A stretch of DNA of 64,000 nt from Planctomycetota bacterium (lineage in GTDB: Bacteria; Planctomycetota; UBA1135; GCA-002748355). Made by a program: the position numbers and the translations under genes. The stretch covers positions 571 to 64,570 of the forward strand of contig JALSSW010000070.1 of the NCBI GenBank assembly GCA_026984035.1, given 5' to 3'. This document shows positions 1 to 64,000 of the stretch, in pieces. Positions within the stretch are counted from its first letter, which is position 1, and the number at the start of each line of letters is the position of its first letter. The notes below the pieces were generated by a model. That model worked only from the letters and a program-made list of their open reading frames with translations. It did not search any database and was not told the origin of the DNA.

Positions 1-630
1 TAAGTGATGACAGCGTTTTAACAGGTTAAACATGACTGATGCATGGGACTCTTGATACCCTTCAAATGAATCCCTTAAGTCAAAATGTGCATCGATTTGG
101 AGAACGGAAAAGGGGAGCTTTTGTTTCTCAAGGGCTAAAAAAGCTCCCAATGCACAGGAATGGTCACCTCCGAGTATCCCCGGGCGTCCCGTTTTTAGCT
201 TTGAGAAGACCCAATCTCGGACCGCTTCTGTTCGAAGGGAGGAAAGTCCTTCCACAATAGAGTGATGGGTGGAAACCCCCGAGGTGGCCCAGGGGGGGCG
301 CTGAAGGCTGTTGGGGTTCGGAAGAATGGGTGTCCCGGAAGTGGCGGCGCGGGCTTGGGCGGCGAGATGGGGGAGCCATGAGAAGGTTGGCTCTAAGCGA
401 ATACCTTTTTCCCAAATGGGGCCGAAAATAGGATCTTCGAGATCTACTTGAAAGGAGGCATGGAGGATGGCCTCGGGAGCTAAGGCCGTACCTGTTCCGT
501 AGGAACAGGTTGCTTCCCAGGGGACGGGGAGAATGGAAATCAGCGGTTCTTTTAAATCGGGAGGTAAGCCGAAGATTCCGTTGTATTGGGCTTTTCCGTT
601 TGGGTCGAAGTTCTTTTGCAAGCTAGGCAT
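1..630 (-). CDS. Arginase/agmatinase-family ureohydrolase, N-terminal ~210 aa (gene runs off the left edge)
   Basis: Not in the ORF track. I checked plus-strand triplets 1-3 through 628-630 and found no TTA, CTA or TCA, so the minus frame is open from ATG (630..628) to the window edge. The translation is MPSLQKNFDPNGKAQYNGIFGLPP...RPGILGGDHSCALGAFLAL...FSVLQIDAHFDLRDSFEGYQESHASVMFN. It carries the GGDHS and DAH.D metal-ligand motifs of the ureohydrolase family. Confidence 0.8.
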   Translation of the reverse strand, partial: MPSLQKNFDPNGKAQYNGIFGLPPDLKEPLISILPVPWEATCSYGTGTALAPEAILHASFQVDLEDPIFGPIWEKGIRLEPTFSWLPHLAAQARAATSGTPILPNPNSLQRPPWATSGVSTHHSIVEGLSSLRTEAVRDWVFSKLKTGRPGILGGDHSCALGAFLALEKQKLPFSVLQIDAHFDLRDSFEGYQESHASVMFNLLKRCHHL

Positions 631-691
631 GTTTCCAATCTTAGCCTCTGAGATTGTGGGCCCGGAATAAGTGGGCTCTTGTTTTTATGAA

Positions 692-726
692 AACAGGCGG
701 CCATCCCTTGGGGAGTGCCGCCTGTT
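692..726 (-). terminator. Hairpin between the secreted-protein gene and the agmatinase-family gene (possible terminator)
   Basis: Perfect 10-bp inverted repeat AACAGGCGGC (692-701) / GCCGCCTGTT (717-726) with a 15-nt loop, 40 bp downstream of the stop at 768. There is no clean U-tract on the minus strand. Confidence 0.3.
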
Positions 727-767
727 CAAGGTTCCTTAGAATGGAGGAACCTAATGTCTGGCTAGAA

Positions 768-1793
768 CTACTTCTTGCAAGTAATCATAAGGCCGTTACT
801 TGTCTTTACATCAAGCCCTTTCCGAGAGAGTCTGATGATTACGTCTTGAACAGCAAAACTCAGATTGCGACCCTTAGGGAGCGGGAGCATGTGGGTCGCT
901 GTTCCAGTGCTGGATGTCCGAAAGATGCGAAAGCCTATTGGCTTTGAAAAGATGAGGCATTTATTTCGAAGAGCTCTCATTTTTCCATTGGGAGAATAGA
1001 GGGTGAGCCCGAAGGATCTTGCGGGAGCTTTGGTGAGAGACAGAGTGACTAAATGCACTCGGTTACCCGTAGCGACCTTGCCGTTGAGAACCGGTCCGCA
1101 GCTGGCAGGTCCTTTTTTAATTGTGCAACTTCCACCCGAAGAAATTTTGGGTGAAAAAGTGATGAGGGCTTTGGCTCCATAACCAATCCTGCCCCTGCCT
1201 TTAAGCATGGCCCCACCTTGACCCCCCACAAGAAAAGTCATCCCTTTTGAATCCAAAGTGACGTCCATTTCTTTGATCACAGGTTTACCTCCAGACTTCC
1301 AGCGGAGGAGGGTTTTTCCAAAGGAAACCGAAAGCGCAGCTGATGCGCCTTTGCTGACTTTTCCGTACAGGACGATCTTGAGTTTTCCCTTGACTGTTTT
1401 TTTAGAGCTGAAGAAATACTTTAACCCAATGGATCCAGGAGCGCCCTTGGTTGCATCTTTGGTGGTATGGGCGCCAGCATTACCTTTGCTGGAAAAGCTA
1501 CTAGCTCTTCCCGAGATGGAAAGGTAAGCGTAGTTGTAGGTGCCATGGGTTCGACTGTGGGCGATGCCCCCTCCACCACTGTTGGAAGCAAAAGCGCCCC
1601 GAACATAAGCTACGTTCCTAAAGTAGCGGCTAAATTTTGTGCCAGCTTTGATGACTTTGATTTGACTGGAGGAGCCGGAATGAGCGACCGCACCGACGAC
1701 GGTGGCCGTTTCTCCACGAACATTGACTTGTGCAGAGAGACTTGCTGCGAGCATTGCGCTCATGGCTAGAACAAAAGGAGTTTGAAGCTTCAT
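768..1793 (-). CDS. Secreted Gly/Ser/Lys-rich protein of unknown function
   Basis: The 393-aa ORF (768..1949) was trimmed to the internal ATG at 1793, where a classical signal peptide starts (MKLQTPFVLAMSAMLAASLSAQ). No family recognised. The C-terminal 40 aa (LPLPKGRNLSFAVQDVII...TSNGLMI) resemble the C-termini of the proteins at 37227..38870 and 56125..57324. Confidence 0.6.
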   Translation of the reverse strand: MKLQTPFVLAMSAMLAASLSAQVNVRGETATVVGAVAHSGSSSQIKVIKAGTKFSRYFRNVAYVRGAFASNSGGGGIAHSRTHGTYNYAYLSISGRASSFSSKGNAGAHTTKDATKGAPGSIGLKYFFSSKKTVKGKLKIVLYGKVSKGASAALSVSFGKTLLRWKSGGKPVIKEMDVTLDSKGMTFLVGGQGGAMLKGRGRIGYGAKALITFSPKISSGGSCTIKKGPASCGPVLNGKVATGNRVHLVTLSLTKAPARSFGLTLYSPNGKMRALRNKCLIFSKPIGFRIFRTSSTGTATHMLPLPKGRNLSFAVQDVIIRLSRKGLDVKTSNGLMITCKK

Positions 1794-1966
1794 CTTGTTG
1801 TTTTCCTTGGATAAGACGAATTGACAGAAAAGGCAGAATGCCCCAGTGGGCGTCGAAAGACGCCACCTGAATGGGCTATTATCCCATGAAGTATAAGAGG
1901 GGACATCCTTTTTCATTCTTGTTACAAGGACAGGAAAGGAAGCCGCCAAATCCGGTTCGAAAATCT

Positions 1967-2461
1967 TTATAAGTTTTTAAAAAGGGTTCCTGCATCCTTT
2001 TGATGAAAAGCAGCTCGCAGCCTCCCTCTCCCGGAGGTCCAGGAATGAGAACGGATCCAAACTCCCATCCCCTTAGAGAGAGGAATCTGGGCAGAGGGGA
2101 TTCCTGTAAGAAGTCCTCCAATCAATCGCCCTAATTGCGGCATATGACCAATTAAGACCAAGTCCTGGCAAGCGGGTAACCCGGCAATTAAATCTGAGGG
2201 ATCCTCATAGGGCCTCAACAGCGATTCGACCTGAAGCTTGGGTGTCCCCCTTAGGGCTGACGATAGAATTTCGGCGGTTTGGCGGGCTCTTGTAAGAGGG
2301 CTTGTGAATATGACAAGGGTTTCTGGAAGGAAGCTGGCCCAGAATCGAGCAGCTTGTTCGAAGGCTTTGGACCCTCTTGGGGTGAGTGCTCGGGCATCAT
2401 CGCCCCCCTCGCTTGCGAAATCCTCAGCTTCCCCGTGCCGAAAAATATAGAGATTTTTCAT
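1967..2461 (-). CDS. sixA: Phosphohistidine phosphatase SixA-like (histidine phosphatase superfamily)
   Basis: The ORF was trimmed to ATG 2461, giving MKNLYIFRHGEAE with the RHG catalytic motif. TSPLTRARQTAEIL and LIGHMPQLG match the SixA layout, and the size is about 164 aa. Confidence 0.75.
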   Translation of the reverse strand: MKNLYIFRHGEAEDFASEGGDDARALTPRGSKAFEQAARFWASFLPETLVIFTSPLTRARQTAEILSSALRGTPKLQVESLLRPYEDPSDLIAGLPACQDLVLIGHMPQLGRLIGGLLTGIPSAQIPLSKGMGVWIRSHSWTSGRGRLRAAFHQKDAGTLFKNL

Positions 2462-2662
2462 AACTTCTTTTTGCTTTGTTTTTATGAAAAAAAGAGTGTT
2501 TTTGGAAACTGTTCGCAGCATGTTACAGTTTGTCCACCCTTCCTCCTCCTCTCTTGGTTTTTTTGGCAACTTTTTTAGACTACATGAATAAGGATTTTTT
2601 CAAACGGGTTTGCTTTTGGAAAGAGTTGGTTTGGGTTCTTCATCTCCGATGAGGTTGGGTGG

Positions 2663-4378
2663 ATGAAACCGGGAGGCACTCATTGGGGTTCAGCGATCGC
2701 TGGCATTCTGTTTGTCCTAGCCGGATGGTTGATCTACCACAACCTTCCCTCCCCAAGATCCTCGCCTAATTCCAGTGCCCCCCCTCCTCTTTCCACATCT
2801 AGGGAAATCAAGGGAGGACAACAAGGTACGGGAGCCCGAAAAAAACGCCCCCCCCTATCCCTCCCTCCTCAGGCTAACCCTGCCCATAAGCCCTTTGAGC
2901 TCTGCCTAAAGGATGCGGTGACCGGCCTGCTCCTAAAGGGGGGCGAAATCTTGGATTTCAGCTCCCAAAAGGTATTGGGTCGAACAGGAAAAGATGGCTG
3001 TCTTTCCCTTAAAGATTTGGATCCAGGCGTTATCCTCATTCATTGTCCTGGCTACTTTTTTTCCCTTATCCCTGAAGATGGACGAAGGATAGGCCGACAA
3101 GGCGGTCGAGTCCTTGTCTCCCTTTTTCCCGCATCCGCTTCCGCCTACGTTGATATCCGAACCGTGTGGCCAAAGGGAATCCCCCAACCCAAGGGGCGCC
3201 TCCGTATCCGGGTGGATCGATATGGTCCACCGAGTGTTGGTGAAAGAAGCTATCCCACGGCCCGTTTCGGTGAAGCCACCCAGGTCTCTCCAGAAGCTCG
3301 CCGTGCTTGGGAAAATCATTCTCTTCTAGCCGACTCAGTTCGGTGTGATGAAAGTTGGTTTCTTGGAGGTTATGGAGGGGTCTCTCTCCCCCCCAGTGGT
3401 GGAAGAATCTACTTTCCTCACCGAGGGAAGTTCCTACTCCGTGCCCGGGATGATAGTGGTAAGTTTTGGGCTCAAGTCACCATCCAGATAAATGGAAGAG
3501 ACCAAGCCCCCATTGTCCTTCATTTCACCAAGGGCCGGGTTCTTTCTTTTTTTATCAAGGACCCCGCTGGTAAACCTGTCCCCAGTGCCAGGGTTCTTCT
3601 CACATTTCCCCGGGAGGTAACAGGGGGACGCTACGAAGATTTAAGTGATGAAAAGGGTTTCGTTCAACTGCAAGGCATTGCAGAAACCCAAGGGGGCCAT
3701 CTCGAGGTTTTTTCCCCCGATTTCAAAGTCAAAAAATTTGAGATGCCTACTTTTCCCAAAAAAAACCTGACCATTCATATGGAGCCCCTTCCCAGCGAGA
3801 GCGTGAGTTTTCTTGTTCAGGAGATAAAGAGCCATAAACCCCTATCCGAAGTTGAGGTTCTTGTGGGAAACCCCGCCCATCCCAATCAAACCAGTAAATC
3901 CGATTCCAGCGGACGTGTTAGGGTCAAATTGATCCGCGGGCAGGTGCGCACTTTTACTTTGCGAAAAAAAGGCTATCTGACTTATGGGGAGCTTCTGGAA
4001 GTAAACCCTGGATTCCCGCTTCCCCGTATTTTTGAAATGGTTCCTGCTGACCCAGAAGCTCAGCGCAAGCTAGGGCTGGTAGCACTCATAAAGGGTACGA
4101 TTTTAAACTCTCGAGGACAGCCCCTCGCTGGAGCTCCTGTTTACTTAGCCGTGAACGGAGAGGGGTTTATTCGTATTCCCAATGCCGTTTCAAGGAGAGT
4201 CATTCGTGGTGCAGTTCCAAAGAGCGTGGTCCAAACCCAGAGTGATTCAAAAGGGAACTTTCTCCTTATCTCAGCCAATACGGGAAAAGCCCGTCTTATA
4301 TGGGGGGGAGAGCCAAGTCAGCAACGTGAATTTGTAGTGAAGCCCGGGCAAGTCTTACATTTCAGGTTGGTTAGATAG
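2663..4378 (+). CDS. Membrane-anchored protein with Pro-rich linker and carboxypeptidase-regulatory-like beta repeats
   Basis: 571-aa ORF with an N-terminal TM helix (AIAGILFVLAGWLIYHNL) and a Pro/Ser-rich linker. Several segments look like CarboxypepD_reg repeats (FFIKDPAGKPVPSARVLL, IKGTILNSRGQPLAGAPVYLAV). The family call comes from remembered motif style only. Confidence 0.5.
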   Translation: MKPGGTHWGSAIAGILFVLAGWLIYHNLPSPRSSPNSSAPPPLSTSREIKGGQQGTGARKKRPPLSLPPQANPAHKPFELCLKDAVTGLLLKGGEILDFSSQKVLGRTGKDGCLSLKDLDPGVILIHCPGYFFSLIPEDGRRIGRQGGRVLVSLFPASASAYVDIRTVWPKGIPQPKGRLRIRVDRYGPPSVGERSYPTARFGEATQVSPEARRAWENHSLLADSVRCDESWFLGGYGGVSLPPSGGRIYFPHRGKFLLRARDDSGKFWAQVTIQINGRDQAPIVLHFTKGRVLSFFIKDPAGKPVPSARVLLTFPREVTGGRYEDLSDEKGFVQLQGIAETQGGHLEVFSPDFKVKKFEMPTFPKKNLTIHMEPLPSESVSFLVQEIKSHKPLSEVEVLVGNPAHPNQTSKSDSSGRVRVKLIRGQVRTFTLRKKGYLTYGELLEVNPGFPLPRIFEMVPADPEAQRKLGLVALIKGTILNSRGQPLAGAPVYLAVNGEGFIRIPNAVSRRVIRGAVPKSVVQTQSDSKGNFLLISANTGKARLIWGGEPSQQREFVVKPGQVLHFRLVR

Positions 4379-4410
4379 ACCTGAAGATTCTTGATCAATA
4401 AAAAAGGTAT

Positions 4411-5106
4411 ATGAAAAATCGTGCGGTTGTTCTTTTCAGTGGGGGGTTGGATTCAACGACTTGTCTTGCTCTTGCGCAGGACCAAGGACGTGAAATCTAT
4501 GCCTTAACCGTCATGTATGGGCAGCGCCATGCTTCAGAGTTAGAGGCTGCCAACCGAATTGCGAAGATCTATTCCCTTCGCGCGCATCGCGTGATTAAGG
4601 TTGATTTGGATCTATTTGGTGGATCAGCATTGACAAGCGAGATCCCCGTCCCCAAGAGGACTTTTTCTACAGAAGGTGAGATCCCTGTAACCTATGTCCC
4701 TGCTCGAAATACGGTTTTTCTTTCGCTCGCTCTTGCTTGGGCAGAAGTTTTGGGTGCCTCCGAAATTTGGATAGGGGTTAACTCTGTTGATTACTCGGGC
4801 TATCCCGACTGTCGTCCAGAGTTTCTAAAGGCTTTTCAGAATCTAGCTCGCCTAGCCACAAAATCCGGTGTCGAGAAAGGGTTATTCCCCAAAATTGTAA
4901 CGCCTCTCCTTGAATGGTCTAAATCACGCATCATTAAAGAGGGCACCAAGCTTGGGGTTCCATACGAGAAGACCTCCACCTGTTATGACCCGGATCCTAA
5001 TGGCTATGCCTGTGGAAGATGTGACGCATGTCATCTTCGTCATCAGGGCTTTCTTGAGGCGGGAATCCCCGATCCAACCAAATACCTTGAACCTCCCTCT
5101 GCATGA
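4411..5106 (+). CDS. queC: 7-cyano-7-deazaguanine synthase QueC
   Basis: AVVLFSGGLDSTTCLA is the PP-loop. The C-terminal zinc cluster is present (CYDPDPNGYACGRCDACHLR). 231 aa. Confidence 0.93.
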   Translation: MKNRAVVLFSGGLDSTTCLALAQDQGREIYALTVMYGQRHASELEAANRIAKIYSLRAHRVIKVDLDLFGGSALTSEIPVPKRTFSTEGEIPVTYVPARNTVFLSLALAWAEVLGASEIWIGVNSVDYSGYPDCRPEFLKAFQNLARLATKSGVEKGLFPKIVTPLLEWSKSRIIKEGTKLGVPYEKTSTCYDPDPNGYACGRCDACHLRHQGFLEAGIPDPTKYLEPPSA

Positions 5107-5270
5107 TGATTTCAGCGGAACCATTTTTCCTTTTCAGATCAGGTCCTGAAACTTTCATCCGTAGCCTTCCAAGGCGCTAAGGCTTGGCCAAAAAAGAACC
5201 AGGTAGAAGTCTCCTGAGCTTTGAACCAATGCAACTCTCCATGATCAAAGGCCAATCAAGGTCGGTCCTT

Positions 5271-6188
5271 TCACACAGAACTGAATCCCCCGAAGTGCAA
5301 ATCGTTAGGAAGTTTCTCCCCGCCTTTGGCAAGAGCGAAGGGCCTGTCTTCGACCTTGGAAATGGGTAAAAAGGGGAAGAGTTCATCGTTGGGAAGCAGG
5401 CAAGCTGTATTTCTTTTTAAAAACTTTGGGAGGTTTCGAAGAAGCCTGGATAAGTCAGGTGTGCTTCCTCCCAGGTCGTGAATCGTCTCGGGGAAATCAA
5501 GTCCTTTTCCCATCGCGGCAAATGCCACAGGTCTCCCTCCAGGGTGGTGGTTCATGAGGACAAAGATACGGGATTGAGGGGTTCTCAAAAAAGCCAGCCA
5601 TTGCTCCCTTGTACGACGGCAAAAAGAACGATTCCCCGCATGTAACAGCTCTAAGCCAGGGATGTCCTCCTCCTTCGCTTCACGAATCAATAAACGGGAG
5701 TCGTCATCATCCGGAAGTCTTCTTTCAATTGGATTTTGGTTTTGGCAAGTGAGGACTACCAGTTTTTCCCGGCCAAATGGCTCAAATCCAAGCTTTCTAT
5801 AAAAACCGGTTTTGTTGGACCAAAGGATAAAGGGAGGTCTTGCGGTTTTTTCGCAAGCACTGATGAGCATCTTCCCCCAACCCTCTCCTCTTCGGTCTGG
5901 ACGGATCCCAACAGAACTGATTAAGGTGACGGAGTAAGGGCGATCCTCAAAGTAAACTTGGGTTGGAAGGATTCCGGCATGTCCCAGCATTCCCTCAGCG
6001 TCTTCAAGAAAAACGTGATGTGCTCCACTATTTTCAAAAACCAGGGGAAGTTCTAATTCCAAGGAGATGGCTTCCTTGGGTCGTAACCAGGAATTGAGGG
6101 TCTTTACCAGAGCTGATTTCTCAGAAGCTGAAAGTTCCTGATTCTGGAGCGTTCCCACACGCACCGCAGGCATTAGGTTGAAAGTCAC
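5271..6188 (-). CDS. GNAT-family N-acetyltransferase, last gene of the flagellar string
   Basis: Acetyl-CoA motif A is present (VGIRPDRRGEGWGKMLISACEK). The start overlaps the stop of the upstream small ORF by 4 nt (6185-6188). Confidence 0.7.
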   Translation of the reverse strand: MTFNLMPAVRVGTLQNQELSASEKSALVKTLNSWLRPKEAISLELELPLVFENSGAHHVFLEDAEGMLGHAGILPTQVYFEDRPYSVTLISSVGIRPDRRGEGWGKMLISACEKTARPPFILWSNKTGFYRKLGFEPFGREKLVVLTCQNQNPIERRLPDDDDSRLLIREAKEEDIPGLELLHAGNRSFCRRTREQWLAFLRTPQSRIFVLMNHHPGGRPVAFAAMGKGLDFPETIHDLGGSTPDLSRLLRNLPKFLKRNTACLLPNDELFPFLPISKVEDRPFALAKGGEKLPNDLHFGGFSSV

Positions 6189-6481
6189 GACTGTTTCCCG
6201 AGAGCTTGGCGGTAGGCATCCTCGAGTTGCCTGCTAAGGTCCATAACAGTCCTATGGGCTTGATCAGCTTTTTCCAGGGCTTTTCCAAATTCCAACAGGG
6301 TTCCTTCTGGGTCTCCATCCCCTTTTCCCGTAAGGCGAATGCGTTGGAGAGATTCCAAAAGATCATCAAACCTGTTAAGCCTCTCGCTTTCTGGGCTCTC
6401 TAGAACCTTTTTTTGATTGGAGACTCCTTGAAGGTCTTGGCTCTTATTTATCTGGTCAAGATGAAGTCTATCGAGATTCAT
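6185..6481 (-). CDS. Small acidic coiled-coil protein, tentatively FliE-like
   Basis: 98 aa, lying 4 nt downstream of flgL. The C-terminus KADQAHRTVMDLSRQLEDAYRQALGKQS aligns by spacing with E. coli FliE [28 protein letters not shown]: KA at the same offset, AY at residues 19-20, and 8 residues after AY in both. Aligned by eye and weak. Confidence 0.4.
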   Translation of the reverse strand: MNLDRLHLDQINKSQDLQGVSNQKKVLESPESERLNRFDDLLESLQRIRLTGKGDGDPEGTLLEFGKALEKADQAHRTVMDLSRQLEDAYRQALGKQS

Positions 6482-6485
6482 TATA

Positions 6486-7904
6486 TTACCTTAAAAAATC
6501 CAATAGGGAGGTTGAAATCACGCGTGCGCCGACTTGGAGAGAGGCTTGATAGGACGTATCCCTTTGTGTCATTTTTAGGATGACTTCAGAGAGATCCACG
6601 TCTTCATCTCGGCTAAGAGCTGCATCCATGGAAAGTTCGAGTCGACCCATGCGATCCTTAGTCGTATCCAGGTTGGCACTCTTGGCCCCTATATTGCGTA
6701 GGCTCTCTAATACCAATTCCCCGACTTTATCGATTTCCCCAATGAGGGCCGTAAGCTGCTTTGCTTGCTCTCCGCCGGAAAGGCCCCCTTTGTTTTGAAG
6801 CAAATCGCGAAGGGCAACAAGGGAGTTGAAAGCATCGTAAGTTCCTTTAAAGCTGATCATCTCCGTTCCCGTCCTAACAATGCTGGTCGCATCCACGGCA
6901 AGGATCTCTCCCTTTGTATCATTTTTGACATGAAGGTTGGTGCTTGAAAAATCTATGTTGGTGTAGGTTCCACCACCGTCCCATGTCATTTTTCCTTCCG
7001 ATGTGAGGGTGCCGGAAACGGATGCTCCTGTGTAGGCGCTCAGATCTAGAAAAACCGAATCCCCGGCGGATGTTTGGATTTGTAAATCCGTACTCGTATT
7101 GTCAAAGGTAACTGGAGTTCCGCCCCCGACAGAAATCGTATTGGGAGGACCCATGGAGATGGTGTATGCAAGGTTTCCCAGAGCCGTGGTTTCCGAACTC
7201 CCAGCAGAAATCCCAGTGGGGAGGTTGCTAAAACCTGTCTGGCTAATGCGCAAAAAAGCTTGGCCACGTCCTGAACTTGCCCCTGTTCCGGCCTTTACTC
7301 CGGTATTTCCCGTGAACTGGATCCCAGACCGATTGGCCTTCATGAAGAGTTGGTCCCCCGGTGTATGAACTTCTACCTCTAACCCCGGAGCGATGGAGAG
7401 GGATACCCCTTGGTTGGCTCCGTTGTATTTGACAAAAGTAGCTTTTTCATTGTCCGTGAGAGTGAAGGCTTGGGTGGATGTTTTGGCGCCACTAAAGAGG
7501 TATCGATCCCCCAGCTTGGAATTCGCGATCCCAACCATTTGCTTCAGAAGCTGGTTCACCTGTGAAGCAAGAGTGTCTCTATCCGTCTGGCTTAGTGTTC
7601 CATTGGCCCCTTGAACCGCGATCTTGCGGGCTTCGGACATAATGTCAGCGGCATCCTGAAACCCGGAGGATGCCGTGTTAAGGATATCTCGGGAGAGGAC
7701 CGCGTTTTGCTGGAAACGCTTTACGCTTTCAATATCATTCCGAAGAGGAAGGATTCGCAAAAAAGCCGCCGGATCGTCCGAAGGACGATTAAGCTCTTTT
7801 CCGGTACTCAATTTTTCTCGGTATTCATTAAGGCTTATTGCATTTCGAGAAATGTCTCTAAGAGCATTATTGAGGAGAATGTTTTGGGTGATTCGAAGAA
7901 CCAT
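6486..7904 (-). CDS. flgL: Flagellar hook-associated protein 3 FlgL
   Basis: Flagellin-type N-terminus (RITQNILLNNALRDISRNAISLNEYREKLSTGKELNRPSDDPAA) and C-terminus. It directly follows flgK with a 2-nt gap. Confidence 0.9.
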   Translation of the reverse strand: MVLRITQNILLNNALRDISRNAISLNEYREKLSTGKELNRPSDDPAAFLRILPLRNDIESVKRFQQNAVLSRDILNTASSGFQDAADIMSEARKIAVQGANGTLSQTDRDTLASQVNQLLKQMVGIANSKLGDRYLFSGAKTSTQAFTLTDNEKATFVKYNGANQGVSLSIAPGLEVEVHTPGDQLFMKANRSGIQFTGNTGVKAGTGASSGRGQAFLRISQTGFSNLPTGISAGSSETTALGNLAYTISMGPPNTISVGGGTPVTFDNTSTDLQIQTSAGDSVFLDLSAYTGASVSGTLTSEGKMTWDGGGTYTNIDFSSTNLHVKNDTKGEILAVDATSIVRTGTEMISFKGTYDAFNSLVALRDLLQNKGGLSGGEQAKQLTALIGEIDKVGELVLESLRNIGAKSANLDTTKDRMGRLELSMDAALSRDEDVDLSEVILKMTQRDTSYQASLQVGARVISTSLLDFLR

Positions 7905-7906
7905 GG

Positions 7907-10267
7907 TTATCTCCCTAGCTGAATTAAGGATTCAGTCATCTGGCTAACGATATTGATGAAGCGAGAGCTTGCCTGGAAAGCCTGTTGAAATCGCACAAGA
8001 TCCACCATCTCTTCGTCGATGTTCACTCCAGAAATGGAATCGCGTTGGTTTTTCAAAAATCCAAGAAGCGTATCCTGGCTTTTTAGGAGTTCTCTTGCCT
8101 TCTTTGTTTCGAAGCCAACGTCAGAAGCAATATCTGCATAGAAGTTCTCAATGCTTCCCCCGCCCAGGTCCTCGTAGTTTTCAGTCCGGAGATTGGCCAG
8201 AAGGGCTAAATTCTGGCTGTCTCCGGCGGCTTGTGTAAAGCCTGCCGCAATCAAGTCGGGGTCCCCTTCAAGCCTTTTTGAGACTCCGATATCGCTGGCC
8301 GTGGATCCCGTAAAGAATATATTGAGACCTAATCCAACAAGAGCGTCCGATGTATCAGGATCCTTTAGAGTATCCAGTGCAAGTTGATCTCCATTGGTTT
8401 TACTAATGGTTCCGGGACCGAAAGCGATCTCTACTCCATTCCCAACTTCGAGTTTGTCCCCGAAACTGTAGTTAGATCCGACATCAAGGCTTGCAATCTT
8501 TGTCCCTTCCTTGTCGTAGACGGCAATTTTCAAACCATCTGTGACTCCAATATCTCCATCACCCTCGGGGACAAAACGATAAAAGCCATTGTCATTTCCT
8601 GTAAACGTTCCTGAGATGCTAACAGCTACGGTGTCACTCTTTCCATTGACGGTGGTCCCCGTCAGGAGTCCCAAGGTTGCGAGGGGGTTATTGGTGCCAT
8701 CGGTGAGTTGAAGAGAGCTTGTTGTTCCTGTAGAGGTTGCTTTTAAGCTGATATTGTTTCCCACAACAAGGACGGTTGCGCTCAAGCTTGCAGCACTGAG
8801 TTTTGAGTTCAGGACAGTTGCCAGCTCTTTAGGGGTAACTGAAGAAGGTGTCTTAAAATCACTTGCTGTGAGACTGATTGTCGTGTTTGTTCCTCCATCG
8901 ACCGAGATTTGAAAATCGGAAGGAAGGGAGGACATATCAAATGGGCCTGATGATGTGCTTCCAATCGTTGCATGCTGACTTCCAAATGTTTTTGCGCTGT
9001 TTGGATTTGAGTCGAGTCTTTTGCTGAAATCAAAGCCGAAACCTGAGTCTGAAAGGATGCGTAATCTTCCTGTGGGATCAACAGAAGCATTAAGGTGAGC
9101 TACTTTGCTTATTTCACTCGCTAGATCCCCAAGGGTCATGGAATTCGGATCAATGGAAATCTTTGTTCGTTCCAAATCTCCGCTGTCTAAATCAGAGACT
9201 GAGATGTAAAGGTCTCCCTTTGTAACGTCGAAAGGGAACTCTCCGAAGGCCAGGAGTTCATCCGAAAATTGTTTATCCCCATCACCATCCTTGATGGGAT
9301 TCTCAGCAAGAAGAGATGTGAAAGGTCCAGATTTGGGCATTCCTGTCGAATGAATCCTGTTGGTCTCCAATGCAATTTTGTGTGCGAGGGAATCAAGGCG
9401 GGAAGTTATTTCGGGAAGGCTGTTTCTTTCAGATTCAAGCAATGCTGCGATCCGCCCTTCCTGGGGGGTTATCTTTGAAGTTGTGTTTCCAATAAAAATT
9501 TGAGTTTGATCATTGCTATCTTTTGCTGCCCGTAAAGTTGAAGCCGATCCACCGCTTACCAGGAGGTAGCCCCCGGCTAAAATGTCGAGAGATCCATTTT
9601 TTCGCTCCACCGCTTGTGTTTCCATTAAGGCGGAAAGCCCTTGGATGGCATTTTCTCGACGGTCACGCAACTCATTTGCCGAGTTTCCATTGGATTCCAG
9701 GGTTGTGATTTGTGTGTTTAGATTTGCGATTTCCTTTGAGAAGGCATTGACTTCCTTCAAATATCCCTGAACTTCATTGATCGTGTCATTTTTTAATGTG
9801 TTGAATCGATCGGCCAAAAGGTTGAACCCACCGGTTAGATTCTTTGAAGCCTGGAGAACGCCCCCTCGGAGGGATCGGCTTCCCGCGTCGCTCCGCAGCT
9901 TATCCACTTGAGTAAAGAACCCATTCAGTAAGCCGGAGAGTCCCCCATTTCCGGGTTCTCCAAAGACTCCTTCGATTTCAGAGAGCCGTCGAAATTCGGT
10001 ATCCGCTCTCCCAAAGATCCCATTCTGAGTTCGAACTCGCGCCTCTAAACGTCCGTCCAACACTCTTTGAATAGAGTCGATCTGGACGCCTGTTCCCAAA
10101 TGCATTCCTGTTTGCAGGGTGATCGGAAATGTTGTTCCAAGGAGGACCCGTTGACGGGTGTAACCGGGAGTGTTGGCATTGGAGACATTTTGTCCAATGA
10201 CCTGCATTGCAAAGCGAGCCGCATTGAGCCCTCGAAGACCCGTTCCTAATCCCATTCCAAATCCCAT
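7907..10267 (-). CDS. flgK: Flagellar hook-associated protein 1 FlgK (786 aa, enlarged)
   Basis: N-terminal rod/hook signature (GLNAARFAMQVIGQNVSNANTPGYTRQRV). C-terminal VNIDEEMVDLVRFQQAFQASSRFI. Confidence 0.93.
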   Translation of the reverse strand: MGFGMGLGTGLRGLNAARFAMQVIGQNVSNANTPGYTRQRVLLGTTFPITLQTGMHLGTGVQIDSIQRVLDGRLEARVRTQNGIFGRADTEFRRLSEIEGVFGEPGNGGLSGLLNGFFTQVDKLRSDAGSRSLRGGVLQASKNLTGGFNLLADRFNTLKNDTINEVQGYLKEVNAFSKEIANLNTQITTLESNGNSANELRDRRENAIQGLSALMETQAVERKNGSLDILAGGYLLVSGGSASTLRAAKDSNDQTQIFIGNTTSKITPQEGRIAALLESERNSLPEITSRLDSLAHKIALETNRIHSTGMPKSGPFTSLLAENPIKDGDGDKQFSDELLAFGEFPFDVTKGDLYISVSDLDSGDLERTKISIDPNSMTLGDLASEISKVAHLNASVDPTGRLRILSDSGFGFDFSKRLDSNPNSAKTFGSQHATIGSTSSGPFDMSSLPSDFQISVDGGTNTTISLTASDFKTPSSVTPKELATVLNSKLSAASLSATVLVVGNNISLKATSTGTTSSLQLTDGTNNPLATLGLLTGTTVNGKSDTVAVSISGTFTGNDNGFYRFVPEGDGDIGVTDGLKIAVYDKEGTKIASLDVGSNYSFGDKLEVGNGVEIAFGPGTISKTNGDQLALDTLKDPDTSDALVGLGLNIFFTGSTASDIGVSKRLEGDPDLIAAGFTQAAGDSQNLALLANLRTENYEDLGGGSIENFYADIASDVGFETKKARELLKSQDTLLGFLKNQRDSISGVNIDEEMVDLVRFQQAFQASSRFINIVSQMTESLIQLGR

Positions 10268-10279
10268 GATTTCCTCCGA

Positions 10280-10798
10280 TCAGAAACGAGCGTCGATAAA
10301 GCCCGATCTCCTTTTGTTTTGTTCTTTTTGTCCATTCTTGCCATAGGTCGGGACCTCCCCGGAGGAAGATGCTGCCAATTCTCGGATCACTCCTTCATGA
10401 CAGCGAGCAGACCAGCAAAGAAGTTCGGTTCCTACTCGAATCTCTACTTGGAGATCTGATGCCGTTTTTTTAGTTCGATCTGCAATCTGACTGAGTTGTT
10501 TTCCCAATTCCGGCTCTAAAGCTTTTGAAAGAAGAGATGCGGTTATTTGAGTTCCTTTTTTCCCAAAGACCTTTGCAATGTCATCAAGGAGTTCTTTTCT
10601 TTCCTTTTCCAGCGTTAAGCATTGGGCTGCTGCTTCCTCAAGACGAAGGTGCACCTTCTCGAGGTCTTCACCTCGGAAATTAATGAGGCCTTTACGTTCA
10701 GATATTAAGGTCTTTCGCAGGTTTTCCATTTCCAGGCTTTGCCGTGAAAGGAGTTCACACAATTTATGGATCATGGTTCGAATGGAAGACCTATTCAT
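10280..10798 (-). CDS. flgN: FlgN-family flagellar export chaperone
   Basis: Helical, heptad-rich sequence (LCELLSRQSLEMENLRKTLISERKGL...LEKERKELLDDIAK) immediately upstream of flgK. The start was moved to ATG 10798 (MNRSSIRT). Confidence 0.65.
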   Translation of the reverse strand: MNRSSIRTMIHKLCELLSRQSLEMENLRKTLISERKGLINFRGEDLEKVHLRLEEAAAQCLTLEKERKELLDDIAKVFGKKGTQITASLLSKALEPELGKQLSQIADRTKKTASDLQVEIRVGTELLCWSARCHEGVIRELAASSSGEVPTYGKNGQKEQNKRRSGFIDARF

Positions 10799-11207
10799 GA
10801 TCCATCCCCTTGAGGGTAGAATCATTGAGGAGCCCTTTTTGAGTTAAAGAATCCTCGGTTGAAAGGTTGATGGGGGTCGGTTGTGCAAGAGTCTTTTGGG
10901 GGATCAATCTTTGGCGTTCCCAATCTTCCATGAGTGCTTTTGCAAGGCCAATCCTTCCCGATTGAGCCATTTTGTCAGAGAGCAAGCGGTTGAAAAGTTG
11001 ACTTTGGACACCTGACCCTGGGGCTTTTCCAAACATTCCATCCCCCAGGGAATCCGCACTTTTCCTCATATCCCGAATAAGCATTCCCACAAAGATTCCT
11101 TCGAAACGCTTTGCCGCATTCCAAGCTTTTTCTCTGGAAGGAAGATTGTTTAATGTATTGTTTGCCCTTCCCTTTGGTGACTTTGTTTGTGTTGATGGAA
11201 TTATCAT
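10791..11207 (-). CDS. flgJ: Rod-binding protein (FlgJ N-terminal domain only, no muramidase domain)
   Basis: AAKRFEGIFVGMLIRDMRKS...SQLFNRLLSDKMAQSGRIGLAKAL matches the Rod_binding motif. 138 aa. Confidence 0.8.
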   Translation of the reverse strand: MIIPSTQTKSPKGRANNTLNNLPSREKAWNAAKRFEGIFVGMLIRDMRKSADSLGDGMFGKAPGSGVQSQLFNRLLSDKMAQSGRIGLAKALMEDWERQRLIPQKTLAQPTPINLSTEDSLTQKGLLNDSTLKGMDHE

Positions 11208-11213
11208 GGTTTC

Positions 11214-12368
11214 TTACCTCGTAACTAAATCAGCATGGAGATATCCGGCTTCGTGGAGACGATGGAGTATGGTTATTAGTTTTTGACCGTCTACCCCTAA
11301 TGCTTGGAGGCTTTCCAAAAGGTCATTCAGGGATGCCCCACCCCCGACTTTCTTTGGTTTATTCCCCTTTACCATTACATCGATTTTCGTCTGACGTACT
11401 GTTTTTGTCTTGCCATTGTTAATACCAGGAAGGGGTTGGCTCACAAAATCGTCTTCCACAACCTGAATAGTCAGGTCTGCAACTTGGATGATACAGGGGC
11501 TCAGTCTGACATCCTGACCAATGATGATCGTTCCCGTTTTTTCATCCAGGACGACCTTGGCAATTGGGGAGGGTTGGATTTCCAGCTCCAGGATTTCCGC
11601 GATGAGTTTGTTCAGAGCGTCTCGTTCCCTCCATGCCCTATCCAAGTTTAGGCAGATAAGATTCTCATCCTGAATTCTGGAGAAACCTATTCTCTTTTTA
11701 ATGAGCAAGTCGTTGATTACTTTGGAGGCCCTGCGAACCGTTTCGAAGGAACGTTGATTGACGATAAAACAAAGTTCACCCTTGTCGTTCAGGAGTTTGA
11801 CTTCGATGTCCTCGACGGTAGGTTCGCAAATGGCGCCACCTGGCAGGATGCCGACAGTTGGATGGTTTTTAGTAACCTTGGCATTTGTTCCTTTAGCTTC
11901 AAATCCCCCCAATAGGATTGGTCCTCCTGCTAAAGCAAAAATCTCCCTTCCCGATTCGTCCCGGAGTTCTGAGGTAAGAAGAGTTCCTCCTCTAAGAGAG
12001 GTCGCTTCACCAAGAGAACTCACCGTTACATCCATTCTGGTTCCGTGGTGGGCGAAGGGCGGAAGGATTGCTTCAATCCTAACCAAAGCAATATTCCCGG
12101 AGGCCACGGCATCCGTCCGAACTTTCAGGCCCCTCCGGGCAAGGTAGTTGACAAGGGCTTGGCGGGCGGCAACTGTTCCATCTCCGGTCCCTCGGAGACC
12201 TGTAATCAAACCAATGCCTTCCAATCTGTTCTCACGCACTCCCTGGATCCTCAGGAGTTCACGTAGTTTGATTGTGGGCTGTTGCTGTATTTGAGTCTGT
12301 TTTACCTGAGCCGGGAGTGCGGAGGCAAATAGGACTGCACAACAAACAATTAGGTGTTTTCTTTTCAT
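11214..12368 (-). CDS. flgI: Flagellar P-ring protein FlgI
   Basis: Signal peptide followed by RIQGVRENRLEGIGLITGLRGTGDG. 384 aa. Confidence 0.95.
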   Translation of the reverse strand: MKRKHLIVCCAVLFASALPAQVKQTQIQQQPTIKLRELLRIQGVRENRLEGIGLITGLRGTGDGTVAARQALVNYLARRGLKVRTDAVASGNIALVRIEAILPPFAHHGTRMDVTVSSLGEATSLRGGTLLTSELRDESGREIFALAGGPILLGGFEAKGTNAKVTKNHPTVGILPGGAICEPTVEDIEVKLLNDKGELCFIVNQRSFETVRRASKVINDLLIKKRIGFSRIQDENLICLNLDRAWRERDALNKLIAEILELEIQPSPIAKVVLDEKTGTIIIGQDVRLSPCIIQVADLTIQVVEDDFVSQPLPGINNGKTKTVRQTKIDVMVKGNKPKKVGGGASLNDLLESLQALGVDGQKLITILHRLHEAGYLHADLVTR

Positions 12369-12413
12369 GTGGTTGAGTTAGAGGGAGTCATGAGGGATAG
12401 AGGGAGGGTGGGC

Positions 12414-13043
12414 TTAGAATGGCCAAACAAGCCACCAAACTGTCTGAAAGACTCGAGCTACTGGCCCCTTAGTTATGGTTTCTGTGTTTCGGCCTTTGCC
12501 GAGAATCGCAATTTTGGCCTCCGCGACCTGGCTTGAAAGGATTGTGTTTTCTGGGGTGATGTCGAATGCACGCACGATGCCGGAAATTTTTAAAACTTTT
12601 TCTTCATCGTCAATGACGATGGCGCGGGTTCCTGTAAGGACAAGGTTTCCATTTGGGAGGATGTCAGCGACTGTCACAGCAACACGTGCTTCGAACTTTG
12701 AGTCTCGTTCCTGTTTCGCCTGCCCTTGGTTGGATGTGGAAGAACGTACATCCAGGTCGGGAAGGGTTCCCCCGGCAAACATATTGGGCTTGATCTGGAA
12801 AGACTCGAGGCTCGCCTGAAACGTGGATTGCTTGCTCCTTGTTGTTTTGTCCTCCTGTTTGATTGTGTGCACTTCACGGACAATGATTGTGAGGATGTCC
12901 CCAATGGCTTGGGCAGAATGGTCGGAAATCAAGGAATGTCTTCCTCCCGCTCTTGTTGAGCGAGCAAATAAGGATTGCCCCGTGACCGTTGACTCACTCA
13001 GAAAAAGGCTGAGTAAGAAGCTTGTCCAGATCCATCTGTTCAT
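12414..13043 (-). CDS. flgH: Flagellar L-ring protein FlgH
   Basis: SLFARS...SLISDHSAQAIGDILTIIVRE and GNLVLTGTRAIVIDDEEKVLKISGIVR are typical FlgH blocks. Confidence 0.93.
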   Translation of the reverse strand: MNRWIWTSFLLSLFLSESTVTGQSLFARSTRAGGRHSLISDHSAQAIGDILTIIVREVHTIKQEDKTTRSKQSTFQASLESFQIKPNMFAGGTLPDLDVRSSTSNQGQAKQERDSKFEARVAVTVADILPNGNLVLTGTRAIVIDDEEKVLKISGIVRAFDITPENTILSSQVAEAKIAILGKGRNTETITKGPVARVFQTVWWLVWPF

Positions 13044-13044
13044 C

Positions 13045-14067
13045 TCAGTTTCTCCTTATTTTTTGGGGGCTTCGTTTTATTCCGGCCAATACCACTCCTA
13101 CGCCATAAACCGTGGTGAAGATTGGTTCTCGCTTTCCAACGAGAAGAACCGGAATTGTTGCTCCTTTAACGCCGTCTTTCTGAGCGATTCCTCTTGTGGT
13201 TACCTTGACCGTCCCCCTAGCCGCAACAACCGTGATGATTTCCCCTCTGCGAATCACAAATGGTTTCTGCACGTCCCCCTTTGTGAGGATGGTTCCTTGG
13301 CGGAGGTTTCGAGATGCCACAAGCTCAGACAATTCCCCTATTTCTCGATATGGGTCGAGGGTTGCTTCTTTGATTTCTACTCGCCTGGTCGTAAGCATGT
13401 CGGCTTCAATCGGTTCGCCTCTCTTGACATTCCGAAGGAGAACGACCGCTTCCCCAAACCTTTGGATTTGAAAGGTAAGAGGAATTGAGGAAACAACCTT
13501 TCCATCTACGAAGATATCCACCCGGAGGAAGGCTGAGTTTGTTCCTACTTTTCCGGAAGGGATTCTGGCTTGTAATACCCTTGACTTCCTTCCAATTGGA
13601 ACTGTAACGGAGCGAGGTTTGCTAATAATGCGCCAAGTAGCATCGGATTCATGTTGCTTCCTCAGGGTTGCTCGAAGAGTGGTCTCAGCAGCAAGGATGA
13701 TTTCTTGGGCTGGGATCCTCTCGAGGGCAGCGAAGACTTGCACCCTGCTATAGCCTTTGATGGTAATGGTTTGAGGGTCCAGGTTCAGGCGGTTTAGGTT
13801 TCCCAAAATTTCCTTGGGGCTGATCCACCGGGCCCAATTCCCTACCGGTGCAGGCCCCAAGACCGTTTCTTCAAGTTTTTCTCGAAGAAGGCGGTCACGA
13901 CATTGAATTCTTGCAATGTCACCCAAGAGGATTGTATTACCTCGAATCTTTGCTTCTCGAAGAAGCTGTATGATGATTCGAGGAGTCTCCTTTTTCTTCA
14001 CTTCCTGTTTGGCTCCCTGAAAGGGGAGGAAAAGAATTCCGATCATGCAAAGGGTTGTAGAAACCAT
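13045..14067 (-). CDS. flgA: Flagellar P-ring assembly chaperone FlgA
   Basis: C-terminal SAF-type domain (RNLRQGTILTKGDVQKPFVIRRGEIITVVAARGTVKVTTRGIAQKDGVKGATIPV). Located between flgG and flgH. Confidence 0.85.
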   Translation of the reverse strand: MVSTTLCMIGILFLPFQGAKQEVKKKETPRIIIQLLREAKIRGNTILLGDIARIQCRDRLLREKLEETVLGPAPVGNWARWISPKEILGNLNRLNLDPQTITIKGYSRVQVFAALERIPAQEIILAAETTLRATLRKQHESDATWRIISKPRSVTVPIGRKSRVLQARIPSGKVGTNSAFLRVDIFVDGKVVSSIPLTFQIQRFGEAVVLLRNVKRGEPIEADMLTTRRVEIKEATLDPYREIGELSELVASRNLRQGTILTKGDVQKPFVIRRGEIITVVAARGTVKVTTRGIAQKDGVKGATIPVLLVGKREPIFTTVYGVGVVLAGIKRSPQKIRRN

Positions 14068-14073
14068 TTCCGA

Positions 14074-14865
14074 TTACCTAACGATGTTCGTTGTTTGGCT
14101 CAGCATCTGATCGCTGGAGCGTATTGCCCGGCTGTTCACTTCATATGCTCTCTGAGCAACGATTAAGTTCACAAGCTCTGAGACGACTTCCACATTGGAG
14201 CGTTCGAGAAAGGATTGCTGCAATTCTCCGGTGCCCCCTTCGCCTGGATTTAAAATTTGAGCGGGCCCAGATGCTTCGGTTGCAAGGAAAATGTTTCCTC
14301 CGCGCGCGAGGAGGCCAGCGGGGTTAACGAATCGGCCAAGCTGAAGTTTGCCAAGGGGGGTGCTTTTATCGGGGCTGGAAGCTTGGGTCACACTCACAGA
14401 GCCGTCACGGCTGATGCTTACACGAATTGTGTCCGAAGGGAATTGAATTGCCGGGACTACGCGGAGACCGTCCACTGTTACAAGGCGACGATCACGGTCA
14501 ACTTGGAAATGTCCATCCCTTGTATAGGCCGTGGATCCGTTGGGGAGCGTTACTTGGAAAAAACCATCTCCCTTGATGGCAACATCTAAACTTCTGTTTG
14601 TTCCTTCAAGGTTCCCAGGTTTGAAATTCATAGTAGTTCCCGAAACCCGAACTCCCGATCCGACTTGGATGCCTACTGGATTTGGGACTCCCCCTGACAC
14701 ATCAAGGCCGGGTGACTTAAGGGTTACATAGAGGAGGTCTTGGAATGTCGGTTGTGATCTTTTAAAGCCGGCGGTATTGACGTTGGCCAGATTGTTGGCG
14801 ATGGCGTCGACATACAGCTGTTGAGCTTTCATTCCAGTTGCGGCGGTATAGAGGCTTTTAATCAC
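14074..14865 (-). CDS. flgG: Flagellar distal rod protein FlgG
   Basis: MIKSLYTAATGMKAQQLYVDAIANNLANVNTAGFKRS at the N-terminus. C-terminal SNVEVVSELVNLIVAQRAYEVNSRAI. Confidence 0.95.
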   Translation of the reverse strand: MIKSLYTAATGMKAQQLYVDAIANNLANVNTAGFKRSQPTFQDLLYVTLKSPGLDVSGGVPNPVGIQVGSGVRVSGTTMNFKPGNLEGTNRSLDVAIKGDGFFQVTLPNGSTAYTRDGHFQVDRDRRLVTVDGLRVVPAIQFPSDTIRVSISRDGSVSVTQASSPDKSTPLGKLQLGRFVNPAGLLARGGNIFLATEASGPAQILNPGEGGTGELQQSFLERSNVEVVSELVNLIVAQRAYEVNSRAIRSSDQMLSQTTNIVR

Positions 14866-14907
14866 TTTTTATTCTCCATCTAGCTTGTTCCATTGTGAGG
14901 AAGGACG

Positions 14908-15645
14908 CTATCCCTGTGCCAATTGGTTGAGTCTGTCTGCGGTTTGTTCCACAACAGAGAGCGCTCGGGTTACTGATTGGAAGTGTCGTTGGACAGTAAT
15001 CATGGAAACTAATTCTTGCATTGTGTCGACGTTGGAGCTTTCGAGGCTTCCCTGGGTGACGGTAGTAAAGCGGTCTCGTATGGGCGCTCCGGCACTAGGG
15101 GTTGTTTCTAGAAGCCCAGAACCCAAAGGGCGGAGTTTGCTTGGATCCTTGAACTTCCATAAGCCAATCTTCCCCAGTACTTCTCCACTTTGGAGATCTT
15201 GGATTTCGCCCTTTGAGTCAACTTTGAATTGTGTGCCAAAAGAGATTTGAATAGGGGAGCCCTGCTCGTTTAATAGCTCCATCCCCTCTCCTGTAAGTAG
15301 GGTTCCATTGGGATCCACCTTGAGGGTTCCTACGCGTGTAAAATAGGTTTTGCCCGACTCCCCGGGTCGTCTGGTTTGGAAGAAACCCTCGCCTTTCAGG
15401 GCAATGTTGAGTCTATCATCTGTCTCTTGAATGCGTCCCTGTGAAAAGTCACCGAACTCTTGATAGACAGGGGTTGTAAGGCCATTGTTTGTTGCTTTTT
15501 GCAGTTCGTTTTGGAAGGGAATGAATGTCCCCGCCCTGCGCCTGTACCCAACGGATTGAGCATTTGCAATGTTGTTAGTTATTGATGCTTGGTTTTTAAC
15601 GAGAGCGTGAAGGCTTGCAGCGAGTGTGAGTTCAGCTGGATCCAC
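14908..15645 (-). CDS. flgF: Flagellar proximal rod protein FlgF
   Basis: ASITNNIANAQSVGYRRR at the N-terminus. C-terminal SNVDTMQELVSMITVQRHFQSVTRAL. Directly upstream of flgG. Confidence 0.88.
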   Translation of the reverse strand: MDPAELTLAASLHALVKNQASITNNIANAQSVGYRRRAGTFIPFQNELQKATNNGLTTPVYQEFGDFSQGRIQETDDRLNIALKGEGFFQTRRPGESGKTYFTRVGTLKVDPNGTLLTGEGMELLNEQGSPIQISFGTQFKVDSKGEIQDLQSGEVLGKIGLWKFKDPSKLRPLGSGLLETTPSAGAPIRDRFTTVTQGSLESSNVDTMQELVSMITVQRHFQSVTRALSVVEQTADRLNQLAQG

Positions 15646-15656
15646 TTTTATCTCCT

Positions 15657-17618
15657 CTATCTAACAATGTTGATCATTTCTGAGAGGACTTGATCAGTAG
15701 TTGTGATGACACGTGCGTTTGCTTGAAAGGCGCGTTGAGCTTCGATCAATCGGACAAATTCTTCAGCAATATCGACATTTGAATTCTCCAAGGCTCCCGA
15801 GACCACAGACCCGGTTCCCGCATTTCCTGCTGTTGTGAGGATTGCATTATCCGAATTAGGCGATTCCACAAATAGGGTGTCACCGATTCGGTTGAGGCCG
15901 GCAGGGTTCGGGAATAAGGCAACCCTCAGAGTTGCGATATCAGAGTTTTGACCGTTGGTATAAAACCCTTGCAGGGTTCCATTTTCATTGAATGCAATGT
16001 TAAGCAATTGTCCAGCAGCATAGCCATCTTGGTCTGTGGCTGCGGCGGTAGATTTATCTCCCAACATGGAGAGACCATCAAAAGCGGCGGAGGTTCCAAA
16101 ATCCAAGGTGACCGTTTGGGTTGTGCTGATGTCGTTAAAGGAGAACTCCAGGCTTTGATTTGTGTCAGTGACAACATTGAACGATCCATCGGAATTAAAT
16201 CGGATTTCTCTCACCGAATCGTCGACGAGGCTGCCTTCGGATGAGTCCATTGTGGACTTTAAGTGCCAGACTGTATGGTCTGTCTCATCGCGTGTTAAAG
16301 TCATCGTCACAGGATGACCTCGACCAAGGCTGTCAAAGACATCGATGGAAGTCGTCACAGTGTCCGGACCGGTCCCCTCCCTGGTAACCTTGAATGAAGT
16401 GTAATTGGTCTTGGCCGTCGAGCCTGCGTCCGAGATGAACAAAGAGAGAGTTGCTTCCCCTTCATCGTTTGCGGTCAAAGTGAGGGTCCCATCTGTCGAG
16501 ATGGCTGCAGTTGCTCCCGTTGTAGCTCCCGACTGAAAGAGGGTATTGGTGAATGTAACAAGATCTCCAAGGGTGGTTCCATCATTGGAGGATCCGAAGG
16601 TGAAGGTTCCCGCTACTTTATTTCCGGCTGGATCAGTCCCTGAAATCGTGATGGAATCCCCCGAAGCATAATCAGTATTGTTAATCGTTAAATCGTTCAG
16701 GGATGTTGTACTGGTTGCGGCTGATTGGGTTCCGGATGAAAGGACCGTATTAAAACCTAAGGTTGTTAAGGGGGTTCCGCTTCCATTGTCCAGTTTGATC
16801 GTTGCATCTTTGCCGACCTTATCGGTAGAGATTGTTACCGTGGTTCCGCTTTGGGTGACTGTAACACCGGTTGTTTGGCTTTCTATTCCGGCCTTGAATG
16901 TAGTGAAATCAACGCTGGTAAGGTTGGTCCCGAAATTTGCTGTATTGATGGTTACAGTTTGGGGAGACCCTCCATTTGCCGAGATTGTGAAGGTGTTTCC
17001 GCTCAAGCTACTCATGTCCAAGGGGAAAGAAATGGTGGCCGACTTTGTCGCAGCCGTTCCTTCGTAATAAGGAGAAGTAGAAGAAACCACTTCAGAGAGA
17101 GGACCGGTAACCTTCGCGGGAAGGGTGCCTTTGAAACTGACAGATGAAGTCTGTTTTGCAGGGAGAGTTCCGGTAAGGGGAACGGGAATGGAGTTCCCTG
17201 CACTGTCTATCACCGACATACCTGTTCGCAAGTCGATGAGGTTTCTGCCGGAGTCAACACCAAAGGAACCCACCCGTGTGTAGAAATTTTGGGTCCCATC
17301 TGAGAGGACAAAAAAACCCGCTCCCTTCATGGCCACATCCAAGGGACGACCGGTATTCAAGAAGGTCCCCTGGTTTGTATTTGGGTCGATTGAAGAAACC
17401 TGGGCGCCTAAGCCAATTTGCATTGGGTTTATTCCTCCACGGAGGCCGCTTGGCCCTTGTCCGGGAGAAAGTGTGGAAGAAAGAAGGTCGGAGAAAGTGA
17501 CCCGGGAACTCCAAAAACCGGGGGTGTTGACGTTGGCTAGGTTATTACCAATAACATCAATAAACCTCTGTTGGGCACGCATACCCGAAAGACCAGTGAA
17601 GAGTGAGGTACTTACCAT
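15657..17618 (-). CDS. flgE: Flagellar hook protein FlgE (653 aa, large Thr/Ser/Gly-rich central insert)
   Basis: SLFTGLSGMRAQQRFIDVIGNNLANVNTPGF at the N-terminus. C-terminal SNVDIAEEFVRLIEAQRAFQANARVI. Confidence 0.95.
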   Translation of the reverse strand: MVSTSLFTGLSGMRAQQRFIDVIGNNLANVNTPGFWSSRVTFSDLLSSTLSPGQGPSGLRGGINPMQIGLGAQVSSIDPNTNQGTFLNTGRPLDVAMKGAGFFVLSDGTQNFYTRVGSFGVDSGRNLIDLRTGMSVIDSAGNSIPVPLTGTLPAKQTSSVSFKGTLPAKVTGPLSEVVSSTSPYYEGTAATKSATISFPLDMSSLSGNTFTISANGGSPQTVTINTANFGTNLTSVDFTTFKAGIESQTTGVTVTQSGTTVTISTDKVGKDATIKLDNGSGTPLTTLGFNTVLSSGTQSAATSTTSLNDLTINNTDYASGDSITISGTDPAGNKVAGTFTFGSSNDGTTLGDLVTFTNTLFQSGATTGATAAISTDGTLTLTANDEGEATLSLFISDAGSTAKTNYTSFKVTREGTGPDTVTTSIDVFDSLGRGHPVTMTLTRDETDHTVWHLKSTMDSSEGSLVDDSVREIRFNSDGSFNVVTDTNQSLEFSFNDISTTQTVTLDFGTSAAFDGLSMLGDKSTAAATDQDGYAAGQLLNIAFNENGTLQGFYTNGQNSDIATLRVALFPNPAGLNRIGDTLFVESPNSDNAILTTAGNAGTGSVVSGALENSNVDIAEEFVRLIEAQRAFQANARVITTTDQVLSEMINIVR

Positions 17619-17654
17619 ATTGAGGGATCTCCTTGTTGTTCGTTCCTGTGTGGG

Positions 17655-18116
17655 CTACTTCTTGGATTTGCTCTTGTTACCCGCCTTGGAGTTATTGATG
17701 GAGGTCACAGCAGAAAGTGGGATCTCTTTTCCACCGATGAGGAGTTTTATTTCGCCGCTTTCCGCAACGCTGACCGAGTCCACCTTTCCCGTCTTCTTTG
17801 TTCCGTTTTCATCCGCTACATATTGAACTTCTTTACCAAGCATGGCCGTCCCTTGAGTGAGCCCGGAGAGGCGAGCCAAGGCTCCTTGGAATTGGAGAAG
17901 ATTGAGAAGGTTGTCATTGAGTTCTTTTTGTTGTTCCATCGAGGAGAGCTGACTCATTTGCATGACCATGTCATTGTTCTTGACTGGGTCTAAAGGTGAT
18001 TGGGATCGCAGTTGGGTAACAAGGATTTGGAGGAATGGGTTTTCTCCAAATTTCGTTTTTCCGGCCGCGAAGATATTGGCCCTTTGCTTGGCCCCATTGA
18101 TTGCTCCTGTTTCCAT
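17655..18116 (-). CDS. flgD: Flagellar hook capping/assembly protein FlgD
   Basis: FLQILVTQLRSQSPLDPVKNNDMVMQMSQLSSMEQ is the FlgD N-terminal signature. Confidence 0.92.
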   Translation of the reverse strand: METGAINGAKQRANIFAAGKTKFGENPFLQILVTQLRSQSPLDPVKNNDMVMQMSQLSSMEQQKELNDNLLNLLQFQGALARLSGLTQGTAMLGKEVQYVADENGTKKTGKVDSVSVAESGEIKLLIGGKEIPLSAVTSINNSKAGNKSKSKK

Positions 18117-18323
18117 CAGTCGTCCTCTTTTCCCTTTGCTTTGTTAACCTGTTTTTTTCATGCCTTCGCTGCATTGACCGTATTTTTTTCAGAAAAAGGC
18201 TCCCAAGGGGTAGGTTCCATCTTGGAAGAATCATCCTGAAACGAAACAACTCTGATAGACAGCTCATGCAAAGCACATTGATGGTTTTGCATGCACTTAA
18301 AACAACTTCATGAATAAACTTGG

Positions 18324-19382
18324 TTAAGCGATAAAATCGATCCCGGCTCCCTTTTGGATTCGAAGGGGAGAGATCAGGTGAGTCTCTGGAGAAGACGCAG
18401 GGTTCATGCCTTCTTGTGCTCTCCCTCCTGTTTTTCTAAAACTTTGTTCAAAGTTTTCCCCATCGCGGGCTTGTTCCTGTTGGGTTCCTGTACGAACGTC
18501 GAAGTCCTCAACATTCATCCCTTGGCTTAGGAGGAGTTTTTTTAGCTCCCCTATTTCTTGACGAAGGGAATCGGTTACTTCCTTATGTTCAGCCCGAATC
18601 TTTAACCGCAGCTTGTCCCCATCGAGTTTGAGCTCCAGGGCAATATGCCCAAGGCTTGGTGGATTAATGGCGAGGAACATACTGCCTCCTTCCTGGGTGA
18701 GGGCCATGGTGACTTGGCGAAAAATGGAGTCTCTGTTCGCTTTTGCTAGTTCCGCCCGCTGGGGGTCAGTTCCACGGTAACCGGCTCTTGTTTCTTTGGG
18801 TTTTTGAAAATCTTTGGCCTCCCTGGATTTGTTTTGTGAGCTTTTACTCAGGTTGGAAGATCCACTTCGTTCCACTCCTTTGACTCCTTGGTTTTTTGCG
18901 CCTGGGAGGCGATTGGCTCCCCTGCCTTGGAAGTCGGAGAAGGATTGAGGCTGAGTACTCAGGTTTTGTTGAAATGTCCTCCTTGAGGTGGGCCTAAGTC
19001 GTTTGGAATCAGTCACTTCCCTTGAGAGATTCCTCCGGGTAGCGGGGTTCTTTCCAGCAAAGGAAAGGGTGTCCCCTTTCGCTGCTTCATCCTCCCCTTC
19101 GGTGGTTGGGGTGTCGGGATTGGTCGCTTGGGTTTTTGTCTGGATGTGTTCGGGTGTTTCTGTGGGGGGTTGACGGATAGGGGCCAGTCCTGGATTTGGC
19201 GTGTTGGGTGGAAGGCTGTGGCTTTGTTCCGTATTCCCAGGTTCTGATTTTTCGACCTTTTGGCGCTTTTCTTTTTTGGTGAAAAGTTTCTCGAAGGTCC
19301 CCGCGGTTTTTCTGGGGTCATCTGTAATGGTGGGGAGATCCTCGATTTTGACATCCAAGCGTCCAAAGGGGGTTAATTGCAT
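18324..19382 (-). CDS. fliK: Flagellar hook-length control protein FliK
   Basis: Pro/Thr-rich centre. C-terminal Flg_hook-like block (FLAINPPSLGHIALELKLDGDKLRLKIRAEHKEVTDSLRQEIGELKKLL). The ORF opens at TTG 19412, but ATG 19382 has AGGAG 5 nt upstream, so I prefer it. Confidence 0.8.
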   Translation of the reverse strand: MQLTPFGRLDVKIEDLPTITDDPRKTAGTFEKLFTKKEKRQKVEKSEPGNTEQSHSLPPNTPNPGLAPIRQPPTETPEHIQTKTQATNPDTPTTEGEDEAAKGDTLSFAGKNPATRRNLSREVTDSKRLRPTSRRTFQQNLSTQPQSFSDFQGRGANRLPGAKNQGVKGVERSGSSNLSKSSQNKSREAKDFQKPKETRAGYRGTDPQRAELAKANRDSIFRQVTMALTQEGGSMFLAINPPSLGHIALELKLDGDKLRLKIRAEHKEVTDSLRQEIGELKKLLLSQGMNVEDFDVRTGTQQEQARDGENFEQSFRKTGGRAQEGMNPASSPETHLISPLRIQKGAGIDFIA

Positions 19383-19706
19383 GCCTTCTCCTGTTCCAGT
19401 CTTGATTGCCAATAGAACTCACATCTCTCATGCCAACCACATGCAAAATGGACTGATTTCCTTGGAGTGCACAATTTCTATAAAGGGGTTTGCGAACTAG
19501 GTTCCCCTCCCAAGGTGAAAGCGCCGGGTGATAGGTGAGAACTGCGGCCCCGGTCGGAAATGATTTCTTGAGAAAGAAAAATGGGCGGAAAAAATTTCGG
19601 GAAGAAATTTCAAAACAAGCCCATGGTGGCGAAGGAATGGGGCAATGTTGGATGCATGGGTTCTGTCGAAAAAGACAACAAAACTGCTTTGTTGCATGGG
19701 GATTTC

Positions 19707-19733
19707 TCAAGAGCTCATTCCAAAATCCGAACA
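19707..19733 (+). promoter_or_regulatory. Candidate sigma-28 (FliA) type promoter upstream of flgM
   Basis: TCAA-N15-TCCGAACA compared with the TAAA-N15-GCCGATAA consensus (3/4 and 5/8 matches), about 54 nt upstream of the flgM ATG. Match by eye only. Confidence 0.25.
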
Positions 19734-19786
19734 TGTAAGAACAACCCTCCTTTGGACATTTGGAGGATCCCGTCGCGGAGAAAGGA

Positions 19787-20125
19787 ATGCAAATCAGAGG
19801 AATCAATCCTGGGAAGAAGGGGAATGGCTTGGAGAAGAGTGAATTTTCTGAGCACAAAACTTCTCATGCAGGTCTTAAGAATGAAAGCGAAGAGAAGGCC
19901 CCGGTTTTGCTTCCCACCAATGATCGGGTTTCTATTTCGCCGAGTCTTCGGGAGCACACAAAAGCCCTTGGCGATTTAGTCCAAAAGGCCAAGGCGCATG
20001 GATCGGTGTTAGATCCCCATCATCAGGCCAGGCTCGATTCCCTGAAGGCAAAAATTGACCAAGGGACACTTCTCACCCCGGAGGTCCTCATGAAAACCGC
20101 CGAAAAGATCCTTGAGGATCTCTAG
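19787..20125 (+). CDS. flgM: Anti-sigma-28 factor FlgM
   Basis: MQIRGINP... at the N-terminus and DRVSISPS in the middle. The C-terminus ARLDSLKAKIDQGTLLTPEVLMKTAEKILEDL matches the FlgM pattern. The ORF 19760..20125 was trimmed to the ATG preceded by GAAAGGA. Confidence 0.6.
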   Translation: MQIRGINPGKKGNGLEKSEFSEHKTSHAGLKNESEEKAPVLLPTNDRVSISPSLREHTKALGDLVQKAKAHGSVLDPHHQARLDSLKAKIDQGTLLTPEVLMKTAEKILEDL

Positions 20126-20158
20126 TCCCTTCTATTTAGGAAGGGGGATTCATACTCT

Positions 20159-20794
20159 TCATTGGGAGAGAGTGCTGACCGATCTACGAATGGCAAACCG
20201 CCCGAAGCGCCTGGGAGAAAGCATTAAAAATTCCCAGCCGTGCATGTTGGCCTGTGGAGCGAGAGTGGTCCGTGCGTAGTCAATCAGATCCAAGCGGGTT
20301 CGTTCCGTACCAGCATCCCAAGTTTGATCCACAGCCCAAATCACCTTTCCCGAGTGTACCGAAACGAGCTGAAGCCTAAGGCCTAAGCGTGGTGGTTTAT
20401 AGGGAAACCATTGCGTGACCCGTGTCAGCAATAACGCATCTGCTTGATACCTTCGACCTAGATCTACGACCAAATCGGGATCAATCTTTCCACGGCGCTC
20501 TGTGGGATAGATTTCTTTCCCTTCAGTTGTAGCGGTATCCATCCGGAGGACTTGGAAGCGACCTTGGGATGTGAGTTCAGAAATGAGAGTGGCCTCTAGG
20601 TCCTTTCTCACTTTTGTTGTCATTTTTGTTGCTTGGATGGGGAGGACAAGAACGCGGCGGCAGAGCCGAAGATCTTGAGTTTCTCCCAAGTAAGAACTAA
20701 CGGGTGCTGCGGCTCCCACCTCTTCCTTTGCAAAAAGAAAACATGACTGCAAGGAAAGAAGTTGGACGATTAAACAGAATCGCGTGAATCTCAT
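20159..20794 (-). CDS. Putative lipoprotein, unknown function (last gene of the fliA operon)
   Basis: Signal peptide with cysteine (CLIVQLLSLQSC). The pattern VLVLPIQ...LISELTSQGRFQVLRMD...LGRRYQADALLLTRVTQW...LQLVSVHSGKVIWA resembles LpoB/FlgO/CsgG-type periplasmic lipoproteins, judged from memory only. Confidence 0.55.
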   Translation of the reverse strand: MRFTRFCLIVQLLSLQSCFLFAKEEVGAAAPVSSYLGETQDLRLCRRVLVLPIQATKMTTKVRKDLEATLISELTSQGRFQVLRMDTATTEGKEIYPTERRGKIDPDLVVDLGRRYQADALLLTRVTQWFPYKPPRLGLRLQLVSVHSGKVIWAVDQTWDAGTERTRLDLIDYARTTLAPQANMHGWEFLMLSPRRFGRFAIRRSVSTLSQ

Positions 20795-21327
20795 TTTCCT
20801 GCCCTTGCGGGAGTGCCCATGGCCTTGGTCAACTTCTGTTCTTCGATACCGATTTTCAACTGGAGGAGTTCTTGTTCCAATCGGACCTTTTCCAAGCTCA
20901 AATTCAGGATCCGAGCTTCCCGATCAAAGAGTTTTTCAGCAAGGGCCTTTCTTGTTTCCTGGGTACTCAGGAGAAGGCTGCTGGTTTCCCTATTCTTTTT
21001 TTCGGCGTCTGCAAGCTGAAAGTGGGTTTGCTTTAGCTGCTCTTCAAGTTCTTGGACTCGGATCTCCAAGCTTTTGACTTTTTTCTTTTCGATTTGAAGG
21101 GCTTCAAGCATCGTGACGGAACCCGCTCCGAGGTCCACCCCAGTGGCGGGGCCTTTTTCGAGGTAGGTCTCCTTCTTCTCTTGTGCAGCTTTTTCTCCCT
21201 TTTTGTTCTCGTTTCCAAAGGACAGTTGAAGGGCACCACAGGAAGTAAGAAGCAAGAGGGAGCCCAAGAGAATGGCCTCTTTGGGGCATGATCGAAGAAG
21301 GGCTAAGCTATTCCGGATTCGAGACAT
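20791..21327 (-). CDS. Coiled-coil lipoprotein, unknown function
   Basis: Good lipobox (LLLLTSCG). The remainder is heptad-rich and charged (VKSLEIRVQELEEQLKQTHFQLADAEKK...). There is a 4-nt overlap with the downstream lipoprotein gene. Confidence 0.6.
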   Translation of the reverse strand: MSRIRNSLALLRSCPKEAILLGSLLLLTSCGALQLSFGNENKKGEKAAQEKKETYLEKGPATGVDLGAGSVTMLEALQIEKKKVKSLEIRVQELEEQLKQTHFQLADAEKKNRETSSLLLSTQETRKALAEKLFDREARILNLSLEKVRLEQELLQLKIGIEEQKLTKAMGTPARAGK

Positions 21328-21553
21328 TGTTCTCTTCTTGGTCTTCGTAAAGGCATTCGATTCTCAGCTCCTCCCCACAGGTGCAGCGGATATCCAGATA
21401 GCAAATCGTTCCATCCAAGATGACGGGGGTTACAGACATCATGTGCTGCGACCCTCCTCCTGTGGTCATGAGGACAGGTTTGTCGATGAGTCTCACTTTG
21501 GACCCGTCGATCCGGGGACTATGGGAAGGAGAAGGTGTTGAATTCTTGTTCAC
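21308..21553 (-). CDS. Small Cys-containing hypothetical protein (81 aa)
   Basis: ORF only, co-directional within the fliA operon. It overlaps the next gene by 20 nt and contains C-x9-C-x-C-x8-C. Confidence 0.35.
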   Translation of the reverse strand: MNKNSTPSPSHSPRIDGSKVRLIDKPVLMTTGGGSQHMMSVTPVILDGTICYLDIRCTCGEELRIECLYEDQEENNVSNPE

Positions 21554-21566
21554 TCAACCTTCTTCG

Positions 21567-21845
21567 TCATGCGAAGAGGTCAATCTTGAGTCCCTTGGCA
21601 CCGGACTTTTGCCGCATTGGTTTTTTTTTGGCCAAGTGGTGAAACCCTGCCAACCCTTTCCTCTTCCTTGATTGGAGATTCTCTCCCTTGTTTTTAGCCC
21701 TTTTTGCGCTTTCCTCAGGGGAGTCTTCATCCTCAGTCCCTTCTGAAAGGGCTTGCTCAAAAGCTCCTTGCTTTCCTTGTCTTCTTGCCCGATCCCCGAC
21801 CTTTTGGGACGTAGAAAAAATGTTCCTAATGCTTGCAAGGTTCAT
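21567..21845 (-). CDS. Small highly charged protein, translationally coupled to fliA
   Basis: The ATG overlaps the fliA stop (ATGA at 21842-21845). An alternative frame, 21554..21838, is also fully open. I prefer this frame because of the coupling. Confidence 0.4.
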   Translation of the reverse strand: MNLASIRNIFSTSQKVGDRARRQGKQGAFEQALSEGTEDEDSPEESAKRAKNKGENLQSRKRKGLAGFHHLAKKKPMRQKSGAKGLKIDLFA

Positions 21846-22576
21846 GTCTCCTCCGAGTTCAAGGCAAAACGGAGTTGGGTCAGGGCGTGTGAAATCAGTT
21901 GACTTACTCGTGATTCGCTCACACCGATCAAAGTCCCGATGTCCTTGAGTAAAAGGCCTTCTTGATAGTAGAGGACAATGGCTTGGCAGGCTTTTTCCGG
22001 GAGATTTGGGAGTTCCTTGCTGATGCTTAGGAGGCGTTCCACTCGGACAGCTTCATCTTCCGGGGACACCCCTTGTGCGGGAGGGAGAATGTCGTAACCA
22101 CCTTCTTCTTCGCGGGTTTCAAACTCGATGGAGAGAACTCGGGATGTGTGAAGAGCCTCAAAGAGGCGATCAATTTCGGCGGGGGGACAGTCCATTCTGT
22201 CCGCCAGTTCTTCACGGGTTGGAGAGCGACCGAGCTCTCCGGAAAGCTCTCGACGGTTGATTTCCAAGTTTTTGCTCTTTTCACGAACAGAGCGGGGAAC
22301 GGGATCTACCCGCCTGATCTCATCAAGGATGGCTCCTCGAATCAGGGTATAGGCATAGGTCTTGAACGATGCGCCCCTGCTCTTTTTGTAAGTGGCTGCA
22401 GCCTTCATCAGCCCAAGGACACCCACGCTAAAGAGGTCTTCTCGGTCTAAACCCGGTGGAAGAGTAATGTTAAGCCTCCCTACGATGTGGTGCACCAGGG
22501 GTAAGTATTGCTCGACCAAGGCATGGTGTTCGTCCTTCAGGCGGTTCTTCTTGGTTGTGGGTGGGAGGAGGCTCAT
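21842..22576 (-). CDS. fliA: Flagellar sigma factor FliA (sigma-28)
   Basis: Region 2 (DLFSVGVLGLMKAAATYKKSRGASFKTYAYTLIRGAILDEIRR) and region 4 (LKDIGTLIGVSESRVSQLISHAL) are present. 244 aa. Confidence 0.93.
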   Translation of the reverse strand: MSLLPPTTKKNRLKDEHHALVEQYLPLVHHIVGRLNITLPPGLDREDLFSVGVLGLMKAAATYKKSRGASFKTYAYTLIRGAILDEIRRVDPVPRSVREKSKNLEINRRELSGELGRSPTREELADRMDCPPAEIDRLFEALHTSRVLSIEFETREEEGGYDILPPAQGVSPEDEAVRVERLLSISKELPNLPEKACQAIVLYYQEGLLLKDIGTLIGVSESRVSQLISHALTQLRFALNSEET

Positions 22577-22818
22577 TCTTCAGCCTCCCTGCGCTTTTTC
22601 TCTGCTTCTGTAATTGCCTGCAGAATGGTATCAATCAGGGGAATCAGCAGGATACGGCCCAAAAAGTAGACCAAAATGAAGGCGATCCCTCCTCTTAAGA
22701 GAGCTGTCGACCAAGAAGCCCCAATCAAAATGGCTAAAAGCCAAACGATTGAGAAACCCAAGCTACCAAGGTAGGCGGCAGTGGATTTCGCCAGTTTCTT
22801 TGTGCCTTCGTACTCCAT
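22573..22818 (-). CDS. Small two-TM membrane protein, coupled upstream of fliA
   Basis: 81 aa with two hydrophobic helices (LGFSIVWLLAILIGA, IAFILVYFLGRILLIPLI). Its stop overlaps the fliA start by 4 nt. Confidence 0.5.
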   Translation of the reverse strand: MEYEGTKKLAKSTAAYLGSLGFSIVWLLAILIGASWSTALLRGGIAFILVYFLGRILLIPLIDTILQAITEAEKKRREAEE

Positions 22819-23125
22819 TCGTCCTTTGTTGGAGGCAATTCCCCCGATGTTCTGATGTCATCGGATCAAGAGGGAAAGAGACTGAAGAAAATCCTTGGAG
22901 GCCTATCCAGGATGGGTTTTCTTGAACGATTAGGAAGGACGCTGAAAAGGCAGGCTTGGGGAGGGGGGTGGCCTTTTCATCTAGGCCCTCTGCTCATTCC
23001 TAAATAAGGCTTTTAGGATCCTGCATTCTCTGAATGAGATCCCGTATGTAAATTGGGCTACGGGGAAAGAAATTGAGCAAAATGAAAGATAAGACCCCAG
23101 GGATGGGTGAGTTGGAGGCGAACGA

Positions 23126-24445
23126 GTGATTCCGCTCGATCGATTGGATGCATTGGTGGTTGCTCTTTGGGAGCAGAAAATCAAGGACTCCAAAGCTTCT
23201 GCCATGCAGCTCATGCGGAAACTCTTTCGAGAGCAAGGGCTTCGTCCCAAACAGCAAAAGCGTGTGAAGTCTTTGTTTCATCAATGGTTGTCCACCGAGG
23301 CCTTGGTGGAATATGCATTGGAGAATTCTGCACCAGGAGGAATCATTGGGGTATTGGCGGGTCCTGTGCGCTTGCTCGTCAGTCGCGTTTTAGCTGGAGA
23401 TCTCTCCCCAAAAGAAGCTCGAAAAAAAATCCCATGGATGGCCTGGGATGTTGTTGTGGGTATCCCCCAAGAAGTTCAGAAGATTCCCGATTTGCCCCGT
23501 CGGTTGGAACTGCTGGGTTCGATTTCGCCTTGGCTGGCTCGGCGTCTTTCGGAGGTTTTTGGGGAGGAGGCCCAACCATGCTTAGAGGGATTGCTTGGAA
23601 AGGCCCCTGTGACAATCCGGAGCAATCCGCTTTGGGGGACGAGAGAGGATCTTCAGGTTTCTCTCGAAGAGGAGGATATCCTTACGCGCCAATGTTCTTA
23701 TGCGCCCTATGGGCTTGTCCTCGAAAAACCTGCACAACTCCTTCGAAGTCGGGCCTTTAGGGAGGGGGCCTTTGAGTTGCAAGATGAAGCGAGCCAACTT
23801 GTGGCTTCGCTTGTTTTTCCCCCTTTAGGAGGTCTTGTCTTGGATGCCTGTGCTGGGGCGGGAGGCAAGGCTCTGGCCTTAGGCGGAATGGTGGGGAAAA
23901 ACGGGAGAGTTGTGGCGTTGGACACCAGTGCCTCCCGCCTTTCAGATCTCCGTCGTAGAGCCCGTCGTGCACGAGCCGATCACATCGAAGGATTCCGCGT
24001 TCCCCAAGAACGATGGCCGCCTCGGATCATTGAGATTGCCAGGAAGGCTGATCGGATTCTTGTGGACGCTCCCTGTTCCGGCCTGGGTTCACTCCGCCGA
24101 AACCCGGACCTCAGAGGCCGAATCCATGAAAACGAGGTTCGTAGAGTTCGTGCTATACAGCTTCGCCTTCTTGAACGGGCAGCCCAGATCCTTGCCCCCG
24201 GAGCGTTGCTTGTCTATGCAACCTGCACCTTCCTCCCGGAGGAAAATCAAGAAATTGTGGACGAGATTTGTCAAAGAGTTCCCGGTTTGGAGAGAGTCCC
24301 AGTTGCTGAAATTTTTGCGCGCATCCTTGAGGAGTCCGGGCCCCTCCCTTTCACCACAGAGGAAGGGATGTTTTTTCAGAGCTTTCCGCATCGCCATGGA
24401 ATGGATGGCTTTTTCGGGGCGGTCTTACGGAAGAGGCGAAGCTGA
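23126..24445 (+). CDS. rsmB: 16S rRNA (cytosine-C5)-methyltransferase RsmB/Sun family
   Basis: SAM motif LDACAGAGGKALAL. Catalytic VDAPCSGLGSLRRNPD and YATCTFLPEEN. Confidence 0.88.
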   Translation: MIPLDRLDALVVALWEQKIKDSKASAMQLMRKLFREQGLRPKQQKRVKSLFHQWLSTEALVEYALENSAPGGIIGVLAGPVRLLVSRVLAGDLSPKEARKKIPWMAWDVVVGIPQEVQKIPDLPRRLELLGSISPWLARRLSEVFGEEAQPCLEGLLGKAPVTIRSNPLWGTREDLQVSLEEEDILTRQCSYAPYGLVLEKPAQLLRSRAFREGAFELQDEASQLVASLVFPPLGGLVLDACAGAGGKALALGGMVGKNGRVVALDTSASRLSDLRRRARRARADHIEGFRVPQERWPPRIIEIARKADRILVDAPCSGLGSLRRNPDLRGRIHENEVRRVRAIQLRLLERAAQILAPGALLVYATCTFLPEENQEIVDEICQRVPGLERVPVAEIFARILEESGPLPFTTEEGMFFQSFPHRHGMDGFFGAVLRKRRS

Positions 24446-25316
24446 TCGCCTTGCATTTGGCGGCACAACCGGCCAGGTCGAGGTAGATGGGATCTTCGGT
24501 GTCCAACTTCAAGCTTAAGGGGAGTTGGTTCTTTACCGAGAGGTCAATCCTTTCATCCTCATGAAGCCAGCCAGCGAGATCGGGTTCGAAAGACAGAAAG
24601 CGTTTCCCTACTTTTCGAAGGCGGGAGGCAGTGAGAAGTGCTTCACGTTTGTCTCTAATGCGGTTGATGATTAAGGCTGGCTTTTTATCGGGGCGGCGTC
24701 TCCGGGCCAGCTTAAGCAGGGCGTAGGCGTCCGTTACGGATGCCGGATCTGGTTGCGTCACAATCAGAGTTTGGTCGGCATGTTCGATGGCGCGAAGAAC
24801 CCAGGGGCCGATGCCCGCTCCTGTGTCGAGGAGAACGATATCGATGTTTTTGAAGAGAGGGCGTAGGGCCTGTATGAGTCGGTCCATGGCCTTGGGATTG
24901 TAAGGATCTGTAGCGGGAGCCTGTTCTTCTGGATCTTGGTTTGTTCCCATGTTGCCACCCGGGACGATCCAGACACCCTTAGGTCCAATGAGGACTGCTT
25001 CTTCCGCGCTACATGTTCCCTCGAGGAGATCTCTTGTTGTGCGCTTGGCTTGGAGGCGGAGGTGGACATCTATATTGGCCAGGCCGGGATCGACATCGAC
25101 GAGGAGAACTCGGAGGCCCATGCGCTGGAATTGAAAGGCGAGATTGACGGAAAGGACGGTTTTTCCTGTTCCCCCCTTACCGCTGGCGATGGCGAGGATC
25201 TTGGGATCCTGGTCCCTTGATGGAGCCTTGGAGGGGGCCCGACCAGTTCGTTGACCTTCTTTTTTCTGACCGGAAAGAAGGCGAAGCGTCGTTGCTTGAT
25301 CGTGAGGGAGGTTCAT
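24351..25316 (-). CDS. flhG: MinD/ParA-type ATPase FlhG (flagellar number regulator)
   Basis: Deviant Walker A (ILAIASGKGGTGKTVLSVNLA). The ATG at 25316 forms an ATGA overlap with the flhF stop. The ORF track start at 25409 was trimmed. The 3-prime 95 nt overlap rsmB convergently. Confidence 0.85.
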   Translation of the reverse strand: MNLPHDQATTLRLLSGQKKEGQRTGRAPSKAPSRDQDPKILAIASGKGGTGKTVLSVNLAFQFQRMGLRVLLVDVDPGLANIDVHLRLQAKRTTRDLLEGTCSAEEAVLIGPKGVWIVPGGNMGTNQDPEEQAPATDPYNPKAMDRLIQALRPLFKNIDIVLLDTGAGIGPWVLRAIEHADQTLIVTQPDPASVTDAYALLKLARRRRPDKKPALIINRIRDKREALLTASRLRKVGKRFLSFEPDLAGWLHEDERIDLSVKNQLPLSLKLDTEDPIYLDLAGCAAKCKAISFASSVRPPRKSHPFHGDAESSEKTSLPLW

Positions 25317-26338
25317 GCGGGAATGGTCTCCTGGATGGCGGCTTTGGCGATGATGGCTCCTTCGGCGGGGAGAAGATCTTCGGGGACATTTTGGCCGTTG
25401 GTGATCCAACTAAGGGGAATGTTTCGTTCGATGGCAAGGGAAAGGGCTTCGCCGGGGGCAAGGGTTTCATCCCATTTGGTTAGGGTGATGAAACTCGGTT
25501 CAAAGGGCTGGAAGGCGCGGAGGTTGGCGATCAGGTCGCGGCGTCGGGTGCCAGCGCTTAGGCAGAGGTGCACTTCGATAGGCATGTCCGCCAAAAATCC
25601 CCGCATGGCCTTGAGGGAGGCCGCGTCTTTGGGGCTCCTGCCGGTCGTATCGATAAAAATGCGATCATGGTGCTGGAATTCCCGCAGGGCGGCTCGGAGA
25701 TCTTGAGGAGTAAAGGCCACGCGAAAAGGGGCACCCATCATTTCCGCAAACGCCCTAAGCTGCTCCACTGCTGCGATCCGAAAAGTGTCCGTTGAAATAA
25801 TCCCCACGCTTAGATCTTGATGAATCGTTGCTTGAGCAGCGAGTTTGGCAAGTGTGGTGGTTTTGCCGACCCCCGTTGGGCCAACCAGGGCAAGGGCTTT
25901 AGAGCGTGGAGTGGGCTGACTTCTCAAGGCTGTCCCACTATCCCCAGCGGTGGGGATCAGGCCGGCCAATACACGTCGAAGAACTCCTGGGAGCGAGGGG
26001 TTTCCCTTTTTTAAAAGGTGAGGGTCCAAGCCTTTGACTGCCCGAAGGAGGATCTTGATCAGCTTTTGAGAAAGACCAAACTCAGCCAGCTCTTCAGCGA
26101 ATGGCCGGAAACCCACTGGCAATACCAACTTAGGCTCGGGTTGCTCAAGAACATAGGGTGTCCCCTTCCAAGGGTTTTCCGGGGCATCCTGGGGGGGGTG
26201 AGGCTCACGTTTGGCGATGACGGTAGCGACGCCCCCAGAGAAACTGGTCTCGACGATGATGGCATCTGAGCCGACTTCTTTTCGGACCCGTTCTAGGGCT
26301 TCGGCCATTGTTCGGCCAACGACCTTTCTGAGAATCAT
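25313..26338 (-). CDS. flhF: SRP-like GTPase FlhF
   Basis: LVGPTGVGKTTTLAKLAA (G1), DTTGRS (G3) and TKWDET (G4). Confidence 0.93.
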   Translation of the reverse strand: MILRKVVGRTMAEALERVRKEVGSDAIIVETSFSGGVATVIAKREPHPPQDAPENPWKGTPYVLEQPEPKLVLPVGFRPFAEELAEFGLSQKLIKILLRAVKGLDPHLLKKGNPSLPGVLRRVLAGLIPTAGDSGTALRSQPTPRSKALALVGPTGVGKTTTLAKLAAQATIHQDLSVGIISTDTFRIAAVEQLRAFAEMMGAPFRVAFTPQDLRAALREFQHHDRIFIDTTGRSPKDAASLKAMRGFLADMPIEVHLCLSAGTRRRDLIANLRAFQPFEPSFITLTKWDETLAPGEALSLAIERNIPLSWITNGQNVPEDLLPAEGAIIAKAAIQETIPA

Positions 26339-28422
26339 GCTGCGGCTCCTTCAAGTCCGATTTGTGAGATTACATCAATCTTCTTGAGGTGGGAGATTTC
26401 TTGGTAAGCGAGAACAGCACTCCCGGGCACGGCGCCGAGGATGGCGTCGGCGAGCAAGGGCCTTAGAGCTGCGCGAGTTACGAGCACAGGTGGGTGTCCC
26501 TTTTGCACCAGTTCGGCCAGGATCTCAGCGGTGGTTTCGACGAAACGCCCGAGGGTGCCCTGTTCGAGGGCTGGGCCACCTCCAGGTTGGTTGGAACCTG
26601 TGAGGGCTTGTGCGATAGAGCCTTCGAGGGCGGGGTCGATGGTGGCGACGTGGAGGATTCCGTCCTTGTCTACCAGGGGTTCGGTGATGGCACGGGCCAG
26701 GCGAAGGCGGATTTGTTCGGTGATCTGCCCCAAGTCCTTGGTCTCGCTATAAGCATCCGATGCAGCTTCGAGGATGAGGGCGAGGTTTCGGATGGGGACT
26801 TGTTCTTTGAGGAGATTGGATAGGATCCGTTGCACAAGGGAAACGCTTAAGATTGTTGGGACTGTGTCCTGAACAATGGTGGGGGCGGTCTTCTTGAGGT
26901 TGTCGAGGAGGGCTTGAACATCTTCCCGCGAGAGCACTTCGTGGGACACTGTCTTGAGAAGTTCCGTCAAGTGGGTGACGAGGACATTCGGGGCCTCTAT
27001 CACGGTGTAGCCCATGATCTCAGCTTGTTCCTTTTGTCCCTCTGTGATCCATTTTGCTGGAAGCCCAAAAGCCGGTTCGAGGGTTTCCGTGCCTTCGATG
27101 GTCGGGGCATTGCCCGTGGGATCGATGGCTAGATATTGCCCCGCACGAAGCTCACCTTTGCCTATTTCTTGTCCCATGAGAAGGATGCGATATTGATTGG
27201 GTTCAAGCTGGATGTTGTCCTTGACACGGATGGGAGGGATCACCATCCCGGATGTGGAAGCGAATTGTTTGCGCATTGACGCGATATGGTCGAGGAGTCC
27301 GCCATGTTTCCCGGGATCAACAATGGGAATGAGCCGATAGCCGATTTCGATCCCCAACCGATCCACCCGTAGGAGCTCCTCGAGTTCTTCTTCCTCGTTG
27401 CGTGGGCTATCCTCTTCTTCGTCTTCACCATCCGTTTCTGATTGCTCCTGATCCAGCTTCCTTTTTTTCCTGCGGGAAAAGATGATCAACCCTGTTCCCA
27501 AGATGGCGAAGGGAAAGAAGGGAAATCCCGGGACAAGGGCCACCGCCCAGAGAACGAGGCCTGCCAAGAGTAACGTGCGTTCTTCTCCTGCAATCTGGTC
27601 TGAGATTTCTTCTTGAAGGTCCACCTTGGATGCCGCTTTGGTTACTAGGATGCCGGCGGCGATGGAAACAATGAGTCCCGGAATCTGGGAAACGAGGCCA
27701 TCGCCTACAGTAAGGACGGTGTAGGTCTGCATGGCCTGCCCAACCGACATTCCCCGTTGAATGGAGCCAATGAGGATTCCCCCAAGGATGTTGATGGCCG
27801 TAATGATAAGGCCTGCTACGGCATCCCCGCGAACGAACTTCCCAGCGCCATCCATGGCCCCGTAAAATTCGCTCTCCCTTGCGATGTCTTCGCGGCGCTG
27901 CTTTGCTTCTTCGTTGCTAATGATCCCGGCATTGAGGTCAGCATCGATGGCCATCTGCTTTCCCGGCATCGCATCCAAAGTAAAGCGAGCAGCCACTTCC
28001 GCGATTCTATTTTGCCCCTTGGTGATCACCGCGAACTGGATCACGATCAAGATCAAGAAGACTACAGTACCTACGACATAGTTCCCTCCGACAACAAAGT
28101 CCCCAAAGGAACGGATGATCGCCCCTGCGTTCCCCTCAAGGAGGATCAACCTGGTGGAGGCCACGTTAAGGGATAGTCTGAAAAGGGCCGTGAAAAGAAT
28201 GACCGTTGGAAAGGTGCTGAAGTCCAGAGGGCGGTTGGCAGAAAGGGTTGAAAGCAGGATCAAGAGCGAGATGCTGACATTGACCGTGATCAAGAGGTCC
28301 ATCAAAAAGGTGGGCAAGGGGATCAGTAAAACCGCGAAAATCCCCAAGAAAGCAACGACCAAAAGGGTCCCTGCTCTTTTCTCAATGGGATGGGGTTTCA
28401 ATGTGTTGATTGCTGGGATCAT
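26335..28422 (-). CDS. flhA: Flagellar export gate protein FlhA
   Basis: 695 aa. FPTVILFTALFRLSLNVASTRLIL, FVVGGNYVVG and GAMDGAGKFVRGDA are canonical FlhA blocks. Confidence 0.96.
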   Translation of the reverse strand: MIPAINTLKPHPIEKRAGTLLVVAFLGIFAVLLIPLPTFLMDLLITVNVSISLLILLSTLSANRPLDFSTFPTVILFTALFRLSLNVASTRLILLEGNAGAIIRSFGDFVVGGNYVVGTVVFLILIVIQFAVITKGQNRIAEVAARFTLDAMPGKQMAIDADLNAGIISNEEAKQRREDIARESEFYGAMDGAGKFVRGDAVAGLIITAINILGGILIGSIQRGMSVGQAMQTYTVLTVGDGLVSQIPGLIVSIAAGILVTKAASKVDLQEEISDQIAGEERTLLLAGLVLWAVALVPGFPFFPFAILGTGLIIFSRRKKRKLDQEQSETDGEDEEEDSPRNEEEELEELLRVDRLGIEIGYRLIPIVDPGKHGGLLDHIASMRKQFASTSGMVIPPIRVKDNIQLEPNQYRILLMGQEIGKGELRAGQYLAIDPTGNAPTIEGTETLEPAFGLPAKWITEGQKEQAEIMGYTVIEAPNVLVTHLTELLKTVSHEVLSREDVQALLDNLKKTAPTIVQDTVPTILSVSLVQRILSNLLKEQVPIRNLALILEAASDAYSETKDLGQITEQIRLRLARAITEPLVDKDGILHVATIDPALEGSIAQALTGSNQPGGGPALEQGTLGRFVETTAEILAELVQKGHPPVLVTRAALRPLLADAILGAVPGSAVLAYQEISHLKKIDVISQIGLEGAAA

Positions 28423-29492
28423 GCTTCAACCCCCCCTGTTTGTTTCATGATGTGGGCCAGAACCGTGGCCACGGCTTGATAAAAGCGAGAAGGGATTTCT
28501 TCGCCGAGATCCACCCCACGAAAGAGCGCACGAGCCAGAGGTGGGTCTTCGTAGATAGGAACCTTGTTTTCCTTGGCGATTTCGCGGATTCGGAAAGCAG
28601 TGCGATCACTTCCTTTTGCAACAACGGTAGGAGCATTCATCTTGCTCCTTTCGTATTTAAGAGCTACGGCATAGTGTGTGGGATTTGTGATGACAACATC
28701 CGCCTTGGGCACTTCTTCCATCATTCTTCGCCGGGCGATTTCCCTTTGCGCCTTCTTGATTCGCGCTTTGACCTCCGGATCCCCTTCCGTGCTTTTTTGT
28801 TCATCTTTAATGTCCTGTTTACTCATCCGCATGTCTCTTCGGAACTGCCATTTTTGATAGAGGAGATCAAGGATGGAAAGGGCGCAAAGAGGCACGGCGA
28901 TCCACCAGAGGGTCTTGATGATGATTCCGGCAACGATCATGCTTGAACGTTGAAAGGGCATGTCCCCCAGGGAGAGGATGAGACCCCAATCCGATTTAAG
29001 TTTGAGATACAGAACCATCCCGATGAGGCCGAGTTTGAGGGCGCCTAAGATGGCTTTGACGAGAGCTTTGGGGGAGAAAAGCTTGGCGAGGCCTGCGATA
29101 GGGTTGAGCTTCTCGAATTTTGGTTTTAGGGGTTCGAAACTGATTTTCCAGCCGACCTGCAGGATGCCAACAAGGATGCCGATGCCGACCAATGTTCCCA
29201 TGAAGGGGAAGAGAGCGGGGGCGACTTCTCCGATGGTTTTATGGATGAGCTGAATTGCCCAGTCGCGGTTCCCTTGCTCTGGAGTGGGGATACTCAATCC
29301 TTCCTGGAGGATGCGTTTGAGGGCCTGTACGAGATTGGACCCGGTTACCTGGAAGACAATGACCGAGGCGAGTAGCGCAATAGCTGTGCTGAGTTCAGTG
29401 GACTTGGCGGTCTGCCCCTTGTTGCGGGCCTCAGAGAGGCGCTTAGGGGTTGCCTTTTCGGTTTTATCATCCTTGTCGTTGAAAAGACCCAT
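28419..29492 (-). CDS. flhB: Flagellar export switch protein FlhB
   Basis: KTEKATPKRLSEARNKGQTAKS at the N-terminus. The autocleavage site NPTHYAVAL is present. Confidence 0.95.
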   Translation of the reverse strand: MGLFNDKDDKTEKATPKRLSEARNKGQTAKSTELSTAIALLASVIVFQVTGSNLVQALKRILQEGLSIPTPEQGNRDWAIQLIHKTIGEVAPALFPFMGTLVGIGILVGILQVGWKISFEPLKPKFEKLNPIAGLAKLFSPKALVKAILGALKLGLIGMVLYLKLKSDWGLILSLGDMPFQRSSMIVAGIIIKTLWWIAVPLCALSILDLLYQKWQFRRDMRMSKQDIKDEQKSTEGDPEVKARIKKAQREIARRRMMEEVPKADVVITNPTHYAVALKYERSKMNAPTVVAKGSDRTAFRIREIAKENKVPIYEDPPLARALFRGVDLGEEIPSRFYQAVATVLAHIMKQTGGVEA

Positions 29493-29498
29493 GGCCGA

Positions 29499-30272
29499 TC
29501 AGTTCCTCCCCATTGCTTGGGTCATGTTTTCGATACCTGTGAAAATTTGATCGAAACCTTGAAAGAAAAGGGGGCCAAGCTGCGATGCGAAAAGGATGAG
29601 CGCAAAGATTGCAACCAGGATGCGAACCGCAAAAGCAAACTCCATCAGGTTGATTTGAGGGATGGCTTTGGCAAGGACAATCAAAGTGATCGTTGTGAGG
29701 ATGGTTGTAGCATAGATGGGGATGGCCAGTCGGATACCCAATCCCATCATTGTACTTGTAAGTTGAAGTAAGCCCTCTTTGAGTGCACCCAGGTTCCAAG
29801 GTTTCCCAATCGGGATCACATCGAAGCTATGGGATAGGAGTTCGAAGATCCGGTGGTGTGCATTGACCGCAAAGAAGTAAAGGAAGGCCAATGATTCAAA
29901 GAGTCTTCCTATTACCGGGGATTGCAAGCCGGTAGTGGGATCCATAACCTGCGCCATCGCGAAGCCCATTTCGTTTCCGATCAAAGTTCCAGAAATTCGA
30001 AAAGCTGCGAAGGCCAGTTGCACTGAAAACCCGAGAGCCAGCCCAAGGATGACTTCTCCCATTCCCGAGAAGATGAACTCGGAAGCATTGCTGTTCAGGG
30101 AGATGATTTGAGGGTCTCTCGCAAAGATCATTGCGCTTAGGGCCACAGTCAGGATGAGCTTGGGCCAGCGGGATTCTCCCTTAGAACCGAGGAACAAAAG
30201 GGCCACGATCATTGAGGCGATCCTAAGGAGGATCAGCAAGAAGGCGGGCATGTAGAGCAAGACGAGTTGCAT
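29499..30272 (-). CDS. fliR: Flagellar export apparatus protein FliR
   Basis: 257-aa polytopic membrane protein positioned between fliQ and flhB. Confidence 0.88.
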   Translation of the reverse strand: MQLVLLYMPAFLLILLRIASMIVALLFLGSKGESRWPKLILTVALSAMIFARDPQIISLNSNASEFIFSGMGEVILGLALGFSVQLAFAAFRISGTLIGNEMGFAMAQVMDPTTGLQSPVIGRLFESLAFLYFFAVNAHHRIFELLSHSFDVIPIGKPWNLGALKEGLLQLTSTMMGLGIRLAIPIYATTILTTITLIVLAKAIPQINLMEFAFAVRILVAIFALILFASQLGPLFFQGFDQIFTGIENMTQAMGRN

Positions 30273-30289
30273 GTGAAGAGACTATGCCT

Positions 30290-30568
30290 TCAGCCGGGAA
30301 ATCCGACGAAGTTGGAGAGGTTGGTGAAGAGGGAGGTCGAGAAATCAAGAAGGATGGTCAAGATCCAGGGGAGAAGAAGTAATAGCATTCCCGCCACTGC
30401 AAGCATCTTGGGGACCAATGTGAGGGTCTGTTCCTGAATACTCGTAACGGCCTGGAAGAGGCTGATAAAGAGACCGACCGCCATGCCAACCAGAAGGGCG
30501 GGGGCAACGATTTTGATTGCCAGGATCAGGGTCTCGCGAGCGAGGTCTGTAAAGAGCGCAATATCCAT
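30290..30568 (-). CDS. fliQ: Flagellar export apparatus protein FliQ
   Basis: 92 aa. LVGMAVGLFISLFQAVTSIQEQTLTLVPKMLAV is the FliQ signature. Confidence 0.92.
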   Translation of the reverse strand: MDIALFTDLARETLILAIKIVAPALLVGMAVGLFISLFQAVTSIQEQTLTLVPKMLAVAGMLLLLLPWILTILLDFSTSLFTNLSNFVGFPG

Positions 30569-30581
30569 GGAGTATCTTCCC

Positions 30582-31439
30582 TTAGAGATAGAAACTTTGA
30601 ATCGATGAACCGATGACTAGGTTCCAGCCATCAACAAGGATGAAGAGAAGGACCTTGAATGGGGTGGATATCACCACCGGAGGGAGGGTGAACATTCCCA
30701 TCGAGATCAAAACGCTGGAAATAACGATGTCGATCACTAAGAAGGGTAAGAAGAGAATGAATCCCATCATGAATGCGGTCTTGAGTTCGGAGAGAACAAA
30801 GGCCGGGACAAGAAGATGGAAGGGCACCTCTTCCGGGGTGGCAGGAGGACTCTTTTTTGCAACTCGGTACATCAGAGCTAGGTCCGCCTCGCGTGTCTGC
30901 TTCATCAAGAAGGTGCTCATGATTTTTTCGGCACGATGCCCGGCTTCCACAATTCCGATCTGGTCAGCGTTATAGGGGGCGAGGGCCTTGTTATTCAGCT
31001 CGGAAAAAACAGGCTTCATAATGAAGAGGGTGAGAAAGAAGGACAGCCCTGTCACAACGATGCTGGGCGGCATCTCTTGGATGGACATGGCCCTCTTCAT
31101 AAAGGAGAGGACAATGATAATCCTGGTGAACGAGGTCATGCTCAGGATGATGGCCGGGGCCAGCGTTAAAAAGGTAAGAAAGAGGACGATCTCAACCGCC
31201 GAACTAAGCTTGGTGGGGCCTGCGCCTGTTCCAAGGTCGACCGACAGTGAGGGGCCACCTGTTTTTCCTGGGGCAGGATTGGGACCGAAGGGGGTGACCA
31301 CCGGACTTTGGATCTTAATTCCTTGAACCGAGGGTTTTGGGACGGGTCCGACGCTTTGGGCGGGGAGAGATCCAAGCCCCATGAGAGAGGCCAGAAGAAC
31401 CCCGAGAGTCAGGATGAAGAAACGAAGGGCTTTGTTCAT
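30582..31439 (-). CDS. fliP: Flagellar export apparatus protein FliP
   Basis: TSFTRIIIVLSFMKRAMSIQEMPP and VPFHLLVPAFVLSELKTAFMMGF are present. It has a signal-like N-terminal extension. Confidence 0.94.
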   Translation of the reverse strand: MNKALRFFILTLGVLLASLMGLGSLPAQSVGPVPKPSVQGIKIQSPVVTPFGPNPAPGKTGGPSLSVDLGTGAGPTKLSSAVEIVLFLTFLTLAPAIILSMTSFTRIIIVLSFMKRAMSIQEMPPSIVVTGLSFFLTLFIMKPVFSELNNKALAPYNADQIGIVEAGHRAEKIMSTFLMKQTREADLALMYRVAKKSPPATPEEVPFHLLVPAFVLSELKTAFMMGFILFLPFLVIDIVISSVLISMGMFTLPPVVISTPFKVLLFILVDGWNLVIGSSIQSFYL

Positions 31440-32053
31440 TTCTCGGCAGCCAACTTGGTCATGAGTTCCCGGAAATTGGAAAGCTTCGCCGAAGCCTTGA
31501 TCGCTGCCTGCCTTGCTTTTTCATTCCGTGGAAGCAATAGATCCCGTGGAGTTGCTCCCTCCTCTTCTGGTGCGGGCTGTGAGGAGGTTTGTGGTGGAGC
31601 TTCCATCTGGGGGACCAGAACGGGAGTAGGCTGAGTCGCGGGCTCTTCCCTGGGGGTCAGGTCCGATAGGAGCTGAATACCGATTTCGGATTCGCTGATT
31701 AAAAGGAGCCGATCCATTGCCCGGACAAGATGAATGGTCCGCTTTGGAGATAGGCGCCGCGATTCTTTGACGATGACCTCTCGTTCGGGGCTGCTGGCTC
31801 CTCCCTGTTGCATTTTGCGGAGGATCACAATGGTCCCCACTCCCAACAGAAGGACGATCCCCAGCGAAGTTGTCAAGGTGAGGAAAGAAGGCCCCTGGAT
31901 CCCAGCCTCCGTCCCTCCCCGTTTCCAAGTCGAGATTGAAGGCCCCGCAGGCCCCCGGTTCGCAGGTTGGGCCTTCGAAGGGATGAGGACAGGCAGCAAT
32001 ACCAGGACGGCCGCGAGGATCGGCAAAACAAAAATCCATTTGATTCGATTCAT
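31436..32053 (-). CDS. fliO: FliO-like flagellar export protein with a Pro/Glu-rich C-terminal tail
   Basis: Single TM (LGIVLLLGVGTIVILRKM) followed by IVKESRRLSPKRTIHLVRAMDRLLLISESEIGIQLL. There is a 4-nt overlap with the fliP start. The start is uncertain: ATGs at 32059 and 32053 sit after GGAG, and the ORF track start is 32179. Confidence 0.65.
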   Translation of the reverse strand: MNRIKWIFVLPILAAVLVLLPVLIPSKAQPANRGPAGPSISTWKRGGTEAGIQGPSFLTLTTSLGIVLLLGVGTIVILRKMQQGGASSPEREVIVKESRRLSPKRTIHLVRAMDRLLLISESEIGIQLLSDLTPREEPATQPTPVLVPQMEAPPQTSSQPAPEEEGATPRDLLLPRNEKARQAAIKASAKLSNFRELMTKLAAEK

Positions 32054-32074
32054 GATCATTCTCCGCCACCGCAA

Positions 32075-32090
32075 GGCATATCCCGTGCCA
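32075..32090 (-). promoter_or_regulatory. Candidate sigma-54 (-24/-12) promoter in front of fliO
   Basis: The minus strand reads TGGCACGGGATATGCC, i.e. TGGCAC-N5-ATGC with the GG-N10-GC spacing of RpoN promoters. It would leave only about a 10-nt leader before the fliO ATG, which weakens the call. Confidence 0.25.
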
Positions 32091-32408
32091 AGCCCAAAAA
32101 CCCAAGATGTAGTGGTGTGCCTCCTGGAAGCCCCGATGAACTGTTGGATGTCCCAACAATCTGATGTGGAAAAAGACAACAGCTCCCTGGACCCCGAGGC
32201 ACCGATTCACTCGGGCCAACTGCCTTCAAACAAAGGGTGTCCCCCTTTGACCCTTCCCTTTTGATCTTTGGTTGTCAGGTCTCATGGCGGCCTATGGCGA
32301 GGAAAAAAGGCTGTCCCTCAAGAATGGCTAGGGGGTGGAGGGGTGGTCGTGCATAATCCCTCGGTCATGTTTTGGACCCAAGGTCCAGGTTTTTGTGGAG
32401 ATGGTTGG

Positions 32409-35045
32409 ATGAAGCGTCCAGTTCAAGATATTGCAGTGACTTATAGGAAGGACTACCAAGCCCCGAATTTTCAGATCGATCGGATTCACTTGGATTTCGA
32501 TCTTTTTGAAAAGAACAGCCGTGTGCGGGCGCGGATGGAACTCCGGCGGGTGGGCGAGGGCGCTCTCCGGCTGGTCGGAACAGATCTCAAGCTTCTCTCT
32601 CTGGCGGTTGATGGAGAGGAGTGGGGAAGGGATCGCTTCCATCTAGGTAAAGAAGAGCTGGTCTTGGAGTCTGTTCCCGATTCCTTTGTGTTGGAGACGG
32701 AGGTTGAGATACAGCCCCAAGAGAATCTCACTCTTTCGGGGCTGTATAAATCGAGCGGGAATTTCTGCACCCAATGTGAGGCCGAAGGATTCCGAAGGAT
32801 TACCTATCATCCTGATCGGCCGGACGTGTTGTCCAGGTTCACCACCACCATTCGTGCGGATCAAGCGAAGTATCCCATTCTTCTCTCCAACGGAAACCCC
32901 ATTGAGAAAGGGGAGCTGGAGGGGGGGCGACACTTTGTGACCTGGGAGGACCCCTTCCCCAAGCCCTCCTATCTCTTTGCTCTCGTGGCTGGAGATTTAA
33001 AATGCCATGAGGGAGTCTTCTCCACCATGAGCGGCCGTGAGGTCAAGCTTCAGATCTGGGTGGAGCCGCAGAATATTGATCGTTGTGCCCACGCCCTCGA
33101 ATCCCTCAAGAAAGCTATGAAATGGGATGAGGAGACCTTCGGGAGGGAATATGACCTAGACATCTACATGATCGTGGCTGTCAATGACTTCAACATGGGC
33201 GCAATGGAAAATAAGGGCTTGAATATCTTCAACTCCAAATATGTGCTCGCCAACCCCGAAACGGCCACAGACGATGATTATGAAAACATTGAAGGGATCA
33301 TCGCTCATGAATACTTCCACAACTGGACAGGAAATCGGGTTACCTGTCGGGATTGGTTTCAACTCACCCTTAAAGAGGGCTTGACCGTTTACCGGGATCA
33401 GGAGTTCTCTTCTGATATGACTTCGCGGCCTGTGAAGAGGATTGACGATGTGCGGGTTCTGCGGACCGCCCAGTTTCCCGAGGATGCCGGACCCATGGCC
33501 CATCCGATTCGGCCCGAATCCTACGCGAGCATCGATAACTTCTATACTTCGACCGTCTACAACAAGGGCGCTGAGGTCATTCGGATTTACGAAACCTACT
33601 TGGGGAAGGAGGGTTTTCGAAAGGGGATGGATCTCTATTTTGAGAGACATGACGGGCAAGCCGTGACCTGCGATGATTTCCGTGCGGCCATGGCGGATGC
33701 CAATGGAGTCGATCTTTCGATGCTTTCTCGTTGGTATGAGCAGGCAGGAACCCCTGTGGTCAAGGCCCAAGGAGCCTACGATCCTGGGGAAGGAACCTAC
33801 ACACTGACTCTATCTCAGTCCTGTCCTCCCACCCCAGGGCAGGAGGACAAGAAGCCCTTCCCCATCCCCATTCGGATGGGTTTATTGGGCAAAGAGGGTC
33901 GCGCCCTTGCTCTGCGCCTCAAGGGTGAAGAGGGAGATGTCCCCACGGAGCGGGTGTTGGATTTGCGGGAAAAGGAGCAAGAATTTGTTTTCGTCGGGAT
34001 TGAAGAGGAGCCGATCCCTTCTCTCTTGCGGGGTTTTTCGGCCCCGGTAACTCTTGAGATTGAGCGAAGCCGGGCGGACGCAGCCTTTCTGATGGGACAC
34101 GATCCAGATTCCTTTAACCGTTGGGATGCGGGGCAGCAACTAGCCAAGGAGTTGATCCTGGAAATGGTGAAAAAACCAAGGGAGGAGTGGAGTTTGGATC
34201 CAGACTTTGCAGGGGCCTGGGGGAAGATCTTGGAAGATGGATCTCTGGACGGTTCATTTCGGGCTTTTGCCCTTGGGATCCCATCACTTCGGGTCCTTGG
34301 GCAAGCAATGGAGATTGTTGATATTGACGGGCTTCACGGAGCCAGGACCTTTGTGCGTAAGGAACTTGCAAATAGCTTTGAAGCCGAACTCTTCCAGGTT
34401 TATGGCTTGAATGCCCCCAAGGGCCCCTACACAAATGACCGTCCCTCCATTAACGCCCGTCGCATGGCTAATGCTTGCCTCGCATATATGATGGAGGTGA
34501 AGGGAGATCAGGAGGAATTTCGAACCTTGTTGTTCCGGCGTTTTAAGGAAGCTGACAACATGACCGATGCGATCTCCTCCTTGGCCCTCCTGACCAAGAT
34601 CGGTGGTAAAGAAAGGGATGAAGCGCTCCAAACCTTTTACGAAAGGTGGAAGGGCGATCCCAATGTTCTGGACAAATGGTTCCAAGTCCAGGCGATTGCG
34701 GATGTGGAAGACAGTGTGGAGCGGGTGCAGTCCTTGATCCAACATCCCGACTTCCATTTTACAAACCCCAACCGAGTACGCTCAGTTGTGGGGGCCTTCG
34801 CCGCCGGAAATCTCCCCCACTTTCACCGCAGAGATGGCGCGGGATATAAGCTGCTTGCCGATGTGATCCTAGAAGTCGATCCCAACAATCCCCAACTTGG
34901 AGCCGGGCTCTCCAAAATTTTCAATTCCTGGAAGCGTTATGACAGCGAGCGCCAAGCTCTCATGAAGGCCCAACTGGAAAGAATCGCGGCAAGCAAGCCA
35001 AGTAAGAACACAGCCGAAGTTGTTGGGCGCGCCCTGAACGCTTAA
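32409..35045 (+). CDS. pepN: Aminopeptidase N (M1 family)
   Basis: GAMEN exopeptidase motif and HEYFHNWTGNRVT-x-WFQLTLKEG zinc site. Trimmed to ATG 32409 (MKRPVQDIAVTYRKDY), giving 878 aa, similar to E. coli PepN. Confidence 0.95.
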   Translation: MKRPVQDIAVTYRKDYQAPNFQIDRIHLDFDLFEKNSRVRARMELRRVGEGALRLVGTDLKLLSLAVDGEEWGRDRFHLGKEELVLESVPDSFVLETEVEIQPQENLTLSGLYKSSGNFCTQCEAEGFRRITYHPDRPDVLSRFTTTIRADQAKYPILLSNGNPIEKGELEGGRHFVTWEDPFPKPSYLFALVAGDLKCHEGVFSTMSGREVKLQIWVEPQNIDRCAHALESLKKAMKWDEETFGREYDLDIYMIVAVNDFNMGAMENKGLNIFNSKYVLANPETATDDDYENIEGIIAHEYFHNWTGNRVTCRDWFQLTLKEGLTVYRDQEFSSDMTSRPVKRIDDVRVLRTAQFPEDAGPMAHPIRPESYASIDNFYTSTVYNKGAEVIRIYETYLGKEGFRKGMDLYFERHDGQAVTCDDFRAAMADANGVDLSMLSRWYEQAGTPVVKAQGAYDPGEGTYTLTLSQSCPPTPGQEDKKPFPIPIRMGLLGKEGRALALRLKGEEGDVPTERVLDLREKEQEFVFVGIEEEPIPSLLRGFSAPVTLEIERSRADAAFLMGHDPDSFNRWDAGQQLAKELILEMVKKPREEWSLDPDFAGAWGKILEDGSLDGSFRAFALGIPSLRVLGQAMEIVDIDGLHGARTFVRKELANSFEAELFQVYGLNAPKGPYTNDRPSINARRMANACLAYMMEVKGDQEEFRTLLFRRFKEADNMTDAISSLALLTKIGGKERDEALQTFYERWKGDPNVLDKWFQVQAIADVEDSVERVQSLIQHPDFHFTNPNRVRSVVGAFAAGNLPHFHRRDGAGYKLLADVILEVDPNNPQLGAGLSKIFNSWKRYDSERQALMKAQLERIAASKPSKNTAEVVGRALNA

Positions 35046-35077
35046 ACAATCCCCTTTGCCTAAGGGTTTCACTTAGG

Positions 35078-35124
35078 CTCCAGGGTCATTGGGACTTTCT
35101 GTCCCTAGGACCCTGGAGATTTTG
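35078..35124 (+). terminator. Compound hairpin after pepN (probable terminator)
   Basis: CTCCAGGGTC (35078-35087) pairs with GACCCTGGAG (35109-35118). The loop holds an inner GGGAC-TTTCT-GTCCC hairpin, and the structure is followed by ATTTTG. Confidence 0.5.
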
Positions 35125-35502
35125 ATGGCCGGAATTTTCTCAATGCCAAAGGAAAAGGAAGTTCGTTCGCAAAGTCGCAAAGCCTGCTTTGAACCATCTC
35201 TGCACCTGTTTTTTATTAAAAGAAAGGATCTTTTCGTCTTTTGCTTTTCCCCATGAAGCAAGCTGAAAAGGGCTTTTCCCTTGGATAAAAGCCCCTACGA
35301 ATCCCCTTCCTTGGTGAGGAAAAGCGATTGTTTTCATGGAATCTTCCCTCAGACTGGGATCACCCGGGGGGAGATGCTTCCCATGTGTCCACATTTTTTT
35401 TTAGTCCTTGATCTTTAGGAGACAATTAGATAAAAACAATAACAACAATTAGCAGATCCCGATCCGACTTTAAACGCAAGAGAGTTTGGAAGCTTTGATG
35501 TA

Positions 35503-35534
35503 CCCATTCCCCATTCCCCATTCCCCATTCCCCA
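35503..35534. repeat. Heptanucleotide tandem repeat (CCCATTC) x4.6
   Basis: Four perfect units at 35503-09, 35510-16, 35517-23 and 35524-30, plus a partial CCCAC. Read directly from the sequence. It lies in the roughly 900-bp non-coding gap after pepN. Confidence 0.9.
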
Positions 35535-35942
35535 CTAGCAAGGCTGTCGATCCTTGTGTCGACAGTTCGGGTGAGTCCCGAACAAGAAACATATTGTTGT
35601 TCTCACCGAAAGGTGTTTCTGAGCCGTCTTTTCGTTTTTCTATTTCAGGAAAGCTCCTTCCTGTTTGGATGAAAGAAGAGAGTTGTTGGATCCTTTCTAT
35701 CAAAGGGATTGCTAATGCGCGAAGGATCACGAGAAGGTCCAGTTCCCCTCGGCTCTCTAATGGAGCAAGAGGCTGGAATCCTTTCACTAGAGCTGGGTGC
35801 AATCTTTTCTAAGATTAGTTTCCCTTGGGAGAGTTTGAAATGTTGAAAAAGAATGATGGCGATGAAGAAGGAAGTTTGAAGGTAAAGAGTTGGATTAGAG
35901 GAATAAAATCTTAAAAAAATAGGAAAGAATGAGGAGAGGGAT

Positions 35943-36947
35943 ATGAAGAGGTTGTATGTATTCTTAGGAGCAATAACTGTATTTGCATTTCTTGCCTATT
36001 TCCTTATCGCGCCTTCACATAAAAGAAAGAAAGAAAACCAAAAGGAAGTTGAATATGTGGATCTGAGTTCATTACGGGTGAAGGATCTTCCGGATGTGGA
36101 TGAGGTTCTGAAGTCTGGTAAGCGAAAAGCGGTCCTTAAATCCGATATCACGAAAATTCCTACATACAGTCGGATCAAGGGCCCTGACAGCCTCTTAAAA
36201 ACACCACCCTTAAAAGCAGCATTAAGGTTCGCAAAAAAAGAGGGAGTGGACCTTGGTCTCCGGCTTTCCCCGAATTGGGCTCTCTCCCTGCTGGTGAGAT
36301 GGAAGGGTCGATTGAAGAAGTATAAGGAATTATTAAAGGGCAAAAAAAGAGGGGTGGATTTAAAAACAGGCAAAATTGTGGATATAGATACGGAGTCAGC
36401 TTACCAGGATGCCAAGAAGATGGTTATCGATACAAAGAAAAGTATCGAAGCGTTAAAGAAGGGTTTTTATCTTGTTTTGAAAGAAAGGGATAAGGCTAAG
36501 TGGAATAAAAAAGGCCATGGGTCAGCGTGGCTGGATGCGGAGCTAAACTCTTTGCTTCCCCCTGATTGGAAGGCCGTGCTTTTTCCCCGAGCGATTCCCT
36601 CTATCTCTGGGCCTATAACATTGCTTATTTTTAAGAAGAGGAATCCCCTATCGGATCAAATGCTTGAAGACATCCGAAGTGCGCGGTTTTGGCGAAGAAT
36701 AAAGCCTCTTATTTCGGAATTTAATGAGAAAACAAAACGCGAAAGGTCTCAAATCTATGAAGAATATCTTACAATAAAGGGAAAGTTAGACGCTGTTTAC
36801 CGAAGGGTACATAATGGAGACAAGAAGGTAGAAAAGAGTGAAATCCTAGCGCTGGAAAATCAATTTAGAAAATTGCCGTATATGCAGCTGTTTAAGTTGG
36901 CCCATAACGTTTTTGACTCCAAAAAAATATTGTTCAATAAAAAATGA
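35943..36947 (+). CDS. Lys-rich membrane-anchored protein of unknown function (AT-rich island gene 1)
   Basis: 334-aa ORF. AGGAGAGGG lies 3 nt upstream of the ATG. N-terminal TM (LYVFLGAITVFAFLAYFLIA). A spot count of 36001-36060 gives 37% GC. No family recognised. Confidence 0.6.
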   Translation: MKRLYVFLGAITVFAFLAYFLIAPSHKRKKENQKEVEYVDLSSLRVKDLPDVDEVLKSGKRKAVLKSDITKIPTYSRIKGPDSLLKTPPLKAALRFAKKEGVDLGLRLSPNWALSLLVRWKGRLKKYKELLKGKKRGVDLKTGKIVDIDTESAYQDAKKMVIDTKKSIEALKKGFYLVLKERDKAKWNKKGHGSAWLDAELNSLLPPDWKAVLFPRAIPSISGPITLLIFKKRNPLSDQMLEDIRSARFWRRIKPLISEFNEKTKRERSQIYEEYLTIKGKLDAVYRRVHNGDKKVEKSEILALENQFRKLPYMQLFKLAHNVFDSKKILFNKK

Positions 36948-37226
36948 AAAGGCTTTTCCGGGCACCCCTTCATGCCGGATGGTTCCTGAGTTTTCAGGCT
37001 CCTCCTCAATGTGTCCGGGTTCAATGGTTGTGGGGATTTTTCTGTAATATGTTTTCGATTTGTTTCTTCCGTCTAAAGGATACCTCCTGTTCTGTGTGCA
37101 ATGTTTCTTCCTTCATTATTTCGTTATTTTGATGACTTGCATCTGAGGTCTCCTGATGACCAGGTTGAAATCTATGTTTGAGAGGTGCATTGGGTTTAGA
37201 CGTGGAATTTCATCTGAGGGTTTTAG

Positions 37227-38870
37227 ATGAAGGGTGGGAAGGGTTTTGGTCAAAAAAAAAAATTCAAAGGAGGTCTTAAGGTGATTTTTTTCAATCGTTC
37301 AAAGTCTTTCGTTTATTCTTTTTCCTTGTTTTTCTGGTTCGTGGTCAATATTGGCTTGGGCAAGGTTCTAAGCCAAGAGCCCGATTATTGGCGGGCATCG
37401 GTCCAATCCGTGATTCACATTCAGGAGCCGGTTGCAGGAATAGCAAAAATTTCAAACCCCTATGGGCAAAACCAAGCTGTTCTGAAGTTTTACAAAATGT
37501 CGGGTTCCTCGGTTGAATCGAATCCCAGTTTTTCCCTTCCCCTTCCCTTTCATCGGCCCGGAATAGGGTTTGCTATCTCAAGGAAGGAAATCGTTATTTG
37601 TGGATACCATTACTCGGATTGGACTACCTTTACTGGGAAGGGGAAGCTTTTGTCCGTCCAATTCGGGTTAGATGCAAACAATGCGGTGGAAGCGCAAATC
37701 ACCAATGCCGTTGACCTTCCCCTGTATGACCCCATCAAAGTTTTGTATTTAAGAGACGCTAAAAAACTCATTTTTTTAGATCACAAAACAAGAACAATCC
37801 TTGGTGGGGATTGGGGGGGGGTTGGTACGAATTTTCCTTCTACCTTTTCAGCGATAGCCGATGAAAGTCAAGTCCCAATTTTGCGATTTTATCCCAACCT
37901 ATTTGTTGGGCAAATCGTAGGGCGAAAAAGCCTGGGTGTTTCAGCCTTTTCGGCCGATGACTACTTTAAAATTGCTATGGACTCTCAAGGGAATTGGGAC
38001 GTCCAAAGTTTCTCCCGTACTTCCTCCACAGAAATACCTATTGTTATTTTGGGAGGGGCATGGCTCTCCCAAACCCATCCACTCATGGTCAAGGCATCGA
38101 GTGGTGATTATGAAAAGTCTTGGCAACTTGTGAGAAAGCATGATCAAGCTTATGTGAACGGAGGATTGCTTTCTCTTGATTCTTTGCAAGCCCTCCCCAT
38201 GCAAGAAGAATTTCGGGTGAACCCGGGAAGCGAATATTTTTATGAATTCTCTTTTAAAGGGGGGACCGAAAAACACAAAGTTACTTTTGTTCCTTTCGCT
38301 CGTTACGGGGATCCCGTTCAGGGAAATGGGGTTAAGGTGGGGCGATGTTCCATCGTTGGGATCCCATCCGTTGGATCTCAAAGTTTCGGTGTCAGTGCAT
38401 TTATTAAGAAATTGCAAGCGAATGCTCATGTCACTGAAGCCTTTATGAATGTTTCTCAAAGGAATCCCGATGGGACCGATCCTGTGGACATGACGGGCAG
38501 TCAAGCCATTTTGATACCCAACCTCTCCATTCCCTTTTCTTTCGATATCAATACTTTTAAGTCTTCAGTCGGAATTCGCTTTCCTATCGACTCTGAACCC
38601 TCCTTGGATGGAACCGTATTTCTGTTCCAGTTCGTACTGAACCTCGACAATGGAGAAACTGTTTATTCCGATGTGATCGGTGTTCGGATTCATCCTTCAA
38701 CAGGAGAGGGAGAACCCTTGGCAGCTGGGTATTCTTTTGCTTCCAAGAAAAAGGTGTCCTCCCTTTCCGGCTATCGATTCCTCAAAGTCGCTAAAAAGGG
38801 AGGGCAAACTCCGGAAACGGCAAAAATCTGGAAAAGCCTCTACGCGAAAATGAAAAAAGCCCGAAAGTGA
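37227..38870 (+). CDS. Secreted or membrane-anchored protein of unknown function (island gene 2)
   Basis: 547-aa ORF with a basic N-terminus followed by a hydrophobic segment (FVYSFSLFFWFVVNIGLG). It contains an A11 tract (37252-37262) and a G9 tract (37813-37821). The C-terminal motif FPIDSEPSLDGTVFLFQFVLNLDNGETVYSDVIGVRI is shared with two other proteins in the window. Confidence 0.6.
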   Translation: MKGGKGFGQKKKFKGGLKVIFFNRSKSFVYSFSLFFWFVVNIGLGKVLSQEPDYWRASVQSVIHIQEPVAGIAKISNPYGQNQAVLKFYKMSGSSVESNPSFSLPLPFHRPGIGFAISRKEIVICGYHYSDWTTFTGKGKLLSVQFGLDANNAVEAQITNAVDLPLYDPIKVLYLRDAKKLIFLDHKTRTILGGDWGGVGTNFPSTFSAIADESQVPILRFYPNLFVGQIVGRKSLGVSAFSADDYFKIAMDSQGNWDVQSFSRTSSTEIPIVILGGAWLSQTHPLMVKASSGDYEKSWQLVRKHDQAYVNGGLLSLDSLQALPMQEEFRVNPGSEYFYEFSFKGGTEKHKVTFVPFARYGDPVQGNGVKVGRCSIVGIPSVGSQSFGVSAFIKKLQANAHVTEAFMNVSQRNPDGTDPVDMTGSQAILIPNLSIPFSFDINTFKSSVGIRFPIDSEPSLDGTVFLFQFVLNLDNGETVYSDVIGVRIHPSTGEGEPLAAGYSFASKKKVSSLSGYRFLKVAKKGGQTPETAKIWKSLYAKMKKARK

Positions 38871-38878
38871 TTCTTAGG

Positions 38879-38911
38879 TTCAGCCTAAAAAAAGTAATTT
38901 AGGCTGAATTT
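38879..38911 (+). terminator. Hairpin terminator after island gene 2
   Basis: Perfect 11-bp stem TTCAGCCTAAA (38879-89) / TTTAGGCTGAA (38898-908) with an 8-nt loop, then TTT. It begins 9 nt after the stop. Confidence 0.55.
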
Positions 38912-39197
38912 ACAACTTGTCCGTACCTCTTGAGAGCTTTGTTCTACCTTGTTATTTCCCATGGGTTTGAAAACCTCCATAGCAGCCTGGAGTGTCCTTT
39001 TCATTTCCAAGATGAAAAAGGACAGGTCTTTTTTGTTGTGGGAGCATTCTTGGAAAGTCTGCTCACCAGGGCTGAGACAGGAGGAGCTTTGGTTGAAAAA
39101 ACTCTGGAATGCGGAACCTGATGTTTGAAAAATGCTTCAGGGATGGATCGAGGTGGGGAATCATGTGAGTTAAGCTGCCCTCCTATCTGAGTTTTAT

Positions 39198-40979
39198 TTG
39201 GAGGGTGATTTGTCTCTCAACAGCTTCGATGTCATCACCTTTGTTGGGTTTCTGGTTGTGGTCGTGGTGGTGTCGCTCTGGGCCTCTCGGAAGGAGGAGA
39301 GTTCAGAGGATTATTTTCTGGCAGGCCGGAAACTGAACTGGTGGCTGATCGGTTTTTCTTTGATCGCCTCCAATATCTCCACTGAGCATTTTGTCGGAAT
39401 GGCTGGGCAGGCTTTTGGAAGGGTCGGTCTTGCCATTGCGAGCTACGAGTGGATGAGTGCCATCACCCTTGTCATTGTCGCTTGGTGGTTGCTTCCCAAA
39501 TTTCTGCGCATTGGCATTTATACGATGCCCGAGTTTCTGGAGTATCGCTTTGATCGGGGTACTCGCACCATCATGGCCATTTATCTCCTGGTTCTCTATG
39601 TGTTTGCCCTCCTTGCCACGGTTCTTTATAGCGGAGCGCAGGGACTGAATGGGGTTTTCGATTTTCCCAGCATGCTTGAAAACCGCTTTGGGATGAGCCC
39701 GGGCGATGCTAAGGACTGGGCGACTTTGGGGGGGATTTGGGTGATTGGGGCCATTGCTGCCATCTATACCATTTATGGGGGACTCAAGGCTGTGGTCTGG
39801 TCGGATCTGCTCCAGGGGGCAGCCCTTTTGGCCGGGGGAGCCATTGTCCTCTATTTTGGGCTCCGGCTTGTTGGAGGGGGATCCTTGGTTCCGGGTGGAG
39901 GGGTGAATGGGGGAGATCTTGTGGAAGGTTGGAAGGCCTTCAGTGTCCACAATTCTGAAAGGTTGCATGTGATCCTTCCCTGGAATGACCCCGATGTCCC
40001 TTGGCTGGCTGTTTTTGTAGGAGGGCTTTGGATTCCTAATCTATTTTATTGGGGACTCAATCAGTTCATTACCCAAAGGACCCTCGGCGCCAAAAGTTTG
40101 TCGGAAGGACAGCGCGGGATCTTTTTGGCCTGCGTTTTCAAACTCGCCATCCCCTTTTTAATTGTGATCCCGGGGATCATGGCCTTTCAACTCTTTGGAG
40201 AGAGCTTGATCGAAAAAGCGGGGGGAGATGTTTCCAAGGCGGGGGAACTGGCCTATCCCCACATGATCGCGCAGATTATGCCGCCGATGTTGCGAGGGGT
40301 CATGCTTGCGGCTTTGGCGGGGGCGGTGATGAGCACCTTTAATTCCGGGATTAACTCGGCCTCAACCATCTTCACGATTGACCTCTACAAAAAATATTTA
40401 CGCCCCGATGCGTCCACCAAAAAACAGGTTCGTGTGGGCCGCATCGCGACCGCGGTAATTGCTCTTTTCGCCTGCCTGGTGGGTCCTCTTCCGGGGAAGT
40501 TTCAGGGGGTCTTTGCTTATATCCAGGAGATTTGGGGCTTTATCTCACCTGGGATTGTCGCGGCATTTCTTGGGGGAATCCTCATTAGGAGGGCTCCTGC
40601 GATTGCGGGCCGAATGGCTCTTCTTGGTAGCCCTATCCTCTATGGGATTTGTCGCGTTCCCAAGTGGGTGTTCGAGGGAAAGTATGTGGTGGAGTTGGAG
40701 GGAGGGGAAAAAGTTTTGCACCTTACAAAGGGAGGGAAGGCTGTAGGCGGCTTTGTACAAGGCCTCTATGATTTTAATAATTGGGCTTTTCTGCATCACA
40801 TGGCTTTGGTGTTTTTCGTTTTGATTCTTGCCATGCTGATGATCACCCTGTTGCGACCCATGACGAGGGAGACCGTTTATCCTCGTTCTTCCATCGATGT
40901 CCAAGTCCCAAGATCCAACTATGTGCTGGGGACTCTGATTGTTTTGGCTACGATCGCTCTCTACGTTGTTTTTCGCTGA
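39198..40979 (+). CDS. Sodium:solute symporter (SSS family, SGLT/SglT-like sugar transporter)
   Basis: DYFLAGRKLNWWLIGFSLIASNISTEHFVGMAGQAF plus a polytopic profile. 593 aa. The start is TTG 39198, or the in-frame TTG 39210 just after GGAGGG. Confidence 0.85.
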   Translation: MEGDLSLNSFDVITFVGFLVVVVVVSLWASRKEESSEDYFLAGRKLNWWLIGFSLIASNISTEHFVGMAGQAFGRVGLAIASYEWMSAITLVIVAWWLLPKFLRIGIYTMPEFLEYRFDRGTRTIMAIYLLVLYVFALLATVLYSGAQGLNGVFDFPSMLENRFGMSPGDAKDWATLGGIWVIGAIAAIYTIYGGLKAVVWSDLLQGAALLAGGAIVLYFGLRLVGGGSLVPGGGVNGGDLVEGWKAFSVHNSERLHVILPWNDPDVPWLAVFVGGLWIPNLFYWGLNQFITQRTLGAKSLSEGQRGIFLACVFKLAIPFLIVIPGIMAFQLFGESLIEKAGGDVSKAGELAYPHMIAQIMPPMLRGVMLAALAGAVMSTFNSGINSASTIFTIDLYKKYLRPDASTKKQVRVGRIATAVIALFACLVGPLPGKFQGVFAYIQEIWGFISPGIVAAFLGGILIRRAPAIAGRMALLGSPILYGICRVPKWVFEGKYVVELEGGEKVLHLTKGGKAVGGFVQGLYDFNNWAFLHHMALVFFVLILAMLMITLLRPMTRETVYPRSSIDVQVPRSNYVLGTLIVLATIALYVVFR

Positions 40980-41058
40980 GCTTGTCCACTTGGGCTCGGA
41001 GACGTTTTTCGTGTGAGTCCAGGCTTTGCGAGGGTGCTGTGAGAGGAAGCTGTGGGAC

Positions 41059-42531
41059 ATGAGTGAGTTACCGGAACGTATTGCTGCGGTGGATCTGGGT
41101 TCCAATAGTTTTCACATGGTGGTCGCCCGGGTAAGGAATGGAGTCCCTGAGCCGGAGGATCGGGCAAGAGAAATGGTGCGGCTTGCTGAGGGTTTAGGGG
41201 GCGATGATGTGCTGGATCCTTCTGTTATGGAGCGTGCCCTGGATTGTTTGGGAAGGTTTGGCCAGAGGCTCCGAGGTTTGCCCGTAGATGCGGTTCGGGT
41301 AGTAGGGACGAATACGATGCGCGTGGCGAAAAACGGCAAGGCCTTTCGCAAGCAAGCGGAGAAAGTCCTTGGGCATCGAATTGAGATCATTTCCGGGCAG
41401 GAGGAAGGGCGGCTTGTCTATTTGGGGATGGCGCAGAGCAGTCCGAAGGAATCGGGGAGCCGCTTGTTGGTCGATATTGGTGGGGGGAGTACTGAGATCA
41501 TTCTTGGCGAAGGATTCGAGGCGCTGGAGGTTGAAAGTCATTTTCTGGGATGCGTTGGGTGGACAAAGGAACGCTTCAAAAAGGGAAAGTTGAGTCGGAA
41601 ACGATTTGAAGATGCTTTGCTTCTCGCTCGTCAGGAGTTTCATGGAACGGCTTCCCGCTATCGAAAAAAAGGTTTTGTTCAGTGTGTTGGGTCCTCGGGG
41701 ACAATCCAGGCTGCCGAAGAGGTGATCCGTGCTTTGGAACTGGGAGATGGCCTTAGCAAAAAGGCCCTACGCTGTCTCGTAGAGAAGCTTTTGGAGTTTG
41801 AGCTTCTTGAAGATGTGGCCCTCCCAGGGCTGAATCCGAAACGGGGGCCTGTTTTTGCGGGAGGCCTCGCGATCCTTTTGGCAGTTTTTGAGGAATTTCG
41901 GATTGAGAAGATGCGCGTGAGTTCGGGGGCATTGCGGGAAGGTTTGTTATTCGACATCCTCGGGCGGGTTGGACAAGAAGATGTTCGCGAGCGGACGATC
42001 CAAAGCTTTCAGCGCAAGTTTCATGTGGATGTGGAGCAGGCAGAGCGGGTGGAGACAACTGCCATGGAGATCTTCGAGAGGGCGAAAACGAAAAAGCGAT
42101 TGGAAGCTGGAGAACGGGGGGCGTTTTTGGCTTGGGCGGCCCGGATTCATGAGTGTGGGTTGAGTGTGGCGCGGCGCCACCATCATAGGCACGGGGCTTA
42201 TCTCTGTCGGCATTCGTATTTGCCTGGGTTTTCCAAAGAAGAACAGGAGTTGCTTGCCTTTCTTGTGGGGACACATCGCCGAAAGGTACCCAAAGGTGCT
42301 GGGCAGGGGTTGCGTGAGGACATGCAAAAGGACGCATCCATGTTGATGCAGGTGTTGCGGGTCGCGGTGGCTTTGAACCGAGGAAGAGGCTTTGATGCTC
42401 TTCCCCACTTTGGGGCCAGGTGGGAGGGGGGGAAGCTCGTGTTGGAGGTGCCGGAGGATTGGCTAGAAGAGCATCCCTTATCTGCGATGGATTTATCCGA
42501 AGAGTTAGGAAGAGGAGATCCTTTTCGGTGA
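41059..42531 (+). CDS. ppx: Exopolyphosphatase / guanosine pentaphosphate phosphohydrolase (Ppx/GppA)
   Basis: IAAVDLGSNSFHMVVARV and VDIGGGSTEII ASKHA-fold motifs. Trimmed to ATG 41059. Confidence 0.9.
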   Translation: MSELPERIAAVDLGSNSFHMVVARVRNGVPEPEDRAREMVRLAEGLGGDDVLDPSVMERALDCLGRFGQRLRGLPVDAVRVVGTNTMRVAKNGKAFRKQAEKVLGHRIEIISGQEEGRLVYLGMAQSSPKESGSRLLVDIGGGSTEIILGEGFEALEVESHFLGCVGWTKERFKKGKLSRKRFEDALLLARQEFHGTASRYRKKGFVQCVGSSGTIQAAEEVIRALELGDGLSKKALRCLVEKLLEFELLEDVALPGLNPKRGPVFAGGLAILLAVFEEFRIEKMRVSSGALREGLLFDILGRVGQEDVRERTIQSFQRKFHVDVEQAERVETTAMEIFERAKTKKRLEAGERGAFLAWAARIHECGLSVARRHHHRHGAYLCRHSYLPGFSKEEQELLAFLVGTHRRKVPKGAGQGLREDMQKDASMLMQVLRVAVALNRGRGFDALPHFGARWEGGKLVLEVPEDWLEEHPLSAMDLSEELGRGDPFR

Positions 42532-42566
42532 AGGGCGGGTGGGGTCCTTTGAAGTTTTCTTGGACT

Positions 42567-43667
42567 TTATAGATAGCGCTGAACCTTGTGCCGCTTGCGG
42601 ACCTCGAAGAGAAACTCTTCTTTCATGGAGCGGTGATAGATCCTTCGGATGAGGGGCATTTGTTTCGGGCCTGGGATGATGAAGTGGTTTTGAATGAATT
42701 TGATTCTCTGGATGATGTGCTTGCCGAAGTAACTCTCAATGGGGCTGGAGACTTGACCATCCTTAAGGGCCCAAGCGGTTCGTAAGACCGAGGCGGGGAC
42801 GTAAGGCTCAAAGCGGTCTAGCCAACCCAGAACGCCTCCCCGCCGACGGCTGACTTTGTCGTCTGAATATTTGGCGGCAAGATCCCCGAAGTTGGATCCA
42901 TCTTTTTCAAGTTTGTCGAGGATTCGGACCACCTTCCGGCGAGCTTCAAAGAGGGAAGCTCCCTGTTTTAATCTCCCTGTGGCTGCATCGCGAAAAGAAA
43001 CGAGGATGTGGGCGACTCGGACCTTTCCTCCGAACCAATCTCCATGGCCATAATAGAATTTTTTTGCATCACTGGTGGTGAAACGAGGAGGGACGAGAAA
43101 ATCCAGGAGGGTTTGGATCTCAAGCTGGAGGCCACGGCTGCGGCGGTGGCGGCGCCGCAAATCGGGGATGGATTCCTTTGTGGGTGGATGACCTGTTTTT
43201 TGCGTGTAGGCGGGGAGGAATTTGGTACGAAAATCACTCTCGATTCGCGCATCCAGGCGTTGACTGAAGTCGGCTAAGGGGATGTTTTTTTGTTGGGCTT
43301 CTTTCTGCAGGGAGAGCAGGTCTGCGAATTCGTATGCCAACCTGGGGAGTTCCGGGCTGTTGATCTCACGTTGCCCTTCGGGGCGTTTCCAGCGTTCTTC
43401 GATGTCCGGGTCGAAATGACTCCTCATGTGTCGGGCCAAGGCGCCGAGGCTGACGGGTTTGCCGTCCAGGCGGAAGATGGGAATGTCACGGTCCCTCTCG
43501 TAATCAAGAACGCTCGGCAGGAGGGAGGACTCGGGAGCCTGGCTGCCTGCCGGCCTGCTCTGGGGGGCCGAAGACTTTGTTGGCCCTGTTTGAGCGGGGA
43601 GCCTTCTTAGGACGAAGGAGAGGGAAAGGGCAAGGATGCCTGCTATTGTGAATGTTTTCGCTTTCAT
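42567..43667 (-). CDS. Periplasmic parvulin-type peptidyl-prolyl isomerase (SurA/PpiD-like)
   Basis: Signal peptide MKAKTFTIAGILALSLSF. PpiC domain with VRVAHILVSF...FGDLAAKYSDD...RRGGVLGWLDRF. Confidence 0.8.
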   Translation of the reverse strand: MKAKTFTIAGILALSLSFVLRRLPAQTGPTKSSAPQSRPAGSQAPESSLLPSVLDYERDRDIPIFRLDGKPVSLGALARHMRSHFDPDIEERWKRPEGQREINSPELPRLAYEFADLLSLQKEAQQKNIPLADFSQRLDARIESDFRTKFLPAYTQKTGHPPTKESIPDLRRRHRRSRGLQLEIQTLLDFLVPPRFTTSDAKKFYYGHGDWFGGKVRVAHILVSFRDAATGRLKQGASLFEARRKVVRILDKLEKDGSNFGDLAAKYSDDKVSRRRGGVLGWLDRFEPYVPASVLRTAWALKDGQVSSPIESYFGKHIIQRIKFIQNHFIIPGPKQMPLIRRIYHRSMKEEFLFEVRKRHKVQRYL

Positions 43668-43681
43668 CTGGATTGAATTCT

Positions 43682-44911
43682 ATGTCGGAGTCGCCCTCAA
43701 GGAATGGTCAGGCGAAACTTTCTCTCCCATCCGGAGAGAAAGTAGGGGGGGGCATTCCCTGGAAACTCAAAGAAGCCTTCGCTTCTTTCGGCAGTTCCGG
43801 GCCACGGCTTTTTTTTGCCCCCGGTCGCATTAACTTGATCGGGGCCCATCTGGATTACAACGGTGGCTCGGTTTTGCCCGTCCCCATCCAGCAGGGGACC
43901 TATGCTGCCATTGCCCTGCGTAAGGACCATCGCATCCGGCTCAAGAGTTTGGACTTCGTCGAAGAGTTCGATTTGGACGGAAAAGCCCTCCCTCCTGCTT
44001 CCCAACTGGGCTGGGCCGCCTACCCCATCGGAGTTTGGCTCGAAGCCCGCGAAATGGGACACCCATTGATGGGATTCGACCTGGTTTTGGGAGGGGACCT
44101 GAAGCGGGGTTCGGGGCTCTCCTCTTCCGCGTCCCTGGAGGTGGTCATGGGGTTGGCCTTGCTGGAATGCGCGGAGCAATGCGTGGATCTCGAAGAGCTG
44201 GCCATGCTAGGATTCCGGGCTGAAAATGGCTTTGTTGGCGTGAAGTGCGGAATTATGGACCAGTTCGCATCGGCGCTTGGGCAGTCAGGGAAGGCTCTTT
44301 ATCTCAACTGCGCTACTCGGGAACATCGCCATGTACCGCTCGGTGAGGATCTGGAGATCCTGGTTTTGGACACCCATAAACCCCGGGAGCTGGTGGGCTC
44401 GGAGTTCAATCTTCGGGTGGAGCAATGTCATGAGGCTTTGGCCGTTTTGCGGGTGGGGACTCCGGAGATCGGCCATCTAGCGGCGTTTTCTTTGGAGGAT
44501 GTTGAGAGGGCGCGGGCGGAACTGGGGGCGGTCCTTTTTAAGCGGGCGCGGCATGTGGTGACGGAGGTGGATCGAATTGAGCGGGCGGTGGGTGCCCTGG
44601 AGCGGGGGGATTTGGAGGAATTTGGGAGCCTGGTTTATGCCTCGCACCAAAGCTGCCGGGATGATTATGAGGTGTCCTGCCCTGAACTGGATTTCTTGGT
44701 GGAAGGGGTCTGCCAGGCGGATGGGGTGCTGGGGGCGCGTTTGACCGGGGCGGGTTTTGGCGGTTGCTTGATTGCGCTCGCAAGGCCGGGGGCTTTTGGG
44801 CGGGAAGAGGAGCGGCGGCTTGCGGGAGCTTATGATCGGGCCTTTGGGAGGCCCTTGACGGTGCAGCACTTACAGCTTGGTGCGGCTCCCCACGAACTGG
44901 ATCTAGGCTGA
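43682..44911 (+). CDS. galK: Galactokinase
   Basis: APGRINLIGAHLDYNGGSVLP (GalK signature) and GGDLKRGSGLSSSASLEV (GHMP motif). The start is ATG 43682, alternatively 43652. Confidence 0.93.
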   Translation: MSESPSRNGQAKLSLPSGEKVGGGIPWKLKEAFASFGSSGPRLFFAPGRINLIGAHLDYNGGSVLPVPIQQGTYAAIALRKDHRIRLKSLDFVEEFDLDGKALPPASQLGWAAYPIGVWLEAREMGHPLMGFDLVLGGDLKRGSGLSSSASLEVVMGLALLECAEQCVDLEELAMLGFRAENGFVGVKCGIMDQFASALGQSGKALYLNCATREHRHVPLGEDLEILVLDTHKPRELVGSEFNLRVEQCHEALAVLRVGTPEIGHLAAFSLEDVERARAELGAVLFKRARHVVTEVDRIERAVGALERGDLEEFGSLVYASHQSCRDDYEVSCPELDFLVEGVCQADGVLGARLTGAGFGGCLIALARPGAFGREEERRLAGAYDRAFGRPLTVQHLQLGAAPHELDLG

Positions 44912-46237
44912 GGAGAGGATCCGGCGAGCGAGGCGGCGGGCCTCTCGAACGCAGCCTGCGACAGAGCTTCGGAGGTAGGAGAGGCCGAGTAGCTCGAGGC
45001 CGGGGAAGTTTTTCTGAGCTTCTGCGAGGGCTTGGAGTTTCTCGCTATGCCCAGGTTGGTAGAGAGGAAGGGCCTTTGGGCGGTGGCTGACCTCCACCAG
45101 GCAGGGCTCTGCGCTGAGGCCTGTGAGCGAAGAAAGGGTGTCCCTTACCTGTTGGACCAAGGCCTTGTCGCTTTGGGATTCGATGCCGGGGTTGCGGGCG
45201 CCGCCAAGGAGGGCGCGGAGGAGGACTTTGCCTTTTGGGGCTCTGCTGGGGAAGAGCCGCGAAGAATAGAGGACACCCAAGATCTGGTTTCGGGCCTCTT
45301 TTCGTGGGATCAGGAAGCCGAAACCGCGGATCTGTTGGGGGAGATCCGTTTCGTTGAAGGCAAGGTGGACGGAGGAGACGCTGACAAAGGGGATGGAGCC
45401 GGTAAGAGTGGCCAGGCTGGGCGAGAGGGTTTGGAGGAGGCGGGATGCCGGGATTGCGGGAAGGGCGAGGGCGAGCCTTTGAGCCTCGAAAGTCCTTCCA
45501 TCCTCGGCGCGAACCCGGTAGGTCGAAGCTTTTCGATCGAGGGAGACTGCACGGAAATTGTCGTGGACGCAGGGGCCGAGGGCTTCTTGGAGGGCGTGCA
45601 CAAGTTGGGAGTTTCCCCGGGTAAAGCTGAAAATTTTCCCGGGTTTCATTCCGACCTTGCGGGCGCCTCTCAGGACGCTGCCGAATCGCTGCTCAGCCTC
45701 AAAGAGCTTGGGAAAGCAAGCTTGTGTTTCCATCTTTTCGGGGACACCCGCATAAACTCCTGAGGCAAAAGGATCGGCCAAGCGGTCGAGGATTTGGGGG
45801 CCAAAGCGCCTGGAGATAAAGCTGGCGAAGTCTTCGCGGGGGTCGGTCCCCCGGCGGACAAAGGGCTCGCCGAAGAGCCGGAGCTTCGCCCCAAAGCTGA
45901 GAATGGGTGTCCCCAAAAGTCCACCCGGGCCCATGGGGAGGGCTTCGAGGCGACCCTTGTGGGCGAGCCAGCGGAGCTTTGCATCCTGGGGAGGGCGCTG
46001 GATTTCGTCACAAAGACCTAATTCCTGGACGAGACCATCGAGGAGTGTCCCATCATCGACGAAGGTCTCCGGTCCACGCTCCAGCTGAAATCCGTCCACG
46101 CTTAGGGTCTCGATCAACCCCCCCAGGCGGGGGGCAGCCTCTAGAAGGACCAGTTGATCCATGGGTGTCCCCCCCTGCAGGAGGGCGTGGGCGAAGGCGA
46201 GGCCGGAGATGCCGCCGCCGAGGACGATGGTGTTCAT
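44903..46237 (-). CDS. hemY: FAD-dependent protoporphyrinogen/coproporphyrinogen oxidase (HemY type)
   Basis: MNTIVLGGGISGLAFAHALL dinucleotide fold. 444 aa. ATGA overlap with the hemH stop. Confidence 0.88.
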   Translation of the reverse strand: MNTIVLGGGISGLAFAHALLQGGTPMDQLVLLEAAPRLGGLIETLSVDGFQLERGPETFVDDGTLLDGLVQELGLCDEIQRPPQDAKLRWLAHKGRLEALPMGPGGLLGTPILSFGAKLRLFGEPFVRRGTDPREDFASFISRRFGPQILDRLADPFASGVYAGVPEKMETQACFPKLFEAEQRFGSVLRGARKVGMKPGKIFSFTRGNSQLVHALQEALGPCVHDNFRAVSLDRKASTYRVRAEDGRTFEAQRLALALPAIPASRLLQTLSPSLATLTGSIPFVSVSSVHLAFNETDLPQQIRGFGFLIPRKEARNQILGVLYSSRLFPSRAPKGKVLLRALLGGARNPGIESQSDKALVQQVRDTLSSLTGLSAEPCLVEVSHRPKALPLYQPGHSEKLQALAEAQKNFPGLELLGLSYLRSSVAGCVREARRLARRILSSA

Positions 46238-47232
46238 GTGGAAACCTTTGCGCCCAAAGCGTTTGCGGCCAGGCGAGCGAGGGTGGCCACGAAGTCTGGG
46301 TCTGCGTTGAGAGATTCGCTGCGGATAAAGGACTGGATGCCAGATTGTTCAGCCAGGGCGCGCATCTGGATGTCAAGTTCATAGAGGGTTTCCACATGAT
46401 CCGAAACAAAGGAAAGTGGAGCGAGAACAACCGAATGGATGCCCTCCCCTGGGAGGTCTCGGAGAACCTGATCGAGGTAGGGCTTGGTCCAGGCGACGGG
46501 GCCAACTCGGCTTTGAAAGGCCAGCCGGTGAGGGAATCCATGCCGTGCCTCGGCTTCCACCAAGCCCATGCAAGCCCGGACCTCCGAGAGGTAGGGATCC
46601 CCGCGGCGGACAAAGCTCATGGGTGTCCCATGGGCGACATAGAGGACAAGGCTGCGCTCAGTCAGCTCTGGTGGGATCTTGCGAAGAGCGCGTTTGAGTC
46701 TCCAAGCAAGGCAGCTGATATAGCCGGGGTCGTCAGCCCAACGGGAGATCTTGAGAACCGGGACATCCCAGGAGATGCGTGCAAGAGCGCGGGAGAGTTC
46801 GTTCTCGCTGGATCCAGTAGTTGTAACCGAATACTGAGGGTAGAGAGAAAAAGAGAGCAGTTGTTGGACACCCGCTTTGCGTGCGCTTTGCAGGGCATCA
46901 TCAATGTTGGGCCTGGCGTATCGCATGGCGGGAAGACAGATACAGTTCCCTTCCATTCCATATTCCCGAAGTCCGAAGAGGATCCCGCGTCCTTGAGCCT
47001 CCGTCCAGGGAAGGACAGGAGATCCGCCCCCCATAGCCATGTAGTTGCGCCAGGCTTTTGGCGCGCGGCGCTTGGACAAAATCCGGGCAAAGGGCTTTTG
47101 CAAGAATCCCGGCATCCGGAAGATCTCAGGGTCTGAAAAGAGGTTTTGTAAGAAGGGACGCATCTCCTCTTCGCAGGTAGGTCCTCCGAGATTGTGGAGG
47201 ATGATGGCAGTGCTTGGTCCCTGATTTGGCAT
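46234..47232 (-). CDS. hemH: Ferrochelatase
   Basis: IILHNLGGPTCEEEMRPFLQNLFSDPEI, YVAHGTPMS and SFVSDHVETLYELD. Confidence 0.93.
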   Translation of the reverse strand: MPNQGPSTAIILHNLGGPTCEEEMRPFLQNLFSDPEIFRMPGFLQKPFARILSKRRAPKAWRNYMAMGGGSPVLPWTEAQGRGILFGLREYGMEGNCICLPAMRYARPNIDDALQSARKAGVQQLLSFSLYPQYSVTTTGSSENELSRALARISWDVPVLKISRWADDPGYISCLAWRLKRALRKIPPELTERSLVLYVAHGTPMSFVRRGDPYLSEVRACMGLVEAEARHGFPHRLAFQSRVGPVAWTKPYLDQVLRDLPGEGIHSVVLAPLSFVSDHVETLYELDIQMRALAEQSGIQSFIRSESLNADPDFVATLARLAANALGAKVST

Positions 47233-47259
47233 CGTTCAAAACGGAAAGAAGGTGGGGAA

Positions 47260-48675
47260 TTAAATGGTTCGAGAAAACATTGGACCCTTGTTTTTGCGTT
47301 GCCCTTCCAGATAAGCGTCGAAAGGCATGGAAAGGTTTCGCAAGAAAAGGCGGCCGAGAGGAGGGACTTCGATGTGATCCTCATGAACCCGGACCAGACC
47401 ATCCCCTTCCATTCGACGTAAATCTTGGAGCGCGTCCTGATACCGTTCTACAAATGGTTTTTGTCCTGCCTTTTCATAATCTTCAAAACGGACTTGGTAA
47501 TTGCACATCAGGTCCAAAATGATTCTTCTTCGTTCCTCATCATCTGCCGACCGTCTCATTCCTCGATGGATGGGAAGGTGTCCTTCATCAATAGCCCGGG
47601 TCCAACTCTTTAGGTCCTTCTCGTTCTGCCCAAATGCACCGCCGACCTCTCCAATCGAAGTCATCCCAAACATCAACATGTCCTCCCCCGCGCGTCCTTT
47701 GCCCATGCGTGTTGTATAGCCCATAAAATTCCGGTGGAGCCTTCCTTCGTCCGAGGCCAGGGCCAGGGAGTCTTCCGGTCGTGCGAAGTGGTCAAAGCCA
47801 ATGTGGCGGTAGCCCCCGCTTTCAAAGCGTTCCAACGAAAGGGTCAGCAAGCGGAGCCTCTCCTCCGGACTGGGGAAAGATCCTTCGGGGAGGGCCTTTT
47901 GGTGCTTCTTTACCCAAGGCACATGAGCGAAGCCATAGCAGGCAACGCGGTCGACCTTCCAGTCCAGGATGGTGTCGATCGTATTCGAGAATTTCCCCGG
48001 CTCTTGATAGGGGAGGCCATAGACCAAATCCACATTGACGCTTTCAAAACCGAGCCTTCGGGCTTCATCGATCAGGGCCTTTGTCATCTCCTCACTTTGA
48101 ATCCTGTGGATGGCCTTCTGCACCTTAGGATCAAAATCTTGGATACCCATGCTGATGCGATTGAAGCCCAGTTTCCGCAAGACTTCCAGTTGCTCGAAAT
48201 TGGTGACCCTTGGGTCGACCTCGATGCTGACTTCGGCCTTCGGGGTCAAAGGGAAGTGTGCGCTGATGCCGACAAAGAGCCGCTCGATTTCTTCCGGTGG
48301 AAGATAGGTGGGTGTCCCCCCACCCCAGTGGTGTTGTCCGATCTTACGTCGATGCGGCAAAGAGGAAGCCACCCGCTCAACTTCTAGAAGGAGCCGATCC
48401 ACATAAGCCCTTGCTTTTTCACGACGCTGGGTGATGACAACGTTGCAAGCACAGTAAAAACACATGGACTCGCAAAAGGGCAAGTGCACATAGAGTGAAA
48501 AGGGTTCCTCTGGGCTTTGATCCGCCCTGGCAAGAGCTTCGCGCCAGTCTGTTTCCCCAAAGGAATCGTTCCAGACAGGGGCTGTTGGATAGCTTGTGTA
48601 TCGGGGACCCGGTTTGTCATAGGTCTCGAGCAGACCGGCGAGGGCCTTTTCTGCTTCTTTTCCAAAAGTGCTCAT
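47260..48675 (-). CDS. hemN: Oxygen-independent coproporphyrinogen III oxidase HemN (radical SAM)
   Basis: GPRYTSYPTAPVW N-terminal motif. HLPFCESMCFYCACN (CxxxCxxC plus a fourth Cys). GGGTPTYL. 471 aa, i.e. full-length HemN rather than the shorter HemW. Confidence 0.92.
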   Translation of the reverse strand: MSTFGKEAEKALAGLLETYDKPGPRYTSYPTAPVWNDSFGETDWREALARADQSPEEPFSLYVHLPFCESMCFYCACNVVITQRREKARAYVDRLLLEVERVASSLPHRRKIGQHHWGGGTPTYLPPEEIERLFVGISAHFPLTPKAEVSIEVDPRVTNFEQLEVLRKLGFNRISMGIQDFDPKVQKAIHRIQSEEMTKALIDEARRLGFESVNVDLVYGLPYQEPGKFSNTIDTILDWKVDRVACYGFAHVPWVKKHQKALPEGSFPSPEERLRLLTLSLERFESGGYRHIGFDHFARPEDSLALASDEGRLHRNFMGYTTRMGKGRAGEDMLMFGMTSIGEVGGAFGQNEKDLKSWTRAIDEGHLPIHRGMRRSADDEERRRIILDLMCNYQVRFEDYEKAGQKPFVERYQDALQDLRRMEGDGLVRVHEDHIEVPPLGRLFLRNLSMPFDAYLEGQRKNKGPMFSRTI

Positions 48676-49715
48676 GAGAAATCCCTCAGGTGTTGGACGA
48701 GGGCTTGGACCGATTCGAAAGGGGTTTTCGGATCAAAACCATGCCCCAAGTTGAAGATGTGGGGGCGGTTTTTTGCTGCTTCCACAACGGCCTCGGCCTC
48801 GGAATAGATCGTTTGCATATTCCCAAAGAGTGCGGTCGGATCAAGGTTACCCTGGATAGCAAGTCCCTTTGGGAGCCTTCCGTCAATCTCTTTCATCGAA
48901 AGGCGCCAGTCAACCCCGAGACAGTTAGCCCCAGTCTGCACCATGCTTTCGAGATGCCCGGCACAACCATTGACGAAATAGATCACTGGAATTCCATGCG
49001 CTTTGAGCTCCTGCACAAGCTTACGGGTTGCCGGAAGAACAAGGCGGGCGAAGATCCCAGGTTCCATAACACCAGCCCAAGAGTCGAAGATCTGGATCCC
49101 ATCGCAGCCTTTCTCGAACTGGAGTTTTCCCAGCGCGATTGCCGGTTCGACGAGAGCATCCATGAGCTCCTTGAACCAATCGGGGTGGCTCCATGCAGCC
49201 GCACGTGTACGGTTCCATGTGCGGCTTCCCTGCCCTTCGATTGCATACGCCCCGAGGGTGAAGGGGGCCCCGACAAAACCCAGGAGTGCCCGCTCGGGTG
49301 CCAGGGATTCTCGGACTCGCTGCACAGTTTCGGCGACCACATCAAGGGGCCGGGGATCTACGATGTCTCGAAGCCGATCTACGCTCTCTCCAGGTCCAAG
49401 CGTCCATTCCAAAACAGGCCCTGGCTTGAATGCAACTTTGTTCCCGTTGGCCAAGATCTGTGTCAGCAAGTCCGTAAACAAAATTGCCGCGTCCACATCA
49501 AAGCGTTTCATGGGCATGAGGGTGACTTCTGCCGCCAAGGCTGGGTCGCGCATCAAGTCCAGAAAGCTCTTCCCTTCGCGGAGCTTACGGTATTCGGGCA
49601 GGATGCGCCCGGCCTGCCGCATAAACCAAATGGGGAGGCGTTTGGGCCGTTGTCCTTGCAGCACATCCAGAATAGGAGAGGAAGACTTGGTCCTTGCTTC
49701 GGATTCTGTGTTCAT
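48672..49715 (-). CDS. hemE: Uroporphyrinogen decarboxylase
   Basis: PIWFMRQAGRILPEYR signature. ATGA overlaps at both ends. Confidence 0.95.
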   Translation of the reverse strand: MNTESEARTKSSSPILDVLQGQRPKRLPIWFMRQAGRILPEYRKLREGKSFLDLMRDPALAAEVTLMPMKRFDVDAAILFTDLLTQILANGNKVAFKPGPVLEWTLGPGESVDRLRDIVDPRPLDVVAETVQRVRESLAPERALLGFVGAPFTLGAYAIEGQGSRTWNRTRAAAWSHPDWFKELMDALVEPAIALGKLQFEKGCDGIQIFDSWAGVMEPGIFARLVLPATRKLVQELKAHGIPVIYFVNGCAGHLESMVQTGANCLGVDWRLSMKEIDGRLPKGLAIQGNLDPTALFGNMQTIYSEAEAVVEAAKNRPHIFNLGHGFDPKTPFESVQALVQHLRDFS

Positions 49716-50407
49716 GGTTCAAACCTATAGCCGACGCCCCGAAGCGTGTGGAAGTGCCTTGGTTTGCGCGGGTCTTTTTCAAAAAGTTTCCGAAAACGTG
49801 CAATGAAATTGTCAATGGTCCTTGGACTCGGATATGCATCTCTGCCCCATAGGTCATCAAGGATCTCTTTTCGGGAAACGACCTTACCTGGCCTTGCTAC
49901 GAGATATTGCAAGAGAGAAACTTCCTTTCGGGTGAGTGGCACCTTTTCTGAGTTAAAGGTCATAGCCTCGTAAGTCGTCGGGTCTACTGTATTGCCCCCA
50001 AAGGAAAATTCTTGGGGGCTTTGCACTCCCTGGATGTGTTTAGATCTCCGAATCTGGACACGGACCCTGAGCAATAGTTCCTCCAGATGAAAGGGCTTCC
50101 CTAGATAGTCATCCGCCCCGAGGCTGAGACCTTTAATGCGATCCTCGTCTTCTGCGCGCGCCGAAAGGATGAGGACAGGCAACTCCGTATCGATCGCTCT
50201 CAGTTTTTTGAGAAGTTCCAATCCGGACATCCCCGGGAGCATCAGGTCCAGGAGAAGAAGGTCGATTCCTCCCTGTTGGAGGCGCTCCCAACCTTGAAGA
50301 CCGTCAGGGATCAATTCAGTTTGATACCCCTCGCGCCGGAGGTTTTCTGCGATCAGTTCTCCGAGGAATGGTTCATCTTCGATAATGAGGATCCAAGGAG
50401 GAGTCAT
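49712..50407 (-). CDS. OmpR/PhoB-family response regulator embedded in the heme operon
   Basis: Receiver domain (ILIIEDEPFL...DLLLLDLMLPGMSG) and winged-helix output (LTRKEVSLLQYL...TLRGVGYRF). Confidence 0.9.
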   Translation of the reverse strand: MTPPWILIIEDEPFLGELIAENLRREGYQTELIPDGLQGWERLQQGGIDLLLLDLMLPGMSGLELLKKLRAIDTELPVLILSARAEDEDRIKGLSLGADDYLGKPFHLEELLLRVRVQIRRSKHIQGVQSPQEFSFGGNTVDPTTYEAMTFNSEKVPLTRKEVSLLQYLVARPGKVVSRKEILDDLWGRDAYPSPRTIDNFIARFRKLFEKDPRKPRHFHTLRGVGYRFEP

Positions 50408-51591
50408 GCTTCATTCCTCATTTTGGGAAGGTGAAGCGAAAAGGTTGTCCAGCTCTCCTCTATGGCGTTCTCTCTATTTGAGAGCAAAACGAGCTGGCCA
50501 CCATGATCCAGAGCAACACGCTTGGCAAGGAAGAGTCCAAGGCCCGAACCTCCGGTTTCTTGGGTGTCTTTGCCTCGAAAGAAGCGATCGAAAACTCGGT
50601 CCCGATCTTCCTCGGGGATTCCTCCTCCAGTGTTACTGATCTGAAAAGAGAGGTTGTTTTTTTGTTCCTCGAGCTTGAGACGGACCTTGCCCCCCTTGGG
50701 ACTGTATAGCCTTGCGTTGTCCAACAGGTTGGTCAGGCATTGGTGGAGAGCTGCTTCGTCTCCGAGGACCCAGGTGTTGCGACCTTTAATCTCACAGGAG
50801 AGGTCCAGGGCTTTCTCCGCATAGCGGACTCGTTGTTCATTGACGATCTCTTCGAGAAGGCGGACCAGGTTGACCTTCTGTTTTGTGTCGGGACGCTTTT
50901 GTAAGGATGCGGTCTTGAGGAGGTTTTCAATCTGGTTCTGGAGCCGTTCGACTTCGAGAAGCATGTTGCCATAAAAAACCTCCGCCCGTTCCTTTGAGAT
51001 CGTTCCCGTTTTGAGCGTTTCCAGGGCGAGTTTTAGAGAAGATAGCGGAGTTTTGAGTTCATGGGTCGCCCCTGCCAGAAAGCGCTGGTGCCCCTTGCGG
51101 ATCTCGATGTCGTTCTGAAGAGTTCGATAGAGGAGAAGAACCCCAAGGATAACGAGTGTTGTGAGCGTGCCGCCTTCCCAATAAAACATGCGGCGTTTCC
51201 GATGTGTTTCCTCGAGGATTGTGGAGAGGGCCGAGACTCGCGGTTGGATAAGAAATTGGGCGAGGGGATCCTTTGGCCCGACCAGTTCACCACCTTTGCT
51301 GGCGAGCTTGGAAGCATTTAAGTCCGCTGCCTTTTCGAGGGTCCTCGATCTGCGTAACTCCAGGTCTGGAAACTGCGGTCCGACATCTTGGTTCCAGGCT
51401 TTCTCGATATTCTTTTGCTGTGAAAAACGGTGGAGGAGAACGAGGGCTTGATAGCAGCGCCCCCTAAGGATTTCACGTTTTTCTTGGGCCGTTCGCCCGG
51501 TCTCACTGAGAGCGAAGAAGACCCACCAGACAACTTGTCCTATGCAGAGGGCGACAAGGATCAGCAGGATTGTCTTTGGGAGAAACCGCAT
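50404..51591 (-). CDS. Two-TM sensor histidine kinase embedded in the heme operon
   Basis: TM1 at about aa 6-28, a roughly 110-aa external loop, and TM2 at about aa 141-156. H-box FLAGATHELKTPLSSL with His at about residue 177. N/G boxes (LLDNARLYSP, GGSGLGLFLAKRV). Confidence 0.9.
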   Translation of the reverse strand: MRFLPKTILLILVALCIGQVVWWVFFALSETGRTAQEKREILRGRCYQALVLLHRFSQQKNIEKAWNQDVGPQFPDLELRRSRTLEKAADLNASKLASKGGELVGPKDPLAQFLIQPRVSALSTILEETHRKRRMFYWEGGTLTTLVILGVLLLYRTLQNDIEIRKGHQRFLAGATHELKTPLSSLKLALETLKTGTISKERAEVFYGNMLLEVERLQNQIENLLKTASLQKRPDTKQKVNLVRLLEEIVNEQRVRYAEKALDLSCEIKGRNTWVLGDEAALHQCLTNLLDNARLYSPKGGKVRLKLEEQKNNLSFQISNTGGGIPEEDRDRVFDRFFRGKDTQETGGSGLGLFLAKRVALDHGGQLVLLSNRENAIEESWTTFSLHLPKMRNEA

Positions 51592-51618
51592 CGCGAGAAA
51601 AAGGGTTGGCGCTCAAGT

Positions 51619-52896
51619 CTAGGAGGATTCAAAAAAACGTGCCCATGCCTCTACCAGGCCCAGGCAATCGTCTGAATTGTGTGCGGTGGAGATGAATCCG
51701 ATCTCAAAGGCGCTGGGGGCTATGTAATAACCCTGCTCGAGAAGTGCGTGGAAGAGCTGTCCGTAAATCTTAGGGAGATTGTCGGGAAGGGCCTCGGCTG
51801 CGCGGGGAGGGGGACCCTTGGGAGCAAGCCAAAAGAGGGAGCCGATGCGGATGAGATCAACCGGTGGATTGAGGGGTTTGCAGCGTTCGTTGAAGGCGCT
51901 CTCGAGTAGTTGCCCTTTTTGCTCAAGGCTTTCCCATGCGTGCGTCTCGAGGAGGGTTTCCAGGCAGGCGAGGCCCGCAGCCATTGCGACGGGGTTTCCT
52001 GAGAGAGTGCCTGCCTGATAAACAGGGCCGGTGGGCGCGAGCAAGTCCATAAGCTCGGCGCGACCGGCAAAGGCTCCGACGGGGAGCCCCCCTCCGATGA
52101 TCTTCCCGAAAGTCACCAAGTCCGGAGTGATCCCATAGTGTGAGCTTGCTCCTCCCTGGCCCAAGCGAAAACCGCTGATGACTTCGTCGAATAGGAGAAG
52201 GGTGCCGTGTTTTTTTGTCAGGGTTCGCAGCTTTTGGAGGAAGGCCGGGCGCTGGAGGAGGAGGCCGTTGTTTGCGGGGACCGGCTCGATCAGAGCGAGG
52301 GCACATTCGCTTCCGTATTGGTCAAAAAAGGTTTCGAGGGCTTCATCGTCGTCCAGAGGGAGTAAAGATGTGAGGCCCGTAAACTCTTGGGGGACCCCTG
52401 CAGAGGAGGGTTTGCCGAAGGTGACCAAGCCCGAACCTGCAGCGACCAGGAGGGCGTCGGAGTGGCCGTGATAGCAGCCGGTGAACTTGAGAATGCGCTT
52501 CCTGCCAGTGGCTCCTCGAGCGAGTCGGACGGCACTCATGACGGCTTCAGTTCCCGATGAGACAAAGCGAACCTTTTCTGCCGCCGGGTGGAGAGCGTGG
52601 ACAAGTTCGGCGAGTCGGACTTCGTCCTTGCAGGGTGCACCGAAGCTTGTGCCGAGCGCGGATGCTTTTTGGACGGCCTCGACAATGCGAGGATGGGCGT
52701 GCCCGAGGATCAGGGGCCCCCAGGACATGACAAAGTCCGTGAAATTCCTCCCCTCGGCGTCCGTGATGCTTGCACCCTGGCCCTTCTCGAAAAAGATGGG
52801 TGTCCCACCGACAGCCCCAAAGGCTCGAACCGGAGAGCTGACTCCACCAGGGATTACAGCTTTTGCGCGTTCATACCATTCTGCATTCTGGCCCAT
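51619..52896 (-). CDS. hemL: Glutamate-1-semialdehyde 2,1-aminomutase
   Basis: IPGGVSSPVRAF and the class-III aminotransferase body. FGKIIGGGLPVGAF contains the PLP lysine. Confidence 0.95.
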   Translation of the reverse strand: MGQNAEWYERAKAVIPGGVSSPVRAFGAVGGTPIFFEKGQGASITDAEGRNFTDFVMSWGPLILGHAHPRIVEAVQKASALGTSFGAPCKDEVRLAELVHALHPAAEKVRFVSSGTEAVMSAVRLARGATGRKRILKFTGCYHGHSDALLVAAGSGLVTFGKPSSAGVPQEFTGLTSLLPLDDDEALETFFDQYGSECALALIEPVPANNGLLLQRPAFLQKLRTLTKKHGTLLLFDEVISGFRLGQGGASSHYGITPDLVTFGKIIGGGLPVGAFAGRAELMDLLAPTGPVYQAGTLSGNPVAMAAGLACLETLLETHAWESLEQKGQLLESAFNERCKPLNPPVDLIRIGSLFWLAPKGPPPRAAEALPDNLPKIYGQLFHALLEQGYYIAPSAFEIGFISTAHNSDDCLGLVEAWARFFESS

Positions 52897-52899
52897 GTT

Positions 52900-54540
52900 T
52901 TACTCACTCGTGGAAGTTGTTCGTGAAGCCCCCGTGCCGAGAGCCTCTAAGAGGCTGGGGAGATCGGGGGATTCTAAAACCCGGTCGGGTTCGTGCCCCA
53001 TTTCCCGTAGAGCTTTCGCTGTGGTGGGGCCGATCGCAAGTACTTTGCCTGAAACCTGTTGGGGCGGGAGTAAGCGAGCCGCTTTGGGCGACAAATAAAG
53101 GGTGTCCCCCATTGGCTCGGGGGATGAGGGAGTGGGTTGGATGCGGTAGAGAGGGAGCTGGAGGACTTTGAGTCCAGCCTTTGAGGCGGTTTCAAAGCTT
53201 GCAGGGTTTCCTTCTTGGGCACCGAAGATGGCGATGTCTTGATAACCTTTCTCGATTGCGAGAAGAGCCATTCCATGGCCGTTTTTCTCGTCGGCCTCGA
53301 GGACCTTTAGGTTGGGGAAGAGGGATTCCGCATGGAGGCGGGAAGCTGGGCCGGGAACAATGACCGAAGGATGGGTGTCCCTCTTGGCTTGGGCGAGAGC
53401 GTTGTGGAGGTGGGGAGCGGCTTGGTCGAGGGCATTGTGGCTTGAAAAGAGGAGGGCATCCATTTCCGCGCATTGGGTCCATGTTTCTCGAGGAACCTGA
53501 AGTGGAACGATGTCATAGACCCTGTGCTGATGGATGGCCGCGCCTGCGGCCAAGATGTGGTCGGCGAGCAGGGACCGGCCGCCCCCTCCTATTAGGTGTA
53601 GAACCCTGTCTTTTAATGGTTTATCAAGAGCTGGGGCCAGGGCCTTGCTGGCTTCCTGGATCAAGGAATGGGTGTCCCCTTTGATCAGAACCAGTGAGAT
53701 ACCGGGGGCTTGGTCGTCCCGACCATAGGCAAAGGCATCGAGACGGTAAGCTCCGTTGGGTTCTATTGTGGCGAGGGTCCCAAGGGGAAGGCTGCATCCG
53801 CCGCCGAGGGCTTGGAGGATGCCTCGTTCAATGTCTGTGAGGGTTCGGGTCTTCGGATCCTCGAGTTTTTTGAGGATCTCGAGAGTTTGGCTGTCCCCCT
53901 CACGGGCTTCGAGGCCGAGAGCTCCTTGGCCTGGGGCGCCGGGAAAGAGGCGGGGAGAGAGGTCAAAGGCGATGAGGTCCCGCGTCTCGAGCCCGAGCCG
54001 TTCCAGGCCTGCCTGGGCGATGAGGATCGCGTCGTAGTGTCCTTCCTGCAATTTCCTGACACGAGTAGGGACATTGCCTCGAAGGTCGAGGATTTGGAGA
54101 TCGGGGCGAAGATCGAGAAGGCGCCGGCGGCGGCGGAGAGAGCTTGTTCCAACCTTGGCTCCGTCATTAAGGGGAAGCTCGCCGCAGGCTGCTCTCTTTT
54201 TATGGAACGCTCCTTTCCGAAGGAGGAGACGCTCTCCGACTGGGCCGCGGGCTGGGACGGCTGCGAGGACCAGTCCCGGTGCCAAGGTGACGGCGAGATC
54301 TTTTAGGCTGTGAACCGCAAGGTCGAATCGGTTTTCCAGGAGTCCCTCTTCGATTTCTTTCGTGAAGAAGCCCTTGCCCAGCTCGGGAGTGAGAGGGATG
54401 TCCTGGATCCTGTCTCCGCTGGTCTTGACGATAACGATTTCACAGCGAATCCCTGCCAAGGCTTCGAGTTTGCCGGAGATATGCTTGGCCTGCCAGAGTG
54501 CAAGGTCGCTTCCACGAGTTCCAATGCGCAACGTTTTCAT
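52900..54540 (-). CDS. hemC: Fused porphobilinogen deaminase / uroporphyrinogen-III synthase (HemC-HemD)
   Basis: The N-terminal ~300 aa begin MKTLRIGTRGSDLALWQAKHI and include LGGGCSLPLG (HemC). The C-terminal ~240 aa form a HemD-like two-lobe domain. 546 aa in total. Confidence 0.85.
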   Translation of the reverse strand: MKTLRIGTRGSDLALWQAKHISGKLEALAGIRCEIVIVKTSGDRIQDIPLTPELGKGFFTKEIEEGLLENRFDLAVHSLKDLAVTLAPGLVLAAVPARGPVGERLLLRKGAFHKKRAACGELPLNDGAKVGTSSLRRRRRLLDLRPDLQILDLRGNVPTRVRKLQEGHYDAILIAQAGLERLGLETRDLIAFDLSPRLFPGAPGQGALGLEAREGDSQTLEILKKLEDPKTRTLTDIERGILQALGGGCSLPLGTLATIEPNGAYRLDAFAYGRDDQAPGISLVLIKGDTHSLIQEASKALAPALDKPLKDRVLHLIGGGGRSLLADHILAAGAAIHQHRVYDIVPLQVPRETWTQCAEMDALLFSSHNALDQAAPHLHNALAQAKRDTHPSVIVPGPASRLHAESLFPNLKVLEADEKNGHGMALLAIEKGYQDIAIFGAQEGNPASFETASKAGLKVLQLPLYRIQPTPSSPEPMGDTLYLSPKAARLLPPQQVSGKVLAIGPTTAKALREMGHEPDRVLESPDLPSLLEALGTGASRTTSTSE

Positions 54541-54613
54541 GAAAACTCCACGGGACCTGCCCTGAGAGAAAAAGAGAAGGATGAGTGTAGCAGCGGATCC
54601 TCGACATTTCAGG

Positions 54614-55828
54614 CTACGCAGTTACAGGCAAAAGTCGGGTTTTTAAATCTTTGAGATGCAAGTGTGCGTGTGCCTTGGCCATTCTCAGGAATGCGTCCTC
54701 GAGGTGAGATTTGTGAACTTCGCTCAGTTCTTCGAGCTGGAAGATGCGTTCGATCTCTTCTTTGGCGAGCCGGAGATGTTCTTGGCGGATGTGATCCAAA
54801 CCGAAGGCTTTGGCCTTTTGCCGATGGATAAAGCGTGTGATCCCTCGCTCCAAAATCGGTGTTGCCTCTTCGGCTAATGCTTGGCGTTCTTCGAGGTTTG
54901 CATCACTGATTTCTCGAAGTTGGTCCATGTCGAGGAGTGTTATTCCTTCGATCTGCGTGCAGCTTTTGGCGATATTGGGAGGGGATCCAAGGTCGGTAAG
55001 GACAATTGGGTGTTGTTGGCTGAGGACTTTTGCGCAGGTCGGATCGATGATCGGCTCCGTGGCGCTGACTGCCGTGAGAATGGCGTCAAAGCTGTGTCGG
55101 CCTTTGAGAACATCCGTGAGCGATAGGGTCGTTCCTCCATGATCATCGGCGAGATCCTGGGCTTTCGCGGCGGTGCGATTCACAAAGAAAAGTTCGCAGG
55201 GACTTCCCCTCAGGAATGCATCGGCGGCTTTCTTGGCCATGATTCCTGCTCCGACAATGGCGATGCGGGGGTTCTTGATTCCCTGTTTGTTGAGGAGGTT
55301 TCTTGTGGCTGTGACTCCAACGGAGGCAACGGAAACTGCTTGGGTTCCGAGCCCGGTCTTTCGACGGATTTCTTTGGCTGTTCTGAGGGCGGCTTGAAAC
55401 ACTTCCTCAAGAAGGGGGGTTATGTCCTTGCGCTCCCTGGACGTTTGAACCGCCAGGCGAACTTGACCGGAGATTTGGTTTTCGCCGACAACCATAGATT
55501 CAATCGAACTCGCGACTCGGAAGAGGTGCCTGGCGGCTTGGATTCCTTGGAGTTGTTGACCGGGAACTTTAGAGAAGGCCTGAAGTAGAGATGCGGGGAT
55601 GTGTGGGGTTCCCTGTTCGAGTTCGAGATAGATTTCTCTCCGGTTACAGGTGCACAGGAGAACAAAGCCTTTGATCCACCCCTGCGCCTTCTCCTGAATC
55701 AGGACCTGGAGCAGTTCCTCAGGGCTTCCGACCTCCCCGATTCTACTGGGGGGGGTAAAGCGGTGGCTCGTTCCAATGAGATGGAGATTCTTCACTCTTG
55801 CCTCCGGTTGTCCAACAGAGCTAGGCAT
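54614..55828 (-). CDS. hemA: Glutamyl-tRNA reductase
   Basis: LLCTCNRREIYL active-site Cys motif. IAIVGAGIMAKKAA NADPH fold. An in-frame GTG at 55795 lies 5 nt after GGAGG and may be the true start. Confidence 0.93.
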   Translation of the reverse strand: MPSSVGQPEARVKNLHLIGTSHRFTPPSRIGEVGSPEELLQVLIQEKAQGWIKGFVLLCTCNRREIYLELEQGTPHIPASLLQAFSKVPGQQLQGIQAARHLFRVASSIESMVVGENQISGQVRLAVQTSRERKDITPLLEEVFQAALRTAKEIRRKTGLGTQAVSVASVGVTATRNLLNKQGIKNPRIAIVGAGIMAKKAADAFLRGSPCELFFVNRTAAKAQDLADDHGGTTLSLTDVLKGRHSFDAILTAVSATEPIIDPTCAKVLSQQHPIVLTDLGSPPNIAKSCTQIEGITLLDMDQLREISDANLEERQALAEEATPILERGITRFIHRQKAKAFGLDHIRQEHLRLAKEEIERIFQLEELSEVHKSHLEDAFLRMAKAHAHLHLKDLKTRLLPVTA

Positions 55829-56124
55829 TATCGAGTGGAGTTTCCTCGCATTGTCAGCCCAGTGTCATGGGGGGACTTTTTCCTCTTCTGCGACAAATTG
55901 CGCCATAACTGGGGATTGGCTTGGGAGTTCGGAGCCTAGCGGGGTTCTTCTCTCCACCGGGAACCCCCATGCCTTCGAAAAAAACAGCCCAATGGCAAGC
56001 TTTGGGGACTGCTTGGAAGGTTTCCTTGCCAGGGTTTGCTATACTTCTCCTCTTCCAAAACAAGGATTCTTCCTGCCTTCCTTTTAGACATCTTGACCGT
56101 TTTCTTCTTTTCTTCCGGACTCGA

Positions 56125-57324
56125 ATGCTCACAAGATCCATTCTTCCACTCTTCTTGACGGGATCGCTTCTTGCCCAGGTTTCTTATGGGGTGGGGTATC
56201 GAGATGTTGTTCTCCCCAACCCCACAGCTCAGGGATCCAGGAACCTTGCATGCCGGATTGCCTATCCTGCCGACTCCACCGGTCCTAATGCCCCAATGAT
56301 CGGTCGCCTTGGAGGTTGGAAAACCTGTGTGTTCCTCCATGGGTTTAACAGCCTTGGAAAGCATTACATGGAGCTTGCTTATCGCTTCGCGAGTCGAGGA
56401 TGGATCATCGTCCTCTCCGATACCGCACAATCGGACTTTAAACTTCAGATCAAAGACGGGCAGGCTTTACTCCCTGCCCTCAAGCAGGAAAACCTAAGAC
56501 GGGGCTCTGTTTTCTACCAATCGATGCGAATCGATCAGGTGGCCCTCTTGGGGCACTCCTTTGGCGGAGCGAATATCTTCCATGTTCTTGCGGGGAACCC
56601 CGGTTATGTAGGGGGCGTCTCCTATTCTCCTTACCTGGGAAAGAAGACGGATTACGTGAAAACAGTCGCCCCTCTGATCCAAGTCCCCATGCTTGTGATT
56701 GGTGGCGCCGGTGAGCAAATTGCCCCTTGGAAAACTCACGCCAAAACTGCTTTCGATCAGCTTTCGTCCTTTCTTCGCTTTAAGATCTTTTATCTCTGCA
56801 ACAAAAATGCGGATCATTACAACTTGGTCGCTTGGGTTTTGAGAGGGAAAAAGGTGGATCGCGAAGTCTTTGAGAATTCGCAAGATATTGCTCAATCCTT
56901 TTTGGAGTTTGTTCAGCGCGGAGACCCCAAGGTCATCGACGAGTTTGCAGGACCCACAGCACGAAAGGAGAAGTATTTTCAAGCCCTCGAGTCGGATGTC
57001 GAGGAACCCCTCTATTTTCGCACAGGCTCGGACTGCATTGGCGGCCGTGTAGAATTCCACGCAATTGCACGACCCGGCCTCGCAGCTCATTTGTTTGCTT
57101 TTGGCTTGGGAAAGGTGAAGACTCCTTTTGGATTTTTGCGCTTGGACCTTTTTACCACGACCCTTTTTGGTCAGTCCATTGTCCCCTCAAATGGGTGGTC
57201 ACGTTCAGGCTTGGTTCTCCCCAACAACCCTTCTCTTCGGGGCTTGAAGATTTTTTTCCAGGTTCTTGCGGCCGGTCGCAAAGGTTATCGTTTTGGAAAC
57301 CCGATTTCGCTGACCATCCAATAG
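56125..57324 (+). CDS. Secreted alpha/beta hydrolase (lipase / PAF-acetylhydrolase / dienelactone-hydrolase-like)
   Basis: Trimmed to ATG 56125, where a signal peptide starts (MLTRSILPLFLTGSLLAQ). Nucleophile elbow LLGHSFGG. C-terminal LVLPNNPSLRGLKIFFQVLAAGRKGYRFGNPISLTI motif. Confidence 0.7.
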   Translation: MLTRSILPLFLTGSLLAQVSYGVGYRDVVLPNPTAQGSRNLACRIAYPADSTGPNAPMIGRLGGWKTCVFLHGFNSLGKHYMELAYRFASRGWIIVLSDTAQSDFKLQIKDGQALLPALKQENLRRGSVFYQSMRIDQVALLGHSFGGANIFHVLAGNPGYVGGVSYSPYLGKKTDYVKTVAPLIQVPMLVIGGAGEQIAPWKTHAKTAFDQLSSFLRFKIFYLCNKNADHYNLVAWVLRGKKVDREVFENSQDIAQSFLEFVQRGDPKVIDEFAGPTARKEKYFQALESDVEEPLYFRTGSDCIGGRVEFHAIARPGLAAHLFAFGLGKVKTPFGFLRLDLFTTTLFGQSIVPSNGWSRSGLVLPNNPSLRGLKIFFQVLAAGRKGYRFGNPISLTIQ

Positions 57325-57341
57325 CCGGAGAATGAAGGGGA

Positions 57342-60300
57342 TTAACCCCTCCGGATCGAACATTCGAGGATGTGAACGGGGGCTTTACTCCCTTTTCGTT
57401 CAAGAATGAGAAAGCCTGTTTGCTTGCGAAGGGGGCTAAGATTGATTCGGAAAAGTGGGATTGGATCTCCCTTCTTTGCGAGTGGGGTCCATGGGATTAG
57501 GACTTTTCGTTTAGCCCCATCTGTGGAGCGAAAGAGGACGCGGAAAAGGGGCCTGGGGGCGGAGGTTCTATTGTTCGGAATGGCTGCGCGAACCCGGAGA
57601 ATTCCGCCCTCGGGGGGAATGGATACTGGGAGGGGGATGGCAGCTTGATTGGATTGGTTCTTTGGAAAGAGGAGGGTTGGGGAATGAAAGCTTCCATCTG
57701 AAAACGGAACCGCAAAGCTGTTTCGGTAGAGGTTCCTTGGTGTGACATTGCGAGCTTGGAAAATGCTGTCGAAAAGGGGGAAGGTTCGGGCTTGATCAAG
57801 GACAAATGAGTGTTTTCCCTCCTGAAGGGTTTCAATTTCGATCCTGAATCTCCGGGACTGATCGTGGGGGGGCAGGGTGAGGAGGAGACGAACAAGGCCA
57901 GGAGCGATCCTCCCTTCGAAAACTTGCTTTCCTTCGACAATCACACGCATTTTGGAAAGGCAGGTGACCTCGCCTTGGAGAAAGAGACGCTGCTCTTTGG
58001 GCCCGAGAAGTGTCGGACCTTTTAGGAGAAGGATCCCCCCTCTTTTGTTAGGGAGTCGGGAGTCCCCAGCGGGAACCGCATGAAAAAGCCTGCTCTCGGG
58101 TTCACGAAGAAATCGAGGGAATTTTTTTGGCGATAGGTCAGTTCCCATGAACTTCAATGCAAAGATTTGGGTCCCGTCCTCATCGAAAGATTTGGGTTGG
58201 ATGTTCCAAATTTCCTCACCATCCAAGGTGTGGATGGAATAACCGAGGGTATCGGCTGTGCTTGCAGGGTCCCGCTCTCGAGTGGGAGTGGAGTGGATCA
58301 AGGATAGAAAGGATGGGTGTCCCGTTTTGTCCATCTGCTTGGGAGCGATCCGGGTATCCCGGATAGCAATGAGTTCGCCCTGTGCGAGCCGGGGTGGGAG
58401 GAGAAGTGAGGGGCCTCGAGCTTCAATGAAGACCCTTTCCCGGGCAGGAAGAGGGATTGGAAGTTCCAGGAGGAACCCCCCTTGGGAAAGGGGGGGGAGA
58501 CGGATTTCTGGGAGAGAATGAGCAGGAGCAAGATAGACTGTCCCAAAACCTGCTTCATGGAGGCTGAGGCCGGCGGGATTCGTAGGACGTCCAGGGGGAG
58601 CCGGGCTTCGGCCTGGGAACCTTGGCCCAAAAGCCGCGAGCCCTTGATCTCCTGCGGGAAGACCGGACCAGAATTGGAGCAGAAGGGAGGCAGGGAGGCC
58701 CAGTGAAATACCGTTTTTTGCCAGAGGGAAAAGAAAAAGGGCCGGGGCTTTTTTTCCCTGGAAGAAGGGGGCTAATAGAGCGACTTCGCTTGGGGGGAGC
58801 CAAGTGGATTGGAAAACATGTTTTTTTCCCGCTCGAATGGGGAGAAAAAGGAGATTGGGGCTTGGGATTTGTGAGAGTCTGTTTCGATGAAGGCGAAGGG
58901 CGGCCCTGGCGATTTGGCGTATGTTCAGGTTTTTTTCAGGAGGGAGACTTCTCCATGGAAGGACTTGGCCCGAGAGGTTGATTTTGGATTGGGTAATTTT
59001 CGCGATCCAAGCGTGGAGGCTTGATGAGGATTCGGGTCCGAAAAAAGAGAGGGAGAGTTCCTCGCTTGTGGGTGAAAACCCCCCACCCAGCGAGATGGGT
59101 ATTATAAGCGCCTGGGCTTGAGAGGGAGCGGGTTTTGGAGGGGAAACCTTCTTCTCAAATTGGGAGATAGGGCTTCCATTACCTTCGTGAGAATATCGCA
59201 GTTGCAGAAGAGCACTAGCAGGTTTGAGGCCTCGGATTTGAAGAGAAAGCCCCTCTCCTTTTCCCCAGTCTTCTCGATCAAAGAGGGTGAAGGTTTTGTC
59301 GACATAGGGGAATCCCTCTGAAACGGCGATCCGGCGGGTCCAATGCTTACCTGCTTTGATCTGGATGTTTCCTTGGATACGAAGTTGGAGGCGCAGACGC
59401 AGAGCACTTGCCGGAATCGGCAGCTGAAAGGAAATCCCCGATGCAGTCCCTAAGGGGACACCCATACCCATCCCATGAGAAAGGGGCACCCTATCCATGG
59501 CCAGCCCCAGTCGGTGGAGAGCCCCAGCTTCATTGAAATCAAAGAAAAAAGAGTCTCCCAAAATGGTGAGTGCCCCATGGTTTTCGGGGGAGGTGATTTC
59601 GCGGCCGTTAATGATGGCGTGGACCTGTGTAAGCAGGGTTTTACTTTGAGGCAGGAAAGCTTGGGGGATCCTGGTTGATAAGAGGACATTGTTCCCTTGG
59701 ATCTGAATGGCCAGGGGGAGCATGGCCATAGGGCCAATCGCCGGGCCAAAACTCAGCCAGGCTTTGCTTGGGGGTGCGCTTACATCCAGAATTGTGGCCG
59801 AGACAGGAAGGTCAAAACGTCGGTCAACCTCTTGGGCTGGCTCATAGGACAGAATCTCAAGAGCGCGTGGCCGAATCTGAATTTTGGCATGTTCCCCCTG
59901 CTCTTGGATTTTCCCCCCTTGGAGGAGCCAGCTTCTTTTTGAAGGGTCCTCCCCGACAAAACTTCCCCACTGCTCCGCTGAATGGTCGCCCCGGATCGAA
60001 GGGGCTGCTCGAATTACAGCTCGTCGCGCCCCCTCTTTCGGGTTGGAAAAAAGGGACAGCCCATAATTTTCGGTAGCGCACCAAGCTTGCCCGGTTCGAT
60101 CCAAGATGAGGCTCCCATGCGTTTGTTCGATTTTTTCGAGATCCCGGAGGAGTTGGGGTGAGAGTTGTAACCCCTTAGATCCAGGTATTTGTGAAGGCCC
60201 CGGCTTGCGGGTGAGCAGGAAGCGGATCGCGGCTCTTGCCCGAGACAGAGCGGTAGGAAGCTGAAGGGTTTCCGCCGCATCAATGAGGATGGAACCTACT

Positions 60301-62069
60301 TCCCCAAAGTCATTGTTGATGTCTAGGGCGAGGTTGGATTGGAGGAAAGCTCCCCTGCTTCGATCTAAAAGGGATGGGGTTGCAGCGCTGATTTGGAGCT
60401 TGGACAGCTCGAGAAGCCAGATGCGTGCGTTTGCTGAAAATGAATGTCCTTCTTTGGTTTTTGCAAGGCCAAGAGAGAGGGCGAGAGCATCCAGTGCTGT
60501 TTGTGAACGGAGGGGGGAAGGAAAAGACTGAGGTGCAAGGAAGCGGAGCTTGGGGTCGGGGATGGGGGGGGTGCGGTGCCGGGATTCGAAGGCCTTCATC
60601 AGAGATGCAGCCGCCTTAACTGCTTTGGAGTTCTCCTTTTTCCCGTAGGCGAGGAGGAAACGGCCGCAAGCGAGAGTCCCGGCAGCATCCTCAATAAAGG
60701 CGTTTCGAATGGGGCTTAGATCTTCCCTGAAAAAACTGGCAATGGAGCCCCTTGGGGTTTGATTCTCCATGAGAAAACGAGCAAGTCTCTCGCATAAGGC
60801 CCTTACTTCTCTGGCCTGCTCTGCCTGAAGGAGGGGTAAGATGCTCCACAGGATCAGTCCCACCCGGGAACAAGCCTCTGTGGAGAAGGGTTCCTTGTCC
60901 CTAAGGAGCCAATTCTCACTTTTTTTGGGATTCCCCGAAAAGTGGGTCCGAAAGAGACCACCCTTCTTCGGGACCCAACGGAGGAGAGATAGGGTGTCCC
61001 CTATTCGCTGCCAGGCGAGGGCTTGTTGCGCTTGGTTTAGGGGGGAGCCCTTGGAATTCTTGCGGAGGGTCTCCAACAGGTGGGCAGCTATCATTAATGG
61101 ACCTTGGGGGGCAGTCAGGTCGTGAATAAGCGAAGTCCCTTTTTGCCAACCTTTTACCTGATGATCAAGCCGATGGAGGAGGCCGATGGTTGTTTCAGTG
61201 CGGAGGCTTCTCCAGCTTTTTCCCAATAAACCCAGGCCGGTTTTTTTTTGTCCTTCTTTCCAAATCGTGGAAAGAAGGGGCTGGAAGGCTTCCTCCGGGG
61301 CCGAATCTGGGAAGAAGTGGAGCTGGCCTTGGACCTCGAGGTCTTCTTCTCTCAGAGGAAAGGTTCTTTCGGGAGTTTCAATGACCTGCCCGGAAAGGAC
61401 ACCCGTTTGACCGAAGCCAAACTCAAGCAAAACCCCTTTCTTTTTTTCCGAGGAGAGGACCAAGGGAAGTCGACGTTTTTCTCGAAGATTTCCTATCTTG
61501 GGAGTGAGGGCCAGGGATCCCCTTTGATCCCCCAGGAGGAGGAATGGGGCGGCGAAGGCTTTTTCAGGGAAGAGGTTGCCATCAGTGGAGGGAAAGGTTT
61601 GCTCAATCCGAGGAAGGGGGCCACTTCGGATCCAACGAAAGAGGAGTGTGATACGGCTTGCTTTGGTTTGAATCCCGATTTCGTCCCGAAAGCGAAAGGA
61701 GAGGATGGGGTGCTTGCTTCCTTTCCCTTGGGCTTTGCGGTCGAAATGAAGGATAAATCGATGTTCGCGAGGGATCTCGCCTTCGAAAAAAAGGCTTTTT
61801 TTGTCCAGTTTCTGGGCTCGGAGGGGGATCAATGTTTCCCGGACGCTTCCATCCGAGAGGACTTGGTGCAAGCGGACTCCTTCGAATCGGAGAAGAGGGA
61901 TTTGGGCCTTCGTTTTGGAGGAAGGGGAAGCTTCCTCCTTCATGTGGATCTCCCAACCATCCTTGGTCCAGGTCCAGCCCAGATTTTGTGAGGGAACCTG
62001 GGTTTGAATCCTCGCCCCTGTGAAGAAGAGAGAGAAGAAAATGAAGAGCTTGTGTCCGAAGGCATTCAT
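57342..62069 (-). CDS. Giant secreted protein (about 1575 aa) of unknown function
   Basis: Uninterrupted 1598-aa ORF trimmed to ATG 62069 (MNAFGHKLFIFFSLFFTGARIQTQ signal peptide). I found no HExxH, CGEQ thioester or other catalytic signature. One helical stretch (ACSRVGLILWSILPLLQAEQAREVRALCERLARFLMENQTPRGS) looks like an alpha/alpha-toroid repeat. Confidence 0.7.
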   Translation of the reverse strand: MNAFGHKLFIFFSLFFTGARIQTQVPSQNLGWTWTKDGWEIHMKEEASPSSKTKAQIPLLRFEGVRLHQVLSDGSVRETLIPLRAQKLDKKSLFFEGEIPREHRFILHFDRKAQGKGSKHPILSFRFRDEIGIQTKASRITLLFRWIRSGPLPRIEQTFPSTDGNLFPEKAFAAPFLLLGDQRGSLALTPKIGNLREKRRLPLVLSSEKKKGVLLEFGFGQTGVLSGQVIETPERTFPLREEDLEVQGQLHFFPDSAPEEAFQPLLSTIWKEGQKKTGLGLLGKSWRSLRTETTIGLLHRLDHQVKGWQKGTSLIHDLTAPQGPLMIAAHLLETLRKNSKGSPLNQAQQALAWQRIGDTLSLLRWVPKKGGLFRTHFSGNPKKSENWLLRDKEPFSTEACSRVGLILWSILPLLQAEQAREVRALCERLARFLMENQTPRGSIASFFREDLSPIRNAFIEDAAGTLACGRFLLAYGKKENSKAVKAAASLMKAFESRHRTPPIPDPKLRFLAPQSFPSPLRSQTALDALALSLGLAKTKEGHSFSANARIWLLELSKLQISAATPSLLDRSRGAFLQSNLALDINNDFGEVGSILIDAAETLQLPTALSRARAAIRFLLTRKPGPSQIPGSKGLQLSPQLLRDLEKIEQTHGSLILDRTGQAWCATENYGLSLFSNPKEGARRAVIRAAPSIRGDHSAEQWGSFVGEDPSKRSWLLQGGKIQEQGEHAKIQIRPRALEILSYEPAQEVDRRFDLPVSATILDVSAPPSKAWLSFGPAIGPMAMLPLAIQIQGNNVLLSTRIPQAFLPQSKTLLTQVHAIINGREITSPENHGALTILGDSFFFDFNEAGALHRLGLAMDRVPLSHGMGMGVPLGTASGISFQLPIPASALRLRLQLRIQGNIQIKAGKHWTRRIAVSEGFPYVDKTFTLFDREDWGKGEGLSLQIRGLKPASALLQLRYSHEGNGSPISQFEKKVSPPKPAPSQAQALIIPISLGGGFSPTSEELSLSFFGPESSSSLHAWIAKITQSKINLSGQVLPWRSLPPEKNLNIRQIARAALRLHRNRLSQIPSPNLLFLPIRAGKKHVFQSTWLPPSEVALLAPFFQGKKAPALFLFPLAKNGISLGLPASLLLQFWSGLPAGDQGLAAFGPRFPGRSPAPPGRPTNPAGLSLHEAGFGTVYLAPAHSLPEIRLPPLSQGGFLLELPIPLPARERVFIEARGPSLLLPPRLAQGELIAIRDTRIAPKQMDKTGHPSFLSLIHSTPTRERDPASTADTLGYSIHTLDGEEIWNIQPKSFDEDGTQIFALKFMGTDLSPKKFPRFLREPESRLFHAVPAGDSRLPNKRGGILLLKGPTLLGPKEQRLFLQGEVTCLSKMRVIVEGKQVFEGRIAPGLVRLLLTLPPHDQSRRFRIEIETLQEGKHSFVLDQARTFPLFDSIFQARNVTPRNLYRNSFAVPFSDGSFHSPTLLFPKNQSNQAAIPLPVSIPPEGGILRVRAAIPNNRTSAPRPLFRVLFRSTDGAKRKVLIPWTPLAKKGDPIPLFRINLSPLRKQTGFLILERKGSKAPVHILECSIRRG

Positions 62070-62211
62070 GGGGGAGAAGGGGATTGTATCCCCAGCTCCC
62101 CCAGGGGCGCTATGCCGAAGAAGAATGAGGAAACTCAATCTTCCTTTTCAGTTCATTTCCATCTTGGGCCAGGTGAAAACTCCTGGAAGCTGAAATGGTT
62201 TCGTTAGATCT

Positions 62212-63432
62212 TTAGAGGACGATGAGGTGGGAGACCTTGAAGAGGATGTTATCAATAGAGCTTCCACTGTCGGGGTCGATGTTCTGCAGAGTGAAGTCCA
62301 CAAGAACCTTGTGTTTGTGCCCATTGAAAAATTTCCCCCCCATAATTGTGATTTCGCTGGCGTTCCCATTCGCGGAGAGCGAGCTTCCGCCGCTGGAATG
62401 GGTGGTCACACTGATCAGGGGGTTTACCCCTGTGTCATCATCGATGTCGACCCAAGAATAGCGGCCCCCGAAAACCCACATGGACTCGGTAGTGTAGGTT
62501 CCTTGGAGAGTAAATCCCGTCGCACTAGCATCGGCTGTTCCACCATCGACCTCGGCAGAACGAAGGAAGAAATCCAGCATTCCGCTGATCCCGTTGATCT
62601 TCACCGCAGCGGAGATATTGAAGGAGATGCTCTGGGAGTCGACGCCTGTCCCTTCATTTCCGATCCAAACTCCGGCGCCGATGGACCAGCGAAGATCTTC
62701 ACTTCGCTTGAGATCCCCCTGAGAGAAGCCCATTCGGCTCAAACCACCCTTGTTGTCGCTGTCCAAGGTCGCTCCGATCCCATAGTTGAGTTTGACATCG
62801 GCATTGGAGGAGTCCTCACCTTGGCCTGAGAGTCTTGTTCCCTTAGCGATGGTTGAGTTAAAGGCGCCTGCGAAGACATGAAGTCTATTCTCCATCCCAC
62901 TGAGGATCAGGTTGGCTCCCCTGGAGCGTTGTCCTGAAAAGGTTCCTGAAGCTAGGGAGGAGTCGGTAAAAAGCCGCTTCGTGGATGAACCGGTCTGCTC
63001 GCGACCAAAGAGGGGTTTTTGTTGTCCCGCTCTAATGGAGATTCCCATTTGATTGTTGTGCCAGAGTCTTTGCTCAATCCAAGCATCCTTGACTGAAGTT
63101 GTGCTTGCACCATCCACGATGAGTTTAAGCTTGGTTTCATGGCCGATTTTGGCCTTGAGACCGATGCGGGCTTCTTTGATGGCGAAGTCCGTTTTGTTTT
63201 GAGGGAGATCCCCAGCGATCATGTCAAAGCGTTGGAGGAGGTGCCCATAAAGGGTTGCCTGGTTTTCTCCCTTCTTGAACACAATGCCCTTTCCCAATTT
63301 CCAATGAACCTGAGTTCCCCCTTGTAGAGCGGGAATCCGAACTCGTTCCATCGCAGAGTCCCCCTCGCCGGCAAAGGCAGGGGCAGAGAATAGGCTGAAA
63401 ATCAATAGGCTGAATCCGATGGATTGTTTCAA
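62212..63432 (-). CDS. Outer-membrane porin, OprO/OprP (phosphate-selective porin O/P) like
   Basis: IRAGQQKPLFGREQTGSSTKRLFTDSSLAS resembles the Porin_O_P core, with alternating beta-strand character throughout. The ORF track start is TTG 63483. I prefer TTG 63432, 8 nt after GGAG, which gives the signal peptide MKQSIGFSLLIFSLFSAPAFA. Confidence 0.6.
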   Translation of the reverse strand: MKQSIGFSLLIFSLFSAPAFAGEGDSAMERVRIPALQGGTQVHWKLGKGIVFKKGENQATLYGHLLQRFDMIAGDLPQNKTDFAIKEARIGLKAKIGHETKLKLIVDGASTTSVKDAWIEQRLWHNNQMGISIRAGQQKPLFGREQTGSSTKRLFTDSSLASGTFSGQRSRGANLILSGMENRLHVFAGAFNSTIAKGTRLSGQGEDSSNADVKLNYGIGATLDSDNKGGLSRMGFSQGDLKRSEDLRWSIGAGVWIGNEGTGVDSQSISFNISAAVKINGISGMLDFFLRSAEVDGGTADASATGFTLQGTYTTESMWVFGGRYSWVDIDDDTGVNPLISVTTHSSGGSSLSANGNASEITIMGGKFFNGHKHKVLVDFTLQNIDPDSGSSIDNILFKVSHLIVL

Positions 63433-63577
63433 AGCGGTGACTCCTTTTGGTTTGATTTTTTTCTCCCTGTTTGAGGGAGGCAAAGATGAGGGGAGAAATT
63501 AGGTTCTACTTGTGAATGAGTGGAGAACAGAATGTGAAGGTTTTATGAATTCCGTTTGTATTCAAAGAGATCGAATG

Positions 63578-63612
63578 AAAAAAGGCGGGGAAACAGATTC
63601 TGTTTCCTCGCC
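63578..63612 (-). terminator. Rho-independent terminator of the upstream porin paralog
   Basis: The minus strand reads GGCGAGGAAACAG-AAT-CTGTTTCCCCGCC followed by TTTTTT. This is a 13-bp stem with one G:T pair (63584-63612) and a U-tract (63578-63583). Confidence 0.8.
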
Positions 63613-63703
63613 TTCTTTCTTATGAATCAATCGGGATAGGCCCTTTTGATCCTTTTAGGAATGAGGCAGATTGATTCTCGGCCTCATTGTTTGAATCCTT
63701 CGA

Positions 63704-64000
63704 TTACAGTCTGATGAAATGCTGAACCCTGAAGATGATGTTGTCGAAGGAAGTTCCACTGTCGGGATCGACCGTTTGGAAGGTGAAGTCCGCCAAGATC
63801 TTGTGGGTATGGCCCTTGAGCAGTTTGCCGCCCATGATGGTGATTTCGGTTGCGTCACCATTGGCGGTCAAGGATGTGCCGCCATAAGAGGGGGTGGTTA
63901 AGGAGATGGTGGAGTTGACGCCAGTGTCATCATCGATGTTGACCCAGGAGTAACGAGCACCTGCGACCCAGTTTCCTTCAAAAAGGTAGGTCCCTTGAAC
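63704..64000 (-). CDS. Second OprO/P-like porin paralog, C-terminal ~98 aa (gene runs off the right edge)
   Basis: Not in the ORF track. The minus strand ends ...SFDNIIFRVQHFIRL-stop (stop at 63704-63706), parallel to ...IDNILFKVSHLIVL-stop of the 62212 porin. The antisense-frame translations of the two loci also align (EDDVVEGSSTVGIDRLEGEV versus EEDVINRASTVGVDVLQSEV). Confidence 0.7.
   Translation of the reverse strand, partial: VQGTYLFEGNWVAGARYSWVNIDDDTGVNSTISLTTPSYGGTSLTANGDATEITIMGGKLLKGHTHKILADFTFQTVDPDSGTSFDNIIFRVQHFIRL

Follow-up and report, generated by a model that had tools for sequence, protein, structure and literature searches.

The locus analysed here, a 64-kb stretch of Planctomycetota DNA called the window throughout, carries an arginase/agmatinase-type ORF running off its start, a His_Phos_1 (SixA-like) gene, flagellar genes, the fliO/pepN divergent region, galK, a heme-biosynthesis cluster and an ORF of 1598 aa. 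Distributed through the window are 21 exact copies, counting both orientations, of the 9-base word GGGACACCC. On the top strand 17 of these are read as the reverse complement, GGGTGTCCC, and four as GGGACACCC itself (22063, 44056, 45741 and 59455). All copies listed in an earlier note on this DNA were recovered at the positions given there, apart from one placed at 22062 that actually lies at 22063. The word is non-palindromic, and so differs from a perfect palindrome of the HIP1 type; its GGG/CCC arms give it partial two-fold symmetry, and none of the 21 copies departs from the central ACA/TGT. Ten copies lengthen to GGGACACCCAT, in agreement with the 11-mer described earlier, and flank preferences extend the word to A-W-R-G-GGGACACCC-W-T-t-n-t-T. 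These weaker A/T-rich preferences, purine-rich on the 5' side and T-rich on the 3' side, are identical for sense and antisense copies.

The excess of the word stands against every null run. Dinucleotide shuffles of the window averaged 0.60 copies and never exceeded 3, against the 21 observed, and Markov models of orders 1–4 predicted 0.47–1.09 copies of GGGTGTCCC and 0.17–0.27 of GGGACACCC. Synonymous-codon shuffling within genes gave an expectation of 1.19 sense and 0.17 antisense copies against 16 and 3 observed, figures that cover modelled ORFs only. Overall enrichment is approximately 30–35x over chance at a density of 0.33 per kb, and 80 unrelated loci totalling 1.44 Mb held eight copies altogether. 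One-mismatch variants were barely enriched (26 observed, ~20 expected), indicating that the exact word is the favoured form. GGGACACCC is a short exact word, hugely over-represented in both orientations, as uptake sequences are.

At the window start the word encodes G-T-P in the sense orientation of both the arginase/agmatinase-type ORF (328..336, - strand) and the His_Phos_1 gene (2240..2248, -). Among the flagellar genes, sense copies encode G-D-T-L in a fliK-like gene (19067..19075, -), G-T-P in flhF (26156..26164, -) and G-H-P in flhA (26492..26500, -), and a copy lies antisense in a flagellar sigma-factor gene (22063..22071, +). All four have counterparts in the relative L216 and all except the flhF copy also in L212, these counterparts being placed by coordinate offsets of blastn blocks, not by residue-level alignment. 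The single intergenic copy (32235..32243, -) falls in the fliO/pepN divergent region, where its flanks permit a 7-bp stem (CAAAGGG/CCCTTTG), and a sense copy encoding G-H-P in galK, a + strand gene (44056..44064, +), is kept in the relative L084.

The heme-biosynthesis cluster (44901..55900) is the densest region, with ten copies and nine of ten sense-compatible positions filled, that at 55604 in hemA being empty. In hemY, sense copies encode R-D-T-L (45136..45144, -; kept in L084 and L085, LESF in the word-less outgroup L086) and G-T-P (45905..45913 and 46163..46171, both -); the second G-T-P copy is kept in L084 and L085, and the first is found in the window only, relatives having AGGACACCC and the outgroup R-T-P. 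An antisense hemY copy (45741..45749, +; A-G-V-P) is kept in L084 and corresponds to A-C-V-P in the outgroup. Further sense copies fall on the conserved H-G-T-P motif of hemH (46621..46629, -; kept in L084 and L085), on the conserved G-G-G-T-P motif of hemN (48310..48318, -; kept in L085, GGAACACCC in L084) and, as a window-only G-T-P, in hemL (52798..52806, -; GGAACCCCC or GGCACCCCC in relatives, G-E-P in the outgroup). Three sense copies in hemCD, all on the - strand and kept in both L084 and L085, encode G-D-T-L (53100..53108, adjoining an indel-rich segment), R-D-T-H (53373..53381) and G-D-T-H (53670..53678). The 1598-aa ORF has sense copies encoding G-H-P (58315..58323, -; window only) and G-D-T-L (60992..61000, -), an antisense copy (59455..59463, +; G-V-P) and a decayed copy, GGGATACCC (58352..58360, -), at a site where both L084 and L085 have the exact word.

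Gene context agrees with the earlier count of 17 sense copies among 20 genic ones and with the three-frame decoding reported (8 G-T-P, 6 x-D-T and 3 G-H-P), and the placing of one copy between genes and ten in the heme cluster also holds. GGGACACCC is a DNA-level word and not a peptide motif, as had been proposed: it is read in three frames, its antisense and intergenic copies are enriched too, and the excess survives the synonymous-shuffle null. Where the protein permits the word, 16 of 28 sense and three of nine antisense positions in the window are actually occupied. Word-encodable peptides occur at 14.9 per 10,000 aa versus 3.6 in unrelated proteomes, making them 4-fold commoner, and residues at the heme-cluster sites differ from those of the outgroup at eight of ten; two copies, in HemN and HemH, fall on widely conserved G-T-P motifs. 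Protein sequences of the clade have been altered to fit the word.

No 9-mer is more frequent than GGGACACCC in any of four related genomes, each independently assembled, namely the window itself (21 copies in 64 kb), JGI Ga0438755_411801 (L084/L208, 20 copies in 36 kb), GCA_054038375.1 (L085, 10 copies in 13.7 kb; L216, 5 in 22 kb) and GCA_011321845.1 (L212, 9 copies in 22 kb). A relative at 66% HemN identity had one copy in 21 kb. The clade sequence examined amounts to ~190 kb, much of it syntenic; one word-bearing assembly is labelled as a hydrothermal-vent metagenome. In a three-way alignment with an overall DNA identity of 73–75%, the exact word stood at 7 of 11 window sites in L084 and at 6 of 10 in L085 (60–64%), whereas other 9-mers were conserved at 6–15% only. 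The copies lie in frame, orthologues without the word align to them base for base, and compared with relatives the copies at 45905, 48310 and 52798 were gained by a single substitution from a near-match. The word is shared at orthologous positions and lineage-specific, as are uptake sequences, and its sites, like those of HIP1, are better conserved between genomes than control words are.

Distribution along the chromosome is patchy. Under a uniform 34x enrichment 3.8 copies are predicted for the 11-kb heme cluster against the ten present, and 5.4 for a 15.7-kb stretch (2601..18300; queC and neighbours, but mostly flagellar structural genes) that has none and leaves five sense and four antisense synonymous-compatible positions unused. 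The orthologous stretch is also poor, with no copies in L216 and two in L212. A low-GC (0.435) insertion of 4.2 kb (35028..39209), which has no counterpart in L084, likewise has no copies, and one copy each is present in L209 and L210, two accessory regions of 17 kb that are orthologous to each other and were assigned to word-bearing MAGs.

Our preferred reading, held tentatively and at somewhat less than an even chance, is that GGGACACCC is a lineage-specific, hyper-abundant and non-polar recognition word in double-stranded DNA, that belongs with uptake sequences and HIP1 and is maintained by drive or selection. Among the roles listed in the earlier note, an uptake tag or protein-binding site fits best, and a Chi/KOPS-like polar signal or mRNA element fits poorly. 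As the most likely mechanism, a putative sequence-specific DNA-binding protein of an uptake or homologous-replacement pathway would prefer word-bearing fragments; word-bearing alleles would be over-transmitted (molecular drive) and existing copies preserved. Point substitutions creating the word would spread and then be kept even where the encoded protein changes, and this spread and retention would leave an imprint on both genome and proteome in the clade. The reader protein, and its service in uptake or recombination, are parts of this scheme that we only infer. Drive–mutation balance should leave some one-mismatch copies, and such copies are not clearly enriched.

GGGACACCC resembles the DUS of Neisseria (ATGCCGTCTGAA) and the USS of Pasteurellaceae (AAAGTGCGGT) in several respects. 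All have a core that is short, exact and non-palindromic, flanked by weaker A/T-rich preferences; all are in very large excess in the genome that carries them, in either orientation, and lie mostly within genes with frame and orientation biases. Shared too are the inflation of encodable peptides with copies at poorly conserved residues, lineage specificity with conservation between related species, and absence from recently inserted DNA, here 35028–39209 (PMC2817400, PMC2346458). Known uptake sequences show reading-frame and orientation biases within genes (PMC2817400, PMC2346458), roughly double the tripeptides they can encode, sit at poorly conserved residues and are missing from genes without homologues in relatives (PMC2817400). 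The proteome imprint of such sequences is found here in the enriched encodable peptides, the residues differing from the outgroup at 8/10 sites and the island without copies. Unlike DUS and USS, GGGACACCC occurs in a different phylum without known competence, at a density about three-fold lower than their ~1 per kb, and forms no inverted pairs at gene ends; sense orientation is also commoner, yet the A. pleuropneumoniae USS too lies mostly in coding orientation. Descriptions of uptake sequences give them a rather even spread, whereas GGGACACCC is strongly patchy along the chromosome. Patchiness, the lower density, the lack of a clear one-mismatch excess and the one-copy L209 and L210 regions count against the uptake reading, as does a sample limited to ~190 kb of clade sequence. 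No competence genes (ComP-type minor pilin, ComEC, DprA, PilQ) were found within the ~190 kb of clade sequence, and searches of the literature found nothing on competence in Planctomycetes and no report of such a word for Planctomycetota.

The alternative that survives best, although we consider it rather unlikely, is a HIP1-like word under direct selection, serving not uptake but an abundant chromosomal protein as its binding or modification site (nucleoid organisation or an orphan methyltransferase). The conservation of word sites far above other 9-mers favours it, this being the argument made by Xu et al. for selection on HIP1 (PMC5861425), as do the partial symmetry of the GGG/CCC arms and a patchiness on the 10–20 kb scale in which word-poor regions persist at orthologous places (flagellar structural genes, L209/L210). 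HIP1 (GCGATCGC) is reported to be in 15- to 300-fold excess in cyanobacteria and to be distributed periodically on a 10–90 kb scale (PMC5861425). GGGACACCC resembles it in the scale of the excess, in being intragenic in all frames and in the conservation of sites between genomes, which argues for maintenance over chance (PMC5861425, PMC4390886); the spread is uneven for GGGACACCC and uneven or periodic for HIP1, and function is unsettled for both, which in the case of HIP1 counts against this alternative. HIP1 is a perfect palindrome with orphan methyltransferases, whereas GGGACACCC has an asymmetric centre (ACA) fixed in every copy and no known methyltransferase, and neither a methyltransferase nor a candidate binding protein lies within the accessible clade sequence. 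Two preprints link HIP1 to transformation or gene transfer (10.1101/2024.09.10.611283, 10.64898/2026.06.24.733823), so this alternative may not be truly distinct from the uptake reading.

It is improbable that the word is a functionless by-product of biased repair or mutation, as could arise if very-short-patch-type repair, coupled to a DNA modification, turned near-matches into the word. Such a bias would account for an excess that is non-polar and limited to the exact word, and for the single-substitution gains at 45905, 48310 and 52798; but a genome-wide bias should act everywhere, and 2601–18300 and L209/L210 are nearly empty despite long residence and compatible positions. The known effect of very-short-patch repair in E. 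coli is also much weaker than a ~35-fold excess with amino-acid replacement.

A polar chromosome signal read in one orientation relative to replication, either a Chi-like recombination hotspot or a KOPS-like FtsK-orienting sequence, appears quite improbable. The word was described in the earlier note as oriented, and 17 of 21 copies are indeed GGGTGTCCC on the + strand. This strand is G- and T-rich irrespective of gene orientation (GC skew +0.10 in + genes and +0.09 in - genes), resembling a leading strand, and in minority-strand genes pooled over loci four of seven copies track the strand, not the transcript. GGGACACCC shares with Chi of E. coli (GCTGGTGG) and KOPS/SRS (GGGNAGGG, GAGAAGGG) both its over-representation and the placing of its commoner orientation on the G-rich, leading-like strand. 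However, enrichment given the protein sequences is 13x in sense and 17x in antisense (synonymous-codon shuffle), and over a per-strand Markov-3 model it is 28x and 23x. With both orientations equally enriched, asymmetry of strand and codons is enough to predict the 17:4 ratio, which is uninformative on polarity; no skew relative to replication beyond the compositional background was found between the two strands of the window. New territory of L208 has three copies in each orientation and L212 has 6:3. The word is not G-rich, it changes protein sequences, and its excess surpasses that of Chi or KOPS about ten-fold, the protein imprint also being far beyond theirs. RecBCD/AddAB or FtsK gamma-domain reader genes are absent from the accessible clade sequence. 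Equal-enrichment testing provides a general caution, in that an apparently oriented word may be fully explicable by strand and codon asymmetry.

An mRNA-level element, either a small hairpin (GGG-ACA-CCC) or a site for an RNA-binding protein or RNase on transcripts, especially of the heme operon, is very improbable. The 17:3 sense bias in the window, the ten copies within one operon-like cluster and the purine-rich 5' and T-rich 3' flanks are consistent with such an element, but antisense copies are equally enriched (17x) and conserved (45741 in L084; 22063 in L212 and L216). The bias is weaker in relatives, with 11 sense to 6 antisense copies on the L084/L208 contig and antisense exceeding sense in L212 (4 sense : 5 antisense), tallies that rest on automatic gene calls. 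No site-specific stem extension was detected, flank complementarity not being above a swapped-flank null (P = 0.07), and an Rfam search of the window gave no match; a structured RNA family was rejected on both counts. Dispersed repeats of the REP/BIME or MITE type share with GGGACACCC the many dispersed short copies and palindromic arms. Here, unlike in those classes, only nine bases and weak flanks are common to copies that lie in-frame in conserved genes, arise by point substitution not insertion and have no extended stem, and the class was rejected given the base-for-base alignment with word-less orthologues. Repeat elements built on TAGGGGACACCCCTA occur in unrelated metagenome contigs (L199, L172, L123). 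Chance, a peptide motif, codon usage or assembly artefact has a negligible probability and was rejected, since every null fails by more than 10-fold and, although two copies lie on the widely conserved G-T-P motifs of HemN and HemH, the word is read in three frames and both orientations and recurs in independent NCBI, JGI, ENA and Logan assemblies.

Hyper-abundance is rare among genomic words, and good descriptions exist only for the uptake sequences of Neisseriaceae and Pasteurellaceae and for HIP1 of cyanobacteria; the genetics of Planctomycetota is poorly known. A word of similar strength in this phylum, able to rewrite proteins and held over ~25% DNA divergence, points to an unrecognised sequence-specific DNA transaction, for which uptake, recombination, modification and chromosome organisation are candidates. 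GGGACACCC could conceivably, though this is doubtful, be the first case outside Proteobacteria of a sequence-specific signal for DNA uptake (self-recognition) or represent a new non-palindromic class of chromosome-organising word. In practice the word offers a tag with which contigs of the clade can be binned and foreign DNA in it recognised. Should it be an uptake signal, its presence would imply natural transformation and a dedicated receptor for DNA in an uncultured clade of Planctomycetota, its patchiness would mark the parts of the chromosome taking part in exchange, and the word could help to make these organisms transformable.

A search of both strands of the window identified 21 exact copies of the word, 17 of them as GGGTGTCCC on the forward strand and four as GGGACACCC on the same strand at 22063, 44056, 45741 and 59455; the earlier note had listed the last three of these positions correctly and placed the first at 22062, one base off. 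Ten copies extend to GGGACACCCAT, as had been claimed. The central observation of the earlier note, an extreme excess of this word, survived all nulls that were run. Dinucleotide-preserving shuffles of the window produced a mean of 0.60 copies and a maximum of three, and Markov models of orders 1–4 predicted 0.47–1.09 copies of GGGTGTCCC and 0.17–0.27 of GGGACACCC, placing the word far above expectation on each strand. Within-gene shuffling of synonymous codons in the modelled ORFs gave expectations of 1.19 sense and 0.17 antisense copies versus 16 and 3 observed. One-mismatch variants were hardly enriched (26 observed versus approximately 20 expected), indicating that the excess concerns the exact word. 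Only eight copies in total were found in an unrelated background of 80 bacterial loci (1.44 Mb), the output of an FlhA scan of a genome collection; as a route to close relatives FlhA was rejected, the protein being too conserved, the best relative 58% identical and the species of the window absent from the representatives in that collection.

An ENA metagenome contig (L081) matches the window at 99.9% identity, and the best named matches to the window's proteins are in Planctomycetota MAGs. It contains a flagellar gene cluster (approximately 6–32 kb), pepN, a heme-biosynthesis cluster with an embedded two-component system (44.9–55.9 kb) and a 1598-aa ORF without Pfam domains (57342–62138, minus strand). 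Exact-protein look-ups of the terminal genes, with longest-ORF starts, and of P0121 matched no record. Close relatives were retrieved via HemN, a porin and FlgE. A JGI contig with 86% amino acid identity in HemN (loci L084 and L208) carries 20 copies in 36 kb, two loci of GCA_054038375.1 carry 10 in 13.7 kb (L085) and five in 22 kb (L216), and a locus of GCA_011321845.1 carries nine in 22 kb (L212), the same sequence being present in an ENA hydrothermal-vent metagenome (L213). The word ranks first among all 9-mers of L084, of L085 and of L208 and occurs once in 21 kb of L086, an outgroup with 66% HemN identity, and is therefore a narrow-clade trait. Local GC content of the genomes keeping the word ranges from 0.50 to 0.64; that of L086 is 0.70.

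At a DNA identity of 73–75% between the window and L084 or L085, window sites were exact at 7/11 positions in L084 and 6/10 in L085 (binomial P = 9e-7 and 1.5e-3), versus 6–15% for all 9-mers or GC-matched 9-mers. The four flagellar-region copies had counterparts at 4/4 sites in L216 and 3/4 in L212, as judged by coordinate offsets within blastn blocks rather than residue-level alignment. Turnover between the window and relatives occurs by point substitution: site 52798 reads GGAACCCCC or GGCACCCCC in relatives, site 48310 reads GGAACACCC in L084, and site 58352 is a decayed GGGATACCC in the window where both relatives keep the word.

The copies decode as described in the earlier note, with eight as G-T-P, six as x-D-T and three as G-H-P, alongside three antisense copies and one intergenic copy; that at 328 lies inside an arginase/agmatinase-type ORF extending past the window edge. 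Synonymously permitted positions were filled with the word at 16/28 sense and 3/9 antisense sites in the window, with similar values in relatives. Peptides able to encode it in sense occur at 14.9 per 10,000 residues, four times the frequency in unrelated proteomes, and antisense-encodable peptides are also enriched in relatives. At 8/10 heme-cluster sites the residues are unlike those of L086, which lacks the word, as with HemL (G-G-T-P versus G-G-E-P in L086) and HemY (L-G-T-P versus L-R-T-P); only the HemN GGGTP and HemH HGTP motifs predate the word among these ten. The word is thus maintained and has shaped the proteins of this clade. In uptake sequences, encodable tripeptides are doubled, poorly conserved residues are preferred and genes without homologues in relatives hold no copies (PMC2817400), and the word resembles them in all three respects. 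A 4.2 kb segment at 35028–39209 (GC 0.435) without counterpart in L084 contains no copies; neither of its two ORFs (35943–36947 and 37227–38870) has a Pfam hit, and the segment looks like recently acquired DNA. Within it lies a perfect (CCCATTC)x4.6 tandem repeat (35503–35534), and at the corresponding site in L084 pepN directly adjoins an SSF transporter gene. The 1598-aa ORF, with products of 1385–1583 aa in L084/L208, L085 and L086, bears the word in both orientations. Gly-Cys-Pro tripeptides number four in L084, L085 and L208 pooled.

The distribution of the word is patchy. Uniform 34-fold enrichment would predict 5.4 copies in 2601–18300, mostly flagellar structural genes, and 3.8 in the heme cluster, versus 0 and 10 observed, and local composition does not explain the difference. 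None of the five sense and four antisense synonymous-compatible positions in 2601–18300 is used, and nine of ten sense-compatible positions in the heme cluster are. The matching stretch is also poor in relatives, with no copies in L216 and two in L212. FlgE (15657–17618, minus strand) is 94% identical in protein to its counterparts in L212 and L216 at a regional DNA identity of approximately 73–75%, indicating unusually strong protein constraint on flagellar structural genes; HemN, at 86%, is less conserved than FlgE. These strongly constrained genes make up the word-poor region. Two further contigs assigned to word-bearing MAGs, DROQ01000114.1 (L209) and JBPLCZ010000109.1 (L210), each carry one copy in 17 kb, with 1/11 sense-compatible positions used. 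They are orthologous accessory regions, 72–82% identical to each other, with molybdopterin oxidoreductase and xanthine-dehydrogenase-type genes and a porin paralogue, and their paucity reflects either mis-binning of the contigs or a process uneven along the chromosome. HIP1 of cyanobacteria is distributed periodically on a 10–90 kb scale (PMC5861425), and in its patchiness the word is closer to HIP1 than to uptake sequences. This favours a HIP1-like chromosomal or methylation-linked word, an explanation that we regard as possible although unlikely. Biased repair as the cause appears doubtful.

The earlier note had described the word as oriented and had listed a polar signal of the Chi/KOPS type among its possible roles; the bias, 17:4 by strand and 17:3 by sense in the window, seemed at first its most conspicuous property. 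However, a Markov-3 model of each strand expects 0.60 and 0.17 copies, which puts the enrichment of the two orientations at similar levels (28x and 23x), as it is with protein sequences held fixed (13x sense, 17x antisense). The forward strand is G- and T-rich under either gene orientation, with a GC skew of +0.10 in forward and +0.09 in reverse genes, and codon choice gives the sense frames an advantage of 2.5–3 fold as estimated from the codon table; background asymmetry alone thus predicts the observed bias, and orientation adds no evidence of polarity. Peptide availability as the sole cause of the sense bias holds in part only: sense- and antisense-compatible peptides are about equally frequent in unrelated proteomes (3.6 and 4.4 per 10,000 aa), so that the imprint of the word on proteins accounts for some of the sense excess. 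In relatives, where gene strands were taken from supplied gene calls rather than from our simple ORF caller, which made strand errors in high-GC loci, the bias is weaker (11:6 sense to antisense in L084/L208, 4:5 in L212 and, counted by strand, 3:3 in the additional sequence of L208); the five loci pooled give 45 sense versus 16 antisense copies. Minority-strand genes hold three sense and four antisense copies, too few to part strand from transcript, and no strict rule is apparent. Known uptake sequences also show intragenic frame and orientation biases (PMC2346458, PMC2817400). A polar signal is accordingly rather improbable. In genes of both orientations the GC skew of the forward strand is positive and its AT skew negative, a leading-strand-like pattern, yet the reverse strand, which carries the flagellar and heme operons, accounts for 74% of coding bases. 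Should this skew stem from replication, transcription of most window genes would run head-on to it.

Flank preferences (5' A, W, R, G; 3' W, T, t, n, t, T) are weaker than the nine invariant bases and, with every copy turned to the orientation of the word, are similar whether the copy is sense or antisense. The core GGG-ACA-CCC permits a minimal hairpin. A longer one, suggested by the purine-rich 5' and T-rich 3' flanks, was rejected because flank complementarity is not site-specific (mean pairing 0.96 versus 0.75 with swapped downstream flanks, P = 0.07). Rfam matched nowhere in the window, and action as an mRNA element is very improbable.

A dispersed repeat family of approximately 30 bases, TAGGGGACACCCCTAAAACCCCGGCAGGAG, occurs in unrelated metagenome contigs (L199, L172 and L123). 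In it the core of the word makes up the loop and stem of a small, perfect palindrome (AGGGG-ACA-CCCCT). The family shows no homology to the window and probably represents a REP/MITE-like element from other organisms. Among the matches listed for metagenome contigs with two copies 264–294 bases apart were tandem repeats and repeats of unrelated families, with no homologue of the window. The palindromes TCGGCGCCGA and ACGGCGCCGT together with GGATCCGCGA in L086, and GCCAAGGCC in L209 and L210, were considered as candidate words particular to individual related lineages, but they are only modestly over-represented in small samples of approximately 20 kb per locus and are far weaker than GGGACACCC. 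L086 also encodes a HemY-type protoporphyrinogen oxidase within a 1088-aa product (12515–15781), more than twice the 444-aa HemY of the window. The histidine kinase and OmpR-type response regulator between hemL and hemE (49712–51591, minus strand) keep this arrangement not only in L084 and L085 but also in L086, a more distant relative.

Together these data support a recognition word in double-stranded DNA that is non-polar and is maintained by drive or selection. An uptake-sequence-type mechanism is tentatively judged the most likely: a DNA-binding protein that serves DNA uptake or replacement would favour word-bearing fragments, and word-creating alleles would consequently spread. The approximately 190 kb examined contained no genes relevant to a reader protein, uptake or methylation, and the literature searched linked neither this word, another iterated word nor competence to Planctomycetes. 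The feature is real and strong: a hyper-abundant word, non-palindromic and patchy, in a phylum that is new for genomic words of this kind.

Follow-up and report, generated by a model that had tools for sequence, protein, structure and literature searches.

The window analysed here is a single stretch of planctomycete DNA 64,000 nucleotides (64 kb) long, and in it nearly all the heme-making genes of the bacterium lie in one operon together with a sensor kinase and a response regulator. All nine genes are on the minus strand. From the upstream end they are hemA (glutamyl-tRNA reductase, 54614-55795; GlutR_N and Shikimate_DH domains, TIGR01035), a hemC-hemD fusion (52900-54540) in which hydroxymethylbilane synthase and uroporphyrinogen-III synthase form one protein of 546 aa with Porphobil_deam and HEM4 domains, hemL (glutamate-1-semialdehyde aminomutase, 51619-52896; TIGR00713/NF000818), the gene for a HemK-type sensor histidine kinase of 395 aa (50404-51591; HisKA and HATPase_c) and that for a HemR-type response regulator of the OmpR/PhoB family with 231 aa (49712-50407; Response_reg and Trans_reg_C). 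These are followed by hemE (uroporphyrinogen decarboxylase, 48672-49715; TIGR01464), hemN (the oxygen-independent, radical-SAM coproporphyrinogen III oxidase, 47260-48675; TIGR00538), hemH (ferrochelatase, 46234-47232; TIGR00109) and hemY (FAD-dependent protoporphyrinogen oxidase, 44903-46237; TIGR00562).

The original prediction had described a co-directional cluster of nine hem and regulatory genes, and both the open reading frames, which lie on the minus strand just where it had placed them, and the Pfam and NCBIfam assignments of each gene bear this out. The four ATGA overlaps that it reported (kinase/regulator, regulator/hemE, hemE/hemN and hemH/hemY) were confirmed by reading the sequence, and the remaining intergenic gaps, put at 3-73 nt, measure 73, 3, 27 and 27 nt. 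It had also proposed that a full-length radical-SAM HemN coexists with HemY and HemH; the hemN product scores 534.8 bits against TIGR00538 (cut-off 325) and is hence a true HemN. The hemB gene is absent from the cluster, as had been noted, and is encoded elsewhere in the genome (G000 C95:41957-42913). A consensus scan found no terminator-like site on the operon strand within the intergenic gaps, and neither promoter-like sites (2 found, 3.3 +/- 1.7 expected) nor terminator-like sites (19 found, 17.5 +/- 4.3 expected) were in excess.

The kinase and regulator genes have only hem genes as neighbours, and a survey of synteny showed the pair between hemL and hemE in many related genomes (G001-G005, G007, G011, G025, G026, G027, G033, G064, G117, G131, G141, G162 and GCA_029250885) as well as in one metagenome-assembled genome (MAG) of the FCB group. 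Given that the same order, kinase and regulator included, recurs in so many genomes, it is far beyond chance, and these data support the view that the pair belongs to the operon as an integral and conserved component.

An arrangement of this kind has been described for the HemKR system of Leptospira, also named Hklep/Rrlep (LEPBIa1423/1422 in L. biflexa). The L. interrogans HemK/HemR pair (LB014/LB015) sits between hemL and hemE, exactly as in the planctomycete, and is co-transcribed with both; linkage of a kinase-regulator pair to hem genes has been noted in Bdellovibrio as well (PMC2266917). Hence the planctomycete layout is of an already known kind, and the earlier statement that every known heme-responsive two-component system regulates its genes from a separate locus is contradicted by the presence of Leptospira HemKR (Hklep/Rrlep) in a hem operon (PMC2266917). 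The two operons also share the fused hemC/D gene. They differ in that the operon described here lacks hemB and includes hemH and hemY, and in that its host is a planctomycete.

The kinase has a first transmembrane helix (TM1) at residues ~8-28, a loop at ~29-140 (~112 aa), a second helix (TM2) at ~141-160 and its phospho-acceptor at His177, so that the originally proposed figures of a ~110-aa loop and an H-box about 20 residues after TM2 are correct. Pfam shows only HisKA and HATPase_c in this protein, with no HAMP, PAS or other cytoplasmic sensor domain. In the AlphaFold model a single helix (residues 119-194) starts in the loop, spans TM2 and reaches His177, so that TM2 is continuous with the DHp helix. 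The HExxT phosphatase motif reads H177-E-L-K-T181, with H177 invariant and T181 invariant in close orthologues and nearly so in a wider alignment; in the regulator, which has the recognition helix RTIDNFIARFRKLFE, the phospho-acceptor D54 is likewise invariant. The kinase thus resembles HemK in its two transmembrane helices, its lack of a cytoplasmic sensor domain, its phospho-histidine ~18-20 residues after TM2 and the threonine at His+4 that is needed for phosphatase activity, and its partner is, like HemR, of the OmpR/PhoB type. The Leptospira counterparts of H177/T181 and D54 are HemK H98/T102 and HemR D53, respectively (PMC11426443).

The absence of HAMP and PAS domains had led to the suggestion that sensing must use either the external loop or the membrane helices. 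The absence of these domains stands, but the loop is a doubtful sensor. Among the hem-embedded kinases its length varies from ~20 to ~160 aa and the distance from TM2 to the histidine is constant at 18-26 aa. The L. biflexa loop has 32 aa as against ~112 aa here, and it is dispensable (PMC2266917).

We searched the region upstream of hemA for a direct-repeat box of the OmpR type and found, in the -35 region on the minus strand (55852-55867), the repeat TGACA-CTGGGC-TGACA, here termed the hem-box, to which the embedded regulator is predicted to bind. TGACA-N6-TGACA is the experimentally defined site of HemR (PMC11426443), and a target motif of this form upstream of hemA is a further likeness to HemKR. 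In the 64-kb window TGACANNNNNNTGACA has a single match without mismatches, and this lies directly upstream of hemA, 24 nt before an ATG and 57 nt before a GTG. A -10-like hexamer, GATAAT (55827-55832, minus strand), follows 19 nt downstream of the box, and a transcription start is predicted near 55820. The ATG at 55828, which begins the longest hemA reading frame, overlaps this conserved hexamer; the GTG at 55795 has GGAGG 5 nt upstream and matches the N-termini of the hemA proteins of relatives, and it is probably the true start. Across 17 loci that have a box with 0-1 mismatch at the matching position before hemA, a hexamer of the form xAxxxT follows the box at a distance of 19-20 nt in 15, and at each other offset in the range 12-26 in only 0-1. 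Since the box overlaps the -35 region, the regulator could act as a repressor and not as an activator.

The 3.8-Mb genome has two perfect boxes where 2-6 are expected. The box is therefore not over-represented genome-wide, and the argument rests on its position and conservation. The second perfect box precedes a sensor kinase gene rather than a heme gene, a feature of the planctomycete lineage that sets it apart from Leptospira. Relatives in the same family carry 1-2 perfect boxes per genome of 3.6-3.9 Mb, one of them always at hemA. The hem operons with an embedded pair for which the hemA upstream region was available come from 13 planctomycete genomes and one "FCB group" MAG, and all 14 have the box at that place (12 perfect, two with one mismatch). 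Three of the seven hem operons that lack an embedded pair have the box with 0-1 mismatch; here (G006, G031 and G017) the kinase-regulator pair is unlinked from the operon and the box at hemA is retained. The other four (G168, G073, G163 and G066) have no box in their hem operons, and their best regulators share just 40-43% identity and differ in the recognition helix. Since the box is kept where the pair is unlinked, and is absent where there is no close HemR-like regulator, it follows the regulator and not gene adjacency. Furthermore, both half-sites are conserved at their exact spacing and the 6-nt spacer and flanks have diverged. As a negative control, 80 generic OmpR-regulator loci (1.19 Mb) contained one perfect box, and none of these loci was flanked by hemL or hemE.

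With a direct-repeat box right upstream of hemA that is conserved across genomes, the embedded pair very probably autoregulates the operon, as had been suggested. In our model, the HemK-like membrane kinase would phosphorylate the HemR-like OmpR/PhoB-type regulator by default, and the phospho-regulator would bind TGACA-N6-TGACA as a tandem dimer in the -35 region of a single promoter before hemA. Binding would activate transcription of all nine genes, those of the regulator and kinase included, presumably as a single transcript. As a pathway product accumulates, the kinase would change to an HExxT-dependent phosphatase mode, the regulator would be dephosphorylated and the operon would be turned off. 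In Leptospira, 5-aminolevulinic acid or porphyrin brings about dephosphorylation of the regulator, and by analogy the signal here may be 5-aminolevulinic acid or a later porphyrin, probably sensed by the membrane or juxtamembrane part of the kinase rather than by its loop. The Leptospira regulon includes hmuO and exbBD; no evidence was found for either as a member here, and the two perfect boxes of the planctomycete genome are at hemA and at the kinase gene.

We consider it likely that a HemKR-type feedback module is built into this operon and controls it. The planctomycete pair would then be a further HemKR heme-feedback system and would reveal no new type of system. The proposed homology to Leptospira HemKR is based on gene position, on architecture and on the DNA motif that both have in common.

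The sign of the control has to be considered. With the -10 at a distance of 19-20 nt, the proximal half-site (cTGACA) looks like a -35 hexamer, and a protein bound there could occlude it, so that phospho-regulator on the box might block RNA polymerase and the signal might relieve or impose repression. We regard this as unlikely. The 19-20-nt spacer and the lack of a T before TGACA make a poor stand-alone sigma-70 promoter, and such promoters are usually activator-dependent, like pho-box promoters. Leptospira HemR does repress at least one target, hmuO, but phospho-HemR activates the hem operon (PMC11426443), and expression of hemA, hemE and hemL is 2-10-fold lower in Leptospira mutants (PMC2266917).

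It might also be that an unrelated PhoB-like pair was inserted independently and came to recognise a TGACA repeat, and is thus HemKR-like but not homologous. Read on the opposite strand, the TGACA half-site core is TGTCA, the core of the PhoB pho box, and hence any PhoB-like regulator might use such a repeat. The hem-box resembles the pho box in being a direct repeat with 11-bp periodicity that replaces the -35 and precedes the -10 by 19-20 nt, or about two helical turns, and in its core (TGTCA/TGACA); it differs in that TGACA is on the same strand as the transcribed gene, opposite to the way the pho box is usually written. PDB 4q7e, presumably the receiver domain of HemR, matches the receiver of our regulator at 73-76 bits and ranks only ~47th-51st, below about 50 other OmpR-family receivers such as RegX3 (98 bits); this receiver is no closer to PDB 4q7e than to generic members of the family. 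The best NCBIfam matches (PhoB, RppA and MtrA for the regulator; CreC, PnpS and PhoR for the kinase) are all below their cut-offs. A tree of the regulators groups those linked to hem genes together, though not as a strictly monophyletic set, and their subfamily includes non-hem regulators. Against these observations, Leptospira has the identical insertion point (hemL, kinase-regulator, hemE), kinase architecture and box, and three independent coincidences of this kind are unlikely. The arrangement is present in the FCB-group MAG too, as would be expected of a shared module that is old or mobile. Convergent recruitment therefore appears quite improbable.

There is very little probability that the two genes simply ride in the operon and have unrelated targets, the box being the site of another factor or a promoter feature. 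That the regulator binds the box is a prediction, and the second perfect box of the genome precedes a kinase gene, but the box accompanies HemR-like regulators, linked or unlinked, keeps both half-sites in register while its spacer drifts, and is identical to the mapped HemR motif. That the pair is the PhoR/PhoB phosphate system of the cell placed in a heme operon is effectively refuted: JGI names the homologues PhoR/PhoP, the regulator is of the OmpR/PhoB family and TIGR02154 (PhoB) is its best NCBIfam match. With 177.9 bits, however, it stays below the cut-off of 296.2, the kinase lacks PAS, and the pair is not linked to pst or phoU. On contig C176 of the same genome, phoU-pstSCAB is directly followed by genes for a higher-scoring PhoB (253.7 bits) and for a PhoR.

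HssRS of Staphylococcus and Bacillus and ChrSA/HrrSA of Corynebacterium are also two-component systems dedicated to heme homeostasis. Their signal is heme itself, and from separate loci they act mainly on genes of efflux (hrtAB) or heme utilisation, whereas the predicted target here is the biosynthetic operon. HssS likewise has two transmembrane helices around an extracytoplasmic loop; its TM2 is followed by a HAMP domain, and the efflux pump under its control, hrtAB, is encoded next to it. An identity with HssRS was rejected on the lack of HAMP in our kinase and on its neighbours, which are only hem genes. ChrS and HrrS are multi-TM HisKA_3 kinases with NarL/LuxR-type partners, and this identity was rejected as well, the kinase here being HisKA (PF00512) with two transmembrane helices and the regulator having an OmpR-type Trans_reg_C domain.

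HemKR has so far been studied only in Leptospira and regarded as Leptospira-specific heme regulation. The gene position, kinase build and DNA box are now common to many planctomycetes and at least one other lineage. We tentatively put forward the possibility that HemKR and its hem-box form an ancient or horizontally spread feedback module that controls the C5 heme pathway across several phyla (Planctomycetota, an FCB-group lineage, Leptospira and Bdellovibrio), in which the conserved transmembrane/juxtamembrane core would sense the signal, rather than the hypervariable loop. If this is true, the regulator in the planctomycete family would, in addition, turn on the second sensor kinase, whose external domain is large and whose gene has no regulator gene beside it, and heme homeostasis would there be under a two-sensor circuit. 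A HemR-like regulator together with TGACA-N6-TGACA at the -35 of hemA would be a portable rule for predicting heme control in uncultured bacteria, and the HemKR mechanism would be open to study outside pathogens. Loops of 20-160 aa around a constant TM2-DHp core amount to a natural sensor experiment that bears on the site of signal sensing. Within the membrane part, a 'WW' motif in TM1 (W22, W23) is invariant, and a suggestive likeness, but only that, is seen in an L. biflexa primer that encodes VWWWILG in TM1.

An ORF scan of the window recovered nine minus-strand ORFs at 44903-55828, and Pfam and NCBIfam searches bore out the gene identities of the original prediction for all nine, namely hemA (TIGR01035), a hemC-hemD fusion (546 aa), hemL, a histidine kinase (HK, 395 aa, HisKA and HATPase_c), an OmpR-type response regulator (RR, 231 aa), hemE, hemN, hemH and hemY (TIGR00562). 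The hemN product is full-length and a true HemN by TIGR00538 (534.8 bits against a cut-off of 325). The four ATGA overlaps between genes are present in the sequence, and the remaining intergenic gaps of the operon, read from the sequence, are 73, 3, 27 and 27 nt. In consensus scans, promoter-like and terminator-like sites were no commoner than expected, and none of the terminator-like sites on the strand of the operon falls within these short gaps. At the far end of the operon, galK (plus strand, end 44911) and hemY (minus strand, end 44903) converge, with a 9-nt overlap of their 3' ends (window 44903-44911).

The position of the HK-RR pair between hemL and hemE recurs in related genomes, as judged by tblastn of the nine operon proteins on fetched loci. 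The nine-gene order including HK and RR is kept in G002, G003, G004, G005 and G007, which belong to the same family, and in G011, G027, G033, G025 and G026 from other families of the order; a genome of the same genus (G001) carries HK-RR-hemE on a 2.3-kb contig. In an evenly chosen, phylum-wide sample of 140 genomes, hemE was found in 78, seven of which have a hemL-hemE gap of 1.7-2.0 kb, and the pair fills that gap in all seven, G025 among them. The Planctomycetota MAG GCA_029250885.1 has the order hemA-(C,D)-B-L-HK-RR-E-N-(H)-Y, and so does GCA_024231695.1, a MAG labelled 'FCB group bacterium'. Within the family, identity is 59-63% for the RR and 63-67% for hemL, but only 30-38% for the HK.

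A direct-repeat operator upstream of hemA had been suggested as a test of autoregulation, and such a box was found. The published HemR site (PMC11426443) is the direct repeat TGACA-N6-TGACA, here called the hem-box. In the window the motif TGACANNNNNNTGACA is matched perfectly at a single place, 55852-55867 (TGACACTGGGCTGACA), directly upstream of hemA and on the strand of the operon; genome-wide there are two perfect matches. When up to two mismatches are allowed, the window shows no enrichment of the motif (26 matches against 36.6 expected), hence the signal of the box is its position. A single perfect box lies just before hemA in G002, G003, G004, G005, G025, GCA_029250885 and the FCB MAG, as well as in G117, G131, G141 and G162; in G026 and G064 the box at this place has one mismatch. 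Perfect boxes number only one or two in the genome of each family relative, and one of them is always at hemA. The 6-nt spacer and the flanks vary among genomes while both half-sites are kept.

Of 17 loci, 15 have a -10-like hexamer (xAxxxT) that starts 19 or 20 nt past the box; at any other offset from 12 to 26 such a hexamer occurs in none or one of the same loci. It reads GATAAT in the window (55832-55827), with transcription predicted to begin near 55820, and TATATT, TAGAAT, TATAAA or TATACT in the other loci. This fixed distance places the box in the -35 region, a position likewise occupied by the pho boxes of PhoB. Chance duplication of a -35 element was weighed as an alternative and rejected. 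The geometry also bears on the start of hemA. The ATG of the longest ORF (55828) overlaps the predicted hexamer; GTG 55795 has a GGAGG Shine-Dalgarno sequence 5 nt upstream and translates to MKNLHLIGTSHR, which fits the N-termini MxxLxLIGTSH of the relatives. On these grounds hemA most likely starts at GTG 55795 and not at ATG 55828.

The box is also found where the pair has left the operon. In G006, from the same family, hemL directly adjoins hemE and HK-RR is on another contig, yet a perfect box is still present at hemA and the recognition helix of the regulator, RTIDNFIARFRKLFE, is identical to that of the window RR. G031 has a pair unlinked from the operon, a one-mismatch box at hemA and another upstream of the kinase gene, and G017 has an unlinked HemR-like pair (47% identical, helix RTVDNFVVRLRRRFE) together with a one-mismatch box at hemA. 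No box was found in the hem operons of G168, G073, G163 and G066, whose best regulators are 40-43% identical and have a different recognition helix. It follows from these comparisons that the predicted operator goes with a HemR-like regulator, whether linked to the operon or not. In the window's genome (a 3.8-Mb assembly of 210 contigs) hemB lies outside the cluster, as originally noted, within a different gene string on a separate contig, and no box was found near it. As a negative control we used 80 generic OmpR-regulator loci (1.19 Mb) among the matches listed for an alignment of 10 hem-linked regulators; a perfect box occurs once in this set, and none of the loci is flanked by hemL/hemE. 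Separately, G163 has a perfect TGACA-N6-TGACA (L151 2537-2552, contig C117) some 375 nt downstream of the gene for its best regulator, which is 40% identical.

The regulator tree has 110 entries, of which OWN_C103, a mistranslated sequence, is disregarded; a starred branch sets 67 generic regulators, the genome's own PhoB included, apart from a group of 43 made up of all 18 hem-linked regulators, those HemR-like regulators that are unlinked, and 15 further sequences. Regulators linked to hem genes cluster in the tree (6 changes against 16.9 in shuffles), and strict monophyly is absent. Identity near 50% cannot define the family, because homologues at about that level in Bacteroidia and Thermoanaerobaculia are not hem-linked, and it was discarded as a criterion. 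The reading of the pair as PhoBR was likewise rejected: the RR reaches only 177.9 bits on TIGR02154 (cut-off 296.2), and a better PhoB (253.7 bits) and a PhoR sit directly after phoU-pstS-pstC-pstA-pstB. The canonical phosphate locus, phoU-pstS-pstC-pstA-pstB-phoB-phoR, is found on another contig of the genome (C176:22169-30627).

The literature contradicts one premise of the original prediction, that no known heme two-component system lies inside a biosynthetic operon. The L. interrogans genes LB014/LB015, orthologues of the L. biflexa pair Hklep/Rrlep, are located between hemL and hemE and share a transcript with both, and the Bdellovibrio pair has the same hemL/hemE linkage (PMC2266917); the premise is hence incorrect. 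In L. biflexa this system, HemKR or Hklep/Rrlep (LEPBIa1423/1422, GenBank EF577043), is indispensable for growth when neither hemin nor 5-aminolevulinic acid is supplied (Louvel et al. 2008, PMC2266917), and its kinase has two TM helices, His98 and a dispensable 32-aa loop (PMC2266917). 5-Aminolevulinic acid triggers a T102-dependent phosphatase activity of HemK which switches the system off (Imelio et al. 2024, PMC11426443), and the cytoplasmic part of HemK alone is locked in the kinase state (PMC11426443).

The window HK reproduces HemK H98/T102 as H177-E-L-K-T181, and D54 of the RR corresponds to HemR D53. PDB 4q7e, probably the HemR receiver domain, gives the window RR a modest match of 73-76 bits at a rank of about 47th-51st, which speaks neither for nor against orthology across phyla. 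There were no exact matches to the L. biflexa hklep primer (PMC2266917) in the searched genome contigs, no Leptospira replicon turned up in PLSDB by tblastn with HemE, and a literature search yielded no paper that connects either HemKR or the hem-box to Planctomycetes. Collectively, the data support the proposed autoregulatory sensor pair, and the conserved predicted operator sharpens this reading. Provisionally, the system is best grouped with HemKR as its planctomycete representative, and the pair quite probably works like HemKR. We infer homology of the pair to HemK and HemR, and likewise the identity of the signal, the sign of regulation and a single transcript for the operon.

The HK contains HisKA and HATPase_c as its only Pfam domains. 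TM1 spans residues 8-28 and TM2 residues 141-160 (both approximate), and the phosphoacceptor His is residue 177; both the short TM2 to H-box distance and the external loop of roughly 110 aa were thus correctly anticipated, the latter measuring about 112 aa. In an AlphaFold2 model (30-sequence alignment, mean pLDDT 79.6) one unbroken helix spans residues 119-194, TM2 included, so that, as anticipated, there is no HAMP domain. For the loop the model gives a small alpha/beta insert between two long helices, with pLDDT mostly 84-93 and one ten-residue block at 69. A fold search of the full model against the PDB returned DHp-CA cores only (WalK/YycG, HK853) and nothing on the loop. Loop length in kinases embedded in hem operons runs from about 20 aa in G011, G027 and G033 to about 160 aa in the FCB MAG, whereas the TM2-to-His distance keeps within 18-26 aa. 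Loop length and residues A49, P75, L77, R133, M135, F136 and E139 are conserved within the window's family, so the loop may have a lineage-specific role. In TM1, W22 and W23 (window 51523-51528) are invariant in all 30 aligned kinases, and a published primer for L. biflexa hklep codes for VWWWILG at the corresponding site of TM1; these tryptophans may serve as a subfamily signature embedded in the membrane.

The window's genome has just one other perfect hem-box, TGACATCCTCTTGACA, 23 nt upstream of the gene for a second membrane kinase (C155:8908-10491); that gene has no regulator gene adjacent and shows two apparent frameshifts in this assembly. The N-terminal domain of this kinase, about 320 aa between two hydrophobic segments, is most likely external, and TM2 is joined directly to HisKA. 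The second perfect box of G002 (L139) and of G003 (L141) likewise precedes an orthologue of this kinase. On an 8-Mb contig (ERZ25072999, locus L038) a perfect hem-box at 8671-8686 directly follows a kinase-regulator pair of the same type that is not hem-linked; it shares its spacer with the G005 box (TGACAGTCGCGTGACA), and downstream of it is a 366-aa gene without a Pfam hit. In G004 (locus L142, C79:144173-147188) the second perfect hem-box is upstream of a ResB-like gene (PF05140). ResB-family proteins function in cytochrome c biogenesis and handle heme, which makes this gene a plausible candidate for a further member of the regulon.
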